A DNA stretch of 64,000 bases from Candidatus Iainarchaeum sp. (GTDB lineage Archaea > Iainarchaeota > Iainarchaeia > Iainarchaeales > UBA10219): NCBI GenBank assembly GCA_018304425.1, contig JAGVWE010000005.1:153534-217533 (forward strand), read 5' to 3'. Positions 1 through 64,000 of the stretch are shown here, in pieces (positions within the stretch are counted from its first letter, which is position 1; each line of letters begins with the position of its first letter). The notes under the pieces were generated by a model. It worked only from the letters and a program-made list of their open reading frames with translations. It was not told the origin of the DNA and ran no database searches. The position numbers were made by a program, and so were the translations under genes.

Positions 1-2
1 AG

Positions 3-884
3 GAGCTGCGGCGGCTGAACCTCAAGCCCGAGGACTGGCTGCTGGGCCAGGGCACGATTTACCCGGACACCATTGAAAGCGCGGGCACGAGGCACGCCTG
101 CCGCATCAAAACACATCACAACCGCATTGACTCGCTCAAGGAAATGATGGAAGCCGGTTTGCTGGTGGAGCCCATCAAGGAGTTGTACAAGGACGAGGTC
201 CGGGAACTCGGCGTCCAGCTCGGCTTGCCCGGGGCAATCGTGAAACGGCATCCCTTTCCCGGGCCGGGGCTCGCCATCCGGGCCCTTTGCTCGAACGGCC
301 AAACCGAACCCGTGCCGGAGGGCTTGGGGGAACGCGTGAACGCCTTGGCAAGCAAGTTCGGGTTGAAGGCCCAGGTGCTGCCCCTTCGAAGCGTGGGCGT
401 GCAGGGAGACGAGCGCACCTACCGGTTGGCCGTGGCGTTGCAGGGCCAGGCAAGCTGGACCGCCTTGGAGGAATGCTCGACGCGGCTCACCAACGAGGTC
501 AAGGAAGTCAACCGCGTGGTGTGGCTGCTTGAACCGAAGGCCATTGAATCGGTGAGGGTCAGGCCCGGCTATTTGACGCGCAGCCGGCTGGACTCGTTGC
601 GGGAAGCCGATGACGTGGTCAACCAGGCAATGGCAAAAACCAGGTGGTATGACCGGATATGGCAGTTTCCCGTGGTGCTCGTGCCCCTCGCGGTCAACGC
701 CGGAGAAGGCGAGTCCATCGTGTTGAGGCCGGTGTTCTCCACCGAGGCCATGACCGCGAAATTCGCCCCCCTGCCTCCCGCCTTGGTGGAGAAAATGGTG
801 AAGGGCATCCGGAAACTCAAGGGAATAACGGCCGTGTTCTACGACGTGACGCACAAGCCGCCGGCCACGATTTGCTGGGAGTGA
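3..884 (+). CDS. guaA: GMP synthase (glutamine-hydrolysing), C-terminal part; 5' end lies outside the window
   Basis: Frame open from position 3: GQGTIYPDTIES, IKTHHN, LYKDEVR, RHPFPGPGLAIR, C-terminal KPPATICWE. Confidence 0.95.
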   Translation, partial: ELRRLNLKPEDWLLGQGTIYPDTIESAGTRHACRIKTHHNRIDSLKEMMEAGLLVEPIKELYKDEVRELGVQLGLPGAIVKRHPFPGPGLAIRALCSNGQTEPVPEGLGERVNALASKFGLKAQVLPLRSVGVQGDERTYRLAVALQGQASWTALEECSTRLTNEVKEVNRVVWLLEPKAIESVRVRPGYLTRSRLDSLREADDVVNQAMAKTRWYDRIWQFPVVLVPLAVNAGEGESIVLRPVFSTEAMTAKFAPLPPALVEKMVKGIRKLKGITAVFYDVTHKPPATICWE

Positions 885-890
885 AAAACG

Positions 891-1544
891 TCAGGGCTTC
901 AAGGCCTTGAGTTGTTCTACCGCTTCCGCTGGGTTGGCGGACGCGAAGACGGTGGTTCCGGCCACCAAGACGTTGGCTCCTGCCTTGAGGCAGCGCAAGC
1001 CGGTTTCCAGGTCTATTCCGCCGTCGACCTCGACGTCGCAGGCAATCTTTTTCTCTTTGAGGTAGCGCGCGAGTTGCTGGATTTTGTAGACCGCGTTCAC
1101 GTTAAAGGCTTGGCCGCCAAAACCTGCTTCGACGGTCATGACTTGTGCCAGGTCGACGTCGGCGAGAAAGGGGAACAGTTTTTCTATGTCCACCCGGGCG
1201 TTGGCCGAAATGCCTTTGACCAGGTCGTTGACTTGCATGAGTTTGATGGTTTGCAGGGGGTTGGCAACCGTTTCAACGTGGAAAATGGCCCCATTCGCCC
1301 CGGCCTCGGCAAAGGGCTTGATGAACCGGTCCGGGTTTGAAACCATCAAGTGGACTTCAATGGGGAGGTCGGTCACTTTCCGGAGGGCCTTGACGACGGG
1401 AACGCCCATGGAGAGGTTCGGCACGTAGTGGCCGTCCATCACGTCCACGTGGATGAAGTCCGCGTTCTTCACCTTGCCGATTTCCTCGGCCAGGTGCGCG
1501 AAGTCCGCGTTCAAGATGCTGGGACCGACTTTGACCATGACCAT
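891..1544 (-). CDS. rpe: Ribulose-phosphate 3-epimerase
   Basis: PSIL, HVDVMDGHYVPN, HLMV, MTVEAGFGGQ, EVDGGI motifs; start at ATG 1544 or 1538. Confidence 0.95.
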   Translation of the reverse strand: MVMVKVGPSILNADFAHLAEEIGKVKNADFIHVDVMDGHYVPNLSMGVPVVKALRKVTDLPIEVHLMVSNPDRFIKPFAEAGANGAIFHVETVANPLQTIKLMQVNDLVKGISANARVDIEKLFPFLADVDLAQVMTVEAGFGGQAFNVNAVYKIQQLARYLKEKKIACDVEVDGGIDLETGLRCLKAGANVLVAGTTVFASANPAEAVEQLKALKP

Positions 1545-1560
1545 TACCTGCAGCAAAGCC

Positions 1561-1633
1561 TATTTATGTCCCATCGAGCCCTTCAGGCGAGATGGGACGA
1601 CGTATCGTGTGCAGCCGCCACCTTCAGGCGGCT
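1561..1633. repeat. Dispersed two-hairpin repeat family A, copy 1
   Basis: TATTTAT-GTCCCATC..GATGGGAC-GACGTATCGTGTGC-AGCCGCC..GGCGGCT; homologous to 12451-12510 and 52003-52060. Confidence 0.85.
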
Positions 1634-1634
1634 A

Positions 1635-1706
1635 TGGACTGGCGGGGAATCGAACCCCGAGTCTCCGCGTTGCGAACGCGGCGTCTTACCATTCGACTAC
1701 CAGCCC
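1635..1706 (-). tRNA. tRNA-Ala(CGC), no encoded CCA, no intron
   Basis: Reverse strand GGGCTGG..CCAGTCC-A acceptor stem, anticodon arm CCGCG-TT-CGC-AA-CGCGG, T-loop TTCGATT. Confidence 0.95.
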
Positions 1707-1707
1707 A

Positions 1708-1903
1708 AGGGCTTTTTACAAAAGCCCTGCGAAAAGGTGCCATTCTCACGAATGGCACGGCCTTTTTACAAAGGGTTTGCGACCTTGTCTCCCCCTGGGA
1801 GACGAGGCCCCGAAGACAAAGTCTTCGGGGAAATGCCCTGTGCATTGCACAGGGCTGGCTCGGCCTTTCGGCCTCGCATCTGGGCAGCCGTTGCCCAGAC
1901 TGC
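1708..1903. other. Array of eight back-to-back short hairpins (candidate structured RNA or palindrome cluster)
   Basis: Stems at 1708-1728, 1737-1758, 1761-1774, 1783-1807, 1808-1830, 1835-1855, 1862-1873, 1879-1899. Confidence 0.65.
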
Positions 1904-1954
1904 AAGATAACTGAAACCAAAGGAATTTATTAAGGGTTAACATTAATATAAAGC

Positions 1955-4900
1955 ATGCCGGATGGAGAGGGGAAGGACGCGGTAGCCGCTGGTTCGGGGG
2001 AGAAGCCCAGGCCCTTGGGGGCAGGGGAGCGGGTGGTGAAGCTCAAGGCCGCGCCGAAGACCGACCTCTTTGAAGAGGTCTTGACCGGGAAAAGCCATGA
2101 AGAGCAGTCCCTGGACGAGCTCTCGGAGGCCGAGGAAAAGAGGGCCCAGGAAGCCGAGAAAACCGTGGCCACCAAGCCGGGCAGCGGGGCTGCGCCGGTG
2201 GCGGGGGCGGAAATGCCGGCGCCTGTTCAGGCTCGCCGCGGGAGCCCTCGGAAGGCTGCCCCTAAAATCAGGGTACGCAAGAAGGGGGTTGAAGAAGCCG
2301 GGGCCGGCGTTGCGTCGAGTGAGGGCGGGGACGACGATGACGAGGAAGACGAGCCAGGGGAACCGAAGCCGCCCCTGGACATCGAGGAAGGCGATGACTT
2401 AAGTGCCGGCGACTGGAATGACTTGTTCAAGGAGGGAGACACCCGGGAGGAAGGCATCAAGGCGGCGCAGGCCCTGCCGGAGGCAGGGGCCGGGGAAGCG
2501 GGGTCTTCGGCGGGCGAAGAAGGACCGGTGGAGGCAAAAACCCCGCAGCCCAGCAAGGAGGAAATCCGCAGGGAGTTGATTGCCAGGACCGTTGCGGCCG
2601 GCCAAGGGGATTTGACTCCCTTGAAGGAGGGGTTGCCGCTCAAGTTCTTGGAGGACCCGGAGAAGGGCAACGTGTTCATTGGCCGCAAGAAAAACATTTG
2701 GAAGAAGTACGGGTATGAGGGCGCGTTGCTGGTTGGAAAGGTAGTGGAAGAAGAGTTCAAGGAACGGCACGTCTACTTGGACTCGTTGAACCCGCACGTG
2801 GTGTTCGTTTGCGGGGCCCGGGGTTCGGGTAAATCGTATATCATGGGGGTCATGGCCGAGGAACTCGCGCGCAAGAACAAGAACGTGGGAACGGTGGTCA
2901 TTGACCCGGTTGGCGTGTTTTGGAGCATGAAGTACCCGAATAAGGAGGAAAAGGAGCTCGCGTTGATGCCGGACTGGGGCTTGCAGCCGGAGGGCCTGGA
3001 CAGCTTGCGCGTGTTCATCCCAGAGGGCATCAAGAGCCAGACGCCTAAGGAGACCTATGACGCTACCTTCACCATGCAGCCCAGCCTCTTGACTTCGGAT
3101 GACTGGTGCCTGACCTACGGCATTGACCGGTTCAGCCCCACGGGCCTCTTACTGGAAAAGACGCTGAAGAAAGTCGAGTTGGGGTATGAGAACCTGGATG
3201 GCAAGAAGTTCCCAGCCCGCAGGCGGTCTTATTCCCTGGATGACCTCATTGCCTGCCTGGAAACGGATGCGGAATTGAATTCGAGGGACAAGGGGTACAA
3301 GCAGGACTCCATTCGTGCCCTGGTTTCCCGATTTGAGGCCGCCAAGAACTGGGGGATTTTCAGTGATAGGGGCACGCCCTTGGTGGAAATCAGCAAGGAA
3401 GGCCAGTTAACGGTCATTGACACGAGTTTCCTGGACGACAATGTCACGGCCCTGGTCATCGGGATACTGGCGAGGAGGCTGTTGGCGGCCAGGAAGCTGT
3501 CCACGCGGAAGGAGGCCGCCAAGAAGTTCCAGGAAGAGGAGGGGGTTGACGTCCTGGAAACGGATATTCCGCCTACCTGGCTGTTCATCGACGAGGCGCA
3601 CACCCTTATCCCGAGTGGCAACGTCAAGACCCCGGCCACGCATGCCCTGGTCGAGTACGTGAAGCAGGGGCGTCGACCGGGTTGTTCCCTGGTGTTTGCC
3701 ACGCAGCAGCCTTCGGCCATTGACACCAAGGTGTTGAGCCAATTGGATGTGATGGTCACCCACAAGCTGGTGTTCGACGACGACATCAAGGCCATTTACA
3801 AGCGCAGCCCGACCATCGTGCCCTTTAAGTACAAGAAGCCGAGTTTCGTGAAGACCCTGCCGATTGGCACGGCGCTGGTGGGGGATCGGACGGAGGAAAC
3901 GAGCCGCGCCTTCATCATGAAAATCAGGCCCCGGTTGTCCCAGCACGAGGGCCGTGAGGCGGAGACCACGGAGCGTTCCGTGGAGTTGGGGGCCAAGCAG
4001 GTGGAGCAGTTGGCGGTGAGCATGTTGTTGCGCCGCCTGGAAGAAGAGGGCGAGACCAGCATCGAGACCGTGGAGAAGAGCGTGCAGGTGCTTAACCAGA
4101 AGTACAAGAGCACAGCCGACGCGGAGAACGTGCTCGCGATGCTGAAGCGGCATGGACTTGTAGTGGACGAGGAGTTCGTGCGGTTGAAGGAGTACGTGGA
4201 GAAGGAAGAGGGAACCGGGAAACCGGCGGCAGCCAAAGCCGGCGAGGAAAGCCCCGTGGAAGCGGAAGAAGAAAAGGAGGCCGAGGAAGAGGCCCAGGAA
4301 ACGGCGGGGGAGGAAAAACAGGGGAAACCCGTCCCCGAAGCCGTGGAAGCGGGCTTCGGCGGGCAGACCGAGTTGCTGGCCTTGCCTGCCCGCGTGAACC
4401 AGCAGGCGGCGCAGCGCGTGGTGGATGGCCTGCGGCACAGGAAAGTCCTGGGCTTGCTGGGCAGCGAGGAAGTCATCGAGGACCTGCAATTGAAGTATGT
4501 CACGATTTGGCGCGTCAAATACGATGTCTACAACCAGCGCAAGGAATTCATTGCCCGGGAATGCTTCGTTAATTCCATGAGCGGGGAATTCATCCACTTC
4601 TTGAAGGACCGGTTCGTGGAAAGCAAGGGCTTGAAGGAAGTGTACGAGTTGGGCGAGGACGAAATCCAGTTCGTGCGCCTGCTGGGCCGCAAGGAGATGT
4701 CCTTACAGGAAATCGTGAAGCACACGCTGTTGGACGAGAAAAAAGTCCGCCCCGTCCTCGACAAGCTGCACTTCAAACGGTTGCTGGGCAAGACCAAGAA
4801 GAACAACGAACTCCATTACTGGCTGTTGAAGGAGTTTGACTTGCCGCCCCATGAAAGGCACGACCTCCTGCAGTCCATCCGGAACCTGCCGTTCGTGCGC

Positions 4901-5092
4901 GCGGAGGCCCTGGCCAAGGAACGCGAAATCTACGGCCGGAAGGAAATCCCCGAGGTCCTGGGCAAGCTATGGAAAAACATTCTGGTGCACAAAATCGAGG
5001 AACTCCACTGGCCCATCTGGCAGGCCACGTTGAAGGAAGGCCAGCGCACCCGCAAGGTCGGCATCGACGCAGTTACCGGGAAAGCGGTTTAG
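1955..5092 (+). CDS. HerA/DUF87-family P-loop ATPase with acidic low-complexity N-terminus and C-terminal winged-helix-like domains
   Basis: Walker A GARGSGKS, IDPVG, Walker B WLFIDEAH, KQGRRPG, ATQQPS. Confidence 0.85.
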   Translation: MPDGEGKDAVAAGSGEKPRPLGAGERVVKLKAAPKTDLFEEVLTGKSHEEQSLDELSEAEEKRAQEAEKTVATKPGSGAAPVAGAEMPAPVQARRGSPRKAAPKIRVRKKGVEEAGAGVASSEGGDDDDEEDEPGEPKPPLDIEEGDDLSAGDWNDLFKEGDTREEGIKAAQALPEAGAGEAGSSAGEEGPVEAKTPQPSKEEIRRELIARTVAAGQGDLTPLKEGLPLKFLEDPEKGNVFIGRKKNIWKKYGYEGALLVGKVVEEEFKERHVYLDSLNPHVVFVCGARGSGKSYIMGVMAEELARKNKNVGTVVIDPVGVFWSMKYPNKEEKELALMPDWGLQPEGLDSLRVFIPEGIKSQTPKETYDATFTMQPSLLTSDDWCLTYGIDRFSPTGLLLEKTLKKVELGYENLDGKKFPARRRSYSLDDLIACLETDAELNSRDKGYKQDSIRALVSRFEAAKNWGIFSDRGTPLVEISKEGQLTVIDTSFLDDNVTALVIGILARRLLAARKLSTRKEAAKKFQEEEGVDVLETDIPPTWLFIDEAHTLIPSGNVKTPATHALVEYVKQGRRPGCSLVFATQQPSAIDTKVLSQLDVMVTHKLVFDDDIKAIYKRSPTIVPFKYKKPSFVKTLPIGTALVGDRTEETSRAFIMKIRPRLSQHEGREAETTERSVELGAKQVEQLAVSMLLRRLEEEGETSIETVEKSVQVLNQKYKSTADAENVLAMLKRHGLVVDEEFVRLKEYVEKEEGTGKPAAAKAGEESPVEAEEEKEAEEEAQETAGEEKQGKPVPEAVEAGFGGQTELLALPARVNQQAAQRVVDGLRHRKVLGLLGSEEVIEDLQLKYVTIWRVKYDVYNQRKEFIARECFVNSMSGEFIHFLKDRFVESKGLKEVYELGEDEIQFVRLLGRKEMSLQEIVKHTLLDEKKVRPVLDKLHFKRLLGKTKKNNELHYWLLKEFDLPPHERHDLLQSIRNLPFVRAEALAKEREIYGRKEIPEVLGKLWKNILVHKIEELHWPIWQATLKEGQRTRKVGIDAVTGKAV

Positions 5093-5817
5093 GCCTTTCC
5101 CTTGGCGTCCCTGGCCTTGAGTTCGACCCTGGCCTTGTCCACTACCTGGGCTTGGGTAACGCCTTTGACGAGCTTGTCCGCGGGCAGGAAGCCCTGGATG
5201 CTTTGCGCCGTGACCCAGGTGTGCGCCCCGACCAGGGTACCGGGAGAGGTAACGACGTTCGCACCGAGCCGGGCGTAGTCGCCGAGAATGCAGCCGAACT
5301 TGTCCGAACCCGTGGAAAGTTTCTCGCCCCTGATTTTCACCTGCACGACCTGCTGGTCAAAGCGCCGGTTGCCAAGGATGGTGCCGGAACCGATACGCGT
5401 CCCTTGTCCAAGGACGCTGTCGCCGACGAAGCAGTTGGTGCCGATTTTCGCGCCGTTGAAGAGGAGGGCGTTCTTCATCTCGACGCCCTTGCCGATGACG
5501 CAGCCGTTGCCGATGACGGTCACGGGCCGAATCCAGACGTGGGGGCGGATGGTGACGTTCTCGCCGATGATGCACGGCCCCTCGATGACGGTGAAGGGCT
5601 CGACTACCGTGCCCTTGCCGATGACGACGTTGCCCTTGATGACGACAGTTGGGTGGACTTCGCCCTCGATGCGGGAAGCGCCAGGGTTGACCAGGGAATT
5701 CTTGCCTTCCACCATTTCCCAGGGGTGCCTGAATTTCTTCAACTCCTGGAGGGGGCAGGCGGAAAAGTCTTCGAAGTAGTAGTCGAGGCCCCCTTCCTTC
5801 AAAACTTTTGGGTTCAT
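5089..5817 (-). CDS. Hexapeptide-repeat acetyltransferase resembling the C-terminal domain of archaeal GlmU
   Basis: Left-handed beta-helix repeats, VGDSVLG, N-x-RFD, KFGCILGD; directly downstream of glmS-glmM. Confidence 0.8.
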   Translation of the reverse strand: MNPKVLKEGGLDYYFEDFSACPLQELKKFRHPWEMVEGKNSLVNPGASRIEGEVHPTVVIKGNVVIGKGTVVEPFTVIEGPCIIGENVTIRPHVWIRPVTVIGNGCVIGKGVEMKNALLFNGAKIGTNCFVGDSVLGQGTRIGSGTILGNRRFDQQVVQVKIRGEKLSTGSDKFGCILGDYARLGANVVTSPGTLVGAHTWVTAQSIQGFLPADKLVKGVTQAQVVDKARVELKARDAKGKA

Positions 5818-7202
5818 GCACCAATCACCTTCCGGATTTCCGATGCAATGGACTGCGCAAGCTTACTTATTTCGGTTTGGTGCTTGCCTTCAATCATGAC
5901 GCGCGCCAGGTTCTCGGTGCCCGAGTAGCGGACCAGTACGCGGCCCTCGGAGCCCAGCTTGCCCTCTACATAATGGATTCTTTCCTGCACGCCCTCCATG
6001 GCCTCGAAGGGCCGTTTTTCCCTGACCTTGAGGTTGACCAGCACCTGGGGATAGGCTTTCATGCACCGTGCCAGCCGGGAGAGGGGCTGCCGCTTTTCGC
6101 ACAGGAGCCGCAGCAACTGGAGGCCCGTGATGATGCCGTCCCCGGTGGTCGAGTACTCGTGGAACACGAGGTGCCCGGATTGCTCGCCGCCAAGCACGAA
6201 ACCGCCCCTGCGCATCTCGTCAATGACGTACTTGTCTCCCACTTGCGTGACCTTGACCTGGAGGCCTGCCTGCCTCATGGCCTCGTGGAAGCCCAGGTTG
6301 GCCATGACGGTTGAGACCACGGTGTCGCGGGCCAGCTTGCCCTTGGCCTTCAAGTCCAGGGCCATGAGCGCGAGTAAATGATCGCCGTCCACCAGTTTTC
6401 CCTTTTCGTCGCAGACGATGATGCGGTCGGCGTCCCCGTCCAGGGCAATGCCCAAGTCGGCTTTCTGCCTGCGGACTTCCCGTTGCATCTGCTCCGGGTG
6501 CAGGGCACCGCAGTTGAGGTTGATGTTCAGGCCATCTGGCTCGGTGTTCAGGGAAACCACTTGGGCGCCGAGCTCGGAAAAAATGTAGGGCGCGATGTGG
6601 TAGGCCGCGCCATTGGCGCAGTCCAGGACCACTTTGAGGCCCTGCAGGCTGAGATTGTCAATCGAGGACTTGCAGAACTCGATGTAGCGGCCCCGGGCGT
6701 CATCGATGCGGAAGGCCTTGCCGATGTCGTTGCCCGTGACCTCTCCCGAGTCAAAGCCGTTGGAGTTGACGAGCTGTTCGATCCGGTCTTCGAGGTCCTC
6801 GCCCAGCTTGTAGCCGGCGTGGTCGAACACCTTGATGCCGTTGTCGTGCGCGGGGTTGTGGGAAGCCGAAATCACGATGCCCGCGTCCGCGTTCATGGAC
6901 TTGGTCAGGTGCGCGATGGCGGGCGTTGGCATCGGGCCCACCAGGAAGACGTGCGCGCCCTGGGAGACGATGCCGGAAGTCAACGCGGTCTCAAGCATGT
7001 AGCCGGACAAGCGCGTGTCCTTGCCGATGACGATTTTGGGCTTGCCTTGCCGTTTCTTGTCCGCGCGCTGGAGGACGGTTGCAACGGCTTTGCCCACGCG
7101 CAACGCGATTTCCGGCGTCATGGGGTAGACGTTCGCTTTTCCCCGGATGCCGTCGGTGCCGAAGATTTTCCCGTTCCCGTTGTCGTTCAAGGAGGACATC
7201 AT
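5814..7202 (-). CDS. glmM: Phosphoglucosamine mutase
   Basis: FGTDGIRG, GKDTRLSG, SASHNP, DGDADR, GGEQSGH, RYSGTE. Confidence 0.95.
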   Translation of the reverse strand: MMSSLNDNGNGKIFGTDGIRGKANVYPMTPEIALRVGKAVATVLQRADKKRQGKPKIVIGKDTRLSGYMLETALTSGIVSQGAHVFLVGPMPTPAIAHLTKSMNADAGIVISASHNPAHDNGIKVFDHAGYKLGEDLEDRIEQLVNSNGFDSGEVTGNDIGKAFRIDDARGRYIEFCKSSIDNLSLQGLKVVLDCANGAAYHIAPYIFSELGAQVVSLNTEPDGLNINLNCGALHPEQMQREVRRQKADLGIALDGDADRIIVCDEKGKLVDGDHLLALMALDLKAKGKLARDTVVSTVMANLGFHEAMRQAGLQVKVTQVGDKYVIDEMRRGGFVLGGEQSGHLVFHEYSTTGDGIITGLQLLRLLCEKRQPLSRLARCMKAYPQVLVNLKVREKRPFEAMEGVQERIHYVEGKLGSEGRVLVRYSGTENLARVMIEGKHQTEISKLAQSIASEIRKVIGA

Positions 7203-8965
7203 TTCACCGTCACGCTTTTCGCGAGGTTGCGCGGCTTGTCCGGGTCATTCCCACGCAACACCGCGAGATAGTAGGCAAGCAATTGCACGGGCACGAGTTC
7301 CGCGATAGCGGAAGCGATGCCAAGGTCGGGCACGGGGAGGTGGAGGTCGAAGACCTCGTTGTCCTGGGGTGCCAGGCCGATGATGTAAGCCCCTCGCGAC
7401 TTGACCTCCATGGCGTTGCTCAGGACTTCTGCCTGGGTCTCATCGCAGGCAGCCAGGACGATGCAGGGGGTTCTCTTCTCGATGAGGGCTATGGGGCCAT
7501 GCTTCAATTCCCCGCCGGCAAAGCCTTCGGCATGGATGTAGGAAACCTCCTGCAGCTTGATGGCGGATTCGAGGGCGATGGGATAGTGCAGGCCGCGGCC
7601 GATGATGTACAAGTTTTCCTTGGCCTTTATTTTCTGCGCAAGGGCCTTGAGCCGCTTGCACTGCGCATCATCCAGCGTCCGGGCCAGGGCGGCGCTTGCT
7701 ATTTGAAGGGCTTTCCGGCCCTCGGCCAGGCGTCCGGCCGTGGCATAGGCCAGCAGGGCCAGCACGGCCAATTGGCCGGTGGCAGCCTTGGTGGAGGCCA
7801 CGGCCTTCTCAGGGCCGGCGTTGATGAGCAGGTTGTAATCGGACTGGCGCATCATGGTGCTTCCGTACACGTTGAGGAGGGAGACCACTTTCGCGCCGCG
7901 TTTCTTGGCGATGGAAAGGGCCTCGAGGGTGTCCGCCGTCTCCCCGCTTTGGGAGACGGCAATCACCAACGTGTCAGGCCCGACGAAGGGGGCGAAGTTC
8001 GGGAATTCCGAGCCCACGCAAAAGTGCGTCTGCCTGCCCGCGATCTTCGCGAACAGGTAGGTTCCCGCGAGGCACATCTTTCCGGCGGTGCCGCAGCCGA
8101 CCAGCACCGTTTGCTTGGCACGGGTGATTAGTTGCGCGATTTTTTCGAGCTGCTCGTCGTCCTGCACCAGGGCACGAGAAACGGATTCGCGCTGCTCGAG
8201 GATTTCCTTGAGCATGAAGTGCGGGAACTTTCCCTTCTCTGCCTGTTCGGGCGTCCAGGAAATCTTCTGCGGCTTCACGGGCAGCTGCTTTCCGGAGCGA
8301 AGGTCAAATAACCGGAGCGCGGAATCGATGAGGACAAGCTGCTGGTCGTCGAGGAACACGACCTGGTTGGTGTGGGGGAGGAAAGCCGGGATGTCGGAAG
8401 CGAGGAAGAATTCGTCTTTGCCGAGGCCGGCCAGGAGCGGGGAACCATTTCGGGCGCCGATGAGCTGCCCGGAATCCGCGTCGAGGACGATAAAGGAATA
8501 CCGGCCTTCGAGCAGCAGGCAGGTGTGCCGCACCGCGGTGGGGAAGTCGTCGCCTTTTTTCAGGAAGTCTTCGACGAGCAGGGGGATGGTCTCGGTGTCG
8601 GTCTGGGAGTGGAACGTGTAACCCGCGGCCTGCAGGCGCTTGCGCAGGGCCTGGTAGTTTTCCACGATGCCGTTGTGGGCCACGGCAATGCGCTTATTGT
8701 TGGACAAGTGGGGGTGGGCATTGGACTGGGTTACCCCCCCGTGGGTGGCCCATCTCGTGTGGCCCAGGGCCAGGTTTGCCTCAGGCAACGCCTTAAACCC
8801 CTTGAAATTGCCTATCTTGCCCACGTTTTTCTTTACTTGGAGGCCCGTTCCATCGAGAAAAGCGATGCCCCAGGAATCATATCCACGGTATTCGAGGGTT
8901 TTAAGGCCTTCCAAGACGATGGATACAGCCTGGTCTCCGCCTTTATAGCCAATGATTCCACACAT
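7199..8965 (-). CDS. glmS: Glutamine--fructose-6-phosphate aminotransferase
   Basis: MCGIIG, EYRGYDS, GHTRWATHG, SQSGETAD, ELKHGP, PRNLAKSVTV. Confidence 0.97.
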   Translation of the reverse strand: MCGIIGYKGGDQAVSIVLEGLKTLEYRGYDSWGIAFLDGTGLQVKKNVGKIGNFKGFKALPEANLALGHTRWATHGGVTQSNAHPHLSNNKRIAVAHNGIVENYQALRKRLQAAGYTFHSQTDTETIPLLVEDFLKKGDDFPTAVRHTCLLLEGRYSFIVLDADSGQLIGARNGSPLLAGLGKDEFFLASDIPAFLPHTNQVVFLDDQQLVLIDSALRLFDLRSGKQLPVKPQKISWTPEQAEKGKFPHFMLKEILEQRESVSRALVQDDEQLEKIAQLITRAKQTVLVGCGTAGKMCLAGTYLFAKIAGRQTHFCVGSEFPNFAPFVGPDTLVIAVSQSGETADTLEALSIAKKRGAKVVSLLNVYGSTMMRQSDYNLLINAGPEKAVASTKAATGQLAVLALLAYATAGRLAEGRKALQIASAALARTLDDAQCKRLKALAQKIKAKENLYIIGRGLHYPIALESAIKLQEVSYIHAEGFAGGELKHGPIALIEKRTPCIVLAACDETQAEVLSNAMEVKSRGAYIIGLAPQDNEVFDLHLPVPDLGIASAIAELVPVQLLAYYLAVLRGNDPDKPRNLAKSVTVK

Positions 8966-9155
8966 GGGGGTTGCACCGCAAAATAAGAAGCAATGGAACT
9001 ATTCTGGGGCATTAGAGTTTAAATACCCCGTTGAAAGCCCATTACAGCCAGTATAAGCCTGGGCATAACGGAAACCCCAAGGCTTTTAAAGACTAACTAC
9101 ACTAATACTAACTAACCCATAATAGTAGTATAACAAAACTTGTAATGGTGAATGC

Positions 9156-10112
9156 GTGGCGGATTTCCTGTTGTTGGATGGCGAGAAGCGCGTGCCCACC
9201 AAGCGCGTGGACTCCGTGGAAGCCTTGAAGCCCCTGCTGAACGAGTCGGCCTGGCAAATCGTGAAACTCCTGCGCAGGCAGGAATCCTATCCCGCGGAAA
9301 TCGCGAAAAAACTGGGCCTCAACGAGCAAACCGTTTACTACTATGTCAAGCAGCTGAAAGCCAGCGGCTTGATTGAGGTGTCACGCACCGAGGAAAAGCA
9401 GGGCGCGCTCGCGAAATTCTTCCGCTGCAACTATGACTCGTTTTCCCTCGTGGCCTCGGCCGAGAACGCGAGAAAAGCGGAGTTCACGTCCTCGCCTGGC
9501 ACGGCCAAGCAACTCGAACCCGCGCTCAAGGAATTCCTGGAGCCCTTCATCACCGAGGGCGGGCGGTTCGACGCCAAAATCGTGGTCGGCAGCCCTGACC
9601 CGCATGGGGAGTTGAAGGCGCGGGCGCGCGACGGCCACCTGGCCGTTGAACTCGCGGCCTTCCTGGGCTCGCTCTGCAACGAAATAAACTATCCCCTCAT
9701 CTACTTGGACACGCAGATTCCCTCGGTCGAGAAAGAGAACTCGAACCTGATCCTCCTCGGCGGCCCCATCACGAACCGGTTGGCCGAGGAACTCAACGAG
9801 CATTTGAGCATCCGGTTTGCCTCCAGCGGCGGCCAGTGGCTCGTGAAATCCAAGGCCAGCGACAAGGAGTATGCCGAGGACGCGACCGGCTTCATCGAGA
9901 AAATCAGGCACCCCTCCTATCCCAACCGCGCCATCCTCGTCATCGCCGGCAAACGCAATGCGGGCACGCGGGCCGCCATCATCGGGTTAATCAAGCAAAC
10001 CCATGAAATGGCGAAACCCAACAAATTCGACGAGCGCCTGCACGCCCGCATAGTGGAGGGCCTGGACCTGGATGGAGACGGCATCATCGACGACGTCGAA
10101 ATAAAGGAGTAG
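9156..10112 (+). CDS. ArsR-like HTH transcriptional regulator with C-terminal alpha/beta domain
   Basis: N-terminal HTH (YPAEIAKKLGLNEQTVYYYVKQL), LILLGGPITN motif; GTG start after GGTGA RBS; divergent from glmS. Confidence 0.75.
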   Translation: MADFLLLDGEKRVPTKRVDSVEALKPLLNESAWQIVKLLRRQESYPAEIAKKLGLNEQTVYYYVKQLKASGLIEVSRTEEKQGALAKFFRCNYDSFSLVASAENARKAEFTSSPGTAKQLEPALKEFLEPFITEGGRFDAKIVVGSPDPHGELKARARDGHLAVELAAFLGSLCNEINYPLIYLDTQIPSVEKENSNLILLGGPITNRLAEELNEHLSIRFASSGGQWLVKSKASDKEYAEDATGFIEKIRHPSYPNRAILVIAGKRNAGTRAAIIGLIKQTHEMAKPNKFDERLHARIVEGLDLDGDGIIDDVEIKE

Positions 10113-10138
10113 AAACGACCCAGGCGCCTTCAGCTGGC

Positions 10139-10876
10139 TTAGTCCAGCAGGTTCTTCCAGCTCTTGCCCTTCCGCTTCTTGAGGTTGACGGCTCCGACCA
10201 AGGCATCGAACATGTCCTGGTTGGCGAGCGCGGCGCGCTCGATGGGGGCCTTGAAGCCCAAGCCAATTGCCAGTCCCACGCCCAAGCCGACCGCGATGAC
10301 GATGGTGATCATGGCGAGGCGCAGGATGTCCAACAAAATCGTGGTCTCGGCTGCCGGCAGGATGATGGGCAAGGCAATGATGATGCCCACGTAAATGACG
10401 AATATCTCCACGAAGCTCGCGACCTGGTCCTTGAAGGCGAAGATGCCGCGCCTCCGGATCTTCTCGGAAATGAAGTCCCCGAGGAACAGGGTGCCGACCA
10501 GCACGGCAATGCCCTCGATGAGGTTCGGCACGTAGTTCATGATGGAGGCCACGATGTTGCTGAAGTAAGCCAATCCAACCAGGTCGGTGGCCGTGCCGAA
10601 GAACAGCAACGCGATGTAGAGTTCAACGAGGATCGTGATTATTTCCGTGAGCCTGAAGCCCAGCAGGGCGTCTCCGAGGCCGTGCCCGGCAATGGTTTCC
10701 TCGAGCTTGATGGCCCGCGAAATCCGGCGGATGAGGATGGTCGTGTACTTGCCCACGATTTTGCTGACCAGGAAAAAAGCGACTAAAACGATTAAGGCAA
10801 TGATGGAGTTCTGCGCGTACCCAATGACCTGCGAAGTCATGGCCCCAAAATCCAAGTTAGTCAACCCAACAGCCAT
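10139..10876 (-). CDS. Membrane protein, MscS-associated conserved TM-helix type
   Basis: Several TM segments, YVPNL motif, GLAIGLG near the C-terminus. Confidence 0.65.
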   Translation of the reverse strand: MAVGLTNLDFGAMTSQVIGYAQNSIIALIVLVAFFLVSKIVGKYTTILIRRISRAIKLEETIAGHGLGDALLGFRLTEIITILVELYIALLFFGTATDLVGLAYFSNIVASIMNYVPNLIEGIAVLVGTLFLGDFISEKIRRRGIFAFKDQVASFVEIFVIYVGIIIALPIILPAAETTILLDILRLAMITIVIAVGLGVGLAIGLGFKAPIERAALANQDMFDALVGAVNLKKRKGKSWKNLLD

Positions 10877-10947
10877 AGTAAACCCATCTAATCAAGTCAT
10901 TTAATAGGATTTAACCGCTTAAAAACATATCGTCCGGGTGTTTTGGC

Positions 10948-11220
10948 GTGGAATGGAGTGAATTCGGGATGCGGCCCTGCAAGAACCGCCTGGCATTCGA
11001 CGTGGTGCCCAGGCAAAGGCTTTCCCTGGACTGGCAGACAACCTGCCAGCGGCTGCGCGCCAATGGCCTGGAAGTGGAAGCCGAAACCCCCCGGTTGGTT
11101 CTGGTGCGGGTGCAAGGCAAACCGGTTTGCCTCTACCCGGACGGCCGGTTCCAGGTGCGGCAGGCCCGGGATGCCGTGGAAGCGAAAGCCGTCGCCGTCG
11201 CGGTTATCGGCTGCCTTTAA
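10948..11220 (+). CDS. Small hypothetical protein
   Basis: 90-aa ORF downstream of TTAAAAA; globular-looking (PC..AF, LYPDGR); fills an intergenic gap. Confidence 0.6.
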   Translation: MEWSEFGMRPCKNRLAFDVVPRQRLSLDWQTTCQRLRANGLEVEAETPRLVLVRVQGKPVCLYPDGRFQVRQARDAVEAKAVAVAVIGCL

Positions 11221-11259
11221 GGCAATGGAATTAAAAAGCGCTGCCACCCCAGCCATGGT

Positions 11260-12378
11260 ATGGCTGGCCTGAAACTGGGAAGCGTTTTCGGCATTGGCGT
11301 CGAACTGCACCCCACCTTCGTGTGGCTGTTTGCAGCGCTCGCCGTGTTCCTGCTGGTCTTTGACGCCGCGAGTTTCGTGCCCAGCATGGTCATGCTGGTC
11401 TTCCTCTTCGTCAGCGTGTTCGTCCACGAGTTGTTCCACTCCCTGGTCGCCTTGTCCAAGCACGTGCGCGTGGAAAAAATCGTGTTGCTGCCGATTGGCG
11501 GCATCTCCATGGCCGAGGAAATGCCTGAAAAGCCGTTGGACGAGTTCCTGGTGGCCATCGCCGGGCCGTTGTTCAATTTCCTGGTCGTGTTCCTCATCCT
11601 CTTCCTGGTAGCAGTGGTGCCCGGCCTGCCGTGGCCGCACGCGTTGTTCTCCGGCCAAGCCGATTACGCCCTGGTCGAGGAAGCCATGCTGGCCTATCCC
11701 CTCTTCGCCTTGCTGTGGGTGAACCTGATGCTGGGCGCGTTCAATCTCTTCGTGCCCGCGCTGCCCATGGACGGGGGAAGGGTGTTGCGCGCGCTCCTCT
11801 CCATGGTCATGGGCCACGCCAAGGCCACCGCGCTTGCCTCCAAGATTAGCCTGGGCTTTGCTTTCCTGATGGCGTTGCTGGGCTTGCTGGGCGGCAGCCT
11901 CATGCTGGTCGTCATCGCGGTGTTCCTCTACTTTGGCGCCACCTATGAACGCGACCTCACGGCCATGAAGGAAACCATTCGCGGCGCGGACTACGGGAAA
12001 ATCGTGTCGAAAAAGTTTTCCGCCGTGGACGAGGGCATGCGGTTCGAGGACGCGCTCAAGGCCATGGCCGAAAAAAACACGGGCCTGCTCCTCGTGAAAG
12101 GCGGCACGGGCATTGGCTACCTCTCGACCGATGACTTGCTGGCCGTGGAGAAATCCAAGCGCCTGGGCGCCTTGACCGTTGGCCAACTGGCAAAGCGGCT
12201 GCCGGTCTTCGAAGCCGGAACCCCGGCCGAGAAGCTCATGGGCTTCTTCGCCTCCAAGGGCGTGCCCGTGGTCGGCATTTCCAGGGGCAAAAAGCTGTCC
12301 GGCCTCCTCTTCCAAGCCGATTTGGACGCCCTCTACCAATTGACAAAGTTGAAAAAGAAGTTCGATTTACAGTATTGA
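11260..12378 (+). CDS. Site-2 (M50) intramembrane metalloprotease with C-terminal CBS-like domains
   Basis: HELFH, AIAGP, FNLFVPALPMDGGR. Confidence 0.92.
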   Translation: MAGLKLGSVFGIGVELHPTFVWLFAALAVFLLVFDAASFVPSMVMLVFLFVSVFVHELFHSLVALSKHVRVEKIVLLPIGGISMAEEMPEKPLDEFLVAIAGPLFNFLVVFLILFLVAVVPGLPWPHALFSGQADYALVEEAMLAYPLFALLWVNLMLGAFNLFVPALPMDGGRVLRALLSMVMGHAKATALASKISLGFAFLMALLGLLGGSLMLVVIAVFLYFGATYERDLTAMKETIRGADYGKIVSKKFSAVDEGMRFEDALKAMAEKNTGLLLVKGGTGIGYLSTDDLLAVEKSKRLGALTVGQLAKRLPVFEAGTPAEKLMGFFASKGVPVVGISRGKKLSGLLFQADLDALYQLTKLKKKFDLQY

Positions 12379-12450
12379 CGGCGACGGCCGGTGAAAGCTG
12401 GCCTTTTCCCCGGAGCAAGAGCGAAGGGGCAGGAAGCGTGGTTGGCGGCA

Positions 12451-12510
12451 TATTTATGTCCCGCCGCAGGCGGGACGACGTATGCGGTGCCGGCTGACGC
12501 CTCGTCAGCC
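12451..12510. repeat. Dispersed two-hairpin repeat family A, copy 2
   Basis: TATTTAT-GTCCCGCC-GCA-GGCGGGAC-GACGTATGCGGTGC-(C)GGCTGACG-CCT-CGTCAGCC; ends at the tRNA-Ser 5' end. Confidence 0.85.
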
Positions 12511-12595
12511 GCGGAGATGGCGGAATCTGGTAAACGCACTCGCCTCGAGAGCGAGAGCCCGCAAGGGCGCGTGGGTTCAAATCCCACTCTCCGCG
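12511..12595 (+). tRNA. tRNA-Ser(CGA), long variable arm, no encoded CCA
   Basis: GCGGAGA/TCTCCGC acceptor stem with discriminator G, anticodon arm CTCGC-CT-CGA-GA-GCGAG, variable arm GCCC-GCAA-GGGC, T-loop TTCAAAT. Confidence 0.95.
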
Positions 12596-12652
12596 CTTTT
12601 TCCTGCCTTTGGCTGGAAACAATTAAATAGTTTGAGAGGCATAGGTAAATAC

Positions 12653-12877
12653 ATGCGGCAAAAGACTAGAGCCTTTACGGCTGTTGTGGTAAAGGAAGAC
12701 GACCTGTTTGTTGCCGAGTGTCCCGAGGTTGGCACGGCCAGCCAAGGGCACACGATTGCGGAAGCAGTCAAGAACCTGAAGCTGGCCACCGAACTCTATC
12801 TGGAGGAATTTCCCGAAAAGGGGAAAGCTCACTCCGTGCTGACGAAGTTCGAGGTGGCCGCGGTTGCCAAGACTTAA
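12653..12877 (+). CDS. hicB: HicB-family antitoxin
   Basis: FVAECPEVGTASQGHTIAEAVKNLKLATELYLE; TTAAATA 23 nt upstream of the ATG. Confidence 0.9.
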   Translation: MRQKTRAFTAVVVKEDDLFVAECPEVGTASQGHTIAEAVKNLKLATELYLEEFPEKGKAHSVLTKFEVAAVAKT

Positions 12878-13094
12878 ACCTGTTTCTGGCTTCGAGTGCC
12901 TGAAGATTTTGTGCAACAAGTTTGGCTTTGGCGTCGCGCGACAGAGCGGTGACCACGTCGTGCTCAAAAAGGAGACGCCTCAAGGCAGAATCGGCACGGT
13001 CATCCCCCTGCATCGCGAACTCAAAAGGAGAACCCTCCGGCGGGCATTGCAACTCGCCAAAGTCACGGAAGAGGAATTTGCGAAATATCTCTGA
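12864..13094 (+). CDS. hicA: HicA-family toxin (mRNA interferase)
   Basis: FGF..RQSGDH, TVIPLHRELK; overlaps hicB; TTG start after GAGGTG. Confidence 0.9.
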   Translation: MPRLKPVSGFECLKILCNKFGFGVARQSGDHVVLKKETPQGRIGTVIPLHRELKRRTLRRALQLAKVTEEEFAKYL

Positions 13095-13141
13095 AGTCCG
13101 CTGCCGTTAACCATTTAACCCCTTCCGGCTTTGGGTTGGAC

Positions 13142-14557
13142 ATGAAGTATGCCCGTGAGCTCTTGATGGTCTTGTTGATGGGGGCCGTGCTCCGGTTTGC
13201 GCCCGTGCTGTTCTACGGCGTGCCCTTGAGCTATGATGCTCCCTTTCATTTGACGCGGGCCTGGGAAACCATTTACTCGGGTTCCCTGAACCGAGCCGAA
13301 TTCTATCCCCCCCTGTACCGCCTGCTGTTGGCCGGCATCCAGATGGCCACCGGCTTTGACCTGGTGTGGGTGGGCGCGGTGCTGTTGCCCTTGTTTTCCA
13401 CGCTCACGGTTTTGAGCGTGTTCGCCTTCGTGCGCGCCCTGGCTGGCCCGAGAATGGCCTTACTGGCCTCGCTCCTGATTGCATGGGGCGCGCCCCTCCT
13501 CGCGGCCGCCTACGACAGCCCCGAAAACATCGTCCTCTTCCTCCTGCCCGCCGGCTTCCTCCTCTACCGGCACGACCGAAAGGCACTAGCCCCCCTCGTG
13601 ATTGCCTCGGCCATCCTCTGGAACCAGTTGGCGGCCCTCGTCGTGGTGGCGTCCTTTACCGCCGCCTACTACCGGCACTGGCGCAGCATGCGCCACTTCG
13701 CCGTGGCCGCCCTGGCCTTCCTCGGCGTATACCTTTTCTCCGTGGACTGGAAGCTGGTCGCCGGGCAAAGCATTTCCGCTGGCATGGCCTTCATCCAATT
13801 CAACCTACGCGAGGCTTTGCCGGTCATGGCCCTGGCCTCCCTGGCCTTCGCGGTGCCCCTCCTCTACGCGTGCCAGGCCAAGCGCGCCATCGCGGGCTGG
13901 ACGCGGTTCTGGTTCTACTGGTTCACGCTTTCAACCCTGGGCGTGGCCTCCTACGCCGCCAGCACCTTCCTCCGCCCCTGGGAGCACGTGAAGTTCCTGT
14001 TCTATTCGGGCGCAGTGCTGCTCTCCCTGGTGCGGGGCGAGCAGAAGTTCAGGGCCTTCGCCTACATCTTGACGGCCTTCCTCTTCCTTTCCGCGGTCAT
14101 CGTTTCCTTTCAACTGGTCTACCCCAAGATGCAGCAACACGACTTTCCCGCCATCGAGTTCCTGGAATTCCGGGCCCGGCAAAACCAGGGCCTCATTTTG
14201 GCCGAGCCCAGCCTCAGCCAATGGATTGCGTTTGCCACGGGCCTCGACGACCGGCTGCTGACTTCCCTCCACTTCGAGGCCGCCAAGACAGGCAGCCGCT
14301 TCCAAGAGGGCCTGGGCTTCCTGCAATCCCAGGGAACCGGCTCTGAACGCTCCCTGCAGGAACTGGGCGTGAAGTACGTGGTGCTGAACTTCGAAGACGA
14401 AAGACTGCGGGGCGTGAACGGCATCGAGTCCAAGCCCTACCTCAACAAAGTGTATTCCGTGGAATACTTTTCGGGCTGCCCCTTTGGCTTCCTGCCCAGG
14501 CTATGGGGCCTGGCCTGCGGTTGGAACCAGGCGGAAGTCCTGGAAACCAGGGAGTGA
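13142..14557 (+). CDS. Polytopic membrane protein, probable GT-C-type glycosyltransferase
   Basis: D-x-x-x-H loop after TM1 (YDAPFH), YPPLY, many TM helices, STT3-like soluble C-terminus (GVKYVV). Confidence 0.6.
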   Translation: MKYARELLMVLLMGAVLRFAPVLFYGVPLSYDAPFHLTRAWETIYSGSLNRAEFYPPLYRLLLAGIQMATGFDLVWVGAVLLPLFSTLTVLSVFAFVRALAGPRMALLASLLIAWGAPLLAAAYDSPENIVLFLLPAGFLLYRHDRKALAPLVIASAILWNQLAALVVVASFTAAYYRHWRSMRHFAVAALAFLGVYLFSVDWKLVAGQSISAGMAFIQFNLREALPVMALASLAFAVPLLYACQAKRAIAGWTRFWFYWFTLSTLGVASYAASTFLRPWEHVKFLFYSGAVLLSLVRGEQKFRAFAYILTAFLFLSAVIVSFQLVYPKMQQHDFPAIEFLEFRARQNQGLILAEPSLSQWIAFATGLDDRLLTSLHFEAAKTGSRFQEGLGFLQSQGTGSERSLQELGVKYVVLNFEDERLRGVNGIESKPYLNKVYSVEYFSGCPFGFLPRLWGLACGWNQAEVLETRE

Positions 14558-14563
14558 AAGGAA

Positions 14564-15739
14564 ATGACGGAACCCTTCGCGGAACGCGTGTCAAAAGCGG
14601 AAGCCAACCCCATCTTCGAAGTAATCAAGAAAGCCAGGGACTTGAAGGCGCAAGGCAAACCCGTGCTCCGCTTCGACGTCGGCGAAACCGATTTTCCCAC
14701 TCCTGAAAACGTGAAGGCCGCGGCCAAGAAGGCGCTCGACGAGAACTTCACGTATTACACGCCGGCCGAGGGCATCAAGGAATTGCGGCAGGCGATTGCG
14801 GAAAAACTGGGAAAGGCGAATGACATCCCGGCTTCCTGGGAAGAAGTCATGGCCACGGTCGGCGGCAAGCAGGCCCTCTTCAACGCCACTCAGGCCCTGC
14901 TCCAGGAAGGCGACGAATGCGTGCTGGGCCTGCCTTACTGGGTTTCGCACCTCGAGCAAATCAAGCTGGCCTCCGCCACCCCAGTCCTCGTGCAAACCGA
15001 CGAGCGATTCAAGTTGCGCGCGGAGGACATGGAGGAGGCGTTGACACCGCGCACCAAGATGGTGATTCTCTCCAGCCCCTCCAATCCAACCGGAGCCGTG
15101 ATGGACGAAAAGGACTTGAAGCGGGTGGCGGCGCTCGCGGTCGAAAGAAATTTCTGGCTGGTCTCCGACGAAGTGTACGAGCCCTTCGTGTTCGACGGGA
15201 AAAAGCATTTCTCGCCTGCCTCGTTCGGCGCCGAGGTGCGCGCGCACACGATTACCGTGAACGCGTTCTCGAAGACCTATGCCATGACCGGCTGGAGGCT
15301 GGGCTATGCCCATGCCCCCAAAGAAGTCATCAAGCGGATGGCGTACGTGCAAGGCCATTCAACCAGTCACCCGGACAGCCTGGCTCAAAAGGCCGGCCTC
15401 GAAGCCCTGCGCGGGCCCCAGGACTCGGTCAAGGAAATGGTGCGCGTCTTCGAGGAACGACGGAACGCCTTGGTGGCCAGGCTCAAGAAGCTCCCTGGCT
15501 TCAAGGTCGTGAACCCCGAAGGGGCTTTCTACGCCTTCCCCGACGTGCGCGGCTGCTTCGGCGGAAAAGTGCGTTCAGGGCTTGAACTGGCCAATTACCT
15601 GGTGGACCAGGCCCTGGTCACGGTGGTGCCAGGCGAGGCCTGCGGCAGCAAGAACCACGTGCGCTTGTGCTATGCCACGCCCGTTTCCGTCATCCACGAG
15701 GCCATGGACCGGGTTGAAAAGGCGTTGAAGGAACTGTGA
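14564..15739 (+). CDS. aspC: Class I PLP aminotransferase (aspartate aminotransferase-like)
   Basis: SPSNPTG, SDEVY, FSKTYAMTGWRLG, GAFY. Confidence 0.88.
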   Translation: MTEPFAERVSKAEANPIFEVIKKARDLKAQGKPVLRFDVGETDFPTPENVKAAAKKALDENFTYYTPAEGIKELRQAIAEKLGKANDIPASWEEVMATVGGKQALFNATQALLQEGDECVLGLPYWVSHLEQIKLASATPVLVQTDERFKLRAEDMEEALTPRTKMVILSSPSNPTGAVMDEKDLKRVAALAVERNFWLVSDEVYEPFVFDGKKHFSPASFGAEVRAHTITVNAFSKTYAMTGWRLGYAHAPKEVIKRMAYVQGHSTSHPDSLAQKAGLEALRGPQDSVKEMVRVFEERRNALVARLKKLPGFKVVNPEGAFYAFPDVRGCFGGKVRSGLELANYLVDQALVTVVPGEACGSKNHVRLCYATPVSVIHEAMDRVEKALKEL

Positions 15740-15757
15740 ACCCGTTTCCGGTGCCAA

Positions 15758-16681
15758 TCAGATGCCTGTTTCCTTGACGGCTTTCCGGGTTTCCTCTGCT
15801 GACTTGCGGAGCAAGGCCAGCTCTTCGCTGGATAACTTTAATTCGGTGATTTTTTCAAGGCCTTTTTTGCCTAAAACGCAGGGAACCCCGACAAACACGC
15901 CGTGCAAACCGTATTCTCCTTCGAGGTAGGCCGAACAGGGGAGGGTTTTCTTTTTGTTTTTCACGATGGCTTCCACCATTTCCGTGATGGCTGCCGCGGG
16001 AGCGAAAAAAGCCGAGCCCGTTTTTAGGTGAGCCACGATTTCGGCTCCGGCCTGCTGGGTGTGTTCAATGATTTCAGCCAGCTTCCGCTTGGACAAGAGT
16101 TTTTCAACGGGTTTCCCTCCAACCCTTGTATGCCGGGTCAAGGGCACCATGTTGTCGCCGTGGCTGCCCAACACCGTCGAGTAAACGTGTTTGGCGGGAA
16201 TGCCCAGCTCTTTGCCGATAAAGTAACTCATCCGGGAGGAGTCCAGCAATCCGGACATGCCGATGAGCCTCTGCCTTGGAAAGCCCAGCGCCTTTTTTGC
16301 CACCATGCACAGGACGTCCAAGGGGTTGGTCACCACGATGACGATGCAGTTCTTGGCAGCGGATTTTTTGATGTGCCTGCATACTTCTTCGACGATCCGC
16401 TTGTTGGTGTTCAGCAGGTCCAGCCTCGACATGCCGGGCTTCCTCGGCACACCGGCTGTAATGACGGCGATTTCCGCGCCGGCCATGCATCGGAAGTCAT
16501 TGCAGCCGAGAACGGAGTGCTCGAAACCCAGCAGGGGCGAGGCCTCCATCAAGTCCAGGGCATGCCCTTGCGGCAGGCCCTCCACCAGGTCAACGAGAAT
16601 GATGTCTCCCAGGTTCTTGAATGCCATCAGGAAGGCGGCCGTGGAACCGACCTTTCCCGCCCCAATAATGGCTATCTTCAA
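15758..16681 (-). CDS. mdh: Malate dehydrogenase (LDH-like)
   Basis: GAGKVG, TAGVPRKPGMSRLDL, TNPLD, LDSSR, GSHGD. Confidence 0.93.
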   Translation of the reverse strand: MKIAIIGAGKVGSTAAFLMAFKNLGDIILVDLVEGLPQGHALDLMEASPLLGFEHSVLGCNDFRCMAGAEIAVITAGVPRKPGMSRLDLLNTNKRIVEEVCRHIKKSAAKNCIVIVVTNPLDVLCMVAKKALGFPRQRLIGMSGLLDSSRMSYFIGKELGIPAKHVYSTVLGSHGDNMVPLTRHTRVGGKPVEKLLSKRKLAEIIEHTQQAGAEIVAHLKTGSAFFAPAAAITEMVEAIVKNKKKTLPCSAYLEGEYGLHGVFVGVPCVLGKKGLEKITELKLSSEELALLRKSAEETRKAVKETGI

Positions 16682-16699
16682 GCAAAACCCTCAAGCAAT

Positions 16700-17899
16700 T
16701 CATTTACTGTGCCCTAATAGGGTTTTTAATTGTGAGAGGTGCCTGGACCGGGCGAGCACCGCGTAGTTGGCCACCAGCCTTCGCTTGATGTCGGCCAGGG
16801 TCTCCGGCAAGTCGAAGGCTGGCTTTCTCCGCTTTTCCTCTGCTTCGATGATTTCGTTTATTTTTTTGAGGATGGCCTTGTTGTCGGGCTGGATGTTGGC
16901 CGCGTCCAGGGCCTGCCGGTAAAAGTCGAGGTTGCGGAAGAAGAGCGAGAGGTTTTCCCTGGAGGCATGCTCGTACAATTCGCCGAAGCCCAGGTTTTGG
17001 GCGAGCAGGCCGTTGAAATAGCGTTCGAAGAAGTCGGGTTTGGTGAAGACGTAGACGGGTTTCTTGAAGACCACGATTTCGTAGAGAATCGAGGTCCCCC
17101 CGTGGCATAGCACGGCCTGCGCGGACAGCAGGTCTTTGGCGAATCCTTTTTCGGAGAACACCTTGAACTGCAGGTTGCGGTCCTTGCGTGCAACGTTTTT
17201 TCCGTAGACGATGAATTTCTTGTCCGGGAAGAGGGGCAGGAGTTTAAGCACGGGGTCAATCTGCTCATCCGAGCCGTACACGAGCACGTGCTTTCCTTCG
17301 ACAGGGGGGACAGCGGCCAGCAGGCTCTCGCGGACGATGGGGTGGAAGAAGTGGACGTTTTTCTCCCTGGGCTCGGGCTTGATGAGCGAGGGGATGATGA
17401 AGTACTTGGAGGCGATGAAGGCGTTGAGCACCGGTTTTTCCGTCAAATAGTATTCCACCATCTGGTTGAATTTTAGGTGGGGTTTCACGTAGTTCATGAG
17501 GTGCATGTTGGAAATCGTGATGACCGGGATGCGGAACAAGTGCCCGACGTAGAGGCCGTTGACGTCGAAGTCCGAGATGATGAGGTCGGGCTTGAAGTCG
17601 CGCACCAGCTGCACCATTTTCTGGAAGTTGGTGGCAGCAACCCTCGGCAGGAGGGGCAGGCTCTGGAAGAACGTGCGGGCCTTGAGGTATTGGCTGCCCT
17701 TGAAGACCAGTTCAAACCAGTGGAGTTTGGCCCCATTGCGGGCCATTTCCTCCCTGAACTCGCGGCCGAGGTATTCATACCCCGAACCGTAGCTGGCGAT
17801 GAAGACCTGGTGGCGCTTGAAGAGGCTTCGGATGAGCACCGAGCTCCGGGTCGCGTGGCCGAGGCCGAGGCCGCAGACCGTGAAGAGGATGCGGGCCAT
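16700..17899 (-). CDS. GT-B glycosyltransferase, MJ1255/VC2487-like
   Basis: GLGLGHATRS, PDLIISDFD, CHGG motifs. Confidence 0.8.
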   Translation of the reverse strand: MARILFTVCGLGLGHATRSSVLIRSLFKRHQVFIASYGSGYEYLGREFREEMARNGAKLHWFELVFKGSQYLKARTFFQSLPLLPRVAATNFQKMVQLVRDFKPDLIISDFDVNGLYVGHLFRIPVITISNMHLMNYVKPHLKFNQMVEYYLTEKPVLNAFIASKYFIIPSLIKPEPREKNVHFFHPIVRESLLAAVPPVEGKHVLVYGSDEQIDPVLKLLPLFPDKKFIVYGKNVARKDRNLQFKVFSEKGFAKDLLSAQAVLCHGGTSILYEIVVFKKPVYVFTKPDFFERYFNGLLAQNLGFGELYEHASRENLSLFFRNLDFYRQALDAANIQPDNKAILKKINEIIEAEEKRRKPAFDLPETLADIKRRLVANYAVLARSRHLSQLKTLLGHSK

Positions 17900-17900
17900 T

Positions 17901-18725
17901 TCATTCCCCCAGCAGGCCGTTCAGCTTCGAAAAGGGGCCGATGAATTCCAGGCCGTTGACGTCCAGCAAGGCCTTGATCCCGGGAAAGTAGAAGCTGAGC
18001 CAGAGCTTCTTCCCCTCCCTTGCGTGGGTGGAAAGCAGGGACACGAGGCCCGGCATTTCCTTGAGTTCCACGAGGAGGTTGTTGGCCTTCGGCTTTGAGG
18101 CCGTGACGGTGGACAGTTGTTCCAGGAGCAGGGCGTCATCCGATTCAACGGTTATTTTTTCCGCGTTCAACTTGTTGGCGGCCTCGACCAGCAGGCCCAA
18201 CGTCACCGGGTTGAGGTCCATCCGCCTGGAATCGTTGAAGTCAAAGGCCTTTAAGGCATTGATTTGCTCGGAAAACACTTTGGAGACCTTGCTGAGCTGC
18301 TCGACCTGGGTGAGGATGCGCTGGTTGATGCGGGCGAGTTCCGAGACCGTGAACTCCGTGGAGCCCTTGGCTGCCTTCAACAGGTCGGCATCCGTCTTCG
18401 AGCGCTCGATGAGGGCGTGCAGCAGTTCGACGATGGGGTTGATGCCCAGGTGCGGGTTCTTGGCGCGCACCAACTGGTTCAAGCGGATGAGGAGCTTGGA
18501 CTTCATCTCGGAACTGATTTCCGTGGACGCCTTGTCGGTGATGAAGAGATTGCTGCCCTGCTTGGTGACCAAGCCGAAGGCGCGGAGGTCTTTGAGGGTG
18601 CGGGACAAGGCTGCGCGCGCGGAGTTCAGCGTGGAATAGTTGGCCGCGATTTTGTTGAGCAGGGCATGGTATTCCATGCCCTGGTTCTGCTTGATGATTA
18701 ACAGGACGGCGTTGCGCGCAGTCAT
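17901..18725 (-). CDS. Hypothetical protein with N-terminal winged-helix-like domain
   Basis: LSRTLKDLRAFGLVTK..LFITDKA wing pattern; host-like codon usage; coupled to the GT gene. Confidence 0.6.
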   Translation of the reverse strand: MTARNAVLLIIKQNQGMEYHALLNKIAANYSTLNSARAALSRTLKDLRAFGLVTKQGSNLFITDKASTEISSEMKSKLLIRLNQLVRAKNPHLGINPIVELLHALIERSKTDADLLKAAKGSTEFTVSELARINQRILTQVEQLSKVSKVFSEQINALKAFDFNDSRRMDLNPVTLGLLVEAANKLNAEKITVESDDALLLEQLSTVTASKPKANNLLVELKEMPGLVSLLSTHAREGKKLWLSFYFPGIKALLDVNGLEFIGPFSKLNGLLGE

Positions 18726-18806
18726 GTTAAGGCAGAAAGAGTTAACTGGTTAAAAAGGAGACGGACGGCTGTTAAGCGACCTGCCCTCTTCGAGGACGCG
18801 CGGCCT

Positions 18807-19091
18807 TTAGGCCGCTTGGAGTTCGACTTTCTTCATCCGCTTGGGGATGACGCGGTAGTGCTTGCGGCCGCACGCCGAGCATTCGGCGACGAAGGCCGGC
18901 TTCTTGGTTTGTTTTTTGACGATCGCCGTGAACTCGGCTTTTCCGCCATAGCCTTTCTTGTGCTTGCGGACGTTCTGCCGCACGCCCCAGGCCATGGCCC
19001 GCGCCGTGCCAGCCTTGAAGAGTTTGAGCTTGTGCGGGGTGTGCGCATTGCACTTGGGACAATAGTCCTTGACTTCCTTGGGAACGTTCAT
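18807..19091 (-). CDS. rpl44e: 50S ribosomal protein L44e
   Basis: YCPKCNAHTPH, GYGG, K.TKK, ECSACG zinc ribbon. Confidence 0.95.
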   Translation of the reverse strand: MNVPKEVKDYCPKCNAHTPHKLKLFKAGTARAMAWGVRQNVRKHKKGYGGKAEFTAIVKKQTKKPAFVAECSACGRKHYRVIPKRMKKVELQAA

Positions 19092-19298
19092 GCAAACCAC
19101 GAAAAAGCCGCTAAAAACAGCTTCAATTGACTCCATTGTCCTGGCAAGGGTTTAAAACCGTTGCGGTAAAGCCGGCCAGGAAAACACGGGTTTTGCCCAA
19201 ACCAACCAAAATAATAATTTTTCGTCAATAGACGTAATACATGCGCGGGCTTTCGATTACCGTCAAACGGCCAAGCAGGCTTTTATTCTAGAGCGTCT

Positions 19299-19523
19299 AT
19301 GGTGCTGGAAGCAGAAGTCAAGCTCAAAAAGTGGGGGAGTTCCATTGGAATGGTCCTGCCGAAGAAGGCCGTGGAAAAGGAGGGGCTCAAGGAGGGCGAG
19401 ACCGTACGGGTGATGATCTTCAAGAAGAGAAACCCGTGGATTGAAAGCTTCGGCACCATGAAATTCTCCAAATCAACCGAGGAAATACTCAAAGAAGTGG
19501 ATGAAGAGGGATGGGATGAGTGA
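19299..19523 (+). CDS. AbrB/MazE-fold antitoxin (VapB)
   Basis: KKWGSSIGMVLPK..GLKEGETV. Confidence 0.88.
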   Translation: MVLEAEVKLKKWGSSIGMVLPKKAVEKEGLKEGETVRVMIFKKRNPWIESFGTMKFSKSTEEILKEVDEEGWDE

Positions 19524-19878
19524 AGGCCGGTATTTCTATGACACGAACGCCATTTGCGAGATACTCAAGGGAAACCCGGCCTATAAGGAGCGTTCGAAAG
19601 CCGGTGGTTCGACCACCCTTTTCAATCTCGCTGAATTGAATTATTCGTTAAAACGCCAGGGCAAGGAGCGAGCTGACGAACAAACAACGGACTATGCTTC
19701 CTGTCTCGTCGATGTCACGGTTGCCGATGTCTTAGAAGCCATGAGCCTCCGCGTCATGCGCCGCGCGTTTTCCGTCCCGGATGCCATCGGCTACGTGGTC
19801 GCCAAGCGGTTAGGCCTCAAGTTCCTCACCGGCGACAAGGAATTCCAGGGCATGGACAACGTGGAATTCGTCAAGTGA
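19516..19878 (+). CDS. PIN-domain toxin (VapC)
   Basis: YDTNA, LAEL, S.PDAIGY, LTGDKEF; overlaps the antitoxin. Confidence 0.9.
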   Translation: MSEGRYFYDTNAICEILKGNPAYKERSKAGGSTTLFNLAELNYSLKRQGKERADEQTTDYASCLVDVTVADVLEAMSLRVMRRAFSVPDAIGYVVAKRLGLKFLTGDKEFQGMDNVEFVK

Positions 19879-19911
19879 AGCCTTAAATACAAGTTGAGAC
19901 ACGGTTTTTTC

Positions 19912-20202
19912 ATGGCATACAAACTGCCTGGCAAACCCTGGGGCCACGCCCCCTGGAAGCAGCGCAAGAACCAGGGCATGGAAGGCCGGCGAGTACGCAA
20001 GTTGGAGGACAACGAAGCCCGCGCCGCCAGGGATTCGGCGGAAAGGCGGAGGGCCCAGCAGAGCCTCCTCCACGGGCTGTCGCCCGAGCATAAACGCGCG
20101 CTCCTCGCCGAATTGTTTGCGAACGGCCTCAAGCCCAGGGACCAGCGCAGGCCCCAAACCGAAATCGTGGCCGCCTATAAAGCAAGTCACGGGCTCCGCT
20201 AA
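19912..20202 (+). CDS. Small basic hypothetical protein
   Basis: ATG 22 nt after TTAAATA; 96-aa Arg/Lys-rich ORF fills the gap. Confidence 0.6.
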   Translation: MAYKLPGKPWGHAPWKQRKNQGMEGRRVRKLEDNEARAARDSAERRRAQQSLLHGLSPEHKRALLAELFANGLKPRDQRRPQTEIVAAYKASHGLR

Positions 20203-20244
20203 AGAAACCCTTAAATAGCCCTTTCGCCTAATGATTGCGGGGTA

Positions 20245-21039
20245 ATGGGTTTGATTGTCAGCCTGATGGCCGGAGTTTTCGAGTTGGTGAAGCGGCCGAC
20301 CGCGGTGTTGCCGGCCCTGGTGGCGGCCTTGTTCCAGACCGGGCTCTTCCTGCTGGCCTGGGAGCCCCTGTTCTCGTTGTTGTTCGAGTTGGGGCCCGGC
20401 GCAGGCATGCCGCGGGGCAGCCTCCTGGAATTGCCTTTCCTGTTGCTGGTTCGGTTCCCCAACGAAATCTCGGTGGCCGTGCTGCTTGCCTTTTTCTCCC
20501 TGGCCGCAGGCAACTGGCTGGTGTTCTCCTACAGCTACCTGTTCCGGAAAGAAAAGCCCCTGGGAACCCTGAAAGCCATGGCCGCTGCCTTGAAGGACTT
20601 CAAGCAAATCCTGGGCCTCACGGTTTTCCTGTTCGCGCTCGGCGTGGTGTTCCTGGCGTTCACCCTCGTCCTGGCCCTGGCCCTGAAACCGCTCGCCGAA
20701 ATCGGCGCAATCCTGTTGCTGGCCTGGCTGGTGCTCGGCTACTACGCTTACCTCAAGCTGTCGTTCACGCCCATCGCCATGCCCTTTGAAGGCGTGAAAC
20801 TCAGGGAAGCCCTGAAGCGGAGCTGGCGCTTTACCCGCGGAAAAATCCCCGCCCTCCTCCTGCTCGGCATCGTGTTGTCGCTGGTTACCTCGCTTTTGTC
20901 CAACGCCGGCAGCCTGGCCTCCGACTTCGTCGAAGAAGAAACCGCCAGCTTCCTCGCCCTCGCCTTCTTCCTCGCCCTGGGAACCGCCTACGCCAACATT
21001 GTGCTCGTCAAGTACTGGCTGGTGGGGCGGGAAAAATAG
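20245..21039 (+). CDS. Hypothetical membrane protein (about 6 TM)
   Basis: Hydrophobic helices and an ALKRSWRFTRG motif common in archaeal membrane proteins. Confidence 0.75.
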   Translation: MGLIVSLMAGVFELVKRPTAVLPALVAALFQTGLFLLAWEPLFSLLFELGPGAGMPRGSLLELPFLLLVRFPNEISVAVLLAFFSLAAGNWLVFSYSYLFRKEKPLGTLKAMAAALKDFKQILGLTVFLFALGVVFLAFTLVLALALKPLAEIGAILLLAWLVLGYYAYLKLSFTPIAMPFEGVKLREALKRSWRFTRGKIPALLLLGIVLSLVTSLLSNAGSLASDFVEEETASFLALAFFLALGTAYANIVLVKYWLVGREK

Positions 21040-21150
21040 ATGCCTGAAAAACCGGTCCCACGCAGGAAAAGCGCCTGGAAACTCATCCGCCGAGCCACTT
21101 ACAAAGGGCCAGCCACGGACTGCGTGAGGGAAGTGGACACAACCCTATAA
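21040..21150 (+). CDS. Possible 36-aa basic peptide MPEKPVPRRKSAWKLIRRATYKGPATDCVREVDTTL
   Basis: ATG directly follows the upstream stop codon; no other support. Confidence 0.25.
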   Translation: MPEKPVPRRKSAWKLIRRATYKGPATDCVREVDTTL

Positions 21151-21267
21151 GCGGCTCGCACCGTTTGCAAGCCCCTGTGCGCGGCTGAAAGGCCTTGGAA
21201 AAGGGTTTATTAATCCCTTCAGCGTTAATCCATTGAATTCTGTTTAGGCAAGGGGACTGGGTTGGAA

Positions 21268-24200
21268 ATGATTCGCATCGCGCGCCTCCGTTTGAAGAAC
21301 TTCAAGAGCTTCCGCAAGGCCAACATCCCCTTTCACGAGGGCTTCACCTGCATTGCGGGCAGCAATGCCAGCGGCAAGTGCGTGGTGGGGGACACGAAAG
21401 TCTACCTGTCGGACGGCTCCGCCAAACGCATCGACGAGTTGGTTGAAGCGGCGCTCGCGAAGTCGCAGCAGCCAGAGAAAATGGAGGACGGGTGCTTCAC
21501 CCTCGCCAACCCGGAAAACGTCGAGGTCGCATGCCTTAACACGTGCTCGCTGAAAATGGAGCCCATGCCCGTGCGCTCGTTCATCAAGCGCACGAGCCCC
21601 GCCACGCTCCTGAAACTCACGACGAAAAGCGGGCGCAGCGTCACGGCCACGGCCTACCACCCGGTCTACTCGCTGCAGGACGGAAAGCTCAAGGCATTGC
21701 AGGCCGGCGAACTGAAGGCCGGCACGCGCATCGCGGTGCCGCGGCGCCTCGTCAAGGAAACGCCGGACGGTTTTTTCCGGGAGCTGATTGAAGCGGTCGC
21801 CGAGGAAGACAACCTGTATGCGCCGAATTACGGAGAGTACCGCGAGATTGCGCGCAAGTGGCTGAAGGAAAACGGCCTGACGCAGAAAGCGGGGGCGGCG
21901 CGCACCGGCATCCCTTACCTGGCCTTGAAGTCGTTGCTGGACGGCCAGGCCATGAAGCTGGCATACTTGTTCAGGTTGCTGAAGGCCGCAGGCCACGAAG
22001 CAAAAGAAATAGCCTGCCTGGTTCCGATGGCAAAGGGCAAGACCGGCGCGAAGGAAGTGGTCATTCCCTGGCATAACTCCAAGAAATTCGCGCGGCTGCT
22101 GGGGTACTTGTTCGCGGAAGGCCGGAACTCGACGAACAACCAGGTGTGGTTCACCAACGGCACGCCAGAAATCGTGGAAGACTATGCGAGCCTGTGCCGG
22201 CAGACCCTGGGCATCGAACCATTCGTGAAAAAATACAAGCCGAACGCCTGGGACGCCATCCTGTTCTCGAACCCCGCCAGCCTGTTCCTGGACAAGTTCG
22301 GGTTATGCAGGGGCAAACGCACGAAGCACAAGCGGTTGAACGAATTTTTCATCAGGCACGCGTCGCCTGAAGAGCTGGCGGAGTTCCTGAACGGCTTGTA
22401 TTGCGGCGACGGTTACGTGACTGGCAACACCGTTGAGCTGACCAGCGCGAGCCGGGAGCTGGCTTTAAGCGTGCAACGCCTCCTGCTGATGCTGGACATT
22501 CCGGGGCGCCTCAAGCAGCGCACCAAGCATGCGACCAACACGGGCCGGAGCGGCATCTATTGGAGTGTGAGCGTATTCGGCCAGGAAAACCTCCGGAAAT
22601 TCAACGAGAAAATCCGGCTCGTGCACGAGGCGAAGCGACGAACGCTGGAAAGCGCGGTTGCCGAGCCGCGACGGATCCATTCCAATGTGGACCTCATTCC
22701 GGGGTTGCAAGGCGTTATCCGAGAAACCTGCCAGGTGCTGGGTTCGCACCCCATGCGCAAAACCGACCGCTATCCGAAGCTCCAAGCCTATGCGAGGAAC
22801 CTGTGCGAGGTCAGCCGGCACGGCCTGCAGGAGGTCATCGAAAGGGAGTTCGCTCCCTTGGCGGTCGCGTCCCCGGAGAAGCTGGCCGGCCTCCGGCTGC
22901 TGGCGGAATCGGATGTTCTGTGGGACGAAATCGTGTCCATTGAAGCCTTGGAATCGGCGGAAGAATGGGTGTACGACCTGTGCATCGACGAGCACCACAA
23001 CTTCGTGGCCGACAATGTGTTCGTGCACAACAGCAACATCCTGGACTCCATCCTGTTCGCCTTGGGCGCCACGAGCCTCAAGATGCTGCGGGCCTCGCGG
23101 TTGACCGACCTGGTGAACCATGACGCGGACGAGGACTATGCGAAGGCCGAGCTGGTGCTGAATGAGAACGGCCAGGAAATCGAGGTCAAGCGGCTGATTG
23201 ACAAGAAGGGGCGCGGCGCGGTCAAGCTGAACGGGAAGAAGAAGAGCCTGGATGAGGTCACGGCCTACCTCGAGGAGCTGGGCCTACGGGCCAGCGGCCA
23301 CAACATCGTTGTCCAGGGAGACATAACCAAAATCATCGAGATGAACCCCAAGGAGCGGCGACAAATCATTGACCGGGTCGCGGGCCTCCAGGAGTTCGAG
23401 GAAAAAAAGGAGGAAGCGCTCAAGAAGCTGGAGAAGGTCGAGCAGAAGGTGCGCGAGGTCGGCATCGTCTTGAAGGAACGCGAGCTGTACCTGGGGGAAC
23501 TGGAAAAAGAGCGGGCGCTGGCCCTGAAGTTCGAGCAACTCAACACCGAGTTGAAGCAGTCGAAGGCCACGATTTTGGCGCTGGAGATAAAGAAGGTCAA
23601 GGCCGAGTTGGCGAGCGCGGAAAAAAAGCGGGAGAGCCTGCAGAAGCAGATTGACCGCCTGGCCAGGGAAAAAGAGGGGTTGGCCGAGGAGGGCCGCAAG
23701 GCAGGGGAAAAATTGGAGGAACTGACCCGGAAACTCTTGGAGGCCAGCCAGAAGACCTATTCCGGCATCGGCCGCGAAATCGAGGAAAAAAAGGCGGAAG
23801 CCCGCGTCCTCCGCGAGCGACTGGCGGGTTTGAACCAGCGCCTGCAACAGGATTCCCTGGCCCTCCAGCAACGGGTGGACCAGGCCAAGAACCTGGCCAA
23901 GACCGCGGGCGAGCGGGAGCGGGAACTGCACACCGCGCGGGACAAGCTTCAGGGACTCAGCGAGTCGCTCAAGCAATTGCAGGGCCTGATTGAAGCCAAG
24001 TCCAAGACGGTTTCCGCCAAGAGCGGGGCGTTGAAGGCCAAGGAAGGCCAGATCGAGGGGTTGAAGGCGAGGGCCTTGGAGCACAAGGAGGCCTTGATGG
24101 GCACGCACGGCGAAATCGCGTGGGCCGAGAACCTCCTGGCCTCGCGGGAGCACTCCATTGAGGCCGTGGAAAAGGAGAACGCGGCGTTGCACAAGAAGCT

Positions 24201-25959
24201 GGAGGAGAAGGGCGAGCTGTTGAAGCGGCTCCGGGAACTCGAGAAACGCAAGGACCACGAGCAGGCCTTGTTGAAGAAGGAAGCCGAGCTGGAGAAGGCC
24301 TTGGAGGACATCAGTTACTCGAAGAACCGCATCGAGGGCCTCCACGAGGAGATGGCGGCCCTGCAGAAGGCGAAAACCTCTTGCCCGGTCTGCGAGAACG
24401 AGTTGACCGGGGAGCGGAAGGACAAGTTGCGCGCGAAAAAGGAGCGCGAGAAGGACGAGTTCGAGGCCCGCATCCAGGAAAAGCACGCCTTGCGCGTGGA
24501 AATCGCGCGCGAGAAGGACGAGTTGCGGCACACCCTCAACGAGATAATCAAGTTGCGCGCCCAGCTCGAGGACGTGGACGAGCTGAAGAAGAAGCTGGAG
24601 GACAACCGCAAGCGCGTGCTGGAGTTGACCGCGGAATTGAAGAAGGTGGACTTGCCGGGCCTCAAGGCCAGGGAAAAAGAGCAGCAGCACGAGCTCGAGC
24701 GCGTGGAACGCGAGTGCTCGCTGGCCGTGAAGGGCCTGGAGAACATGCAGGAATCCGCGGAGAACCTGGCGTTCAACCAGTTGATGGAGAAATTCAACGA
24801 AGCCAACGCCGAGCACGCGGAGCGGCAGGAGCGGTTGCTCAAGCTGGAAAGCGAGTTGAACAATGCCAGGGAGGCCAGGGAGCGGCTGGGCGGCGAGGCC
24901 AAGGCCCTGGAAGGCCAGGTAAAGGGGTTCGGCGAGCAGCGGATGGAGAACGAGCGCGCCCTCCAAGGCATTGAAGGGGAACTGGCGGAGAAGCAGCTGG
25001 AAATGGAGAAGTCCCGGCAGGAAACCGGGTTGATGGAGCAGGAAAAGCAGCGGGTGTCCGCGCGGGTGCACGCGGTGGCCGGCGAGAAAGGCGAACTAGA
25101 GGGAAGGATTTCCGGGCTGGAACGGGAACTCAACGAGTTCAATCTCGAGCAGTCGCGGAACGAGGTCCGAATCGTCGACCTGGAAGAGGAATTCAAGCCC
25201 TTCGCGTCCATCGAATTGCTGAAGGAAGCCGAGCTGCCCGCCCTGCGGAGCCGCCTGCCGAAAATCGAGGCCGAACTCGACAAAATCGGGGCGGTCAACA
25301 TGAAGGCCATCCAGAGCTATGAAGACTACAAGAAGGAAGTCGAGGACGTGCGTGGCAAGGCGGCCGTGCTCGAAGGGGAGCGGAAGGCCGTGCTGGAAAT
25401 GATTGACAAGATCGAGGTCAAGAAACTCAACGTGTTCATGGAGTGCTTCAACAAGGTCAGCTATTTCTTCGGCGAACTCTACAAGAGCGTCTTCCAGAAG
25501 GAGGGAAGGCTGGGCTTGTCCGATGCCGTGAACCCCTTGGCAGGCGGCCTCCTGATCCAGGCCAAGTACAAGGAAGACAAGATGAAGAGCCTGGACGAGA
25601 TGTCGGGCGGGGAAAAGTCGTTGACGGCGTTGGCGTTCCTGTTCGCCATCCAGCAATACCAGCCCTCGCCCTTCTATATCTTTGACGAGATTGACGCGGC
25701 CCTGGACAAGGAGAACTCGGTGCGTGTGGGCCTGATGATCCAGCAGGTGGCCCGGAAAAGCCAGGTCATCAGCATCACGCACAATGATGCAGTCATCAAG
25801 CTGGCCGACCAGCTCATCGGCGTGGCCCTGAACAAGCAGAAGAGCAGCGTGGTGGGGTTGAAGCTCAAGGGCGTGCTTTCGGCCGGTGGGGTCTTGGGCG
25901 GCGGGGAGAAACCCGACGAGGTCAGCGACGAGGAAGGCGCGGAAGAGCTCTCCGCGTAG
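21268..25959 (+). CDS. smc: Smc-family ATPase (intein-containing) with a central CPVC zinc hook
   Basis: NFKSF, GSNASGK/SNILD, LRASRLTDLV, Q-loop VVQGDI, GAVNMKAI, MSGGEKS, FYIFDEIDAALD, ITH. Confidence 0.9.
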   Translation: MIRIARLRLKNFKSFRKANIPFHEGFTCIAGSNASGKCVVGDTKVYLSDGSAKRIDELVEAALAKSQQPEKMEDGCFTLANPENVEVACLNTCSLKMEPMPVRSFIKRTSPATLLKLTTKSGRSVTATAYHPVYSLQDGKLKALQAGELKAGTRIAVPRRLVKETPDGFFRELIEAVAEEDNLYAPNYGEYREIARKWLKENGLTQKAGAARTGIPYLALKSLLDGQAMKLAYLFRLLKAAGHEAKEIACLVPMAKGKTGAKEVVIPWHNSKKFARLLGYLFAEGRNSTNNQVWFTNGTPEIVEDYASLCRQTLGIEPFVKKYKPNAWDAILFSNPASLFLDKFGLCRGKRTKHKRLNEFFIRHASPEELAEFLNGLYCGDGYVTGNTVELTSASRELALSVQRLLLMLDIPGRLKQRTKHATNTGRSGIYWSVSVFGQENLRKFNEKIRLVHEAKRRTLESAVAEPRRIHSNVDLIPGLQGVIRETCQVLGSHPMRKTDRYPKLQAYARNLCEVSRHGLQEVIEREFAPLAVASPEKLAGLRLLAESDVLWDEIVSIEALESAEEWVYDLCIDEHHNFVADNVFVHNSNILDSILFALGATSLKMLRASRLTDLVNHDADEDYAKAELVLNENGQEIEVKRLIDKKGRGAVKLNGKKKSLDEVTAYLEELGLRASGHNIVVQGDITKIIEMNPKERRQIIDRVAGLQEFEEKKEEALKKLEKVEQKVREVGIVLKERELYLGELEKERALALKFEQLNTELKQSKATILALEIKKVKAELASAEKKRESLQKQIDRLAREKEGLAEEGRKAGEKLEELTRKLLEASQKTYSGIGREIEEKKAEARVLRERLAGLNQRLQQDSLALQQRVDQAKNLAKTAGERERELHTARDKLQGLSESLKQLQGLIEAKSKTVSAKSGALKAKEGQIEGLKARALEHKEALMGTHGEIAWAENLLASREHSIEAVEKENAALHKKLEEKGELLKRLRELEKRKDHEQALLKKEAELEKALEDISYSKNRIEGLHEEMAALQKAKTSCPVCENELTGERKDKLRAKKEREKDEFEARIQEKHALRVEIAREKDELRHTLNEIIKLRAQLEDVDELKKKLEDNRKRVLELTAELKKVDLPGLKAREKEQQHELERVERECSLAVKGLENMQESAENLAFNQLMEKFNEANAEHAERQERLLKLESELNNAREARERLGGEAKALEGQVKGFGEQRMENERALQGIEGELAEKQLEMEKSRQETGLMEQEKQRVSARVHAVAGEKGELEGRISGLERELNEFNLEQSRNEVRIVDLEEEFKPFASIELLKEAELPALRSRLPKIEAELDKIGAVNMKAIQSYEDYKKEVEDVRGKAAVLEGERKAVLEMIDKIEVKKLNVFMECFNKVSYFFGELYKSVFQKEGRLGLSDAVNPLAGGLLIQAKYKEDKMKSLDEMSGGEKSLTALAFLFAIQQYQPSPFYIFDEIDAALDKENSVRVGLMIQQVARKSQVISITHNDAVIKLADQLIGVALNKQKSSVVGLKLKGVLSAGGVLGGGEKPDEVSDEEGAEELSA
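21379..23031 (+). mobile_element. Intein (551 aa) with LAGLIDADG homing endonuclease in the Smc Walker A
   Basis: Starts CVVGDT, block B TATAYHP, LLGYLFAEG and FLNGLYCGDG, ends VYDL..HNFVAD.VFVHN followed by Ser. Confidence 0.95.
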
Positions 25960-26049
25960 GCCAGGCACAAGGTATAAATACCTTTCCCAAGTCAATTTTG
26001 GAATGAATGGCCCGATTTGGGTCGTTAAAGCTATTTTGGAGGGGTTGGA

Positions 26050-28098
26050 TTGGAATTGATTTTGCTCGTGTTCGCAATCAGCGTGCTATCCGTCGGGTTC
26101 GCGGGGTATCTCGCCAATTACGTCCTGAAGAAGGACACGGGGACCCCGAAAATGCGGGAAATCAGCAACGCCATCATGGAGGGCGCGAACGCCTTCCTCA
26201 AAAGGCAGTACAAGACCATCGCGGTCATCTGCGTGGTGCTTGCGGTCCTGATCATGGGCGCCTATGCCTTGACCGGCAAGGTCGACTTCGGCCTCAAGAC
26301 CGCGGTTGCCTTCGTGTTCGGGGCCTTTTGCTCCGCGCTGTCGGGTTACATCGGCATGTGGATTTCCATCCGCGCCAACATCCGCGCGGCCTCCGGCGCG
26401 CAGCGCAGCCTCAACGAGGCGTTGACCATTGCCTTGCGCGGCGGAGCGGTGTCCGGCATCATCATCGTGGCCTTGTCCTTGCTGGGCGTGAGCGCACTCT
26501 ATTACTTCTACGGGCTCTCCGCGCCCCTCACGGAAGTGCCTTTCCTGATCGTGGGCTTTGGATTTGGGGCCAGCTTCGTGGCCTTGTTCGCGCAACTCGG
26601 CGGCGGCATTTACACGAAAGCGGCTGACGTCGGCGCGGACCTGGTCGGAAAAGTCGAAGCCGGCATCCCGGAAGACGACCCCAGGAACCCCGCCGTCATC
26701 GCGGACCTCGTCGGAGACAACGTCGGCGACTGCGCGGGAAGGGGGGCCGACTTGTTTGAAAGCACGGCCGCCGAAAACATCGGGGCCATGATCCTTGGAG
26801 TGGCCTTGTTTCCCGTGTTCGGCGTGAACGGCATCGTGTTCCCCCTAGTGGCAAGGGCCTTCGGCTTGATCGCCTCCATTATCGGGATCATGGCCGTGAA
26901 GGCCAGGGAAGACGAGGACCCCATGAACGCCTTGAACCGCGGCTATCTGATTACCTCGGTGCTGGCCGCCATTGCCTTCTACATCGCCACCCAGTGGCTG
27001 TTGGGCAACATCCTGTTCTTCTACGCCGGCCTCGTAGGCATCCTGGCCAGCATTGCCTTCGTCTACATCACCATCTACTACACGGACCAAAAGTATGGGC
27101 CCGTTAAGTCGATTGCGGAGGCCTCGAAGACCGGGCACGCGACCAACATCATCGCGGGATTTGGGGTGGGACTCGAATGCGTGGCGGCACCGGTCATCGT
27201 CTTGAGCGCGGCCCTCATGGGCTCGTTCATGATTGGCGAGCTGTCCGGGTATGCGAACGGCGGCTTATACGGAACGGCCATCGCGACCATGGGCATGCTT
27301 TCAACGGCTGCCTTCGTCTTGGCCATGGACACTTTCGGCCCCATCACGGACAACGCCGGGGGAATCGTGGAGATGAGCAAGAGCCCGGAAAAAGTCCGGA
27401 AGATCACGGACCGGCTGGACGCGGTCGGCAACACCACCAAGGCCCTGACGAAGGGCTACGCGGTGGGCTCGGCCGGCCTCGCGGCGTTCCTGTTGTTCAC
27501 GGCCTACATGGATGAAGTCACGAAACTGGTGGGGCACCCCATGACGGTGAATCTCGCCAAAGTGGACGTGTTCGTGGGCGGGTTGCTGGGCGCCATGCTG
27601 GTGTTCCTGTTCAGCAGCTACGCCATCAAGGCCGTTGGAAAGACCGCGGGCAGCGTCATCGAGGAAGTCCGGAGGCAGTTCAGGGAAATCCCCGGCCTCA
27701 TGAAGGGAAAAGCCAAGCCCGACTACGCGAAATGCGTGGACATCTGCACCACGGCCGCCTTGAAGGAAATGGTGTTGCCAGGGCTTCTCGTGGTTTTCAT
27801 GACCCTGGCCGTAGGCTATGTCCTCAAAGCCGAGGCCGCGGCGGCTTTCCTGATGGTGGGAACCATGAGCGGAATCCTCATGGCCTTGCTGCTCAACACG
27901 GGTGGAGGCGCCTGGGACAACGCCAAGAAATACATTGAAACCGGTGCCTTTGGCGGCAAGGGAAGCGAAGCCCACAAGGCCGCCGTAACCGGGGACACGG
28001 TGGGGGATCCCTTCAAGGACACGGCAGGCCCGAGCCTGCACGTGTTAATCAAGCTCTTGGGAACCCTTACCCTGGTGCTCGCGCCCCTATTCATATAG
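26050..28098 (+). CDS. hppA: Membrane-bound H+-translocating pyrophosphatase, K+-independent type
   Basis: GGGIYTKAADVGADLVGKVEAGIPEDDPRNP, DNVGD, GNTTKA (Lys at the K+-dependence site), GDTVGDPFKD. Confidence 0.95.
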   Translation: MELILLVFAISVLSVGFAGYLANYVLKKDTGTPKMREISNAIMEGANAFLKRQYKTIAVICVVLAVLIMGAYALTGKVDFGLKTAVAFVFGAFCSALSGYIGMWISIRANIRAASGAQRSLNEALTIALRGGAVSGIIIVALSLLGVSALYYFYGLSAPLTEVPFLIVGFGFGASFVALFAQLGGGIYTKAADVGADLVGKVEAGIPEDDPRNPAVIADLVGDNVGDCAGRGADLFESTAAENIGAMILGVALFPVFGVNGIVFPLVARAFGLIASIIGIMAVKAREDEDPMNALNRGYLITSVLAAIAFYIATQWLLGNILFFYAGLVGILASIAFVYITIYYTDQKYGPVKSIAEASKTGHATNIIAGFGVGLECVAAPVIVLSAALMGSFMIGELSGYANGGLYGTAIATMGMLSTAAFVLAMDTFGPITDNAGGIVEMSKSPEKVRKITDRLDAVGNTTKALTKGYAVGSAGLAAFLLFTAYMDEVTKLVGHPMTVNLAKVDVFVGGLLGAMLVFLFSSYAIKAVGKTAGSVIEEVRRQFREIPGLMKGKAKPDYAKCVDICTTAALKEMVLPGLLVVFMTLAVGYVLKAEAAAAFLMVGTMSGILMALLLNTGGGAWDNAKKYIETGAFGGKGSEAHKAAVTGDTVGDPFKDTAGPSLHVLIKLLGTLTLVLAPLFI

Positions 28099-28110
28099 TG
28101 GCGCGCACCC

Positions 28111-28141
28111 CCTCCTTTTTCCCTCTTCTTTTTATTTCTTT
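28111..28141 (+). terminator. Pyrimidine/U-rich terminator after hppA
   Basis: CCTCCTTTTTCCCTCTTCTTTTTATTTCTTT downstream of the stop codon. Confidence 0.5.
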
Positions 28142-28173
28142 GGCCCCCCCTACAATTACGTCGGTGCAGCTTC

Positions 28174-28944
28174 ATGGAAGAAAAACAACGCTCCTTGCTC
28201 GTCATCCTGATTGCGGCCCTGATTTTCGGGTTGGGCGCCTTCTCCGGCCCCACGTTCTTGGGCCTCTTGTCGGGCGAAAACGGTTTGGGGAGTCCGGGCC
28301 TGCCAGCCATCCAGTCCAGCGGGCAGACCGCCAGCATCAACATCGTGGCGGTAACCAGCCAGGGCGGCGGAGAGGTGTCCAAGGGAGTCGTCGAGTTGGT
28401 GCCGGGAAAGGGCCGCGTGTTAATCAACACCAACCCCTTTGTGGAACCGGACACGCAGTACTCGTTTGAGACCGCTGCCCAGGTAGCCGAAGGGGTCACG
28501 GGAAAGAGCTTGAAGAACGTGGACATCATTTTCACGGTCGAAGAATCCAAGGCCAAGCTGGTGGGCGGTCCCTCCGCAGGCGCGGCCTTCACCGTGGCCA
28601 CCATCGCGGCCGTGGAAGGCCGGAAAGTGCGGACCGATGCCGCCATCACGGGAACCATGGACAAGACCGGCCGGATCGGCCCCATCGGCGGCGTGCTCGA
28701 GAAAATGGTGGCCTTCGGCGAACTCGGCGGCAAACTCTTCCTGGTACCCAAGGGACAGGGCACCGTCAACTACCTGGTCGAGGAACCGGCCGGCGAGGGA
28801 AGGCAGGGGCCCTACCTCATCAAGCGGTTCCGCATGACGCAAAAGGCCCTGAAACTCGATGACTACGCCAAGGAACATTTCGAGGGAATGAAGGTAGTGG
28901 AAGTAGCGCACGTCGATGAAGCCCTGGCGCTGCTGGTACAATAG
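28174..28944 (+). CDS. Lon-type (S16) protease domain protein with N-terminal TM anchor, no ATPase
   Basis: GGPSAGAA (catalytic Ser), ITGT, IGGVLEK (catalytic Lys). Confidence 0.88.
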   Translation: MEEKQRSLLVILIAALIFGLGAFSGPTFLGLLSGENGLGSPGLPAIQSSGQTASINIVAVTSQGGGEVSKGVVELVPGKGRVLINTNPFVEPDTQYSFETAAQVAEGVTGKSLKNVDIIFTVEESKAKLVGGPSAGAAFTVATIAAVEGRKVRTDAAITGTMDKTGRIGPIGGVLEKMVAFGELGGKLFLVPKGQGTVNYLVEEPAGEGRQGPYLIKRFRMTQKALKLDDYAKEHFEGMKVVEVAHVDEALALLVQ

Positions 28945-28952
28945 GTCACGCG

Positions 28953-31403
28953 TTATTTTTTCGGCTCTGGCTTCTTTTTGGGGAGTGGCTTGACCTGCTT
29001 CCGCACCGAGCGCTGGACTTCCGACCAATCGCTTTCAACTCTCCCTACTGCCTGCCTTGCCTGGTCGGCTGCCACAACCTGGTCAATGGACTCCTCTTCG
29101 GCCAGGGCCTCGTACAACTGCTTGACCTTGGCATTGTATTCGTTGGTGAGTTTCCGGAAGTCCTCGGGGGAGATGCTGCGCTGCTTGAGGCTCCGCCGCA
29201 GGTCCCTGGACTTCATGTCAAACAACAAGAGGTCGGCGCGCAGCTTGTCCGAGGCAAAGGACTCCTCGGTCTTGGCTTCCCGCATGCGGAGCAGCCTCCG
29301 CAGTTGCTCGGACAACCGGCCTGACTCGGAGAGGTACTCGTCCTGGGAGAGCCTGCCCCTTGAAAGCCTTTCCTCGATTTCCCGCTGCTTTTGCTTGACC
29401 CCCTTTATTTCCTCGTACACCGAGTACTTGACGTCCGACTTCCGGGCTTTCAGTATCTTGAGCAGCAACACCAGCAGCACGATGAACAACACGGTGGGCA
29501 GGAGGAAAAACATGAGGTACCACTTGGTCTGATCGGTTTTCACGACCTCGTCGACGGCCGACTCCGAGCCCGTGTAGGGCTTGGCGGCGTTCTTTTCATA
29601 GAACTCGCTGACCTCTTCCACGGTCTTGAAGAGGCTCTCCGCCAACATGGCCAGGCTCAACCCGTTCTTCAGGGAGGAAAGGGCATCGCTTTTGTGGTTC
29701 AATTCCTTGTAGTAAACGGCTTCCTCCAGGTAATAGCGGGCGTGGTCGAGGTAGAGGTTGGCCCAGACATGCCGGTACTTGGAGTTGGCAATGGCCGAGC
29801 CCAAGTCGGCCAGTTTCTTGCGGAGGCTGGCCTCGAGCTTGACGGCATCGTCTTCCTTGGCCAGGCGCTTGCCCTCGATCAAGGCCTGCGCCGAGGCCGC
29901 GTTGAACAGGGCCGAGAGGCTCCAGCCACGCTTGAGTTCCTCCCGCGCCGAGGCAATCCGCCGCTCAATGTCCTCGATGTCCTCGCCCTTGAAAACCGTC
30001 AACCCGTTTTCCGCCTTCACCAGCAGGTCCTGCACGCGTTCCACGAAGTCAGGCAAGGGCTTCACCTTCTTCTGGGAGACCTTGGCCGCCTCGAAGAATT
30101 CCCGGGCCACCAGCAGCCAGGCCCTTGCGGACTCGAACTTGTAGAGGGCGTCGATGACGGCTTCCTTCTTGTCGGCCGAGCCCCCCGCCGAGACCACGAT
30201 GGTCTGGCCGCGGGACAACTCGTTCAAGGTGGTTTCGGCCCAGCCCAGCCGCTGCTGCGCGGAAACCATCCACTCCAGGCGGTCAACGGGCATGAACTCG
30301 GACAATTGCTTCTTCAAGTCCACGAGTTCCTGCTTGAGCAAATCCACTTTCAGGTCGAAAACCGTGGAATCGTCGGACAACAGCGAGGGGTTTTCCGCGA
30401 TGTCCTTGATGAGCATGGCGTTGACCCTTGCCAGGAATGCGAAGTTCGCGCTGCTGTACAGGTAGCCCTGGTCCAGGAGGATATCGGCCGTTTTGAGGTT
30501 CTTTTCCGCGTTGTTGAGGCTAGCCACCATCCGGCCGATGATGGAAACGTCTTCAATCAGGGTCGAGGAAAGCGCGTTCCGCGCCTCCTTCATGAGCTGC
30601 TTGGTTTCCTTCAAGTGCTTCCGGGTAATCTCCTTCATGGGCAGCAGTTCCTCTGCCGGCGTGGTCGGCTTTGGGACGAATTCGGGGGGCTCCTTTTCCG
30701 CCAACTCCTTGATGTCAATCTGCGATACATCCGTGTATGCGTACTTCAGGACGTCGTCCAGGGTGGAGGCCTCGACCACGTAGAGCCCCCACTTGTCCTT
30801 CGCGTACTGAATGAGGTTGATGGATTCGACGCCCGACTCGAGTTTCTCGATGCGGCGGGCTTCCCCCGAGGGAATCATGAACAGCTTCATGCCCCCGTCC
30901 TTCGCTGCCCTGGCCTTTTCGAAGACCCCTCCCACCGTGCCCACGATTCCGTCCTCGGAAATCGTGCCCGTGATGCTCACGTCTCGGGGAACGGTTTTTC
31001 CCTGCAGCAGGGCCGCCACCATGTAAGCCATGGCCGCTCCCGCCGAGGGCCCCTCGACCACGGCAGCGGTTGAACCAATCGAGAACTTGTAGTCGAACTT
31101 CTCCCATTCAGGAGAATACTTTTTTGCGGCCTGGACCGCGGCCTTTTCAGCGCTCTGCGTGGTCGTGCCCACCAGGGGGTTGACGGAAGTCCAGACCTTT
31201 CCGGTGCCGGGAACCAGTTCCAGGTAGAGGTCGGCTGAAAGCCCCTCGCCGTCGCCCGTGACGGCAAAAATCTTCATGGCCCCGCTGCGCACCTCGCCCT
31301 GGGACGCGGGCACGGCTTCCACGGCCCAGGCAAGCTGGCCAAGGCTGAACAGGAACAGGAAAACCAGTGCCACCTGCTTATTGAAAGCCAACCATTCACC
31401 CAA
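28953..31403 (-). CDS. Large S16 Lon-type protease: signal peptide, protease domain, helical region, TM, cytoplasmic tail
   Basis: EGPSAGAAM, ITGTI, VGGVFEKA; hydrophobic N-terminus; TM WYLMFFLLPTVLFIVLLVLLL. Confidence 0.85.
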   Translation of the reverse strand: MGEWLAFNKQVALVFLFLFSLGQLAWAVEAVPASQGEVRSGAMKIFAVTGDGEGLSADLYLELVPGTGKVWTSVNPLVGTTTQSAEKAAVQAAKKYSPEWEKFDYKFSIGSTAAVVEGPSAGAAMAYMVAALLQGKTVPRDVSITGTISEDGIVGTVGGVFEKARAAKDGGMKLFMIPSGEARRIEKLESGVESINLIQYAKDKWGLYVVEASTLDDVLKYAYTDVSQIDIKELAEKEPPEFVPKPTTPAEELLPMKEITRKHLKETKQLMKEARNALSSTLIEDVSIIGRMVASLNNAEKNLKTADILLDQGYLYSSANFAFLARVNAMLIKDIAENPSLLSDDSTVFDLKVDLLKQELVDLKKQLSEFMPVDRLEWMVSAQQRLGWAETTLNELSRGQTIVVSAGGSADKKEAVIDALYKFESARAWLLVAREFFEAAKVSQKKVKPLPDFVERVQDLLVKAENGLTVFKGEDIEDIERRIASAREELKRGWSLSALFNAASAQALIEGKRLAKEDDAVKLEASLRKKLADLGSAIANSKYRHVWANLYLDHARYYLEEAVYYKELNHKSDALSSLKNGLSLAMLAESLFKTVEEVSEFYEKNAAKPYTGSESAVDEVVKTDQTKWYLMFFLLPTVLFIVLLVLLLKILKARKSDVKYSVYEEIKGVKQKQREIEERLSRGRLSQDEYLSESGRLSEQLRRLLRMREAKTEESFASDKLRADLLLFDMKSRDLRRSLKQRSISPEDFRKLTNEYNAKVKQLYEALAEEESIDQVVAADQARQAVGRVESDWSEVQRSVRKQVKPLPKKKPEPKK

Positions 31404-31547
31404 TCGAATTCATATAATTAAGGGGCCGGGATTTAAATAGTTTTCCCGGTGGCTGGCAACGCCTTAAACGTGGATAAACAGGGGCATGCCCCGAAAAAAG
31501 AGGGAAACGGATTGCTGGTTTCGGCCCTGGCCCTTCGGCCATTGGCC

Positions 31548-31856
31548 TCAGCCGAACAATCCTGCGAGTCCTTCCGCTGCTTCCGCTTCCGATTTGCCGG
31601 CATCTTCCTTCTTCTCTTCCTTCTTGGCTTCGCCGGCGTGGCCTGCTGCGGCTGCTGGTGCGGCGGCTGCGGCTGGCGCGAAGGCTGCCTGCTTGATTGC
31701 GTCGTCGATGTTCACGTCCTTGAGGGACGCGACCAGCGCCTTCACCTGCGCTGAATCAGCCTTGACTCCGGCTGCTTCCAGCACCTTGGTTACGTGCGCT
31801 TCGTCGACTGGCTGCTTTACGGAATGCAAGAGCATTGCAGTGTAGACGTACTCCAT
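31548..31856 (-). CDS. rpl12: 50S ribosomal stalk protein L12 (P1/P2)
   Basis: MEYVYTAMLLH, Ala-rich hinge, acidic tail GLAGLFG. Confidence 0.96.
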   Translation of the reverse strand: MEYVYTAMLLHSVKQPVDEAHVTKVLEAAGVKADSAQVKALVASLKDVNIDDAIKQAAFAPAAAAAPAAAAGHAGEAKKEEKKEDAGKSEAEAAEGLAGLFG

Positions 31857-31896
31857 TTTTTCACCTCGCAAGATTTTTTTGTAAGCCTTACTCCCT

Positions 31897-32790
31897 TCAC
31901 TCCTTCTTCTCCGGTGCCTCGGCCTTCGAGGCCTCGGCCGCCGCCGCTGGTCCCTTGACCAGGCCCTTCAACGCGCCTGCCTGGGCGCTGGCCTTGGCCA
32001 GCAACAGGGGCGTGGTCTCGGCCGTGAAAATGCCGGCCTCCAGGGCCAATGCCCTGGCTTCCCTCGCCGCCTTGCCGATAAGCAGGGGCGTGGTCTGCAC
32101 CGTCAAGTACGCGATGTTGAACGCCAAGTTGAAGGCCTGGGTGTGGGCGACGACGAAGTCGTTGAACACCTGGTCCAAGTCGATGTCAAGGACGTCGGCC
32201 TTGTAAATCAGGCCCTTCTCCAGGGCAGCTGAAACCCGCATCGCGATTTTGATGGGCTTGATGTTGAGCTTGGAAAGCGTGGATGCAACGGGCTTGGTGA
32301 TGGGCTGGCCCTTCTTCGTGACCACCTTGTCTTCGACGACGTGAATGGTTGCACCCATCGGCCGGACGTTCAAGCCGGCTGCCTTGAGGTCGGACAGGGC
32401 CGGGCCAGGCGGCAGGCCCGTGTCCCCCGCCGGCACCGTGATGTCTTCAGGGGCCAGTTGGCCTTCCTTGGCAAAGGCAGCGCCCTTGTTCTTCTTGATA
32501 AACCCATACAATTCAAAGGGGTTCATCTTGCTGAAAATGATGCCCACGCTGCCCTTGACGTTCTCGGTGAGGCCCGCTCCCTTGAGCCTGGATTCCTCGA
32601 TGGCCTTCTGCACCACCCTCGCCTTGGACACCCTGACCACGGCATTGGGGTAGAGTTTCTTCCGCAACTGCGCGAAGAGGTTGGCCGGGAACCTTTCCAG
32701 GTCGGCCACGGCGATGACCGGGTAACTGTTCAGCAAATCCTTGATCTCGGCCAGCTGCTGCTTCTTCCACTTGAGGGTGTGGGACTTCAT
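31897..32790 (-). CDS. rpl10: 50S ribosomal protein L10 (P0)
   Basis: WKK, NPFELY, VPAGDTGLPPGP, LNIKP. Confidence 0.95.
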   Translation of the reverse strand: MKSHTLKWKKQQLAEIKDLLNSYPVIAVADLERFPANLFAQLRKKLYPNAVVRVSKARVVQKAIEESRLKGAGLTENVKGSVGIIFSKMNPFELYGFIKKNKGAAFAKEGQLAPEDITVPAGDTGLPPGPALSDLKAAGLNVRPMGATIHVVEDKVVTKKGQPITKPVASTLSKLNIKPIKIAMRVSAALEKGLIYKADVLDIDLDQVFNDFVVAHTQAFNLAFNIAYLTVQTTPLLIGKAAREARALALEAGIFTAETTPLLLAKASAQAGALKGLVKGPAAAAEASKAEAPEKKE

Positions 32791-33620
32791 TGCGCGTCGC
32801 CTCCCTCGGCGGGTTCAGCAGCGGTTGCTGGCGCAGCGGCTTTGGCTGCTTTCTTGGCTTTCGACTTTTTGGCGGCCTTGGCTTTCGCCTCGACGGGTTC
32901 CGATGCCTTCTTGGTTTCGGCCGCCGCCTTCCGGGCCAGCTTTTCCTTGTCAAGCTTGCGGTAGAACGCGCCAATCTTGACGCAGGGCCCCATGGTCAGC
33001 TTCACGAACGCGTTCTTGATGTTGTGCTTCTTCTTTTCGAGCACGGGCAGCACCGCGTTGTAGACTGCCAAGGCATTGGCGACGAGTTGCTGGTCCTCGC
33101 TTTTCTCGCTGCCGATGAGTAGTTGGACCACGGGCATGAACTTGCCCTTGTTGTTGGACACCTTCACGCTGGACGCCATGCCGGCCACGAACTTCTCGTA
33201 CTCGGCGACGCTGGGCTGCATGGGCTTGGGCATCTTCCGCTTGGGGGCCAGAGTCTGGCCCAGGCATTTCGCGACCACCAGCATGACCGCTCCCTCGGCG
33301 AGAAAACCATCATAGTCGTTGGCGAGTTTCTCGCCTTCCTTCTTGCCGAGCTTTTCGAGGTCCGCCTCCAACAGGAAGGGAATGCCTTTTTCCTTCAATT
33401 GTTCGGCGAAGTTCCGGTCCTTGACGAACACGAGGACTTTTGCCTGCGCGGCCTGACCCGTCCCAAACGGCAGGGTCACGTCCACGCTGACGCGGTTCGT
33501 GGCCTTCTTGAAGTCAACTCCCTTGAAGTTGATGCCGAACTCGACGGACTGCGTGAACTTCCTCGGAGGCGAGGACTCGCGCATCAGCTTGACGGCTTCC
33601 AGTATTTCCCTTTCTTCCAC
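32787..33620 (-). CDS. rpl1: 50S ribosomal protein L1
   Basis: RKFTQSVE, KMPKP, VKLTMGP; GTG start at 33620 after a GGAGGT RBS. Confidence 0.93.
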   Translation of the reverse strand: MEEREILEAVKLMRESSPPRKFTQSVEFGINFKGVDFKKATNRVSVDVTLPFGTGQAAQAKVLVFVKDRNFAEQLKEKGIPFLLEADLEKLGKKEGEKLANDYDGFLAEGAVMLVVAKCLGQTLAPKRKMPKPMQPSVAEYEKFVAGMASSVKVSNNKGKFMPVVQLLIGSEKSEDQQLVANALAVYNAVLPVLEKKKHNIKNAFVKLTMGPCVKIGAFYRKLDKEKLARKAAAETKKASEPVEAKAKAAKKSKAKKAAKAAAPATAAEPAEGGDAQ

Positions 33621-33750
33621 GTTGAACGACCTCCCAATATCAGTCCCGAAGGGCTGGATTGGTGAAACGGTGCTAACCACCCGGAGGCGAAAAATAGCAC
33701 GTAAACGCACTAATTGGCTGCGGCAAGGTTTTTAAAGCTATTCCCGGCGG

Positions 33751-34308
33751 CTATTGCTCAAACAACGGAAGCTGGCGAGCCCGTCCAGTAGGCTCCTGGC
33801 GGATTTCCAAGGCCCGATGAAAAACCAGCAGGGCCTCCCGCTCGGTGCTTCCCTTTTTTAACCGGTTTTTTGCCTGTTCAACCGCATCCAAAACGAGTTT
33901 CCGGTTCTGGGGGCTAACTGTGTCCGACAAATAGCTTTGGGCATAGGCGCGGATGCTGAAGTTCTCGTGCAATAACGCGTTGGCCACGGCCCGGATGGCA
34001 AAACGGTTGCCGTGGGAGGCCAGCAAACCCAACTTGAGCAAGGCATGGGCTTGGATTCCATGGGATTCCTTGCTATAAAGGACTCGGTTGATTTGGTTCA
34101 CGGCGGCCATGGAAGCCCGGGTGTTGCCGTTCAGAGCCAAGCGAGTGAAGCGCTCCAATGCCGCCTCGAGCTCTTCCTGCGAAGGAGCGCGCCAGCGTTT
34201 TTTGACTCTGCCTTCCTTGGTTCGCACAAAAGAGGACACCGTCCGAACCCGGCCTCTCCGGTCCACTTCAAGGCGGCCGACACGGTTCAAGCGACTGGGT
34301 ACCGACAT
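33751..34308 (-). CDS. Orphan Arg-rich protein with HEAT-like helical segment
   Basis: 185-aa ORF with its own TATA box (TTTTATATAA about 34338-34347); atypical codon usage. Confidence 0.6.
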   Translation of the reverse strand: MSVPSRLNRVGRLEVDRRGRVRTVSSFVRTKEGRVKKRWRAPSQEELEAALERFTRLALNGNTRASMAAVNQINRVLYSKESHGIQAHALLKLGLLASHGNRFAIRAVANALLHENFSIRAYAQSYLSDTVSPQNRKLVLDAVEQAKNRLKKGSTEREALLVFHRALEIRQEPTGRARQLPLFEQ

Positions 34309-34370
34309 TCATTCCACGCACTAATTAGGGGAGCAGGTTATATAAAAAAAGCGAGCCCAAAAAAAGCGCT

Positions 34371-35273
34371 TCACTTCTTTTTCTTGGGCCGGATGATGAG
34401 CGTGTTCCTATCCTCGGCCATGATATGGGTCATGGCAGTACTGGCCGAGGGCTTGGGCTTGGCTGTGCCGCGCTGCATTTCCTGGATGGCGCTCAACGGC
34501 CGGGCCGGAGCTTTGGGGACCTCGACCTTAGGGGCCTCGGCGGCCTTGGGTGTCTCGGCGGCCTTGGGAGTTACGTGCACAGGCACGGGTTCCTGCACCT
34601 TGGACGCGCCCGAAGGGTGGGGCACCGCGGGTTTCTCCATGACCGGCTCGGCCTTGGGTTCAATGTGCTTGGGCTCGTGTTTTGGCTCCTCCTTGGGAGC
34701 GGCAACGGCCTTGGGGGGCTCGTGCTTGGGCAAAGCCTTGGGTTCTTCCGGGGCTTTCTTGGGCGCTTCTTCGACGGCGTACTCCTTTTTTTCGGCGGGG
34801 GCGCCGAAGACGTCCGAGAACTCTCCCGCGTCAAAGCGTTTCTGCATGTCCTTGCCGCGCAGGCCCTCCACTTGGACGCCCATGGAATCGCAGACGCCGA
34901 TGACTTCGCGGGCCGCGCTGCGCAGGCTATAGGAGTTCATCTTGCCCATCTTCATTTCCGCGACCTTCTTGACCTGGTCGAGGGTCGCGTTGCCCACGAC
35001 TTCCGTCTTGGGGTTGGCGGCGCCGCGCTCGATGCCCAGCTCTTTCTTGATGAGTGCGCTCGTGGGCGGGCTGCCCACTTCGATGTCGAAGGACTTGGTC
35101 TTCGCGTCCACCAAAACCTTGACCGGCACCTTCATGCCGACAAAGGCCTTCGTCTTCTCGTTGATCGCGGAAACGACTTCGCCGATGTTCACGCCCATGG
35201 GACCCAATGCCGGGCCGAGGGGCGCGCCGGCGCTTGCTTTTCCGCCGTCCACCATGACGCTGAGTTCGGGCAT
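34371..35273 (-). CDS. rpl11: 50S ribosomal protein L11 with long Pro/Ala/Glu/Lys-rich C-terminal extension
   Basis: GGKASAGAPLGPALGPMGVN, MKVPV, PPTSALI, GVCDSMGV. Confidence 0.95.
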   Translation of the reverse strand: MPELSVMVDGGKASAGAPLGPALGPMGVNIGEVVSAINEKTKAFVGMKVPVKVLVDAKTKSFDIEVGSPPTSALIKKELGIERGAANPKTEVVGNATLDQVKKVAEMKMGKMNSYSLRSAAREVIGVCDSMGVQVEGLRGKDMQKRFDAGEFSDVFGAPAEKKEYAVEEAPKKAPEEPKALPKHEPPKAVAAPKEEPKHEPKHIEPKAEPVMEKPAVPHPSGASKVQEPVPVHVTPKAAETPKAAEAPKVEVPKAPARPLSAIQEMQRGTAKPKPSASTAMTHIMAEDRNTLIIRPKKKK

Positions 35274-35283
35274 TGGGTTTCAT

Positions 35284-35724
35284 TCACTCCTTCAAAATCC
35301 GGATGTGCTCGGCCTTGATGGTAACCGGGATCTTGACCGCGGCTTCGAGCAATTCAACCGTGACCTCTTCCTTAGTGTCGTTCACCCTAATAACCCTTGC
35401 CTTTTCGCCCTTGAAGGGCCCGGTGATGAGTTCGACCTTCTGGCCGGCCTTGATGGACTTCATGAGGGGCTTGGCCTCCAAGAGGCTGGATAGCTCGTCA
35501 ATCTTGACTTCCCCGCCGACGATGCCCCGGCCCTTGATGTGGGGCGTGTTGGCGATGCCTCGCCTCACCGTCATCTCGTTGTCGGCCTCGACCAGGATAT
35601 AACCCTTCAAGCCGGGAATCACGCAAAACGAGTAAATGTTCAGGTCCTCTTTCCTAATCTTGTTGGCGAGAATGTCGACTACGAGGGACTCCTGTCCGAC
35701 CGTGGTCCGCACCGTGAAAATCAT
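35284..35724 (-). CDS. spt5: Transcription elongation factor Spt5
   Basis: TTVGQE, KGYILVE, KOW motif GPFKGEKARV. Confidence 0.95.
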   Translation of the reverse strand: MIFTVRTTVGQESLVVDILANKIRKEDLNIYSFCVIPGLKGYILVEADNEMTVRRGIANTPHIKGRGIVGGEVKIDELSSLLEAKPLMKSIKAGQKVELITGPFKGEKARVIRVNDTKEEVTVELLEAAVKIPVTIKAEHIRILKE

Positions 35725-35796
35725 GGAAAAACCCTTTCCTTCAACGAAACGCTATTGGATTAAAGTAATAACAATTATAAAAGCGTGCCTACGTGC

Positions 35797-35979
35797 CTAC
35801 GCCTTCAAGCCCAGGAACAGGAAGACCAGGCTGATGAGGAAGCCAATGATGCCGATGAGGATGATGCCAATGCCCGTGACCTTCACCATGGTCGCGTACT
35901 CCTTGGCGTCGGGCTTCTTGGAGACCATGAGAATCCTCTTCGAGGCCTCCAAGAACTCCTGCAACGACATTCCAAACAT
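35797..35979 (-). CDS. secE: Protein translocase SecE (Sec61-gamma)
   Basis: KKPD..EY, one TM (GIILIGIIGF); conserved ftsZ-secE-spt5 synteny. Confidence 0.92.
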   Translation of the reverse strand: MFGMSLQEFLEASKRILMVSKKPDAKEYATMVKVTGIGIILIGIIGFLISLVFLFLGLKA

Positions 35980-36075
35980 GCTGATTCAGCCTCTTCCGAC
36001 AAATATTACCGCCCCATCGAACCCCTTTGGGGCAAGATGGGGCACGTATAGCGCGCAGCCGCCGCTTTCGTGCGG

Positions 36076-37269
36076 CTACCCGGTGAACTCAATGCCCAGG
36101 TCAAGCGGTCCCTTGGGGACCTTCAACTCGCCTTTCTCGGCGTCGAATTCCTCGACGTTGTCCAGGTAGGGAAACCTTCCCCCGGCGATGACGACCATGG
36201 CCTGGATCTGGTTCCTGGGAATGTTTTCGTCGATCATGGCGCCCCAGATGATGTGCGCGTTGGGGTTGATTTTGGCCGAGACCGCTTCCACGATCATTTC
36301 GGCCTCGCGCAGGGTCATGTCGGTTCCGCCCACCACGTTGACCAGGGCCCGGTTGGCGCCGGAAATGTCGACGTCCAACAGGGGTGAGGTCAACGCGTTT
36401 TCAACGGCTTCCAAAGCCCTTGAATCCGAGGCCTTCTCGCTCCTGGACTCGCCCAAGCCAATCATGGCCGCTCCCCCGTTGTGGAGGATGGTGCGCAGGT
36501 CCGCGAAGTCGAGGTTGATGAGGCCTGGCTTGGTGACCATTTCGGTGATGCCCTTGACGGCGTTGGTCAGCACCTCGTCCGCGACCTTGAACGCGGTGTT
36601 CAACGGCAGGTCCGGCGCAATCTCGAGTATCTTGTCGTTGGGAATGACGATGACCGTGTCCGCGTTCTTGCGGAGCCTGGCCAGTCCCTGGAGGGCGTGC
36701 TCCATGCGAGTCCTGCCTTCCACCGTGAACGGCAGGGTGACGACTCCAATTGTGAGCGCCTTGACTTCGGACGCGATTTCCGCGATGATGGGTGCAGCCC
36801 CGGTTCCCGTGCCGCCGCCCATTCCACACGTTATGAAGATGAGGTCGGAGTCCGCGAAGGTCTCGATGAGTTCGTCCAGCGATTCCCGCGCCGCGGCTTC
36901 TCCAACCGTTGGGTCGGAGCCCGAGCCCAGACCTCTGGTCAGCTTGCGGCCGATGAGGACTTTCCGGTCAGCGGCCACCTTCAACAGGTCCTGGGCGTCC
37001 GTGTTAATGGCGTAGGTTTCCGCGCCAATGATGCCGACTTCGCTCATGCGGTTAATCGTGTTGCAGCCGCCTCCCCCGCAGCCCACCACTCTAATGCGGG
37101 CCTGGGCTTTTTCCAGCAACTCGATGAGGTCCTCTTCCTTGTAATTGGTCTTGGCCTTGGGCTTGCCCTTGACCGCGTCGATTTTGTCCTTCAATTTGTC
37201 CATTTTCTTCTCAGCCTCGATGCGTTTAACGGCCTTGTTCACCAGCGAAGTGTCCTTGTCCAGTATCAC
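36076..37269 (-). CDS. ftsZ: Cell division protein FtsZ (FtsZ1 context)
   Basis: GCGGGGCN, NTDAQDL, GMGGGTGTG, INLDFADL. Confidence 0.97.
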   Translation of the reverse strand: MILDKDTSLVNKAVKRIEAEKKMDKLKDKIDAVKGKPKAKTNYKEEDLIELLEKAQARIRVVGCGGGGCNTINRMSEVGIIGAETYAINTDAQDLLKVAADRKVLIGRKLTRGLGSGSDPTVGEAAARESLDELIETFADSDLIFITCGMGGGTGTGAAPIIAEIASEVKALTIGVVTLPFTVEGRTRMEHALQGLARLRKNADTVIVIPNDKILEIAPDLPLNTAFKVADEVLTNAVKGITEMVTKPGLINLDFADLRTILHNGGAAMIGLGESRSEKASDSRALEAVENALTSPLLDVDISGANRALVNVVGGTDMTLREAEMIVEAVSAKINPNAHIIWGAMIDENIPRNQIQAMVVIAGGRFPYLDNVEEFDAEKGELKVPKGPLDLGIEFTG

Positions 37270-37446
37270 AATCTTGACCCCCTAAGTTGCACCCGTTGCC
37301 CGGCTTTCGGGCGATTTGGGCAATATATTACTCCCGTCTGAAAGGCTTTTAAAGGGTGCCCCCACAAGAAGCCCCTAAAACCCCTCAAACCGGCTGATTC
37401 AGGCTTAAAAATAATAAGCAAGCAGGCGTAATAGGGTAAGAGGGTT

Positions 37447-38403
37447 ATGCCAGGCAACCGGTTTAAATCCATTGTACGGGACATTAAGTGCCTTAAAATC
37501 CAGGGCGCCAGCCAGGTCCGCAAGTGGGCCATGAAGGCCCTGCGCTGGAGCGTCCGGGACAGCAGGGCCCGCTCCCTGGAAGCCTTTCGCCGGGAATTGA
37601 AGGGGAACGCGGTAACCCTGTTGAGGACGCGGCCCACGGAACCCGAGCTGCGCACCAGCCTCCGCATCTTCTTGCAGCAGGCCAACACCGGGTCTCCCAC
37701 GGTTCCGGCCTTGAAGCGGCTCCTGTTGAAGGCCTTGGACGGCTATGAAGGGGAACGCGTGCAGGCCTTGAAGGACGTGGCCGAAAACGGGTTGAAGGTC
37801 TTCTTCGACAACGCGGTTGTTTTCACGCACTGCCACTCGCACACCGTGGAAGCCGTTTTGTTGAAGGCCTGGAAGGCCGGCAAACTGAAAAGGGTTTACT
37901 GCACGGAGACGAGGCCGCTCTTCCAAGGCAGAATCACCGCGGCCAACCTCGCGAAGCACGGCGTGCCCGTGACCCTCATGGTTGACGGCGCCGCCGCCAC
38001 CTACATGAAGGAAGCCGACTTCTTCTTGTCCGGGGCCGATGCCGTGCTCGAAGACGGGAGCGTGGTGAACAAGGTGGGCACCAAGGCATTGTCCCTGATT
38101 GCGGCCCGTGAAGGCAAGCCCCACTTCGTGGCCTGTTCGACGAAAAAGTTCGACCCCATCACGTACTTTGGCGTCGAAGAAAAAATCGAGATGCGGAACC
38201 CGCGCGAGGTCTGGCCCGATAAACCCGGGCGCGTGCAGGTCCTGAACCCGGCCTTCGACTTGACCGAGGCAAGGTACGTGAAAGGCATCCTCACCGAGAA
38301 AGGCGTGCTCAAGCCCGAGCTCTTCGCCCTGCACATGATCAAGGAACTGGAACTCGACAAAAACAAGCGCGAGTGGTTCAGCCTGATCAGGTTGATGAAA
38401 TAG
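37447..38403 (+). CDS. Ribose-1,5-bisphosphate isomerase (eIF-2B-like family)
   Basis: IQGA, TRPT, THCHS, ETRPLFQG, GADA, NKVGT, NPAFDLT; AMP phosphorylase in the same window. Confidence 0.82.
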   Translation: MPGNRFKSIVRDIKCLKIQGASQVRKWAMKALRWSVRDSRARSLEAFRRELKGNAVTLLRTRPTEPELRTSLRIFLQQANTGSPTVPALKRLLLKALDGYEGERVQALKDVAENGLKVFFDNAVVFTHCHSHTVEAVLLKAWKAGKLKRVYCTETRPLFQGRITAANLAKHGVPVTLMVDGAAATYMKEADFFLSGADAVLEDGSVVNKVGTKALSLIAAREGKPHFVACSTKKFDPITYFGVEEKIEMRNPREVWPDKPGRVQVLNPAFDLTEARYVKGILTEKGVLKPELFALHMIKELELDKNKREWFSLIRLMK

Positions 38404-38414
38404 GGGGCAAACAA

Positions 38415-39191
38415 ATGAAACCAGGAGCAAAGCCGCGCACGCCATTCAGGCAACGGCTGGGCCGCCTGGCCGGGCGCGTGGGCCGCTCGCTGGCGTTGTC
38501 GGCGGCGCTTGCGGCTGCCGCGTGTGCGACCCTACCGGAATCAACGCTGCCGCGCGCGCCCAAGCCCCAACGGCCAACCGCGGCGGATTACGAGCCGGCG
38601 AGGCGGGCCGTGCGGGAGATGCGGAGCGTGCGAAGAAACCCGGCACGCATGCAAGCCATTGAAGACAGCGTCCGGGCGCGCGCCCTCGAAGCCTGGAACC
38701 GGATGAACTTGGAGCTCATCGAGGAAACGCGGAAGGCCGTGGCCGAGAGCCGTTCGCCGGTTGCAGGCCTTTCCATGAAATTGCAGGGGTATCCTCCTGT
38801 CTTGCGCAGTGCCCTCATTGAAAACTTCCGCACCCACCACGGGCTTTTCGTGGAGGCCAACAACGTGGCCGGCGAGATTTTGAACCGGGCCGGCAACCGG
38901 GCGCGCGTCCAGGAAATGCTGGAAACCGGCCGGCCGATTGCGGTTTATGAAGGCGGAAAAGGGTTCACGCTGGACCTGGAACGGGGAACGCCCCTGGAAA
39001 CGGTAACAAGCATTGAACGGGCCTTGAAGCCGATTGCGGCGCGCATGGCGGAGGCCGATGCCCGCGTCAACCAGCGCGTGGAAGCATTCATTCGGAAAAC
39101 CATTGACCACGAAGTCGAGCTGGCGGACACGAAGGCCGAGCTGGAGCGCACGAACGAGGAGCTGCGCAAAAAACTGCACGGCCCAAAATAG
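38415..39191 (+). CDS. Orphan putative lipoprotein
   Basis: Basic N-region, hydrophobic LALSAALAAAA then Cys; C-terminal coiled coil. Confidence 0.65.
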   Translation: MKPGAKPRTPFRQRLGRLAGRVGRSLALSAALAAAACATLPESTLPRAPKPQRPTAADYEPARRAVREMRSVRRNPARMQAIEDSVRARALEAWNRMNLELIEETRKAVAESRSPVAGLSMKLQGYPPVLRSALIENFRTHHGLFVEANNVAGEILNRAGNRARVQEMLETGRPIAVYEGGKGFTLDLERGTPLETVTSIERALKPIAARMAEADARVNQRVEAFIRKTIDHEVELADTKAELERTNEELRKKLHGPK

Positions 39192-39192
39192 T

Positions 39193-42100
39193 TCAAACGT
39201 ACTCATCCCAGGCCTTGATTTCGAGGTCGTCTTTCTTGAGCTTGATGATGGAGTCCAGGAAGAGTTTCGAGACCTGGAGGTTGGTCAAGAGCGTAATCGA
39301 GTGGTCAACGGCGTTGCGGCGCAGCTCGTATTCTTCGTCGATGCCGGCCTGGAGTTCCGTGTCCGGGATGCAGATGACCAGGTCGAGTCTCCGTTGCCGC
39401 ATGTAGGAGAGGATGTTGGGCTCCCCCTTTTCCTGGAGCTTGAACAACCGCGCCATTTTCACGCCGTGTCCGTTGAAGAACGCGGCCGTGTGCTCCGTAC
39501 CATACAAGTGGAAACCGCGCTTTTGCACCCGCCGGAGGACGGGCAACAGCTTGAACCGACCCTTGTCGCCGTGCACGGAGACCAGGATGTTTTTTTCGGG
39601 GATTTTCACCCCGACGGAGAGCATGGCCTTGAGGAAGGCGTCCTCCAGCGTGTCGCCAATGCAGGCCACTTCCCCCGTGGAAGCCATTTCCACGCCCAGA
39701 ACCGGGTCCGCGCCCCGCAGCCGGCCGAAGCTGAACTGGGGCACCTTGACCCCGACATGGCCCAGTTCCAACGTCGACGACTTGAGGGGCTCCGGGTTCT
39801 GGCCGAGGATGGCCTTCGTGGCCAGTTCGATGAAGTTGTGCCCGGAGACCTTGGAAACGAAGGGAAACGACCGGGAGGCGCGGAGGTTGCATTCGATGAC
39901 GCTGACCTTGTTGTCCTTGGCGATGAACTGGATGTTGAAGGGCCCGCTGATTTCGAGGGCGGCCGCGATTTTGGAGGCGATGGCCTTTATTTCGCGGACC
40001 GTCTGGAGGTAGAGTTTCTGGGGCGGCAACACCATGGTGGCATCTCCTGAGTGGACGCCCGCGTTCTCCACGTGCTCGGTGATGGCCGAAATCACCAGCT
40101 TGCCCTTGTTGGCCACGGCGTCGATCTCGACTTCCTTGGCGTTCGCGATGAACTTGCTGACCACAACAGGGTATTCTTCTGACACGGTGGTTGCTTTCTC
40201 GAGGTAGGTCTTGAGGTCGGCGGGAGTGAAGGCGATGTTCATGGCCGCGCCGCTCAAGACATAGCTGGGCCGGATGAGCACGGGAAAGCCGACGCGTTCC
40301 GCGAACTTCGCGGCCTGCTTTTCGCTCTTGGCTTCCGCCCACTCGGGCTGGTCGATGCCCAAGGAATCGCAGAGCTTGGAGAACTTGTGCCGGTCCTCGG
40401 CCTGGTCGATGTGCTCGGGCTTGGTGCCCAGCACGGTGACCCCGGCGTTCGCGCACTTGAGGGCGAGGTTGTTCGCTATTTGCCCGCCCGTGGAAAGGAT
40501 GACGCCCTTCGGCTTTTCCAGGCCATAAATGTCCAGCACCCGTTCGAGGCTCAGTTCCTCGAAGTACAGGCGGTCGCACAAGTCATAGTCGGTGGAAACC
40601 GTTTCCGGGTTGAAGTTGACCATGATGGCCTGGAAGCCGAGCTTCCGGGCGGCCAACGCCGCGTTGACCCCGCACCAGTCGAATTCCACGCTGGAACCAA
40701 TGTGGTAGGCCCCGGACCCCAGCACCAGGACCGCGTTCGAGGCAGGGAAGGCCACGTCGTGCTCGCTCCCATTATAAGTCATATATAAGTAGTTGGTTTG
40801 CGCCGGGAACTCCGCGGCCAGGGTGTCAATCTGCTTGACCACTGGCAGGATTCCATGGCGTTTCCGGAGTTCCCGCACGACCAGTTCGCTCTGGTGGTTC
40901 AAGAGCATGGCCAGCTGCTTGTCGGAAAACCCGAGTTCCTTGGCGCGGCGCAAGAGTCCAGGCGAAACGGTTTTCACGTCATGGCAGCGGATTTCCCGCT
41001 CCAGGTCCACCACGTTCTTGAGCTTGTGCAGGAACCAGGAATCGATGCCGGACAAGCCGTGCAGTTTCTTGACAGAATGACCTGCCTTCAAGGAGTCCAC
41101 GACGGCGAACAACCGCTTGTCGGTCGGGTTCTTCACCGTGTGCAGGACCTTCTTGAACTCGATTTTGTTGCAGACCAAACCGTACATGCCGATGTTCAGC
41201 ATGCGGATGGCCTTCTGGAGGGCTTCCTCGAACTTCCTCCCAATCGCCATGACTTCCCCGACGGACTTCATTTCGCTGCCGATTTGCGTGCTGACCTTCC
41301 GGAACTTCTGCAAATCCCATCGCGGGATTTTCACCACGCAATAGTCCAGCGCGGGCTCGAAACAGGCCATGGTCTTTTTCGTGATGGAGTTCGGCAACTC
41401 GTGCAAGGCATGCCCCAAGGCCAGCTTGGCGGCAATGAACGCAAGGGGGTAGCCGGTCGCCTTCGAGGCCAATGCCGAGGAACGGGAGAGGCGGGCGTTG
41501 ACCTCGATGACCCGGTAGTCCTCGGACTTCGGGTCCAACGCGAACTGGATGTTGCACTCGCCCACGATTTTCAGGTGCCGGATGACGCGGATGGAGAGCT
41601 CACGCAACTTGTGGTACTCGTGGTTTGAAAGCGTCTGCGAGGGCGCAACCACGATGCTTTCCCCGGTGTGAATGCCCATGGGGTCGAAGTTCTCCATGTT
41701 GCAGACCGTGATGCAGTTGTCGAACTGGTCGCGCACGACCTCGTACTCGATTTCCTTCCAGTGGTGCAGGTATTCCTCGACCAGGACCTGGGGCGCGTGC
41801 GTGAACGCGCTCTCCAGAATGCTTTCCAGCTCGCGCGCGTTGCGCGCGACCCCGGAACCCTTGCCGCCCAAGGCAAAGGCCGCGCGGACAATGACCGGGA
41901 ACCCCAGCTCCTGGGCTGCCTTCAAACCGGCTTTCGCCAAGGTAACGGAGAGGCTGCTCGGCGTCTGGACGCCAATCTTGGCCAGTTCCTTCTTGAAGAG
42001 CTCCCGGTCCTCGGTGTCGCGGATGGCCTTGACGGGCGTGCCCAGTACCCGGACTTTGTGCCGCTCGAAGACCTTCTTTTCGGCCAGGGCCAGGCCGCAG

Positions 42101-42387
42101 TTCAACGCCGTCTGGCCGCCGAAGCCGAGGAGGATGCCGTCCGGCTTCTCGCGGGCGATGACTTTTTCGACGAAGAAGGGGTTGACCGGGAGGAAGTACA
42201 CGCGGTCCGCCAGGTCCCAGGAGGTCTGCACCGTGGCAATGTTGGGGTTGACGATGATGACTTCACAGCCCTCTTCCTTCAAGGCCTTGATGGCTTGGGA
42301 GCCGGAATAATCGAATTCCCCGGCCTGCCCGATTTTCAAGGCGCCCGAGCCCAGCACCAAGACCTTCTTGGCTTCCACGCGCTTCAT
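39193..42387 (-). CDS. carB: Carbamoyl-phosphate synthase large subunit
   Basis: GSGALKIGQAGEFDYSG, GIHTGES, EVNARLSRSSALASKATG, GVHSGDA, MGS domain; ATG at 42387 overlaps the carA stop. Confidence 0.97.
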   Translation of the reverse strand: MKRVEAKKVLVLGSGALKIGQAGEFDYSGSQAIKALKEEGCEVIIVNPNIATVQTSWDLADRVYFLPVNPFFVEKVIAREKPDGILLGFGGQTALNCGLALAEKKVFERHKVRVLGTPVKAIRDTEDRELFKKELAKIGVQTPSSLSVTLAKAGLKAAQELGFPVIVRAAFALGGKGSGVARNARELESILESAFTHAPQVLVEEYLHHWKEIEYEVVRDQFDNCITVCNMENFDPMGIHTGESIVVAPSQTLSNHEYHKLRELSIRVIRHLKIVGECNIQFALDPKSEDYRVIEVNARLSRSSALASKATGYPLAFIAAKLALGHALHELPNSITKKTMACFEPALDYCVVKIPRWDLQKFRKVSTQIGSEMKSVGEVMAIGRKFEEALQKAIRMLNIGMYGLVCNKIEFKKVLHTVKNPTDKRLFAVVDSLKAGHSVKKLHGLSGIDSWFLHKLKNVVDLEREIRCHDVKTVSPGLLRRAKELGFSDKQLAMLLNHQSELVVRELRKRHGILPVVKQIDTLAAEFPAQTNYLYMTYNGSEHDVAFPASNAVLVLGSGAYHIGSSVEFDWCGVNAALAARKLGFQAIMVNFNPETVSTDYDLCDRLYFEELSLERVLDIYGLEKPKGVILSTGGQIANNLALKCANAGVTVLGTKPEHIDQAEDRHKFSKLCDSLGIDQPEWAEAKSEKQAAKFAERVGFPVLIRPSYVLSGAAMNIAFTPADLKTYLEKATTVSEEYPVVVSKFIANAKEVEIDAVANKGKLVISAITEHVENAGVHSGDATMVLPPQKLYLQTVREIKAIASKIAAALEISGPFNIQFIAKDNKVSVIECNLRASRSFPFVSKVSGHNFIELATKAILGQNPEPLKSSTLELGHVGVKVPQFSFGRLRGADPVLGVEMASTGEVACIGDTLEDAFLKAMLSVGVKIPEKNILVSVHGDKGRFKLLPVLRRVQKRGFHLYGTEHTAAFFNGHGVKMARLFKLQEKGEPNILSYMRQRRLDLVICIPDTELQAGIDEEYELRRNAVDHSITLLTNLQVSKLFLDSIIKLKKDDLEIKAWDEYV

Positions 42388-43472
42388 TTCCGGTACACCT
42401 TCTTGAGGAACTCGTCGAACAAAAAACCCGTGTCCACCGGGCCAGGCGTGGCTTCCGGGTGGAACTGGGAACTGAAAAACGGCTTGCGCTGGTGGCGGAT
42501 GCCTTCGTTGGTGCCGTCGTTGGCGTTCGTGAAAAGCGGTTCCCAGTCGGCCGGCAGCGAGTGGACGTCCACGGCAAAGCCATGGTTTTGGGAGGTGATG
42601 AAGCACTTTTGCGTGCCCTCCATCGTGCATGGCTGGTTCTGGCTCCGGTGGCCATACTTGAGCTTGTAGGTGTTGCCGCCAGCGGCCAACGCGAGCAACT
42701 GGTTGCCGAGGCAGATGCCAAAAGTGGGGATTTCCTTTTCGAGCAGGGCCGCGACGTTGGAGATGGTCTGCTTGCACTGCTTGGGGTCGCCGGGGCCGTT
42801 TGAAATCATGACCCCGTCGAAGTCGAATTTTCCGTTGAGTAGGTCATAGTCCCAGGGCACGCGCAGGACGGATACCCTCCGGGCGCGCAGGCTGCGGATG
42901 ATGTTGTACTTCGCCCCGCAGTCGATTAAGGCAATGGTCTTCCGCTCACTTCCATAGCGGACGGGTTTCCGGACGCTGACGTCGGCCACGATGTTGAACG
43001 CGTTGGGGTCGAAGGGCCTGGCCTGTTTTCCGTTGACCTCGATGCGGCCCATCATGACCCCCTTTTCGCGGAGCTTCTTGGTGAGCGCGCGGGTGTCAAT
43101 CCCGGAAACGGCGGGAATCTTTTCCCTCCTGAGCCATTGGGCAAGGGTCTGGTCGCAGTCCCAGTGGCTGGGCTGCTCGCAGTACTCGGAAACGATGAGG
43201 CCGCGGAGGTGGATTTTGTCCGACTCAAAGCGCGCAGGCAAGCCCTCCTTCCGGGCCCTGCCCGGAACCCCGTAGTTGCCGATAAGGGGATAGGTGAGGC
43301 ACAGGATTTGCCCGGCATAGCTGGGGTCGGTGAAGGACTCGGGATAGCCGGTCATGCCCGTATTGAACACGACTTCGCCTGCAACCGAGTGGGGGTAGCC
43401 AAAGGACTGGCATGGAAACCGCGAACCGTCTTCGAGGACGAGCTCGGCTTTCACGGGCTTCACGGCTTGCAC
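42384..43472 (-). CDS. carA: Carbamoyl-phosphate synthase small subunit
   Basis: GEVVFNTGMTGY, SNGPGDP, GICLG, SQNHGF, QFHPE. Confidence 0.97.
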   Translation of the reverse strand: MQAVKPVKAELVLEDGSRFPCQSFGYPHSVAGEVVFNTGMTGYPESFTDPSYAGQILCLTYPLIGNYGVPGRARKEGLPARFESDKIHLRGLIVSEYCEQPSHWDCDQTLAQWLRREKIPAVSGIDTRALTKKLREKGVMMGRIEVNGKQARPFDPNAFNIVADVSVRKPVRYGSERKTIALIDCGAKYNIIRSLRARRVSVLRVPWDYDLLNGKFDFDGVMISNGPGDPKQCKQTISNVAALLEKEIPTFGICLGNQLLALAAGGNTYKLKYGHRSQNQPCTMEGTQKCFITSQNHGFAVDVHSLPADWEPLFTNANDGTNEGIRHQRKPFFSSQFHPEATPGPVDTGFLFDEFLKKVYRK

Positions 43473-43624
43473 CCCCCGACGGGGCGGGAAACAGGGAAAA
43501 ACGAAAGCACGGAGTCAAGCAAAAAAACAGGGTTTTTGAGGGGGCAAAAAATGCTCATCCTAAAAAAGAAATAATGCCTGGGAAGGAATTTAAAGGGATG
43601 CCCCCCATAATCTAGAGGGTTGTA

Positions 43625-44596
43625 GTGCCTTCGACTTCAACCGGGAAAAAAACCGCGCATTCTCTTTTCAACCGTTCCCTGGTCTCCATCTACGACCTCA
43701 GCAAACAGCAGATCCTGGACGTGCTGACAACAGCCTCCAAAATGGAGCGGTTGAAGCCCGAAGCCAAGGCCAAAATCCTGGCCCATAAAACCGTTGCCTC
43801 GCTGTTCTTCGAGCCCAGCACGCGCACGCGCCTCTCCTTCGAAGCCGCCATCCAGAACCTGGGAGCCAACGTCATTGGCTTCTCCGACGAAAACGTGACC
43901 TCGCTCAAAAAGGGGGAGAGCTTCTCGGACACCATCAAGATGGTGTGCAATTACGCGCACGCCATCGTCATGCGGCACCCCATCACCGGCCACGCCCGGA
44001 TTGCGGCCGGCGAAGCCAGCGTTCCCGTCATCAACGCCGGCGACGGAACGAACGAGCACCCCACGCAAAACCTCCTGGACCTGTACACGATTAAGAAACG
44101 GTTCGGCAGACTCAATGGCCTCAAAATCGGCTTCCTGGGAGACTTGAAGTTCAGCCGCACCATCAAGGGATTGGTGCACGCGCTCAACAAGCTCGGCGAC
44201 AACGAGTACTACTTCATCGCCCCCCACCAGCTGCGCATGGAGGAAGGCATCACGCAGACCCTGAAAGGCGAGGGCTGCAAAATCCTGGAAGGCGAGCACC
44301 TCGAAAACTTCATCGGCCTGCTGGACATCCTCTACGTCACGCGCATCCAAAGGGAGCGGTTTGACTCGCACGCGGAATACGAGCGGCTGCGCGGCAGCTA
44401 CCAGATTGACAAGGGAACGCTGGCCCGGGCCAAGAAAACCCTGGCCCTCATGCACCCCCTGCCCCGCATTGACGAGATTTCCAGGGACGTCGACGAACTC
44501 CCGCAGGCCACGTACTTCCAGCAAGCCCACCATGGGCTCCCAGTACGCGAAGCCATCTTGAGCCTCATCCTGGGAGGCAAGCATGGCAAGAATTGA
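43625..44596 (+). CDS. pyrB: Aspartate carbamoyltransferase catalytic subunit
   Basis: FFEPSTRTRLSF, INAGDG, HPTQ, RIQRER, MHPLPR. Confidence 0.97.
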   Translation: MPSTSTGKKTAHSLFNRSLVSIYDLSKQQILDVLTTASKMERLKPEAKAKILAHKTVASLFFEPSTRTRLSFEAAIQNLGANVIGFSDENVTSLKKGESFSDTIKMVCNYAHAIVMRHPITGHARIAAGEASVPVINAGDGTNEHPTQNLLDLYTIKKRFGRLNGLKIGFLGDLKFSRTIKGLVHALNKLGDNEYYFIAPHQLRMEEGITQTLKGEGCKILEGEHLENFIGLLDILYVTRIQRERFDSHAEYERLRGSYQIDKGTLARAKKTLALMHPLPRIDEISRDVDELPQATYFQQAHHGLPVREAILSLILGGKHGKN

Positions 44597-45503
44597 CTTG
44601 AGCCTTTCGCTTTGCGGCGTCAAGCTCGCGAACCCCACCATCCTTGCCTCCGGCTTTTTGGGCGTTTCCCCGTTCACCCTGGAACGCGTGGGCCGCTGCG
44701 GCGTGGGCGCGGTGACCATGAAAAGCGTGGGCCCCAGGCCCTGGCCGGGTTACCCGAACCCCACCGTGGTCGCGAACGAGGAATTCATGTTGAACGCGGT
44801 GGGCCTGCCGACGGCGGGCTATAAGAACATCGAACCAGAGTGGGAGGGCATGCGCAAGCTCAAAATCCCGTTCATTGCCAGCCTGTATGGCACGAGCCTG
44901 GAAGAGTATGCCGAGGTGGCCGCGGACTTCGCCGCGCGCAAGCCGCCCCTGATTGAGTTGGATTTGTCCTGCCCGCACGCCAAGAAAGGCGGCCACCAGT
45001 TCGCGACCAACCTGGACCTGGCACGCAAGCTGGTCGAAAAAGTCAAGGCCGTTACCGGCCGAAGGGTGCCGGTGTTCGCCAAGCTCTCGCCGAATTGCCC
45101 GAACATCGGGGAAATCGCGGCCGCGTGCGAGGCGGCGGGCGCGGACGGGATTACGGCCATCAACACGGCTTCGGCCATGGCGATTGACATCGAGGCAAAG
45201 TGCCCCGTGCTGTACAACAAGCGCGGCGGCTTGAGCGGCCCGGCCCTGAAACCGATTGCCGTGAAGTGCGTCTACGACGTCTACGAGAAGGTCCACATCC
45301 CCATCATTGCCACGGGCGGCATTTCGACTGGCAGGGACGCGGTCGAGTTGCTGATGGCGGGCGGCACCGGGCTCGGCATTGGCACCGCCATCTACTTGCG
45401 GGGCATCGATTGTTTCGAGAAGATTTGCGGCGAGATGGAGGCCTGGATGAAGGAGAACGGCTACACGAAAGTCAAACAGCTCACGGGGGCCGCGCATGAG
45501 TGA
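44583..45503 (+). CDS. pyrD: Dihydroorotate dehydrogenase family 1B catalytic subunit
   Basis: LASG, MLNAVGL, LSCPH, KLSPN, INT, GGLSGPALKP. Confidence 0.95.
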   Translation: MARIDLSLSLCGVKLANPTILASGFLGVSPFTLERVGRCGVGAVTMKSVGPRPWPGYPNPTVVANEEFMLNAVGLPTAGYKNIEPEWEGMRKLKIPFIASLYGTSLEEYAEVAADFAARKPPLIELDLSCPHAKKGGHQFATNLDLARKLVEKVKAVTGRRVPVFAKLSPNCPNIGEIAAACEAAGADGITAINTASAMAIDIEAKCPVLYNKRGGLSGPALKPIAVKCVYDVYEKVHIPIIATGGISTGRDAVELLMAGGTGLGIGTAIYLRGIDCFEKICGEMEAWMKENGYTKVKQLTGAAHE

Positions 45504-46314
45504 ACGCAATGACTTCCCAAGGATGGTGAGGGTCGCAAAGGTCGTGTGGGAGAACCCAAGCACCTGCACCATCCTGTTCGACGAGCGCATGGACGTCAAG
45601 CCCGGCCAGTACGTCATGGTTTGGCTGCCCCGCGTGGACGAGAAGCCCATGAGCGTGACCTATGCCGGTGGAAAGGGGCTTGGGTTCACGGCCCTGGTCC
45701 ACGGCGAGACCACGCGGAAGATGGGCGCGCTGAAGAAAGGCGACCTCGTGGGCGTCCGCGGGCCCTATGGGAACTGGTTCGACTTCGCGAAGGCGAAAAA
45801 GGCGCTGCTGGTGGGTGGAGGCGTGGGAGTGCCACCGCTGGCGTTCCTGGCCGAGGAAATGGCTAAAAAGGGGATGCGCTCCATGTTTATCATGGGCGCG
45901 CGGTCGAAGGACGGGTTGATGTTCGAGCAGCGGATTGGGAAAGCAGCCGAACTGCGGGTGTGCACGGATGACGGCTCCAAGGGGCGGAAGGCGCGCACCC
46001 CGGAACTGGTCGCGGAAGCCCTGGCCGGGGAACGGTTTGACTGCGTGTACACTTGTGGCCCGGAAATCATGATGAAAAAGGTGTTCGACGAATGCGAGAA
46101 GCGGGGAGTCGAGTGCCAGGCCTCGCTGGAACGCTACTTCAAGTGCGCGTTCGGGGCCTGCGGGCAATGCTGTTTGGACGACAAACTGGTGTGCGCGGAT
46201 GGCACGGTGTTCGGCAGCGCGTTCCTGCGGAAGTCCAGTGAGTTCGGCCGGTACTCGTATGCGCGCACGGGTGCCAGGATCACGCTCGAGGAGTGGATGA
46301 AGCATGGAATGTGA
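45496..46314 (+). CDS. pyrK: Dihydroorotate dehydrogenase electron-transfer subunit
   Basis: PGQYVM, RGPYG, GGGVG, CGPE, C.FGACGQC [2Fe-2S] motif. Confidence 0.93.
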   Translation: MSERNDFPRMVRVAKVVWENPSTCTILFDERMDVKPGQYVMVWLPRVDEKPMSVTYAGGKGLGFTALVHGETTRKMGALKKGDLVGVRGPYGNWFDFAKAKKALLVGGGVGVPPLAFLAEEMAKKGMRSMFIMGARSKDGLMFEQRIGKAAELRVCTDDGSKGRKARTPELVAEALAGERFDCVYTCGPEIMMKKVFDECEKRGVECQASLERYFKCAFGACGQCCLDDKLVCADGTVFGSAFLRKSSEFGRYSYARTGARITLEEWMKHGM

Positions 46315-47635
46315 GGTGGTCTTGAAGGGCGGGCGGGTGTTCACCGGAAAGAAGTTCGAGGCCGTGAACGTTGGGGTCAGCAAGGGCAGGATTACAGCCG
46401 TTGGGAAAGGGGTTCGAGGAAAAAAGTCAATCGATTGCAGGGGCCGGTGGGTGCTGCCCGCGGCCCTGGACGTCCACGTCCATGCCCGCGACTTCAAGGA
46501 GGCCGCGAAGGAGACCTGGCGCTCGGCCTCCAGCGCGGCCGCGCATGGGGGAGTGGGTTGTTTCTTCGACATGCCCAACAACCAGGGATTTGCCATGAAT
46601 TCCCTGGCAAGGCTCCGGCAAAAGGAGTCAAGGGCCTTGAGGGACTCCCTGGTCGACTTTGGCTTGTATGCGGCCTTGGACGAGGCCTCCGTCGAAAACG
46701 CCCGGGCCCTGGCAAAGGACTGCGTGGGCTTCAAGCTCTACATGGCCGAGTCCACGAATGCCCGGGGGGCTAAGGGCCAGGAATTCCTGGAACGCGCGTT
46801 CCAGGCCGTGGCCAAGACCGGAAAAATTCTGGTAGTCCACGCCGAGGATCCCGAAACGATTGAACGCTTTGCCCGGCACGCCGGCAAGCGCACCGACCCC
46901 TACGCGCACTATGACGCGCGCCCCAACCTCTCGGAGGCCGTGGCCGTGCACAAGGCCCTGTCATTGGCGGAACGGTTTGGCACGCGGCTCCACGTCACGC
47001 ATGTCTCCACGCATGAGGCCCTGCCATTGATTGCGTTGGCCAAGAAAAAGAAGGTGGATGTCTCGGCTGACTGCTCGTTCACGCACCTCACGTTCAGCTT
47101 GTCCGACCATGAGCGGCACGCGCACTGCATCAAGGTCAACCCCCCGGTGAGAACGGAGGCCGACCGAGAAGCCCTGTGGATTGCCTTGCGGAAGGGCGTC
47201 ATCGACTTCATTGCCTCCGACCATGCACCCCACCCGAAGAAGGAAAAACTCGGCCCCAAGGGAAAGAACGTGCCCTCGGGCCTGCCGTGGCTCGATTTCT
47301 TCTTGCCACGCCTGCTGGCCCTTGCCAAGAAGCGGAAGGTACCGGTGGAAGAGGCGCTGGCCTGGGTCACGGAGAAGCCGGCCAAGCGGTTCAAGGTAAA
47401 GGACAAGGGGAGAATCGCGCGGGGCTTTGACGCGGACCTGGTGGTGTTCGACCCGCGCGCGGGGAGCCGCGTGACCGCGAAAGCCATGCACTCCAAGTCC
47501 AAGTGGCATCCCCTGGAAGGCGAGAAACTGCCTGGAAAGGTCGAAACAACCCTTATAAGGGGTTGCGTGGTGTTCGACAAAGGCAAGCCCTTAAGAAGGG
47601 GCTTCAAGGCCCGGAGGGTGGCGTTGGATGGATGA
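46304..47635 (+). CDS. pyrC: Dihydroorotase
   Basis: DVHVHAR, DMPN, HAED, HVST, KVNPP, SDHAPH. Confidence 0.93.
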   Translation: MECEVVLKGGRVFTGKKFEAVNVGVSKGRITAVGKGVRGKKSIDCRGRWVLPAALDVHVHARDFKEAAKETWRSASSAAAHGGVGCFFDMPNNQGFAMNSLARLRQKESRALRDSLVDFGLYAALDEASVENARALAKDCVGFKLYMAESTNARGAKGQEFLERAFQAVAKTGKILVVHAEDPETIERFARHAGKRTDPYAHYDARPNLSEAVAVHKALSLAERFGTRLHVTHVSTHEALPLIALAKKKKVDVSADCSFTHLTFSLSDHERHAHCIKVNPPVRTEADREALWIALRKGVIDFIASDHAPHPKKEKLGPKGKNVPSGLPWLDFFLPRLLALAKKRKVPVEEALAWVTEKPAKRFKVKDKGRIARGFDADLVVFDPRAGSRVTAKAMHSKSKWHPLEGEKLPGKVETTLIRGCVVFDKGKPLRRGFKARRVALDG

Positions 47636-48248
47636 CAAGGCCAGGTTGTGCGCGGAGTTGGCGCGGATTGGCGCCGTGAAGTTCGGGGTGTTCACGTTGA
47701 AGTCGGGGTTGAAGAGCCCCGTGTATGTTGACCTGCGGTTGCTGGTCTCGCATCCGGACGTGCTGCGGCTGGTCGGCAAAGCGATTGGCGGGATGGTCAA
47801 GGCCGCGAAGTTCGACCGCGTGTGCGGCATCCCCTACGCCGCGATACCCATTGCAACCGCGGTCTCCCTTGAGTTCGGCTGGCCCATGATTTACCCCCGC
47901 AAGGAAGTCAAGGACTATGGCACGAAGAAAGCCATTGAGGGCGAGTTCAAGGCAGGGGAAACCATTCTCGTGATTGACGACTTGATTACGACGGGGCTCA
48001 GCAAGGTCGAGGCCATCGCGCCCCTGGAAGCCGCGGGCCTGAAAGTAAGGGACATCGCGGTCTTGATTGACCGCGAGCAGGGCGGCAAAAAGGAACTGGA
48101 AGCGAAGGGCTACCGGTTGCACGCCGTGCTGGCGATTTCCGAGTTGCTGGAGTCGCTCAAGCAGGCGAAGAAAATCGACGAGCCAACCTACGCGCAGGTC
48201 AAGGCCTATTTCAGGGACCCGGGCGCCTGGCAGAAGGCGCACCCATGA
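47628..48248 (+). CDS. pyrE: Orotate phosphoribosyltransferase
   Basis: FTLKSG.SPVYVDLR, RKEVKDYGT, VIDDLITTG. Confidence 0.95.
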   Translation: MDDKARLCAELARIGAVKFGVFTLKSGLKSPVYVDLRLLVSHPDVLRLVGKAIGGMVKAAKFDRVCGIPYAAIPIATAVSLEFGWPMIYPRKEVKDYGTKKAIEGEFKAGETILVIDDLITTGLSKVEAIAPLEAAGLKVRDIAVLIDREQGGKKELEAKGYRLHAVLAISELLESLKQAKKIDEPTYAQVKAYFRDPGAWQKAHP

Positions 48249-48281
48249 AACCCTTTTGCTGCGCAAAAGCGTTTACGGAAA
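48245..48281. repeat. Small palindromic repeat family B, copy 1
   Basis: ATGAAACCCTTTTGCTGCGCAAAAGCGTTTACGGAAA; near-identical to 60821-60860. Confidence 0.8.
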
Positions 48282-48294
48282 GCAGGGTGAACCC

Positions 48295-49158
48295 ATGACC
48301 GAGTGGAGCGAGTCATTGGAGCACGCGGCCAAGCAAAACAAGAGCCTGGCCTGCTTTGGCTTGGACCCCGTCATCGAGCGGATTCCCATCAAGGAAGGCA
48401 ACGCGGAACAGAAGATTGCGGGTTTTTACGGGGAAATCCTGGACGCCTGCGAGGCCGAGGACTGCCTTCCCGGGGCTGTAAAGCCCAATTACGCGTTCTT
48501 CGCCCAGTACGGGTTCGAGGGCCTGCGCGCGTTGAAAGCCGTGGTGGACCGGGCGCGGAAGACGAAGTTGCCCGTCATTTTGGACGCCAAGCGCGGCGAC
48601 ATCGGGAACTCGAGCAAGGCCTACGCCCACGAGGTCTTCGGCTTCTGGCAGGCCGACGCGGTTACTATCGCGCCCTACATGGGCTCGGATTCTGTGAAGC
48701 CCTTCATCGAGTTCTCCGAGAGACATGGCAAAGGCGTTTACGTCCTCAACCGCACGAGCAACGCGGGGGCCAAGGACTTCCAGGACCTGCCGGTAGGCGG
48801 CGGCAAGAAACTGTACTTGGTGGTGGCCGAGAAAATCGTGGAATGGGGCCTGCACGCGAAAGGCAACCTGGGCGCGGTGGTCGGGGCAACCTCTTTGGAC
48901 GAGCTCGCGGAAATCAATTCCTTTTACGCGAAAGCCAAGAACCCGGTGCCCCTGCTGATTCCCGGCGTGGGCGCGCAGGGCGCGAAGGCCGGGGACGTCG
49001 TGGCCGCGCTGAAAAAGGCTTCAAAGAACCTGGCCGTGCACCGCATCAACTCGTCGAGCGAATTGAATTACGCCTACGAAAAGCAGGGCACGAGCGACTA
49101 CGCCGGGGCCAGCGTGAAGGCGCTCAAGCACTTGAACAAGGACATCGGGTTGTTCTGA
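48295..49158 (+). CDS. pyrF: Orotidine-5'-phosphate decarboxylase (subfamily 2 type)
   Basis: GLDP, KPNYAFF, DAKRGDIGNS, PYMG, RTSN, VVGAT, PGVGAQG. Confidence 0.95.
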   Translation: MTEWSESLEHAAKQNKSLACFGLDPVIERIPIKEGNAEQKIAGFYGEILDACEAEDCLPGAVKPNYAFFAQYGFEGLRALKAVVDRARKTKLPVILDAKRGDIGNSSKAYAHEVFGFWQADAVTIAPYMGSDSVKPFIEFSERHGKGVYVLNRTSNAGAKDFQDLPVGGGKKLYLVVAEKIVEWGLHAKGNLGAVVGATSLDELAEINSFYAKAKNPVPLLIPGVGAQGAKAGDVVAALKKASKNLAVHRINSSSELNYAYEKQGTSDYAGASVKALKHLNKDIGLF

Positions 49159-49159
49159 C

Positions 49160-49906
49160 ATGGCGAGGCGAACCGTCGCCGGACTTTTCAGGGGCCGGAA
49201 ACCGCGGGCGTTGTGGGGCGGGGCAGGAAAAAGCGCGCGGGCCCGGTACAAAACCGGAAGGGGGAACATGCAGGCACGGTCTGTTCGGCACAGCCCCCGT
49301 GCAAAAGGCGTGAATGTCGCACTGGCATATCGGGAACTGATGGCCTTGGAGGAGCTCGAGAAGACGGGCGTATCGCCGAAGAAATACGATATCAATGGGG
49401 CAGGCCTCTCGACGACTCGGCCGCCGAGCAAACGCCATGTGCGGGCGCTTCGAGCGATGCGCAGTGGGGGCACCCATTGGGTGGTCGAGCATATCCTTGG
49501 CCCCATAGGAAGGAAAAGGTTCCGTCGGCTGGCCAGCGAATTGCCGGGCCTCAAGTGGGAGGAAGAGCATGAACAGCGGGATTGGTCGAAAATCTTTCCA
49601 CGGCGAGGGACACCGCGCTGGGAACACGCGAAGGAATGGGCAGGGCGGATAGTCGAAGAGGCCACGGAATTGAAAAAGGAACTGGATGAAAATTTCACGG
49701 CTTTCGCGATTGCAATCTATGAGTTGCCCGATGCTCGACGATACCGCGAAGTGAAAGACAACTTTTGGGGGACGCGAACCGAGGAAGAGGAGAGGACCCG
49801 GCGCATCAACGCCATCACCCATCACTCGAGGAGGCATGTCGGATTCCTTAATGGCTCGTTGACGGTTCTGATCGAGGAGGCGGGGAAATGGGCGGCAAGC
49901 AGATGA
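49160..49906 (+). CDS. Orphan Arg-rich hypothetical protein
   Basis: 248-aa ORF tightly coupled between pyrF and the LOG gene; atypical codon usage. Confidence 0.55.
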   Translation: MARRTVAGLFRGRKPRALWGGAGKSARARYKTGRGNMQARSVRHSPRAKGVNVALAYRELMALEELEKTGVSPKKYDINGAGLSTTRPPSKRHVRALRAMRSGGTHWVVEHILGPIGRKRFRRLASELPGLKWEEEHEQRDWSKIFPRRGTPRWEHAKEWAGRIVEEATELKKELDENFTAFAIAIYELPDARRYREVKDNFWGTRTEEEERTRRINAITHHSRRHVGFLNGSLTVLIEEAGKWAASR

Positions 49907-50433
49907 AGACCAAAATTGCGGTGGTGGGCTCGGCCGTGGACTGGCCGAAGAAGTCGGAGAAGCTGGCGCGGGAGCTGGGCCGCGAGATTGCCGCCCGCGA
50001 CTGTGTGCTGGTTACCGGCGCGACCACGGGCCTCACGTACGAGGCCGTGAAGGGAGCCAAAGAGCGGCGCGGGTTCGTGCTGGGCATCTCCCCGGCCGCC
50101 AGCGAGCAGGAACACGTGGAGGCCTATGGCAAGCCCACAGAGGGCTTCGACATAATCGTGTTCACGGGCGTGGGCTTGATCGGCCGCAACAGCACCATCA
50201 TCCGGACCGCGGACGCCGTGATAGTCGTTGGAGGCCAGGCGGGAACCCTGAACGAGTTCACCGTGGCCAGCGTCGAGGGAAAGGTCATCGGGGTGTTGAA
50301 GGGCAGCGGCCAAATCGCGGAAATGCTGCCGGAAATCGCACGGGCCTGCGGCACGGACGCCGGCAAACTGGTGGTCGAGAAAGAGCCGGCCCGGCTGGTG
50401 GCAAGGGTGCTGCAAAGGATTAAAAACCGGTAA
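49903..50433 (+). CDS. LOG/TIGR00725-like nucleotide-binding protein
   Basis: IAVVGS, VTGATTG, GISP, GRN, GGQAGTLNE. Confidence 0.85.
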   Translation: MKTKIAVVGSAVDWPKKSEKLARELGREIAARDCVLVTGATTGLTYEAVKGAKERRGFVLGISPAASEQEHVEAYGKPTEGFDIIVFTGVGLIGRNSTIIRTADAVIVVGGQAGTLNEFTVASVEGKVIGVLKGSGQIAEMLPEIARACGTDAGKLVVEKEPARLVARVLQRIKNR

Positions 50434-50455
50434 AACATTGTAAGTAGGGATACCG

Positions 50456-51991
50456 ATGCAGTACGTCCACAAGCTGAAGACCAAGTGCCTGGACTTGGAG
50501 GCCGGCAAACTGGTTGCACTCCTCCATGAGCACGACGCCAAGCAGCTCGGCATCCTGCCCCTGGACCGCATCGAAATCAGGAACCCGCTGACCGGCAAGG
50601 CGGTTGTTACCGTCGTGGACACCACCCAGACCATGGTGAGGGCAGGGGAAATCGGGATTTTCCGGGATGTTTCCGCGTCCCTGGACGGCTTCAAGGACCA
50701 CTGTGACCTCGACATCGTGGAAGTGCGCGTGGTGCCCCAGCCGCAGAGCGTGGGCTTCATCAAGAAGAAGATGGATGGCGTGAAGCTGGCCGACGCGGAA
50801 ATCAAGGCGATTGTGGCCGACATCGCGGTCAACAAGCTCTCGGAAATCGAGGCAACGGCCTTCGTTTCCGCGGTGTACATGCGGGGCTTCGACCTCGAGG
50901 AAACGGTTTCCATGACCAAGGCCCTGGTGGGCAACGGTGGCAGGATGCAGTTGAAGCACGGCCCGGTATTGGACAAGCATTCCGTGGGCGGCCTGAACGG
51001 CCGGGCAACCATGATTATCGTGCCCATCGTGGCCGCGGCCGGGTATTACGTGCCGAAAACCTCTTCTCGGTCGATTACTTCGGCGGCGGGAACCGCGGAC
51101 GCCATGGAAGTGCTGGCCTCCGTGAACCTCAGCAAAGCGGACATCAAGCGCATCACCGAGGAAGTGGGCGCGGTCATCACCTGGGGCGGCGCCGTGGACC
51201 TGGCGCCGGCGGACGATAAAATCATCAAGATCGAGCACCCGCTCTCGCTCGACCCCGAAGGGCAGGTGATTGCTTCCGTGCTCGCGAAGAAGGCCTCGGT
51301 GGGCGCGGAGTACGTCGTGATTGATTTGCCCATCGGCCCGGAAGTGAAAATCAAGTCCAAGGAAAGGGGCGAGGAGATGGCGAAGAAGTTCGTGGTCGTG
51401 GGCAAGGCCGTGGGAATGAAGGTAGAGGCCGTGCTGACGGACGGGAGGGCTCCCAGCGGCCCCGCGTTCGGCCCCGCCCTCGAAGCGCGGCACGTGCTTG
51501 AAATCCTGGAGGGCAAGGCCTGGAACAACCTGGCCGAGAAGAGTTGTGAGATGGCTGGAACCATGCTCGAACTCGTGGGAAAATGTAAGGACGGCGACGG
51601 GTACAAACTGGCCAAGGAAATCCTCGTCTCCGGCAAGGCCCTCGCCAAGATGAAGGAAATCATCCGCGCGCAAAGCGGGGGCACGGGCATCACCGCTTCC
51701 AAGGACGTGCCCGCGGCGAAATTGGTGGAAAGGATCTGCACCGACCAGGATGGGGAAATCGCCACCATCAACGTGCGTTCGCTCATCAACATCGCGCGCA
51801 TTGCGGGGGCGCCGGCCGACAAGCTGGCGGGGGTGTGGCTCCACGTGAGCGCGGAATCGAAGGTGAAAAAAGGGGGTTGCCTGTTCGAAATCCACGCCGA
51901 AAACAAGGAGAAGCTGGGCCTGGCCGTGAAGATTGCGAAGACCAGCCCCCTCATCGAACTGGAACGGTCGATTATCGAGAAGTTCGAGTGA
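50456..51991 (+). CDS. AMP phosphorylase (thymidine phosphorylase family, archaeal type)
   Basis: N-terminal beta-barrel extension, DKHSVGG, PKTSSRSITSAAGTAD, APADD, ASVLAKK. Confidence 0.93.
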   Translation: MQYVHKLKTKCLDLEAGKLVALLHEHDAKQLGILPLDRIEIRNPLTGKAVVTVVDTTQTMVRAGEIGIFRDVSASLDGFKDHCDLDIVEVRVVPQPQSVGFIKKKMDGVKLADAEIKAIVADIAVNKLSEIEATAFVSAVYMRGFDLEETVSMTKALVGNGGRMQLKHGPVLDKHSVGGLNGRATMIIVPIVAAAGYYVPKTSSRSITSAAGTADAMEVLASVNLSKADIKRITEEVGAVITWGGAVDLAPADDKIIKIEHPLSLDPEGQVIASVLAKKASVGAEYVVIDLPIGPEVKIKSKERGEEMAKKFVVVGKAVGMKVEAVLTDGRAPSGPAFGPALEARHVLEILEGKAWNNLAEKSCEMAGTMLELVGKCKDGDGYKLAKEILVSGKALAKMKEIIRAQSGGTGITASKDVPAAKLVERICTDQDGEIATINVRSLINIARIAGAPADKLAGVWLHVSAESKVKKGGCLFEIHAENKEKLGLAVKIAKTSPLIELERSIIEKFE

Positions 51992-52002
51992 GGGCGAACG
52001 AC

Positions 52003-52060
52003 TATTTATGTCCCATCGCAGATGGGACGACGTAGCGTGTGCAGCCGGCACTAGCCGGCT
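52003..52060. repeat. Dispersed two-hairpin repeat family A, copy 3
   Basis: TATTTAT-GTCCCATC-GCA-GATGGGAC-GACGTAGCGTGTGC-AGCCGGC-ACTA-GCCGGCT; overlaps the rsmA stop codon. Confidence 0.85.
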
Positions 52061-52887
52061 TCGCACAAGCTTTTATAGAGTTCCACGAAGTCCGCCGTGC
52101 CCAGCAGGTAGACCTTCTCGCCCGGGATTTCCGCGGCCGCGAGCCTTTTTTCAAACGATTTTTGGTCAGCCCAGCCGAACAAGTCCTTGAGGAAGGGATA
52201 GCTCAGGCGCAGGGAATTGAGCAAGGCCTTGTTCTTGAAGCGGAACAGGCAGCCCACGAACTTGCGGAACCGGGCTTCGTCTTGGACGGGCTTGAACCGC
52301 TTTTTGCACGTCAGCTTGACCATGGAGGAAAACGATTGCGGCCTCGGAAAGAAGCTGTCGGGCGTTATTTTTTCGACCAGCACTTTCGGCGCAAAATAAT
52401 AGTGGGCGAGCGCGGCCAATGCATTGTATTCGCTGAGGCCGGGGAAGGCGGTCAGTTTTTCCACGAACTCTTTTTGGAAGACCAGGACGGCTGAATCGAA
52501 CTCGCATTCCATGAGCATGAAGACCAGGTCATGGGAAATGGTGTAAGGCGGCAGCGAGACTATTTTCGTGAACCGCGGCAGCCTGGCCTCGAGGAAATCG
52601 GCTTGTAGGAGGGAAAGGTTTTCCTGCGGCAATTCGTGGCGGAGGACTTCCACCATTTTGGGGTCTGCCTCGACGGCCACGACCTTGCAGGACCCGAGCA
52701 GGGCCCGCGTGAGGAAGCCGGTGCCCGGGCCTATCTCCAGCACGGTGTCCTTGGAGGAGAGCCTGGCTTCTTCCACCAGCCGGTTGATGAGGTTCTGGTC
52801 GGTGACAAAGTGCTGGGAAAGCCGTTTCTCGGGCTTGAACCGGTATTTGACCATTAACCGGTTGAGTTCCACGAACAAGGGATTCAT
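52051..52887 (-). CDS. rsmA: 16S rRNA dimethyladenosine transferase KsgA/Dim1
   Basis: LSQHF, LEIGPGTG, PPYTIS, FQKEF, FFPRP; rpl21e-rpoF-DUF655-ksgA synteny. Confidence 0.93.
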   Translation of the reverse strand: MNPLFVELNRLMVKYRFKPEKRLSQHFVTDQNLINRLVEEARLSSKDTVLEIGPGTGFLTRALLGSCKVVAVEADPKMVEVLRHELPQENLSLLQADFLEARLPRFTKIVSLPPYTISHDLVFMLMECEFDSAVLVFQKEFVEKLTAFPGLSEYNALAALAHYYFAPKVLVEKITPDSFFPRPQSFSSMVKLTCKKRFKPVQDEARFRKFVGCLFRFKNKALLNSLRLSYPFLKDLFGWADQKSFEKRLAAAEIPGEKVYLLGTADFVELYKSLCEAG

Positions 52888-52901
52888 GAAGGGAATACGG
52901 C

Positions 52902-53468
52902 TTAAAACCTTTTAAGGGGTTTTGCCTGGGACGGGGGCCTCGAAAAAAGGTAGTGCCTGACGTCCTCGCGCTCCAGCTCGTCGACCACCCGTTTGATGAT
53001 GAGCTTGACCGGGTCAGGCATGAGGTGAACCCTCTTCACGAGGTCCTCAAAGGAAGCGAAAGGCGTTTTCTCGCGTTCCTCCAAGATGCAGAACAAATGC
53101 TTTTTGCCGAGGCCCGGCAGCAATTCGAGCTGGTGCCGCTTGATGGTGATGGGCCTCGACTGGTTGAAGAAGGCCACGTACTTGGCCTCGTCTCCTTTCA
53201 CCAGTTTTTCGACGGCCTTTTCGAGTTCCATCTGGGCCGTGTTGGTGAGCTCCTTGAAGGGGACGCGGCGCTTGATGTAATCGATTTTGTCCCGCTCGTC
53301 TTTGCCCACGTAGACCTCTTCCTGGATTTTCAGGTCGGCCTTGGGCACGACTTCGAGGAGGGTAAAGTAACTGGTTCCCAGCAACTGGGCCAGGGGCTCG
53401 GTCTTGTAGCCCGTGCTCTTGCCTCGCGGCAAGTAATCCAGGACAATGGCGCGCTCTTCGGCCTGCAT
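52902..53468 (-). CDS. DUF655 putative RNA-binding protein
   Basis: VLDYLPRG, FTLLE, RHQLELLPGLGKK, FASFEDL; conserved synteny. Confidence 0.9.
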   Translation of the reverse strand: MQAEERAIVLDYLPRGKSTGYKTEPLAQLLGTSYFTLLEVVPKADLKIQEEVYVGKDERDKIDYIKRRVPFKELTNTAQMELEKAVEKLVKGDEAKYVAFFNQSRPITIKRHQLELLPGLGKKHLFCILEEREKTPFASFEDLVKRVHLMPDPVKLIIKRVVDELEREDVRHYLFSRPPSQAKPLKRF

Positions 53469-53493
53469 GCGTTCCCCCCTCTCCCTGCGGCGA

Positions 53494-53844
53494 CTACTTC
53501 AACTGCTTCTTGACCAACTCAAGGGCCTTGCCCAGGTCCTCGTCTGTTCCCTTGAAGGTCTTGGGCACCAAAAGCTTCAGCCGCTCCAGGCTCTCAGGCA
53601 TGATGTCCACGATTTTGACCGCAAACGCCTCGTCAATGGAGGGGCTTTCCTTCGAAGGGATTTCCTTCAATTCCTCCAAGAGCTTCTGGCCCTTGGACTT
53701 CGAGACCCGGCAAAGCTTTTTCGCGTACTCGCTGGCGAGGTTCTGTTCATAGGTCAACTCGCCTTCCTCGCTGCGCGCCTTCAGGATTTCCTTGACTTCG
53801 AACATGGGCACGTAGCTGGTGGAAAGGACTTTCTTGCCAATCAT
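53494..53844 (-). CDS. rpoF: RNA polymerase subunit F (Rpo4)
   Basis: MIGKK, ELTYEQ..EYA, KIVDIMP. Confidence 0.9.
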   Translation of the reverse strand: MIGKKVLSTSYVPMFEVKEILKARSEEGELTYEQNLASEYAKKLCRVSKSKGQKLLEELKEIPSKESPSIDEAFAVKIVDIMPESLERLKLLVPKTFKGTDEDLGKALELVKKQLK

Positions 53845-54170
53845 GCCATCGCCTCCGCTTTGACTGCTTTACTGGCTTCGACCGGCCGGATGACCCTCAA
53901 GTGAGCGGAGTTGACGATGAGCTTGCACGACTGGTTGCCCTGCAGGACTTCCATGAGGTAGGCCCTGCCCCGCTTGCCCGTGACCACGCCGGTCTTGCCC
54001 TGGAAGCGGCGGTGCGGCATGCCCGAGTGGATGCTTGAATCAATGTTGACCTGGACGTGCGCGCCCGCCGGGATCTCGAGCAACAACTTGTTCACGGAGA
54101 CCTTGGAACCCTTTCCCCGCTTGAGGTTACGGGTTTTCGCGTTCACGCCGCGTGCTTTCTTGCTTGCCAT
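53841..54170 (-). CDS. rpl21e: 50S ribosomal protein L21e
   Basis: KTR, GMPHRRFQGKTG.V, AHLR; ATG at 54170 after a GGTGGT RBS. Confidence 0.93.
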   Translation of the reverse strand: MASKKARGVNAKTRNLKRGKGSKVSVNKLLLEIPAGAHVQVNIDSSIHSGMPHRRFQGKTGVVTGKRGRAYLMEVLQGNQSCKLIVNSAHLRVIRPVEASKAVKAEAMA

Positions 54171-54305
54171 GTGCCTACCACCTGAAATAGCCTGAAGCCT
54201 ACCTGAATCAAAACCTGAATAAGCAAGTATACCCTGCAAACGCTTAAAAGCCTTCGTAGGGTGCCCTAAAAGCCCGACAAGGACGGTTTGGACAGGCCCT
54301 GGAGG

Positions 54306-54388
54306 GTATTTAAATAGGTTTTTAAATACTTGCGCGGCGTTTATATAGGAGTTCATTTTTTCCCTATGGAGAATGAACGGTTTAAATA
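54306..54388 (+). promoter_or_regulatory. Cluster of four TATA-like boxes upstream of tbp
   Basis: TTTAAATA 54309, TTTAAATA 54321, TTTATATA 54340, TTTAAATA 54381. Confidence 0.6.
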
Positions 54389-54400
54389 GGGGGGTTCCTT

Positions 54401-54952
54401 ATCACTGGCAAACAACTTCCATACCAAATCGTCAACCTCGTGGCTTCCGCGAACCTGAATGCCACGCTCGACTTGTATAACCTGGCCATCACGATTCCCA
54501 ACATCGAGTACGAGCCCGAACAGTTTCCGGGCGCGATTCTGAAGCTCAAGGAGCCCAAGGTCTCGATGCTGTTGTTCAAGAACGGGAAAGTCATCTGCTC
54601 GGGGGCCAGCAACGAGAAGGAAATCGTGCTGGGCGTCATGAAGGCAAGCAAGCTCATCCACGAAATCCAGAAGAACGTGAAAATCCAGAAGGACCCGGAG
54701 TACCAGGTCGTCAACCTGGTCGCGACCGCGAACCTGAACACCACGCTGGACCTGTTCAAGACCGCGATGTCCCTGGACAACGTGGAATACGAGCCCGAAC
54801 AGTTTCCGGGCGCGATTCTGCGCATCAACGACCCCAAGCTGACCCTGCTGCTGTTCAAGAACGGCAAGCTCATCTGCGCGGGAGCCAAGAAAGAGGAGTT
54901 CCTGAAGAAGGGCCTGAAGAAGGCCGCGGAACTCATCAAGGGCATCAAGTAG
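54401..54952 (+). CDS. tbp: TATA-box-binding protein (start codon uncertain)
   Basis: Two repeats YQ(I/V)VNLVA.ANL..EYEPEQFPGAIL..LLFKNGK; the first repeat begins upstream of the GTG at 54440. Confidence 0.95.
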   Translation: MTGKQLPYQIVNLVASANLNATLDLYNLAITIPNIEYEPEQFPGAILKLKEPKVSMLLFKNGKVICSGASNEKEIVLGVMKASKLIHEIQKNVKIQKDPEYQVVNLVATANLNTTLDLFKTAMSLDNVEYEPEQFPGAILRINDPKLTLLLFKNGKLICAGAKKEEFLKKGLKKAAELIKGIK

Positions 54953-54984
54953 CCCACGAGAGCGGCTGGCCTTGAAGGGCAAGC

Positions 54985-55503
54985 CTATTTCTTCCGCAGC
55001 TCGATGCGCATGGAGTTGGCACGCAGGAACTTGTTGAGGTATTCCTCGTAGAAGCGCGGCCACCGGTTGGCCAGAAAGTTGATCAGGCGGCGCAGGGGAT
55101 AGAAGCCCGAGTTGCAGCCCAGGAACCTCCGCACGATTTCGAACCGCGCCGTCGTGTAAAAGTTGTACTCGTTGCCATCCGTGAAATAAGTGAACGTGTC
55201 ATAGGCGAAGAAGTGCTTGTTGGTCGGGTCGTTGAAGGCCTGGTAGTGCGCGTAATAGGGCACCTTGATCACGAGGCGGCCGCCTGGCTTCAGGACGCGG
55301 TGGATTTCCTCGGTGAGTTTCACGACGTCCTGGCAGTGCTCGTAGAACCAGCAGCAAACCGCTTCGTCCACGCAGTTGTCCGCCAGGGGAATGCCCCGGT
55401 CCAGGTCGCATACGATGTCCACGCCCGGCAGCCTGGCCCGGTCGAGCCCCAGGCAGTCTGCTTCCTTTTTCTTGCCGCAGGCCAGGTCGATTCTGAGGGG
55501 CAT
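54985..55503 (-). CDS. Short class I SAM-dependent methyltransferase
   Basis: DLACG, EH, RVLKPGG, VPY, DPT. Confidence 0.85.
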   Translation of the reverse strand: MPLRIDLACGKKKEADCLGLDRARLPGVDIVCDLDRGIPLADNCVDEAVCCWFYEHCQDVVKLTEEIHRVLKPGGRLVIKVPYYAHYQAFNDPTNKHFFAYDTFTYFTDGNEYNFYTTARFEIVRRFLGCNSGFYPLRRLINFLANRWPRFYEEYLNKFLRANSMRIELRKK

Positions 55504-55554
55504 CCAAGAAAGGGGGCGAGGGTAAGCCTTTTAAAGCCTGCGGGAGCCAATGAT

Positions 55555-55679
55555 AGTGATTAGCGGCCATAGCGGCAGGGAAACACCTGGTCTCATTTCG
55601 AACCCAGAAGTTAAGCCTGCCAGCGCCGGAAGCGGCACTGGTCTTTGTGACCGGAGCCCTTTGGACGCTGCTAATCACT
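55555..55679 (+). rRNA. rrf: 5S rRNA (unlinked)
   Basis: Helix I AGTGATTAGCGGC/GCTGCTAATCACT, GGCCATAGCGG, CACC, CATTTCGAAC, GAAGTTAAGC; ends approximate. Confidence 0.92.
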
Positions 55680-55710
55680 TATACTTCTTCTTTTCAGGTC
55701 TCACGGCCTG

Positions 55711-56211
55711 CTACCCGAGCTTCTGTAGTTTGACGAGGACTTCCGAGCACGGGAAAAACCACTCGTAATAGCGGGGGAACAGGTTGAGGAAGGCATCCAA
55801 GACCGTGTCCTTGCCGCCCAAAAACCGCAACCGGTTCTGCAAGACCCTGAACCCACCGATGGTTTGCCGGACAAAGCCCTCGTTGAGGACATCCTGGTCA
55901 AAGGACACCCACGCAAAATAGCTTTGGTGGTCGAGGTGGTGGGCGAGGCCCGAGGACTTGTGGGGCACCACCAATTCAAGGACGCCGCCCACCTTTAAGA
56001 CGCGGTTGGCTTCGCCCAGGAAAGCCATGCGGTCCCGGAGGTGCTCGAGGACGTGGCTCAGGTAAACGTGTTCCGCGACCCCGGCCTTGAACGGCAGGGG
56101 CCGGTCCAAGTCCGCGACTACAGTGGTGCCTGGAAACCGGAGGTTGTCCACGTTCACATATCCCGGCCTGGGCTTTTCACCGGAACCCAGGTTTAAGCGA
56201 ATGGAAGCCAT
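55711..56211 (-). CDS. Short class I SAM-dependent methyltransferase
   Basis: LNLGSG, NVD, ADLD, SHVLEH, RVLKVGG, VPH. Confidence 0.85.
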   Translation of the reverse strand: MASIRLNLGSGEKPRPGYVNVDNLRFPGTTVVADLDRPLPFKAGVAEHVYLSHVLEHLRDRMAFLGEANRVLKVGGVLELVVPHKSSGLAHHLDHQSYFAWVSFDQDVLNEGFVRQTIGGFRVLQNRLRFLGGKDTVLDAFLNLFPRYYEWFFPCSEVLVKLQKLG

Positions 56212-56344
56212 TCAATCAAGTTGCTGGGCCAATATATTAATTAACCTAACCCAAGTCAATCCATAGCCGTTTGCGTCCGGCTGTGACGCATACATGTCCT
56301 GCCTCGTTATACTCGGCAGGGTGGTAATATTCACGGGTGCAGGA

Positions 56345-58258
56345 ATGAATCCAAGGCAATGGCTGGTCTCCTACTGGAACGGCGTCAACAAGCGGCACCT
56401 GGTCCTGGCCGGGCTCTTGTTCGTGCTGGCCCTGGCCATCCGCGGCTACATGATGAAGTGGGAGCTGTTCTTCGAGTTCGACACCTACTTCCACGCGCGA
56501 ATCGTCTCCTACCTCTTGCAGGGACAGGGCCTGCCATCCCGCGACCCCATGGCCTACTACCAGCTGGGCGGCACCACCATCCCGGGCGTGACCGTGCTGT
56601 TCTGGTATGCGAGCGCATTCCTCTACAAGCTGTTCACGCTGGGCGCGGCCTATAACAAGGAAGTCTGGATTTATTTCGTGAAATTCCTGCCCGCCTTTTA
56701 TGGGGCCCTCATCTCGGTGGCCATGTTTTACCTGGGCAAGGAAATGTATGGCCCCAAGGCAGGGGCCGCCATGGGCTTTTTCGCCGCCGTTACCCCGGCC
56801 TTCGTCTACCGCACCATGGCCGGCCAGTTCGAAGACGATGCCTTGGGCTTCATCTGGCTGGTGCTGGGCTTCCTCTTCCTGGTGCGCGCGGCCCAGAGCA
56901 AGTCAGCGGACAAGTCGGGCCTGAAAAACGCGGTGATCGCCGGCGTGCTGTTCGGCTTGATGGCCTGGACCTGGGACATGTTCCTGTTGATTCCCTTCAT
57001 CCTCGCGGCCTACGGCTTTTGGACGATTGCCTTGCTCTGGTTCAAGAACGTGGAAAAAAAGGAGATCCTGCACTTCGGAAAGCTGGTGACCGTTGCCTTC
57101 CTCCTCTTCGCGGTGTTTGCGACGGCCAACCCGGCCAGCAACTGGACGCAAAAGGTGTACGATTACACGCGGCTCTACCTCCCGGTTTCGGCCGAAAACA
57201 TAGAGCGGGCGCAGACCAAGGCCCAGACTACCAGCGTGATTGGCTTCACGGTGGGCGAGGAAAACACGGGCAAGGAGTTCTTCGGCACCAAGTACAACGC
57301 CTTGATCGTCTTCCCCGTGCTGGCCCTGCTCCTCATCCCCTACCGCGTCCTGCGCAAGAAGGCCGACAAGGTGAGCCTCCTCGTGTTCTTCTGGACGCTG
57401 ATAACGTTTTACATGGCGTGGAGCAAGCTCAAGTTCACGTACACCCTGGGCCTGTCGATTCCCGCCGCGGCCGGCGCGGTGACCATCGAATTGTTCGAGT
57501 TCCTGCACGGGAGACCAAGCCTCGAGAAAAAGACCCTGCTGCTGCCCCTGGGCTTCATGCTGCTGGTGGGCGCGGGCGCCGCCATGCATTTCATGACCGA
57601 GCAATACCCCTCCATCGAGCAAGCCATCGGCTGGAAGGACGCCCTGGCCTGGATGCGCAACGAGACCCCGGTAGGCAGCAAGATGTTCAACTGGTGGGAT
57701 GAAGGCCACTGGATCAGCTTCATCGGCGAGCGCAGGCCCCTCGTGGACAACCGGAACAACGACTTCCAGGCGGACAGCGACTGGGCGCGCTTCTACCTCA
57801 CGGAGGACCTCAACGAAGCCTACGCCATCGTCCGGAAATACGACGCCGACTACGTCGTCCTAAGCAATGACCTGCTGGGCAAGATGAATTCGCTGGGCTT
57901 TTACGCCTACAACACGACGGACGTCACGGATGCCCGGCTCTCCAAGTTCTTCGGGAACTTCCTGGAATGCAGCCCCCGCAACAACGGGCAGTCCTTCCAA
58001 TGCGGGCCCAACGCCATTCCCGCCCCCCAACTCGAGTCCATTCCCTCGAGTTGGCGGCAGAACCCCAACCAGTTGTTCGAGCAGAAGACGCCCATGTACG
58101 TCTACCGGGACAAGAACAACCGCTTCCTGTACTTCCTCAACGTGCCCTCCAACATCGGCGTAGGGCCGAGGCTCTGGTTCTACGAGACGAGCACCCAAGA
58201 GTATTTCACGCAAGTGTATGAGAACGCGGGCGTAAAGATTTTCAAGGTGAAAAAGTAG
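56345..58258 (+). CDS. aglB: Oligosaccharyltransferase AglB/STT3
   Basis: EFDTYFH, RTMAGQFEDD, TVGEE, WWDEGHWI; multiple TM helices. Confidence 0.92.
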   Translation: MNPRQWLVSYWNGVNKRHLVLAGLLFVLALAIRGYMMKWELFFEFDTYFHARIVSYLLQGQGLPSRDPMAYYQLGGTTIPGVTVLFWYASAFLYKLFTLGAAYNKEVWIYFVKFLPAFYGALISVAMFYLGKEMYGPKAGAAMGFFAAVTPAFVYRTMAGQFEDDALGFIWLVLGFLFLVRAAQSKSADKSGLKNAVIAGVLFGLMAWTWDMFLLIPFILAAYGFWTIALLWFKNVEKKEILHFGKLVTVAFLLFAVFATANPASNWTQKVYDYTRLYLPVSAENIERAQTKAQTTSVIGFTVGEENTGKEFFGTKYNALIVFPVLALLLIPYRVLRKKADKVSLLVFFWTLITFYMAWSKLKFTYTLGLSIPAAAGAVTIELFEFLHGRPSLEKKTLLLPLGFMLLVGAGAAMHFMTEQYPSIEQAIGWKDALAWMRNETPVGSKMFNWWDEGHWISFIGERRPLVDNRNNDFQADSDWARFYLTEDLNEAYAIVRKYDADYVVLSNDLLGKMNSLGFYAYNTTDVTDARLSKFFGNFLECSPRNNGQSFQCGPNAIPAPQLESIPSSWRQNPNQLFEQKTPMYVYRDKNNRFLYFLNVPSNIGVGPRLWFYETSTQEYFTQVYENAGVKIFKVKK

Positions 58259-59272
58259 ATGCAGCCCCTGCTCGGTTACCTCGCCGTTTTCGCGTTGGCG
58301 TTCCTGGCAACCCATTTCATGTTGCCCAAAATCATTCCCCGGCTGCTCCAGCTCGGCTTGAGCGGCAAGGACATGAACAAGGCCTCCGAGCCCGTGGTCG
58401 CGGAAATGGGGGGCATCGCGGTTTTCTTCGGCTTCGTCTCGGCCATCATGCTGGCGCTCGCCTTCCACAGCTATTGGGGCTGGTTCGAGGGCTTGAACCT
58501 CACGGCCCTGCTGGCGGCTTCTTCGACCATCGTCATCATCGGCTTCATCGGCCTCGTGGATGACCTGCTGGGCTGGAAGTCCGGGATTAAACAATGGCAG
58601 AAGACCCTGCTGCCCCTCGTCGCCGCGCTGCCCCTCATGGTGTTGCCGGAAAGCATTGGCCTCACCAAAATCGTGGTGCCCTTCATGGGCGAGGTCCAGC
58701 TGGGCATCCTGTATTCCCTGGCCCTGGTGCCCATCGCGGTTACGGGGGCCAGCAACGCAGTCAACATGCTGGCGGGCTTCAACGGCTTGGAGGCCGGCAT
58801 CGGCTCGATTATCGCGGCCACCTTCATCGCCATCGCGTTGTTCAAGGAAGACCCTTCCCGCACCCTGGAAGTCGTGCTCCTCATGGCCGCGTTGCTGGGT
58901 TCCCTGCTCGCCTTCCTGCGCTTCAACTGGTTTCCCGCCAAGGTCTTCCCAGGGGATTCCCTGACCCTCATGATGGGCGCGGCCTTTGCAGCCGCCGCCA
59001 TCGTGGGCAACATCGAGAAAATCGGCCTGGGCTTGTTCGCCCTCTACTTCGTTGAACTCCTGTTCAAGGCCAAGCACCGGTTCAAGTCCGAGTGCTTTGG
59101 GTTGCCGCAAGAGGACGGCACCCTGCAGGCGGACCCTAGAGGGGGCTCGCTGACGCATTTCATCATGCGGTTGGGCCGGTTCACGGAAGGCCAGGTCGTG
59201 TGCATCCTCTTCGGCCTCCAGTTGCTGGTTTCGGCTGCCGTCTTCGCCTTGTTCTGGTTCAAGCTCTTCTAG
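58259..59272 (+). CDS. UDP-GlcNAc:dolichol-phosphate GlcNAc-1-P transferase (AglH/Alg7, MraY family)
   Basis: GKDMNK, EMGG, GLVDD, NAVNMLAGFNGLE, PAKVFPGD. Confidence 0.9.
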   Translation: MQPLLGYLAVFALAFLATHFMLPKIIPRLLQLGLSGKDMNKASEPVVAEMGGIAVFFGFVSAIMLALAFHSYWGWFEGLNLTALLAASSTIVIIGFIGLVDDLLGWKSGIKQWQKTLLPLVAALPLMVLPESIGLTKIVVPFMGEVQLGILYSLALVPIAVTGASNAVNMLAGFNGLEAGIGSIIAATFIAIALFKEDPSRTLEVVLLMAALLGSLLAFLRFNWFPAKVFPGDSLTLMMGAAFAAAAIVGNIEKIGLGLFALYFVELLFKAKHRFKSECFGLPQEDGTLQADPRGGSLTHFIMRLGRFTEGQVVCILFGLQLLVSAAVFALFWFKLF

Positions 59273-59280
59273 GTGCGCGC

Positions 59281-60036
59281 GTGGAAAAAGAAATCTTTTT
59301 CGCCAATGACCGCGACGAAATCCTTCACGGTATTTTGTTCGCGCCGGAAAAATTCTTGGCGGGGGTCGCGGTCTGCCATGGCTTCGCGGGCCGGTGCGAC
59401 ACCCTCAACAAGCGGGGCTGGGCCCGGGCCCTCGCCGCCAAGGGATTCGCGGTGCTCTTGTTCGACTGCGCGGGCCACGGCAAGTCGGAGGGCGAGTACC
59501 GGAGCAACACGATTTCCCGCGAGGCAGGGGACGCGCACTGCGCGCTCGAGAGGCTGCGGGAACTCGGCTGCGGGAAGCTGGGCCTGGTCGGCCACAGCAT
59601 GGGCGGGATTGTCGCGCTCATCGAGGGGAACCGGAACGCGGACGTGAAGGCAGTGGCCCTGGTGGCCGCGCCCTTCCACCTGCCCAAGTACCCGGATGCG
59701 TTGTTCGGCGAGGCCGGCAGGAAGTGGAAAGAGCACGGCGTGCTGGAATTCGTGGACGACGGGAGAAAGCTCCAACTGGACTACGGTTACAAGCGCGACC
59801 AGCAAAAGTATGACGCCGCCAAGCTGGCGCACGGCCTCAAAAAACCGCTGCTCGTCTTGCACGGCTCCGTCGACAACATCGTGCCCATCGAAGAGGCCAC
59901 GCAATTCTACGCGCACGCGGCCGAGCCCAAGGAGCTGAGAGTCATCGAGGGCGGCGACCACGGCCCCTATGGCGCGAAGCAGCGGGCGAAAGCCGAGCAG
60001 GCTTTGACCGAATTCTTTGAAAAGCGGCTGGCATAA
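59281..60036 (+). CDS. Alpha/beta hydrolase
   Basis: CHGF, GHGKSEG, GHSMGG, HGSVD, GGDH triad. Confidence 0.9.
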   Translation: MEKEIFFANDRDEILHGILFAPEKFLAGVAVCHGFAGRCDTLNKRGWARALAAKGFAVLLFDCAGHGKSEGEYRSNTISREAGDAHCALERLRELGCGKLGLVGHSMGGIVALIEGNRNADVKAVALVAAPFHLPKYPDALFGEAGRKWKEHGVLEFVDDGRKLQLDYGYKRDQQKYDAAKLAHGLKKPLLVLHGSVDNIVPIEEATQFYAHAAEPKELRVIEGGDHGPYGAKQRAKAEQALTEFFEKRLA

Positions 60037-60059
60037 TCCCCACGCCTTTCAACCCCTGA

Positions 60060-60336
60060 ACGGACTTCAACCCGCAAACACCGGTCACCGCCAAAACCAC
60101 CCTGACCTTTGACACTCAAGACCCAGACCCAGGGGACCCCTTGGCGGCCAGCGTCTACCTCGTGAACGCGGCAGGGCAAAGGACTACCATAAAACAGGGC
60201 ATGGCCCTGGCCAGGGGAACGAACACCCTTGACTTCGACTCCACCCCCCTACTTGAACAATGCCTTTACGCTGGAAGTCGAAGTCAGCGATGGAAAAACC
60301 AAGACCACGGCCACCCAAACGGTGAGCATCGGCTGA
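60060..60336 (+). pseudogene. Frameshifted 3' remnant of an Ig-like/cadherin-like surface protein gene
   Basis: Startless frame ..TFDTQDPDPGDPL..FDST, then a shift near the C6 run 60244-60249 to FTLEVEVSDGKTKTTATQTVSIG*. Confidence 0.55.
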
Positions 60337-60374
60337 GGGTTAAGCTAAAAACCCTTCCCAAACCCATGAATGGC

Positions 60375-60821
60375 ATGAAGGTCTGTTTGGCGTGCAGCGC
60401 TGGCGGCCATTTGACGGAGTTGCTGCAGGTCGAGGAAGCCTATAAGGCGCTGCCCCACTACTATGTAACGGATGCCCGCATCGACTCCCGGGAGTTCGCC
60501 GGGCACGAGAAAACCTATTTCGTGGAGTGCCCGCGGCGCAACCCCTTCAAGTCGCTGGTCAACTTAGTCCAGTCACTGAACGTCCTACTCCGGGAAAAGC
60601 CTACGACAATTTTGAGCACGGGCGCGGACACCGCGTTCTTCACCTGCCTGCTGGGCAAGCTCCTGGGCGCGAAACTCGTCTTCATCGAGTCGTTTGCCCG
60701 CATCCGGGAGCCCAGCCTCTCGGGCCGCTTGCTTTATCCCCTGGCCGACCACTTTTTCGTGCAGTGGCCGGACCTGAAAGCGAAACTGCCACGCGCCGTG
60801 TACGCGGGGAGCGTGTTCTGA
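60375..60821 (+). CDS. Alg14/PssD-like glycosyltransferase acceptor-binding subunit
   Basis: CSAGGHL, STGA, FIESFARI..PSLSG, FVQWP; alternative ATG at 60366. Confidence 0.9.
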   Translation: MKVCLACSAGGHLTELLQVEEAYKALPHYYVTDARIDSREFAGHEKTYFVECPRRNPFKSLVNLVQSLNVLLREKPTTILSTGADTAFFTCLLGKLLGAKLVFIESFARIREPSLSGRLLYPLADHFFVQWPDLKAKLPRAVYAGSVF

Positions 60822-60860
60822 TGAAACCCTTTTTGCTGCGGCAAAAAGCGTTTACGGAAA
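60821..60860. repeat. Small palindromic repeat family B, copy 2
   Basis: ATGAAACCCTTTTTGCTGCGGCAAAAAGCGTTTACGGAAA. Confidence 0.8.
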
Positions 60861-60876
60861 AACGGAGGCTGCGGCC

Positions 60877-61395
60877 ATGAAGATTTTCGCGACCCTGGGC
60901 ACGCACCCCCAGCCCATGGACCGGCTGCTGGAGAAGCTGGACGAGCTCGCCGGCAAGGGCCGGCTAGGGAAGGAATCGGACTTGTTCGCGCAGACCGGGA
61001 GCTGCACGCACCACCCGATCAACTTTGAGTCAAAGGCCCTGCTGGAGGCACGCGAGCTGGAGCAACGCATCAAATGGGCAGACCTGGTCATCAGCCACGG
61101 GGGAGCGGGCAGCATCATCCACGCTTTGCGGTTGAAGAAAAAACTCATCGTGGTGCCGCGCCTGGAACGGTTCGGCGAGCACACGGACTCGCACCAAGTC
61201 GAGCTGGCCAAGGCCATGGAACGCGAGAACAAGGCCATCGTGGTCTACGGCATGGACCGGCTCGAGCAAGCCATCAAGGACGCGGCGAAGTTCAAGCCCA
61301 ACCTGGACTCGACGCGGAAGGACCTCGTGAAAGCCGTGAAGGCCTGCCTCGGCCCGAAGGGCCTCGGCTACGGCCTCGGCTGCGGCCTCGGCTGA
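60877..61395 (+). CDS. Alg13/PssE-like glycosyltransferase catalytic subunit
   Basis: IFATLGTH, QTG, ISHGGAGSI, VPR..GEH.D.HQ.ELA. Confidence 0.9.
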   Translation: MKIFATLGTHPQPMDRLLEKLDELAGKGRLGKESDLFAQTGSCTHHPINFESKALLEARELEQRIKWADLVISHGGAGSIIHALRLKKKLIVVPRLERFGEHTDSHQVELAKAMERENKAIVVYGMDRLEQAIKDAAKFKPNLDSTRKDLVKAVKACLGPKGLGYGLGCGLG

Positions 61396-61413
61396 CCCTT
61401 GGGAGGAAAAAAC

Positions 61414-61959
61414 ATGGGCATCAACCTCTCGCGCTTGAAGGAATTCATTGAAACCGGCAAGGGAAAGCGGGTGCTGCACCTGGGCTGCAACGTGCGCGAC
61501 CTGGGGGAAGGCCTCATCAACGTGGACTATGCACGGTTTCCGGGAGTTGACTTACTCGCCGACCTCGACCAACCACTGCCCTTTGCGGATGCATCCGTGG
61601 ACGGGATTGGCATGGCACACGTACTGGAGCACCTGCGCTACATGCGGTTCATGCGCGAGGCCCTCAGAATCCTGAAGCCCGGGAAGCGCGTGTACCTGGT
61701 GGTACCCTATTACACGAGCCACGCAGCCCACATCGGCGAGCACGTCACGCCTGGCTTTGCCTGGATTGCCTTCGACTACTTCCAGCAACCCAACCATCCC
61801 TTCCACGCCTTCAAGGTCTGCTCCAACCGGATTGTCTTCCGCGGCAAACTCAAGTACCTGAACCCCCTCGTGAACTGCTTTCCCCGGTTCTACGACAAGT
61901 GGCTCGCGCACCTCCTACCGGCCGTGGAACTCGAAGTCGTGCTCGAAAAACGGGCATAA
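61414..61959 (+). CDS. Short class I SAM-dependent methyltransferase
   Basis: LHLGC, NVD, ADLD, HVLEH, RILKPG, VPY. Confidence 0.85.
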   Translation: MGINLSRLKEFIETGKGKRVLHLGCNVRDLGEGLINVDYARFPGVDLLADLDQPLPFADASVDGIGMAHVLEHLRYMRFMREALRILKPGKRVYLVVPYYTSHAAHIGEHVTPGFAWIAFDYFQQPNHPFHAFKVCSNRIVFRGKLKYLNPLVNCFPRFYDKWLAHLLPAVELEVVLEKRA

Positions 61960-62038
61960 AGGGTTCGATGAATAAGCGTTCGACGATTGCACGATGTAAG
62001 CCTTTAAAAGGCTGAATGCCCTTGAATTCCATGATTGC

Positions 62039-62902
62039 ATGCCTTGCCTGGTCTCCGTCATCGTCTTGAACTGGAACGGCAAAAAACTGGTCCAGGACTG
62101 CCTTCAATCGATTGAGCGGAACACGGAGAGGGGGAAGTACGAGGTAATCGTCGTGGACAACGGCAGCCGGGACGGCAGCGTGGAATGGCTGCGGGGCCAG
62201 GAACAGGCGGGAAAAATTCGGCTCATCGCCAACCCGGAAAACAAGGGCTTCAGCCACGCCAACAACCAGGGGTTTTTGGCGGCCAAAGGGGACTACGTGT
62301 ACCTGCTCAACAACGATACCCGGGTCACGAAAGGATGGCTGAGCGAGGCCGTGAAGGCCGCGGAAGCCGGGAAACGGATTGGAATCGTGGGAAGCAGGCT
62401 CTACCACCCGACGGAAAAAATCGACGAAAGCGATTTCCGTGTCGTTGAAAAGCAGGCCGTGTGCGGGGCCGGCATGCTCGTCCAACGCGGGGTCATTGAA
62501 CGGATTGGCTACCTGGACTCGGACCACTTTTCCCCCATCTACGGCGAGGAAATCGACTTCTGTTACCGGGCGAGGAACGCGGGCTACCGCGTGGTCGAAG
62601 CCGCGGGAAGCCGCGTCGTGCACCTGGGCTCGCTGAGCATGGTGATGGTGCACGGCAAAGAACAACAGTATGAACGGTTGTTTACCAACACGTACAAGGC
62701 CATGCTCTACAACCTGGGCCTGGCTGGTTTGCTGGGGCACTTGCCAGGCTACCTGCGGGTGTACGGGCTGGCCCTCCAAAAGGGGTTCCTGGGCCTGCAC
62801 GTGAAAGCCATCCTCAACAACCTCCGGAACTGGAAAGAAGTCCAAGCGGAAAGGAAGCGCCGAAAGACCGGGCAGAAAATCGTTCCCAGGGGGATGCCAT
62901 GA
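62039..62902 (+). CDS. Glycosyltransferase family 2
   Basis: VIVLNWN, VVDNGS.DGS, N.GF..ANN, LLNND, EEIDFCYR. Confidence 0.93.
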   Translation: MPCLVSVIVLNWNGKKLVQDCLQSIERNTERGKYEVIVVDNGSRDGSVEWLRGQEQAGKIRLIANPENKGFSHANNQGFLAAKGDYVYLLNNDTRVTKGWLSEAVKAAEAGKRIGIVGSRLYHPTEKIDESDFRVVEKQAVCGAGMLVQRGVIERIGYLDSDHFSPIYGEEIDFCYRARNAGYRVVEAAGSRVVHLGSLSMVMVHGKEQQYERLFTNTYKAMLYNLGLAGLLGHLPGYLRVYGLALQKGFLGLHVKAILNNLRNWKEVQAERKRRKTGQKIVPRGMP

Positions 62903-63999
62903 GGATTTTCTACATTACTTCGGTATTGGGGGACAGCGGGGGCAGCGAGATTTACACCCGCGACCTGCTGCTGGAACTGATGCGGCGCGGCCACGAGTTG
63001 TGCGTGGCGACGACCACGCGTTACACGCTACCGGGCGCGGAGATGGTGTTCATTCCACGGTTCGGGCACCATGGGCTGCATAAGTTCGCCGCGCCGTTGT
63101 TCGCTGGGAAAGTGCTGGCGGCCGCACGGAAGTTCAAGCCCGACCTGGTGCAGAGCCACAGCAACTGCTTCATGGGCTACCTGGGCCACCGCGTGAAAGA
63201 GGCGTTGGGGGTTCCGCACGTGTGCCTCATCGAGCTCCTCAGCGGCGTGAACTTCTCGTTGCACGCGAAAGCCATCCACGCCAGCGAAAAATTCCTGCTG
63301 CCGAAGCTGAACTACGACCGCCTCATCGTGTGGACAGAGAACATGAAGCAACGGTTTCTGCTGCCCTGGGGGATTCCCGAAGAAAAAATTGAAATCATCC
63401 CGGCGGCGGTGAACCTGGAGAACTACCCGCGGGACGCGGACGGTGCGCAGGTCCGAAAGGTGTTTGGCGCCCCAGGGGGGGCGCACCTGATTACCTCCAT
63501 CAAGACTTTGTGGCACAGCAATGCGAAGGGCCTGGAGTACGTCATCAAGGCCATGAAGGACGTGCATGCCCGTCATCCGGAGTACACGTACGTCCTCTTC
63601 GGGGAAGGCAAGAGCCGGGCAGGCCTGGAGCAGCTCGTGGCGCGGCTAGGCCTGGAAGGCTGCGTGAAGCTGCCGGGCGGCATTTCGCCAAGGGATTGCC
63701 AGGAGGTGTGGGCGGCCACGGAGATTGCGCCGCACTCATTTGTCTACGAGTTTTCGACCAGCATTTCCTTGTTGGAGTACATGGCCATGGGCCGGGCCTG
63801 CGTGGTTACTGACATGGGCGCGGTGCGCGAGTTTGTGGGAGACGCGGCCCTGGTCGTGAAACCCGGAGATGAAACCGCCCTGGCTGAAGGCATTAATAAG
63901 CTAATCGAAGACAAGGAGTTACGGGAAGCGCTGGGCCGGAAGGCCCGAAAGCGCGTGGAAGAAAAGTACTCGATTGGGAAAGCGGTGGACAAACTAGTG
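62899..63999 (+). CDS. Glycosyltransferase family 4; 3' end runs out of the window
   Basis: ATG at 62899 overlaps the GT2 stop: MRIFYIT..GGSE..RGHE, FKPDLV, LLEYMAMGRACVVTDMG; absent from the ORF track because it has no stop. Confidence 0.9.
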   Translation, partial: MRIFYITSVLGDSGGSEIYTRDLLLELMRRGHELCVATTTRYTLPGAEMVFIPRFGHHGLHKFAAPLFAGKVLAAARKFKPDLVQSHSNCFMGYLGHRVKEALGVPHVCLIELLSGVNFSLHAKAIHASEKFLLPKLNYDRLIVWTENMKQRFLLPWGIPEEKIEIIPAAVNLENYPRDADGAQVRKVFGAPGGAHLITSIKTLWHSNAKGLEYVIKAMKDVHARHPEYTYVLFGEGKSRAGLEQLVARLGLEGCVKLPGGISPRDCQEVWAATEIAPHSFVYEFSTSISLLEYMAMGRACVVTDMGAVREFVGDAALVVKPGDETALAEGINKLIEDKELREALGRKARKRVEEKYSIGKAVDKLV

Positions 64000-64000
64000 G

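Follow-up and report, generated by a model that had tools for sequence, protein, structure and literature searches.

A dispersed two-hairpin repeat of Iainarchaeales archaea, a candidate insertion element with polarity toward tRNA borders

By what route archaeal tRNA genes acquire introns and end up split is a long-standing question, and the published cases are single loci or an inferred 'transposition' of introns. Transposed bulge-helix-bulge tRNA introns of Thermoproteales were reportedly described by Fujishima and colleagues in 2010, related sequences in the introns of different tRNAs being taken as gain by movement. Stable-RNA promoters of methanogens consist of a box A (TATA) and a box B (ATGC at the start). 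Bacterial REP, BIME and REPIN repeats go with RAYT (Y1) transposases, the REP/RAYT (REPIN) system having a conserved tetranucleotide (GTAG type) 5′ of one imperfect palindrome and hundreds of copies. IS200/IS605 elements insert 3′ of a fixed 4-5-nt target and are not known to duplicate it, and neither they nor RAYT are known to leave target duplications of variable length. Yeast mitochondrial GC clusters and Rickettsia palindromic elements have, to our knowledge, neither tRNA-border polarity nor a promoter box. In Aeropyrum pernix, Chan, Cozen and Lowe (2011, PMC3218864) place a BRE/TATA promoter inside the long 'intron' of the adjacent split tRNA-Asp. It lies on the tRNA's own strand, its start is predicted to fall 20-25 nt short of the 3′ exon, and its leader is rich in G/C.

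Here we describe one defined 60-nt DNA unit that is seen in four contexts: it lies between protein genes, adjoins the 5′ or 3′ end of tRNAs, makes up the body of tRNA introns and shows traces of insertion (an empty site, flank repeats). The question of tRNA intron gain thereby becomes testable by genome comparison. Like REP/BIME/REPIN repeats, the unit is a short extragenic palindrome with a single-stranded motif beside a compensated variable stem, present in either orientation and frequently at the 3′ ends of genes. It differs from them in having a pair of dissimilar hairpins plus an AT-rich box, tens rather than hundreds of copies, archaeal hosts, tRNA exon-border polarity and variable target duplications, and no copy-flanked RAYT-type gene was found. 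The AT-rich box, followed about 30 nt on by ATGC in tRNA-preceding copies, recalls box A and box B of methanogens, although in the repeat a G+C-rich covarying hairpin of variable length separates the two. Unlike the Thermoproteales introns, the repeat is found away from tRNAs too, with copies of either orientation between protein genes and duplicated DNA at their flanks, which points to DNA insertion rather than to an RNA-level intron. The mobile GC clusters of yeast mitochondrial DNA (PMC4478555) and the Rickettsia palindromic elements are likewise small hairpin-forming non-autonomous insertions with no known dedicated transposase, tolerated in non-coding DNA and gene ends; hosts and sequences differ in both cases. 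The A. pernix promoter (PMC3218864) matches a forward copy ending at the 3′ exon of tRNA-Cys in genome G040, but that case is a single locus whereas the repeat is a dispersed family, and the passages on it describe no conserved hairpin between box and start.

Copies in the window and spread of the family

The repeat is dispersed, non-coding and insertion-prone, and has a common layout of 58-75 nt consisting of an AT-rich box (TATTTAT), hairpin 1, (G)ACGTAT(GC), about 4-8 nt and hairpin 2; the 5′ motif reads TATTTAT, TATTACC or TATTATC. Three copies had been noticed in the window, the 64,000-nt stretch of DNA analysed here, and their coordinates and layout proved correct, as did the C-GCA-G triloop of two of them, read in hairpin 1 of copies 2 and 3 (Table 1). 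Copy 4, a diverged copy, was absent from the earlier note. The pattern GTCCCNNC..GNNGGGACGACGTA matched three times in the window and not once in 100 shuffles, and two further motif scans of the window each returned the three exact copies together with one near-match at chance level.

Table 1 Copies of the repeat, their parts and adjoining genes in the window
Feature	Coordinates	Strand	Evidence or sequence
rpe (ribulose-phosphate 3-epimerase)	891-1538	-	Pfam PF00834, E 4.2e-61
Copy 1, long hairpin-1 form	1561-1633	+	Repeat-model match, E 5.0e-15
Copy 1, box	1561-1567	+	TATTTAT
Copy 1, hairpin 1	1568-1598	+	Stem GTCCCATC/GATGGGAC (8 bp), GA/GA internal loop, inner 3-bp stem
Copy 1, linker	1599-1612	+	GACGTATCGTGTGC
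Copy 1, hairpin 2	1613-1633	+	AGCCGCC/GGCGGCT
tRNA-Ala(CGC)	1634-1707	-	ARAGORN
Copy 2, short form	12451-12510 (to 12511 counting the pair with G12511)	+	Repeat-model match, E 6.2e-18
Copy 2, box	12451-12457	+	TATTTAT
Copy 2, hairpin 1	12458-12476	+	GTCCCGCC-GCA-GGCGGGAC
Copy 2, linker	12477-12490	+	GACGTATGCGGTGC, ATGC within
Copy 2, hairpin 2	12491-12511	+	Type B; extra pair uses G12511, which is G1 of tRNA-Ser
tRNA-Ser(CGA)	12511-12596	+	ARAGORN; directly after copy 2
Copy 4, diverged	36004-36077	+	Repeat-model match, E 1.4e-7; TATTACC, stem GCCCCATC/GATGGGGC, ACGTA-TAGC-GCGC, hairpin 2 AGCCGCC..GCGGCT
Copy 3, short form	52003-52060	+	Repeat-model match, E 4.4e-16
Copy 3, box	52003-52009	+	TATTTAT
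Copy 3, hairpin 1	52010-52028	+	GTCCCATC-GCA-GATGGGAC
Copy 3, linker	52029-52042	+	GACGTAGCGTGTGC
Copy 3, hairpin 2	52043-52060	+	AGCCGGC-ACTA-GCCGGCT
Stop codon of rsmA-like gene (Pfam RrnaAD)	52051-52053	-	In the loop of copy 3 hairpin 2

Scanning with a model of the repeat, as the earlier note had proposed, yielded further copies: 19 matches in this genome at E ≤ 1, of which 16 at E ≤ 1.4e-7, giving 16-19 copies, and 1-28 matches in each of 32 of the 151 genomes of the order, with the repeat present in 9 of its 31 other families. A strict pattern run across the genomes of 185,579 species matched nine stretches, all archaeal and five of them titled Candidatus Iainarchaeum. The hosts are Iainarchaeales, tiny groundwater DPANN archaea whose named relatives are Candidatus Iainarchaeum. 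No known family emerged from the comparison with Rfam that had likewise been proposed: at gathering thresholds the window matched only 5S rRNA and two tRNAs, and eight loci (23,163 bases, E ≤ 0.1), four with other copies of the family and four with a related GTCCACAG module, gave no match. Full-text literature searches found no account of this repeat family, though paper supplements could contain one.

Hairpin structure and the question of a Y1 transposase

Hairpin 1 is paired in all 16 sequences compared, with compensatory changes; four of its eight pairs show double-sided change and four are invariant. Its covariation score of 0.396 (shuffled mean 0.141) was reached by none of 500 shuffles, and a slid-partner control gave at most 0.098, upholding the covariation that the earlier note had seen in stem 1. 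As DNA, both strands fold stably (z -3.05 to -5.63). Among hairpin-1 pair cells 825 of 847 are Watson-Crick, with 10 G-T and 8 A-C, and the loops in 106 distinct sequences include CGAAG (22), CGCAG (20), TGAAA (16), CAAAG (7) and TGCAA (6). Near-strict Watson-Crick pairing and G-N-A triloops on one strand fit a DNA hairpin, and because of these two properties we think it most probable that the hairpins are read in DNA form, on the strand that carries TATTTAT. Compensated stems could alternatively mean selection for a host function.

Covarying stems would also suit small RNA genes or cis-acting RNA such as 3′-end stabilisers, with a two-hairpin RNA of about 60 nt as the product. In genomes G085 and G040 many copies have, some 20 nt upstream, a T-rich flank that is conserved and TATA-like, and a T run directly after hairpin 2, resembling a small transcription unit, and a gene 3′ end lies on the TATTTAT side in 9 of 18 copies here. 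We nevertheless hold such an RNA product to be very improbable, since G-U pairs are not in excess, the loops are 3-nt G-N-A loops and not RNA-typical tetraloops, no Rfam family matches, copies stand in both orientations relative to neighbouring genes and those of this genome have no T run.

The earlier note had suggested, as an option beside an unknown structured RNA, a single-stranded-DNA type of mobile element with HUH, IS200/IS605 or RAYT machinery. Its first half stands, in that the repeat is dispersed and insertion-prone and has DNA-like hairpins. The second would make the repeat a REP-like or IS200/IS605-derived element that a Y1 (HUH) transposase mobilises in trans, recognising hairpin 1 and its conserved single-stranded flanks, as its layout of a conserved single-stranded motif beside a hairpin variable in sequence and conserved in structure, its strict Watson-Crick pairs and its G-N-A triloops might suggest. 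This genome has a Y1 gene, of which several copies lie at contig ends (C1, C4, C7), and Y1 was found in 15 of 32 element-bearing against 28 of 119 element-free genomes, related genomes not being independent. However, the sole Y1 transposon here ends in unrelated hairpins, CCCCACCC-TAAA-GGGTGGGG and CCCCGCG-TTAAAA-CGCGGGG, as against the GTCCCnnn stems of the element, and no Y1 match was found either in the complete one-contig genome G016 (5 copies) or in the richest genome G085 (28 copies; only 60 % complete). A copy flanking a Y1, RAYT or TnpB gene had also been named as something to look for, but the Y1 gene is flanked by those unrelated hairpins, and 670 nt and two ORFs lie between the TnpB gene on contig 6 and the copy closest to it. 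The flanking duplications are long and of variable length, with no common target tetranucleotide or flank word beside either end. We therefore regard movement by Y1 as unlikely; the link to HUH, RAYT or IS200 was tested and is unsupported, and no mobilising gene was identified.

The repeat does not fit three known classes of element. An IS200/IS605-derived miniature element disagrees with the end hairpins of the full-length IS and with the 11-33-nt flank repeats seen at 16 of 105 copies, a REP/RAYT (REPIN) system with a sole Y1 gene type that has no flanking copies, two hairpins and 1-28 matches per genome, and a classical MITE, whose target duplication has a fixed length, with single copies that have no terminal inverted repeats and with duplications varying from 11 to 33 nt.

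Insertion sites and contacts with tRNA genes

Copy 3 lies between converging AMP phosphorylase-like and rsmA-like genes, a synteny conserved in five of five relatives. Empty sites had been proposed as something to look for, and here the site is empty in all five, with spacers of about 0-36 nt as read off the sequence, in which an unfiltered model search at E ≤ 1 gave no match. As the earlier note had it, the copy overlaps the rsmA stop codon: the ORF ends at 52051, so that the stop codon falls in the loop of hairpin 2 and the last few codons are element sequence; relatives align up to query residues 274-276 of 278. Copy 4 is flanked by two minus-strand ORFs, its last 2 nt belonging to the stop codon of one while the start codon of the other is 24 nt from its TATTACC end; stop codons are found within or at hairpin 2. 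By our own ORF scoring of 18 copies of this genome, seven are forward between co-directional genes, six reversed, two between converging and two between diverging genes, and one is without assignment.

Exact direct repeats of 33, 27, 20 and 13 nt flank some copies, the downstream repeat beginning 0-5 nt past hairpin 2. In 16 of 105 copies the flanks carry direct repeats (11-33 nt) that none of 200 shuffles equalled; at p ≤ 0.02 the number is 22 of 105, in a test that includes some AT-rich flanks, e.g. TTTTTTTAATTGTAATT, possibly part of the repeat itself. In four metagenome runs, whose coverage was fragmentary, neither copy 1 nor copy 2 was skipped by any contig. The copies of this genome have diverged and are not nearly identical, and movement here may therefore be old.

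The contacts with tRNA genes claimed from the sequence were borne out by the ARAGORN bounds of the two tRNAs, which leave 0-1 nt between hairpin 2 of copy 1 and the 3′ end of tRNA-Ala, and 0 nt between that of copy 2 and the 5′ end of tRNA-Ser. Hairpin 2 abuts a tRNA in 8 of 18 copies of this genome (four at 5′ ends, four at 3′ ends) and the TATTTAT end in none of the 18. Among 91 hits elsewhere, 20 abut a tRNA by hairpin 2 and one by TATTTAT, 11 are inside ARAGORN-predicted tRNA introns at 37/38 and 59 lie more than 5 nt from any tRNA end.

With a probability of roughly 0.55, we read the repeat as a small insertion element with tRNA-border polarity and a probable promoter for its neighbours. 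It would be non-autonomous, mobile now or until recently, and would insert between genes in either orientation with a precise terminus at the hairpin-2 end and a direct duplication of 11-33 nt of target. Its polarity toward the borders of tRNA pieces (5′ end, 3′ end and the 37/38 intron site), with hairpin 2 facing the tRNA, is strong. The family with its structure and distribution, this polarity, the empty site and the flanking repeats are observed, and promoter use, the DNA-level fold and the mode of movement are inferred.

Putative promoters and tRNA introns

The TATTTAT of copy 2 is 60 nt upstream of tRNA-Ser(CGA) and, by reading the sequence, is the only AT-rich box from the upstream M50 peptidase gene to that tRNA. 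The sequence CGTATGCGG is found in all four tRNA-preceding copies here and in most elsewhere, other copies varying. In an archaeal BRE/TATA promoter the TATA box precedes the transcription start by about 25-30 nt and has a purine-rich BRE upstream of it. The motifs of such a promoter are in the right places by sequence, and a TATTTAT box with a later ATGC would match such a promoter with a hairpin leader. Because A-rich flanks precede the box and ATGC follows about 30 nt later, a copy turned with hairpin 2 toward a gene would most likely be that gene's promoter, the transcript gaining a hairpin leader of about 25-30 nt that RNase P would remove from tRNAs; RNase P RNA is present. Within the window this would apply to tRNA-Ser(CGA). 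Copy 1 is reversed relative to tRNA-Ala and rpe, and in this opposite orientation the same AT box is spaced from rpe as a TATA box would be: the minus strand reads ATAAATA 22 nt from the ATG at 1538, as the earlier note stated, a spacing that would be expected for the TATA box of a leaderless mRNA. The suggestion that the repeat may supply TATA boxes is backed by an AT-rich heptamer at the TATA-box position for rpe and several tRNAs.

Hairpin 1, between the putative TATA box and the start, measures 19 nt in most copies and 26-31 nt in some, and the spacing from box to ATGC is therefore inconstant. Half of the 18 copies here are directed at gene 3′ ends, where a promoter would produce antisense RNA, including antisense tRNA, and downstream of several copies a TATA-like box of its own precedes the next gene.

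In one genus copies form the body of tRNA introns, and in others the tRNA concerned is intronless. Thus tRNA-Ala(CGC) is uninterrupted here and in G037, and in G085 and G040 carries an intron of 128 or 144 nt that starts with a reversed copy. Head-to-head copy pairs, only four of which occur among the 91 hits, make up a tRNA-Cys intron and also a tRNA-Gly/tRNA-Val spacer. In intron-bearing pre-tRNAs the reversed copy begins at the 5′ splice site, and in their minimum-energy folds the intron 3′ end pairs with the anticodon loop, with no clean bulge-helix-bulge motif.

That pairing, together with exact contact (0-2 nt) by the same end at three kinds of processing site, might instead mark a host tRNA-maturation signal, hairpin 2 serving as a helix at exon borders that aids splicing endonuclease, RNase P or RNase Z and being kept for RNA processing rather than for movement. 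The stems are compensated and, in a crude test of this genome's tRNAs, other hairpins abut the 5′ flank in 13 of 48 cases and the 3′ flank in 17 of 48. This reading is nonetheless an unlikely one: away from detected tRNA ends lie 10 of the 18 copies in this genome and 59 of the 91 in others, copies sit between protein genes and across stop codons, and the same tRNA is without the element in other genomes. Trailer and intron RNA would moreover be the reverse complement, with loops that are not G-N-A; G-U pairs are no commoner than A-C, and the folds offer no clean bulge-helix-bulge motif.

Beyond an insertion element with tRNA-border polarity, a possible but tentative extension would make the repeat a living agent of tRNA gene disruption, homing to exon borders by its hairpin-2 end and making 37/38 introns from a single reversed copy or a head-to-head pair. 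As each copy would carry its own promoter, we propose that an intron-bearing tRNA could become two separately transcribed halves. If true, this would provide an observable route from continuous through intron-containing to split tRNA genes. For the annotation of DPANN genomes, copies bear TATA-like boxes, overlap stop codons and conceal tRNA exons from standard tRNA finders. Absent from the earlier note is also a related module on the opposite side of tRNA-Ala, at about 1708-1758.

Copies of the two-hairpin element in the window and its source genome

The observation of the earlier note was confirmed: the window holds three copies of a two-hairpin element with exactly the layout it described, in which the box TATTTAT is followed by hairpin 1, a linker containing GACGTA and hairpin 2. 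The composite pattern of stem 1 and GACGTA has three matches in the window and none in 100 shuffles, and the rsmA stop codon lies inside the hairpin-2 loop of copy 3. A search of the window against Rfam returned the 5S rRNA gene and two tRNAs and nothing else, while eight other loci (four with other element copies and four with a related module) gave no Rfam match at E ≤ 0.1. The 5S rRNA gene (84.1 bits) is solitary, with no rRNA operon nearby, and has an ordinary TTTTAAAG / CTTTTAAAG box about 25-30 nt upstream, where the element is absent.

Element copies and associated features of the window, with loci of a third hairpin module in the source genome G000
Feature	Position	Strand	Remarks
rpe	891-1538	-	Pfam
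Copy 1	1561-1633		
tRNA-Ala(CGC)	1634-1707	-	adjoins copy 1
Second module	1708-1780	-	1-nt gap to tRNA-Ala(CGC) 5′ side; minus-strand reading
ORF, 1045 aa	1955-5092		HerA-like helicase core (DUF87, HerA_C)
M50 peptidase	11260-12378	+	Pfam
Copy 2	12451-12511		
tRNA-Ser(CGA)	12511-12596	+	adjoins copy 2
Copy 4	36004-36077		covariance model match; box changed to TATTACC, stem to GCCCC/GGGGC
AMP/thymidine-phosphorylase-like gene	50456-51991	+	Pfam
Copy 3	52003-52060		
rsmA-like methylase	52051-52887	-	Pfam
5S rRNA	55559-55676		
Third module, L013-L016	G000 C1:279996, C3:65536, C3:313568, C3:108949		

The source genome (G000) comprises 1.48 Mb in 7 contigs with 58 % G+C; it has tRNAs with introns, and tmRNA was not found in it. 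Exact motif halves occur 10-11 times across this genome, and a covariance model built on 14 of its copies and two foreign ones gave 19 matches at E ≤ 1, of which 16 reached E ≤ 1.4e-7, so that the genome-wide scan proposed earlier did recover further copies. The covariation noted in hairpin 1 also held, with all 16 aligned sequences paired, both sides changed in four of eight pairs, and a score of 0.396 against 0.141 for shuffled alignments (0 of 500 reached 0.396) and at most 0.098 for slid partners. Hairpin 2 comes as type A (CAGCCGSC..GSCGGCT) or type B (CARCTGACGC-YTCG-KCAGYTG); both are seen with identical hairpin-1 halves, and the modules have therefore been shuffled. All 18 copies examined in G000, whose settings were judged with a purpose-made ORF scorer, lie in intergenic DNA or cut into a gene end. 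Thirteen lie between co-directional genes (7 forward, 6 reversed), two between converging and two between diverging genes, and one has no assigned setting; orientation toward protein genes is therefore without preference.

Polarity toward tRNA ends

By contrast, eight of these 18 copies touch a tRNA end, in every case with hairpin 2. Four stand directly 5′ of tRNA-Leu(GAG), Leu(CAG), Ser(CGA) and Ser(UGA), each with a type B hairpin 2 whose final base is base 1 of the tRNA. The other four lie in reverse at tRNA 3′ ends, those of tRNA-Ala(CGC), Ala(UGC), Gln(UUG) and Leu(UAG), at distances of -4 to +2 nt. One further copy is found 51 nt from tRNA-Gly. Among 91 element matches in 70 loci of other genomes, hairpin 2 adjoins a tRNA 3′ end in reversed orientation in 15 and a 5′ end in forward orientation in 5, the TATTTAT side adjoins a tRNA end in 1, 11 fall inside an ARAGORN-predicted intron at 37/38, and for 59 no tRNA end was detected at 5 nt or less. 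Of the intron matches, nine run in reverse from the 5′ exon border and two are on the tRNA strand. Minimum-energy folds of intron-bearing precursors gave no clean bulge-helix-bulge motif. The tRNA-Ala(CGC) gene, the neighbour of copy 1, is intronless in G000 and in G037, a genome of the same order; its introns in G085 and G040, from the same order, measure 128 and 144 nt and each start with a reversed copy. Four head-to-head pairs are present among the 91 matches, one of which makes up the entire tRNA-Gly/tRNA-Val spacer and another a 142-nt tRNA-Cys intron. A long leader-trailer pairing, equivalent to an rRNA-type processing stem, was rejected as the copies flanking one tRNA differ in both hairpins.

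At two loci, L039 (genome G066, 1501-1600) and L041 (genome G122, 1424-1600), the 3′ portion of a tRNA (T arm and acceptor strand) comes immediately after a forward copy. The L041 portion duplicates, in diverged form, the 3′ end of the tRNA-Thr immediately before it. For the L039 portion a 5′ half was not seen in the nearest 40 nt, and this portion may be a relic of target duplication or a split tRNA half.

Other hairpin modules lie near tRNAs. The second two-hairpin module of the window reads GTGCCATTC-GTGA-GAATGGCAC, CTTTTCGC, AGGGCTTTTGTAAAAAGCCCT. Its type, a hairpin followed by GTTTTCGC/GCGAAAAC and CCTTTTGTAAAAAGG with a GTA loop, is found at many other tRNA ends and fills G000 tRNA introns; its first hairpin is often GTCCCATG..CATGGGAC, as in the element family studied here. 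In a third module, for which no Rfam match was found, a GTCCC..GGGAC hairpin is joined to GTCCACAGACG..CAGCCGGCTGTGGCGGCTGG, and pieces of it adjoin tRNA ends in the flanks of tRNA-Cys, tRNA-Arg(CCU) and tRNA-Pro(GGG). By a crude fold test (a hairpin of -8 kcal/mol or better, ≤ 3 nt from the tRNA end), the raw counts of hairpins adjoining G000 tRNAs are 13 of 48 5′ flanks and 17 of 48 3′ flanks.

Promoter and hairpin readings

The sequence offers points both for and against the element as a candidate promoter. A-rich flanks precede TATTTAT in most copies, and in those preceding tRNAs ATGC begins some 25 nt past the box (31 nt counted from its first T), the spacing of an archaeal TATA box and start. 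TATTTAT is the sole AT-rich box between tRNA-Ser(CGA) and the upstream gene, and RNase P RNA, which could remove a leader, is present in G000. The AT box suggested to lie at a TATA-like distance from rpe does so: five genes, rpe among them, have the box in reverse 16-35 nt ahead of their start codons. Against a promoter, however, hairpin 1 differs in length among copies, half of the copies face gene 3′ ends, and a separate TATA-like box follows some copies. The 17 runs containing this DNA are all DNA metagenomes. The nearest published case is a promoter located within the intron of tRNA-Asp in Aeropyrum pernix (PMC3218864).

Among 106 distinct hairpin-1 sequences 825 of 847 pair cells are Watson-Crick, and G-T pairs (10) are about as rare as A-C (8); selected RNA helices usually tolerate G-U. 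On the TATTTAT strand the hairpin-1 loops are overwhelmingly 3-nt G-N-A or A-A-A (CGAAG 22, CGCAG 20, TGAAA 16), and C-GNA-G mini-hairpins are unusually stable in DNA. These features point to a hairpin that may matter as DNA, on one strand; by nearest-neighbour energies both strands fold about equally well, and for this reason we only infer such a role. A possible parallel, a conserved-hairpin RNA family in Nanoarchaeum, was looked for in PMC3491384, not found there and set aside.

Spread, insertion and candidate movers

Of 151 genomes in the same order, 32 have model matches, as do 12 of the 53 that are ≥ 90 % complete; the matches span 9 of 31 other families and number 1-28 per genome. Proteins encoded in the window share 59-62 % identity with proteins of MAGs titled Candidatus Iainarchaeum. 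A strict pattern retrieved only nine stretches from a 185,579-species collection, all archaeal and five titled Iainarchaeum (Ca. Iainarchaeum andersonii among them), and none from viral contigs; the rsmA protein, used as a probe for relatives, gave one match only, partial and bacterial. At loci L068, L070 and L085 of G085 the end of at least six copies coincides with the ATG of paralogous genes starting ATGAGAAAAAC, with the sequence upstream of the box conserved; these are a duplicated gene family with the element as upstream region.

Empty sites, a check named in the earlier note, were found for copy 3. The AMP phosphorylase and rsmA genes, which converge here, lie side by side in five of five relatives, and in all five the spacer, about 0-36 nt as read from the sequence, is without a match to the model (filters off, E ≤ 1); copy 3 was therefore gained in the G000 lineage, and it supplied the final codons and stop of rsmA. 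Exact direct repeats of 33, 27, 20 and 13 nt bracket some copies, two of the repeats being tRNA 3′ ends. The downstream repeat begins 0-5 nt past hairpin 2 and the upstream one some 6-33 nt before TATTTAT, which makes hairpin 2 the exact terminus of the inserted unit. By local alignment the flank repeat was unmatched by any of 200 shuffles in 16 of 105 copies, with p ≤ 0.02 in 22; a few of the flank repeats scored are AT-rich flanks, possibly belonging to a longer repeat unit. Contigs of four metagenome runs, compared with window 1-20000, were short, identical pieces with no join skipping copy 1 or copy 2. In a single contig of run X6, 1706 is joined to 1909 via 24 other letters, so that 1707-1908, the 5′ flank of tRNA-Ala together with the hairpin modules in it, is replaced; this contig matches at 85 % likeness and may derive from a different organism.

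Among small palindromic insertion elements this one is a variant not described before, distinguished by its TATA-type box, its precise hairpin terminus and its striking polarity toward tRNA exon borders. The earlier interpretation as a dispersed inserting repeat is supported by the empty site and the flank repeats, but the proposed HUH/IS200-IS605 link is not, since the end hairpins of IS200/IS605 in G000 (CCCCACCC-TAAA-GGGTGGGG and CCCCGCG-TTAAAA-CGCGGGG) differ from those of the element. Y1 genes were found in 15 of the 32 genomes that carry the element and in 28 of the other 119, and none was found in G016, a complete genome with five element copies; the connection with Y1 is weak and gives the proposal no support. 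A link to TnpB and its guide RNA was rejected, the nearest copy being 670 nt and two ORFs away. Retroposition from a leader cut by RNase P, considered for the precise hairpin-2 end, was unsupported as reverse transcriptase was not found in G000 (92.6 % complete). IS200/IS605 is itself multi-copy in G000 (Y1 transposase 101.9 bits) and breaks the assembly at contig ends (C1:1-700 and the starts of C4 and C7).

Follow-up and report, generated by a model that had tools for sequence, protein, structure and literature searches.

The hinge is regarded as a defining part of an SMC protein, and models of DNA loading and loop extrusion differ on whether it serves as a gate, binds DNA or is a mere joint. 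A 64,000-nucleotide stretch of DNA from Candidatus Iainarchaeum sp. (the window) carries an smc gene (21268..25959, plus strand) whose product was described in an initial annotation as condensin-type heads joined by a Rad50-type zinc hook, with no hinge. Is this protein the condensin of the cell, and if so, what holds its two protomers together? We put at roughly three in four the probability that it is the cell's ordinary condensin, in which the hinge has been replaced by a Rad50 hook, and which would act as a Zn2+-joined homodimer, closed by ScpA, that folds the chromosome without hinge-DNA contacts.

Results

An intein interrupts the smc gene at the Walker A motif

The gene encodes a precursor of 1563 residues that gives a 1012-residue protein after intein splicing, and its best family is TIGR02169. 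Translation might instead begin at an in-frame TTG at 21262. All features described here lie on the plus strand unless stated otherwise, and residues are numbered on the spliced protein except in the extein and intein. The N-extein (21268..21378, residues 1-37) ends in the Walker A motif GSNASGK, as read from the sequence and from the intein-free allele P0002. It is followed by a 551-residue intein (21379..23031, residues 38-588) that includes a LAGLIDADG homing endonuclease (Pfam Intein_splicing, E 1.5e-20; LAGLIDADG_3, E 9e-20). The intein has Cys...His-Asn/Ser ends and is inserted directly after the Walker A lysine. P0002, a natural allele without the intein, is 1012 residues long and 83.6% identical to the spliced window Smc; its equal length and ungapped alignment confirm the splice sites. 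The exteins likewise sum to 1012 residues, the approximate length given in the initial annotation. An intein at the same site occurs in 9 of the 120 best database homologues. The intein is a mobile passenger and lies outside the architecture proper.

Among relatives the Walker A intein is patchy (P0015, P0018, L124), with full forms of about 550 residues and mini forms of about 200, and one occurs in the hinged Smc of G213. Two Rad50-type proteins, P0242 and P0340, match intein-containing family models near the N-terminus. The Walker A motif itself (21358-21378) has Ala in place of the Gly of its relatives, and P0002 has the same residue.

The remainder of the N-terminal ATPase head half (23032..23325) extends to the Q-loop NIVVQGDI (23302-23325), and the C-terminal head half (25600..25785) contains the signature MSGGEKS, the Walker B/D-loop DEIDAALD (25684) and the H-loop (25768); both were assigned by sequence reading and PDB matches. 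All of the head motifs for which the two halves had been called canonical Smc were found where they had been placed.

A Rad50-type hook occupies the place of the hinge

With Pfam, no match to SMC_hinge (PF06470) was found at E ≤ 1 in the window protein, nor was there one anywhere in its genome (G000), and the spliced protein contains no match to the glycine-rich hinge pattern Gx6Gx3GG. Because the globular PF06470 hinge is absent, we file the protein as a variant Smc orthologue and not as a canonical member. In alignments to TIGR02169, residues 4-482 of P0002 corresponded to profile positions 2-490 and residues 499-982 of the spliced window protein to positions 676-1165, so that 16 residues stand for 185 profile positions. 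These residues include an isolated CPVC motif (24382..24393; C488 and C491), seen in the sequence, the alignment and the structural model. The initial annotation had placed it at about residue 490, close to the midpoint of the coiled coil. In an AlphaFold model of P0002 (102-row alignment, mean pLDDT 81, pTM 0.45) the helices stop at 483 and restart at 497, both Cys lie in the 484-496 turn, and no alpha/beta domain is placed between the arms; pLDDT is 75-89 in 10-residue blocks around the turn. The CxxC is therefore at the apex of the arm in this model, as in Rad50. The arms are also broken at 362-367/610-615 and, nearer the heads, at 225-232 (23593..23616) and 746-771 (25156..25233; numbering is the same in P0002 and the window protein). 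We take the head-proximal breaks to be the "joint".

Of the two Pfam searches proposed for the spliced protein, SMC_hinge thus gave nothing, and Rad50_zn_hook gave a weak match (E 5e-4, 20.2 bits) below the cut-off of 24.3. Profile comparisons were clearer. A profile built from 57 hook regions matched the Pyrococcus Rad50 hook (1L8D/6ZFF) in the PDB at E 8.7e-14, and the next, unrelated match reached only E 0.006. Compared with 30 Iainarchaeota Rad50s, the Smc hook scored an hhalign probability of 98% (E 1.4e-13). The similarity to Rad50 is in register and spans positions -35 to +48, approximately, relative to the first Cys (residues 453-536, 24277..24528), over which it lies above the mean of heptad-shifted controls; from -21 to +20 it clearly exceeds every such control, while at the edges it is marginal or not above them. 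On the basis of this similarity, the hhalign score and the 1L8D match, the segment 24277..24528 is probably a graft. Taken together, profiles and model indicate that the hook is homologous to the Rad50 hook and lies at the tip of the arm. By that homology it would bind zinc and dimerise the protein. A complex prediction with two copies of P0002 residues 400-580 and zinc, run without controls, scored 0.03 against a mark of 0.42.

We also searched 1.84 billion proteins with the hook profile. The best 150 matches comprised 16 known hook-Smcs and 134 new proteins, namely 92 of Rad50 type, 13 Smcs of the Iainarchaeota type and 29 that were unclear; eight of the latter were scanned and seven proved to be Rad50/SbcC. 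The best named Rad50 matches came from Aenigmarchaeota, Micrarchaeia and others. In most genomes of the hook clade the profile finds two loci.

Tip types across the phylum

The C-extein matches 199 of the 215 genomes of the phylum Iainarchaeota and SMC_hinge matches 19, of which 2 are among the 196 genomes of the order that contains G000 and 17 are among the 19 genomes of other orders. An Smc sequence was obtained for 96 of the 196 order genomes: 67 carry the hook, 8 have neither hinge nor hook, 20 belong to families f2 and f9, and one (G155) is hinged. This set combines the 30 best matches with genomes picked to cover many families and unusual lengths, which over-represents odd forms. The two Cys, the proline between them and the spacing to the heads are kept across most families of the order (67 genomes, 21 families), and the arms of these relatives are only about 30-45% identical. 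Both Cys are invariant in 102 aligned long-form relatives, which were picked by length; the unbiased figure comes from the 120 best database homologues, in which a mid-protein CxxC is present in 105 (103 recognised by a filter, plus P0029 and P0049) and absent in 15, and PF06470 is present in none. Conservation of the motif in orthologues, which the initial annotation had proposed as a check, is thus borne out in both samples. Together with its place in the modelled turn, the invariance of the Cys pair speaks against a chance motif. An assembly chimera as the source of the hook-Smc is ruled out by the recurrence of the architecture in 67 genomes. As far as records show, all of the organisms concerned are uncultured.

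In G134 a Pfam hinge match lies on a 1.6-kb contig while the Smc gene bears a hook, and contamination is the probable cause. PF06470 occurs in every one of the 120 proteins most similar to the Smc of the hinged sister G214, among whose names are Diapherotrites, Micrarchaeota, Nanoarchaeota, Altiarchaeales and Methermicoccaceae. Because the domain is universal among these homologues, the hinge is the ancestral state.

The Smcs of families f9 (1078-1096 residues) and f2 (933-1008 residues; L102-L121) have no hook and contain a short middle domain that Pfam misses. Compared with hinges by hhalign, f9 gave E 0.084, which is not significant, and f2 gave no match; when the PDB was searched with a profile of the f9 middle region, chance coiled-coil matches alone came up. 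ESM Atlas feature matches for one protein per family (f2/f9) were 0.93 and 0.91, with 121 and 114 of 256 features shared. That this domain is probably an eroded hinge is a lead from the weak f9 alignment and these feature matches.

Two bacterial-type Smcs, L224:393-2582 (730 residues) and L260:4001-6124 (at least 708 residues), have neither hinge nor CxxC, and their best family is TIGR02168.

The arm occurs in two lengths that differ by about 92 residues

The arm of the hook-Smcs is a long antiparallel coiled coil. Between the second Cys and the signature serine, 94 of 103 homologues have 402-406 residues, six have 313-314, two have 394 and one has 367. The distance from the Q-loop to the first Cys is 353-357 residues in long forms versus 261-263 in most short forms (exceptions are G176 with 349 and G175 with 251). 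The step between the two forms is thus 91-95 residues per strand, or about 92. In engineered B. subtilis Smc, viable arm lengths recur with a 91-residue period (Burmann et al. 2017, PMC5344682, available text), and that work also describes normal growth of cells whose Smc carried the P. furiosus Rad50 hook in place of the hinge, as well as the same bimodal arm-length pattern for this chimera. The agreement of the natural step with this period suggests that the arm, which has a permitted length, would still be mechanically constrained as in a functional Smc.

Short forms group with different long forms: G010 pairs with the long G009 (support 100/99) and P0051 with the long G176 (100/100). A single clade of short forms was rejected (three short rows, AU p 3e-77; all AU tests and finished careful trees used LG+G4, a model more prone to long-branch artefacts). 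By these trees, the short hook form, with arms one super-helical period below those of the long form, arose more than once.

Three hinged Smcs with short arms were also seen (L201, L202 and L136; 830 and 816 residues; the hinge of G155 is at 374-478). They are again about one period below the usual length.

Some relatives have neither hinge nor hook

Hinge-less Smcs of 884-961 residues that lack the hook as well (P0037, P0047, P0053, P0086; L088, L098-L101, L138-L140) are scattered among hook-bearers in the trees. One of them, P0037 (924 residues), is the nearest relative of the window protein (support 98/96), and AlphaFold models it (20-row alignment, pLDDT 77) as an all-helical hairpin with a six-residue turn at 450-455. 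Since these forms nest among hook-bearers, the hook is not indispensable in the lineage. Monophyly of the hook-bearers alone was rejected (28 rows, AU p 3e-7), which means that there were either repeated losses of the hook or several gains; nine state changes are needed on a 46-row quick tree. The hook-bearing G023 joins the long-branched f2/f9 rows, and a clade of hook and hook-less rows without f2/f9 was not rejected (AU p 0.22). In some of the trees, two rows that lack the hook diverge close to the root of the clade. In pairwise alignments the deletion sites of the hook-less and short forms could not be located, as gaps were spread over the coiled coil. One gain of the hook followed by several losses fits best with the identical register of all long hooks; an order in which the hinge was lost first and hooks were gained later may also be considered. 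Genomes of the hook-less family f4 keep ScpA (9 of 9) and ScpB (8 of 8), and the complex presumably survives without a hook in those relatives.

These relatives could point to a different role for the tip, in which the protein is a condensin Smc and the hook is an accessory. The hinge would have been lost first or been dispensable, packing of the arms near the tip together with ScpA would hold the dimer, and the CxxC would merely add stability or shape the turn, hence its loss from many relatives. The scatter of the hook-less forms through the clade and near its base, the plain hairpin predicted for P0037 and the retention of ScpA and ScpB in f4 all agree with an accessory hook, as do hinge-less Smcs without CxxC from marine Actinobacteria (PMC12153180, in the excerpts available). 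On the other hand, the Cys pair, the proline and the spacing to the heads have been conserved despite the divergence of the arms. In addition, two Cys per chain require a second chain to complete the zinc site, as is established for Rad50. We consider an accessory hook unlikely, though it is the leading alternative, and favor a hook that joins the dimer.

The genome encodes ScpA, ScpB and a separate Rad50

The genome G000 (1.48 Mb, phylum Iainarchaeota) encodes kleisin ScpA (C4:19423-20244) and kite ScpB (C4:33343-33951), the partners of prokaryotic Smc. The absence of scpA, scpB and mre11 from the neighborhood, as reported in the initial annotation, holds for the window, but the contig also carries scpA and scpB, at distances of about 155 and 141 kb. 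ScpA has PDB matches to its N-terminal domain and its C-terminal winged-helix (cap-binding) domain. Across the phylum ScpA is present in 194 of 215 genomes, and none of the 58 high-quality genomes lacks ScpA or ScpB. As scpA and scpB are unlinked to smc, it is this co-occurrence that suggests a complex with ScpAB. The window protein is the single Smc of G000, and a second, hinged Smc, for which a search had been suggested, was not found in this 92.6% complete assembly. No ParB_N domain was found in G000.

A separate Rad50 of 689 residues with its own CPVC is encoded at C1:270973-273042, and a weak SbcD-like match (C1:110551) is the only sign of Mre11. Rad50 matches were found in 129 of 132 phylum genomes. 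Iainarchaeota Rad50 lengths (L142-L171 and a phylum scan) bunch near 690, 790 and 900 residues.

As the Smc and Rad50 hooks in these genomes are alike (the hhalign score of 98%), the shared hook might let Smc pair with Rad50, or shift Smc to a role in repair or DNA tethering. The arms, however, are unequal, with the first Cys at 488 in Smc versus about 350 in Rad50, and because of this great difference the heads would be unable to meet in a rod built from one chain of each. The genome retains ScpA and ScpB as well as an intact Rad50, and the Smc arm obeys the Smc length rule. Pairing with Rad50, or a repair role, is accordingly very improbable.

Several other genes lie close to smc. Directly downstream (26050-28098) is a gene for a membrane H+-pyrophosphatase (Pfam E 2e-262), and upstream (19299-19878) is a vapBC-like pair of a MazE/AbrB-like antitoxin and a PIN-domain protein. 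Two convergent genes, 28174-28944 (plus strand) and 28953-31403 (minus strand), each encode a Lon C-terminal (S16) protease domain preceded by a hydrophobic N-terminus, and neither has an ATPase match. The minus-strand gene at 17901-18725, beside that for ribosomal protein L44e, encodes a 274-residue protein with only a weak winged-helix match (HTH_Crp_2, E 0.0025).

The heads are those of Smc

A Pfam scan of the window protein gave SMC_N at E 4e-51. P0002 scored 539 bits with TIGR02169, versus 127 with the best Rad50 model and 117 with the ASRP model NF045487, the cut-off of which is 300. The TIGR02169 score is below the equivalog cut-off of 729 (the hinged sister G214 scores 865), and the missing hinge would account for this. 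The best PDB sequence match is Pyrococcus Smc 5XEI, a head with coiled coil and joint, at E 1e-89, versus E 1e-15 for the best Rad50, and the top ranks in Foldseek are condensin and Smc heads. In a head tree (FastTree, 118 rows) the protein is placed among hinged Smcs, and a stem of 3.3 changes per site separates it from the seven Rad50 rows; the head trees held no ClsN, Sph or Smc5/6-like rows, and ASRP is disfavored by the family scores. The head is thus a split ABC ATPase of Smc type and not of the Rad50 or ASRP type, and the protein is orthologous to hinged Smc. Family scores, the head tree and the hook profile together support the proposal that one chain joins condensin-type heads to a Rad50-type hook.

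There is next to no chance that the protein is instead a Rad50, an ASRP (coalescin/Sph) or another hook-bearing SMC-like paralogue: zinc hooks are typical of Rad50 and ASRP (PMC9389158, available text) and the hinge is missing, but this identity is refuted at the sequence level by family scores, PDB matches and trees, the protein stands where the single Smc of the genome is expected, a hinged orthologue occurs in sister orders, and a profile search found nothing in G000 above the ASRP cut-off.

A second lineage of hook-Smcs

Seven hinged Smcs from the group of a Nanoarchaeota-labelled protein served as seeds for a metagenome scan, and of the 80 loci recovered 25 were translated. Nine of these (L190-L193, L195-L199) encode Smcs of 952-960 residues with CPxC at 478-480 and no hinge. 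They form one clade (100/100) that stands beside the Nanoarchaeota-type hinged Smcs with weak support (88/59). Starred branches separate this clade from the Iainarchaeota forms, and a tree that joined the two was rejected (AU p 4e-4). The hook of the second lineage matches Rad50 better (93%) than it matches the hook of the Iainarchaeota Smcs (85%). On this sequence evidence, the second lineage near Nanoarchaeota is an independent origin. As the best 150 matches of the hook-profile search omitted it, that search is no proof that hook-Smcs are absent elsewhere.

A broader proposal is that the tip of the DPANN Smc is exchangeable: a hook would have been swapped in at least twice independently, the hinge eroded elsewhere and the hook dropped in several lineages, while the heads, ScpAB and the rule of about 92 residues were kept. 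We hold this tentatively, at somewhat short of an even chance.

Discussion

As a hook-joined condensin, the window protein would be the Smc subunit in a complex of composition Smc2-ScpA-ScpB2. In an ancestor that already belonged to the order of G000, a globular hinge of about 185 residues would have given way to a Rad50 arm tip with its CxxC, probably by recombination with a rad50 gene. Two protomers would join at the arm tips through one Zn2+ shared by four Cys, as in Rad50, and ScpA would bridge the heads. Driven by ATP, the arms would open and close and so move DNA and fold the chromosome as in other Smc-ScpAB complexes, and such a complex would have neither a DNA-binding surface nor a gate at a hinge.

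The protein resembles prokaryotic Smc (TIGR02169/TIGR02168; Pyrococcus 5XEI, 5XNS and 4I99) in its head motifs, joint-like breaks, near-canonical arm length, single copy and the presence of ScpA and ScpB in the genome. It differs in the lack of SMC_hinge, with 16 residues and a CPxC for about 185 profile positions, and in the length of hook-Smcs, which is about 990-1012 residues instead of 1115-1190. With archaeal Rad50 (PRK03918; 1L8D, 6ZFF) it has in common the CPxC hook and about 35-48 flanking residues in register, but its heads and the rest of its arms are Smc.

The ASRP proteins (ClsN, Sph; NF045487) are likewise archaeal SMC-superfamily ATPases with a zinc hook, and one of them, the coalescin ClsN, organises the chromosome (PMC9764264, available text). 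They form, however, a family of their own whose members are shorter and which the published tree sets apart from Smc (PMC9389158, in the same limited text), while the window-type Smc falls far below their cut-off and is accompanied by ScpAB. The hinge-less SMCs of marine Actinobacteria (Watson et al. 2025, PMC12153180, excerpts) share true Smc heads and the lack of a hinge, but are explicitly without CXXC and so resemble the hook-less relatives of about 925 residues and not the window protein.

The closest counterpart is the laboratory chimera Smc(Zh) of B. subtilis (PMC5344682, portions available), which likewise unites a Rad50 zinc hook with the heads and arms of Smc, and for which two arm lengths about 91 residues apart are permitted. 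The hook-Smc differs in being natural and fixed across most of an archaeal order, and some of its relatives are hook-less too. The reverse swap has been made with a MukB hinge in yeast Rad50 (PMC6969161, excerpt). In the literature searched, which included the accessible part of PMC11344861 and had most subscription papers and supplements outside its scope, no account of a zinc hook in a natural Smc was found; a term search of the partial texts of bioRxiv 2024.01.07.573240 and 2021.05.15.444277 gave no mention of hook or zinc. Published phylogenetic alignments may hold hook-Smc sequences without comment.

That the swap can work in B. subtilis was already known from the chimera (PMC5344682, portions available). 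The protein described here is the natural counterpart of that experiment, in a lineage of tiny archaea, and what is new is the hook at two quantised spacings, its probable repeated loss and a convergent second origin. Searches based on the hinge overlook the Smc of most Iainarchaeota, and rules based on the hook would misfile it as Rad50. The natural series of hinge, putatively eroded hinge, hook, short hook and bare hairpin offers small Smc-ScpAB complexes for direct tests of tip function. If the tip is indeed exchangeable, prokaryotic loop extrusion would work without a hinge gate or hinge-DNA contacts, and might even dispense with a dedicated dimerisation domain at the tip, so that arms and heads would be the whole motor.
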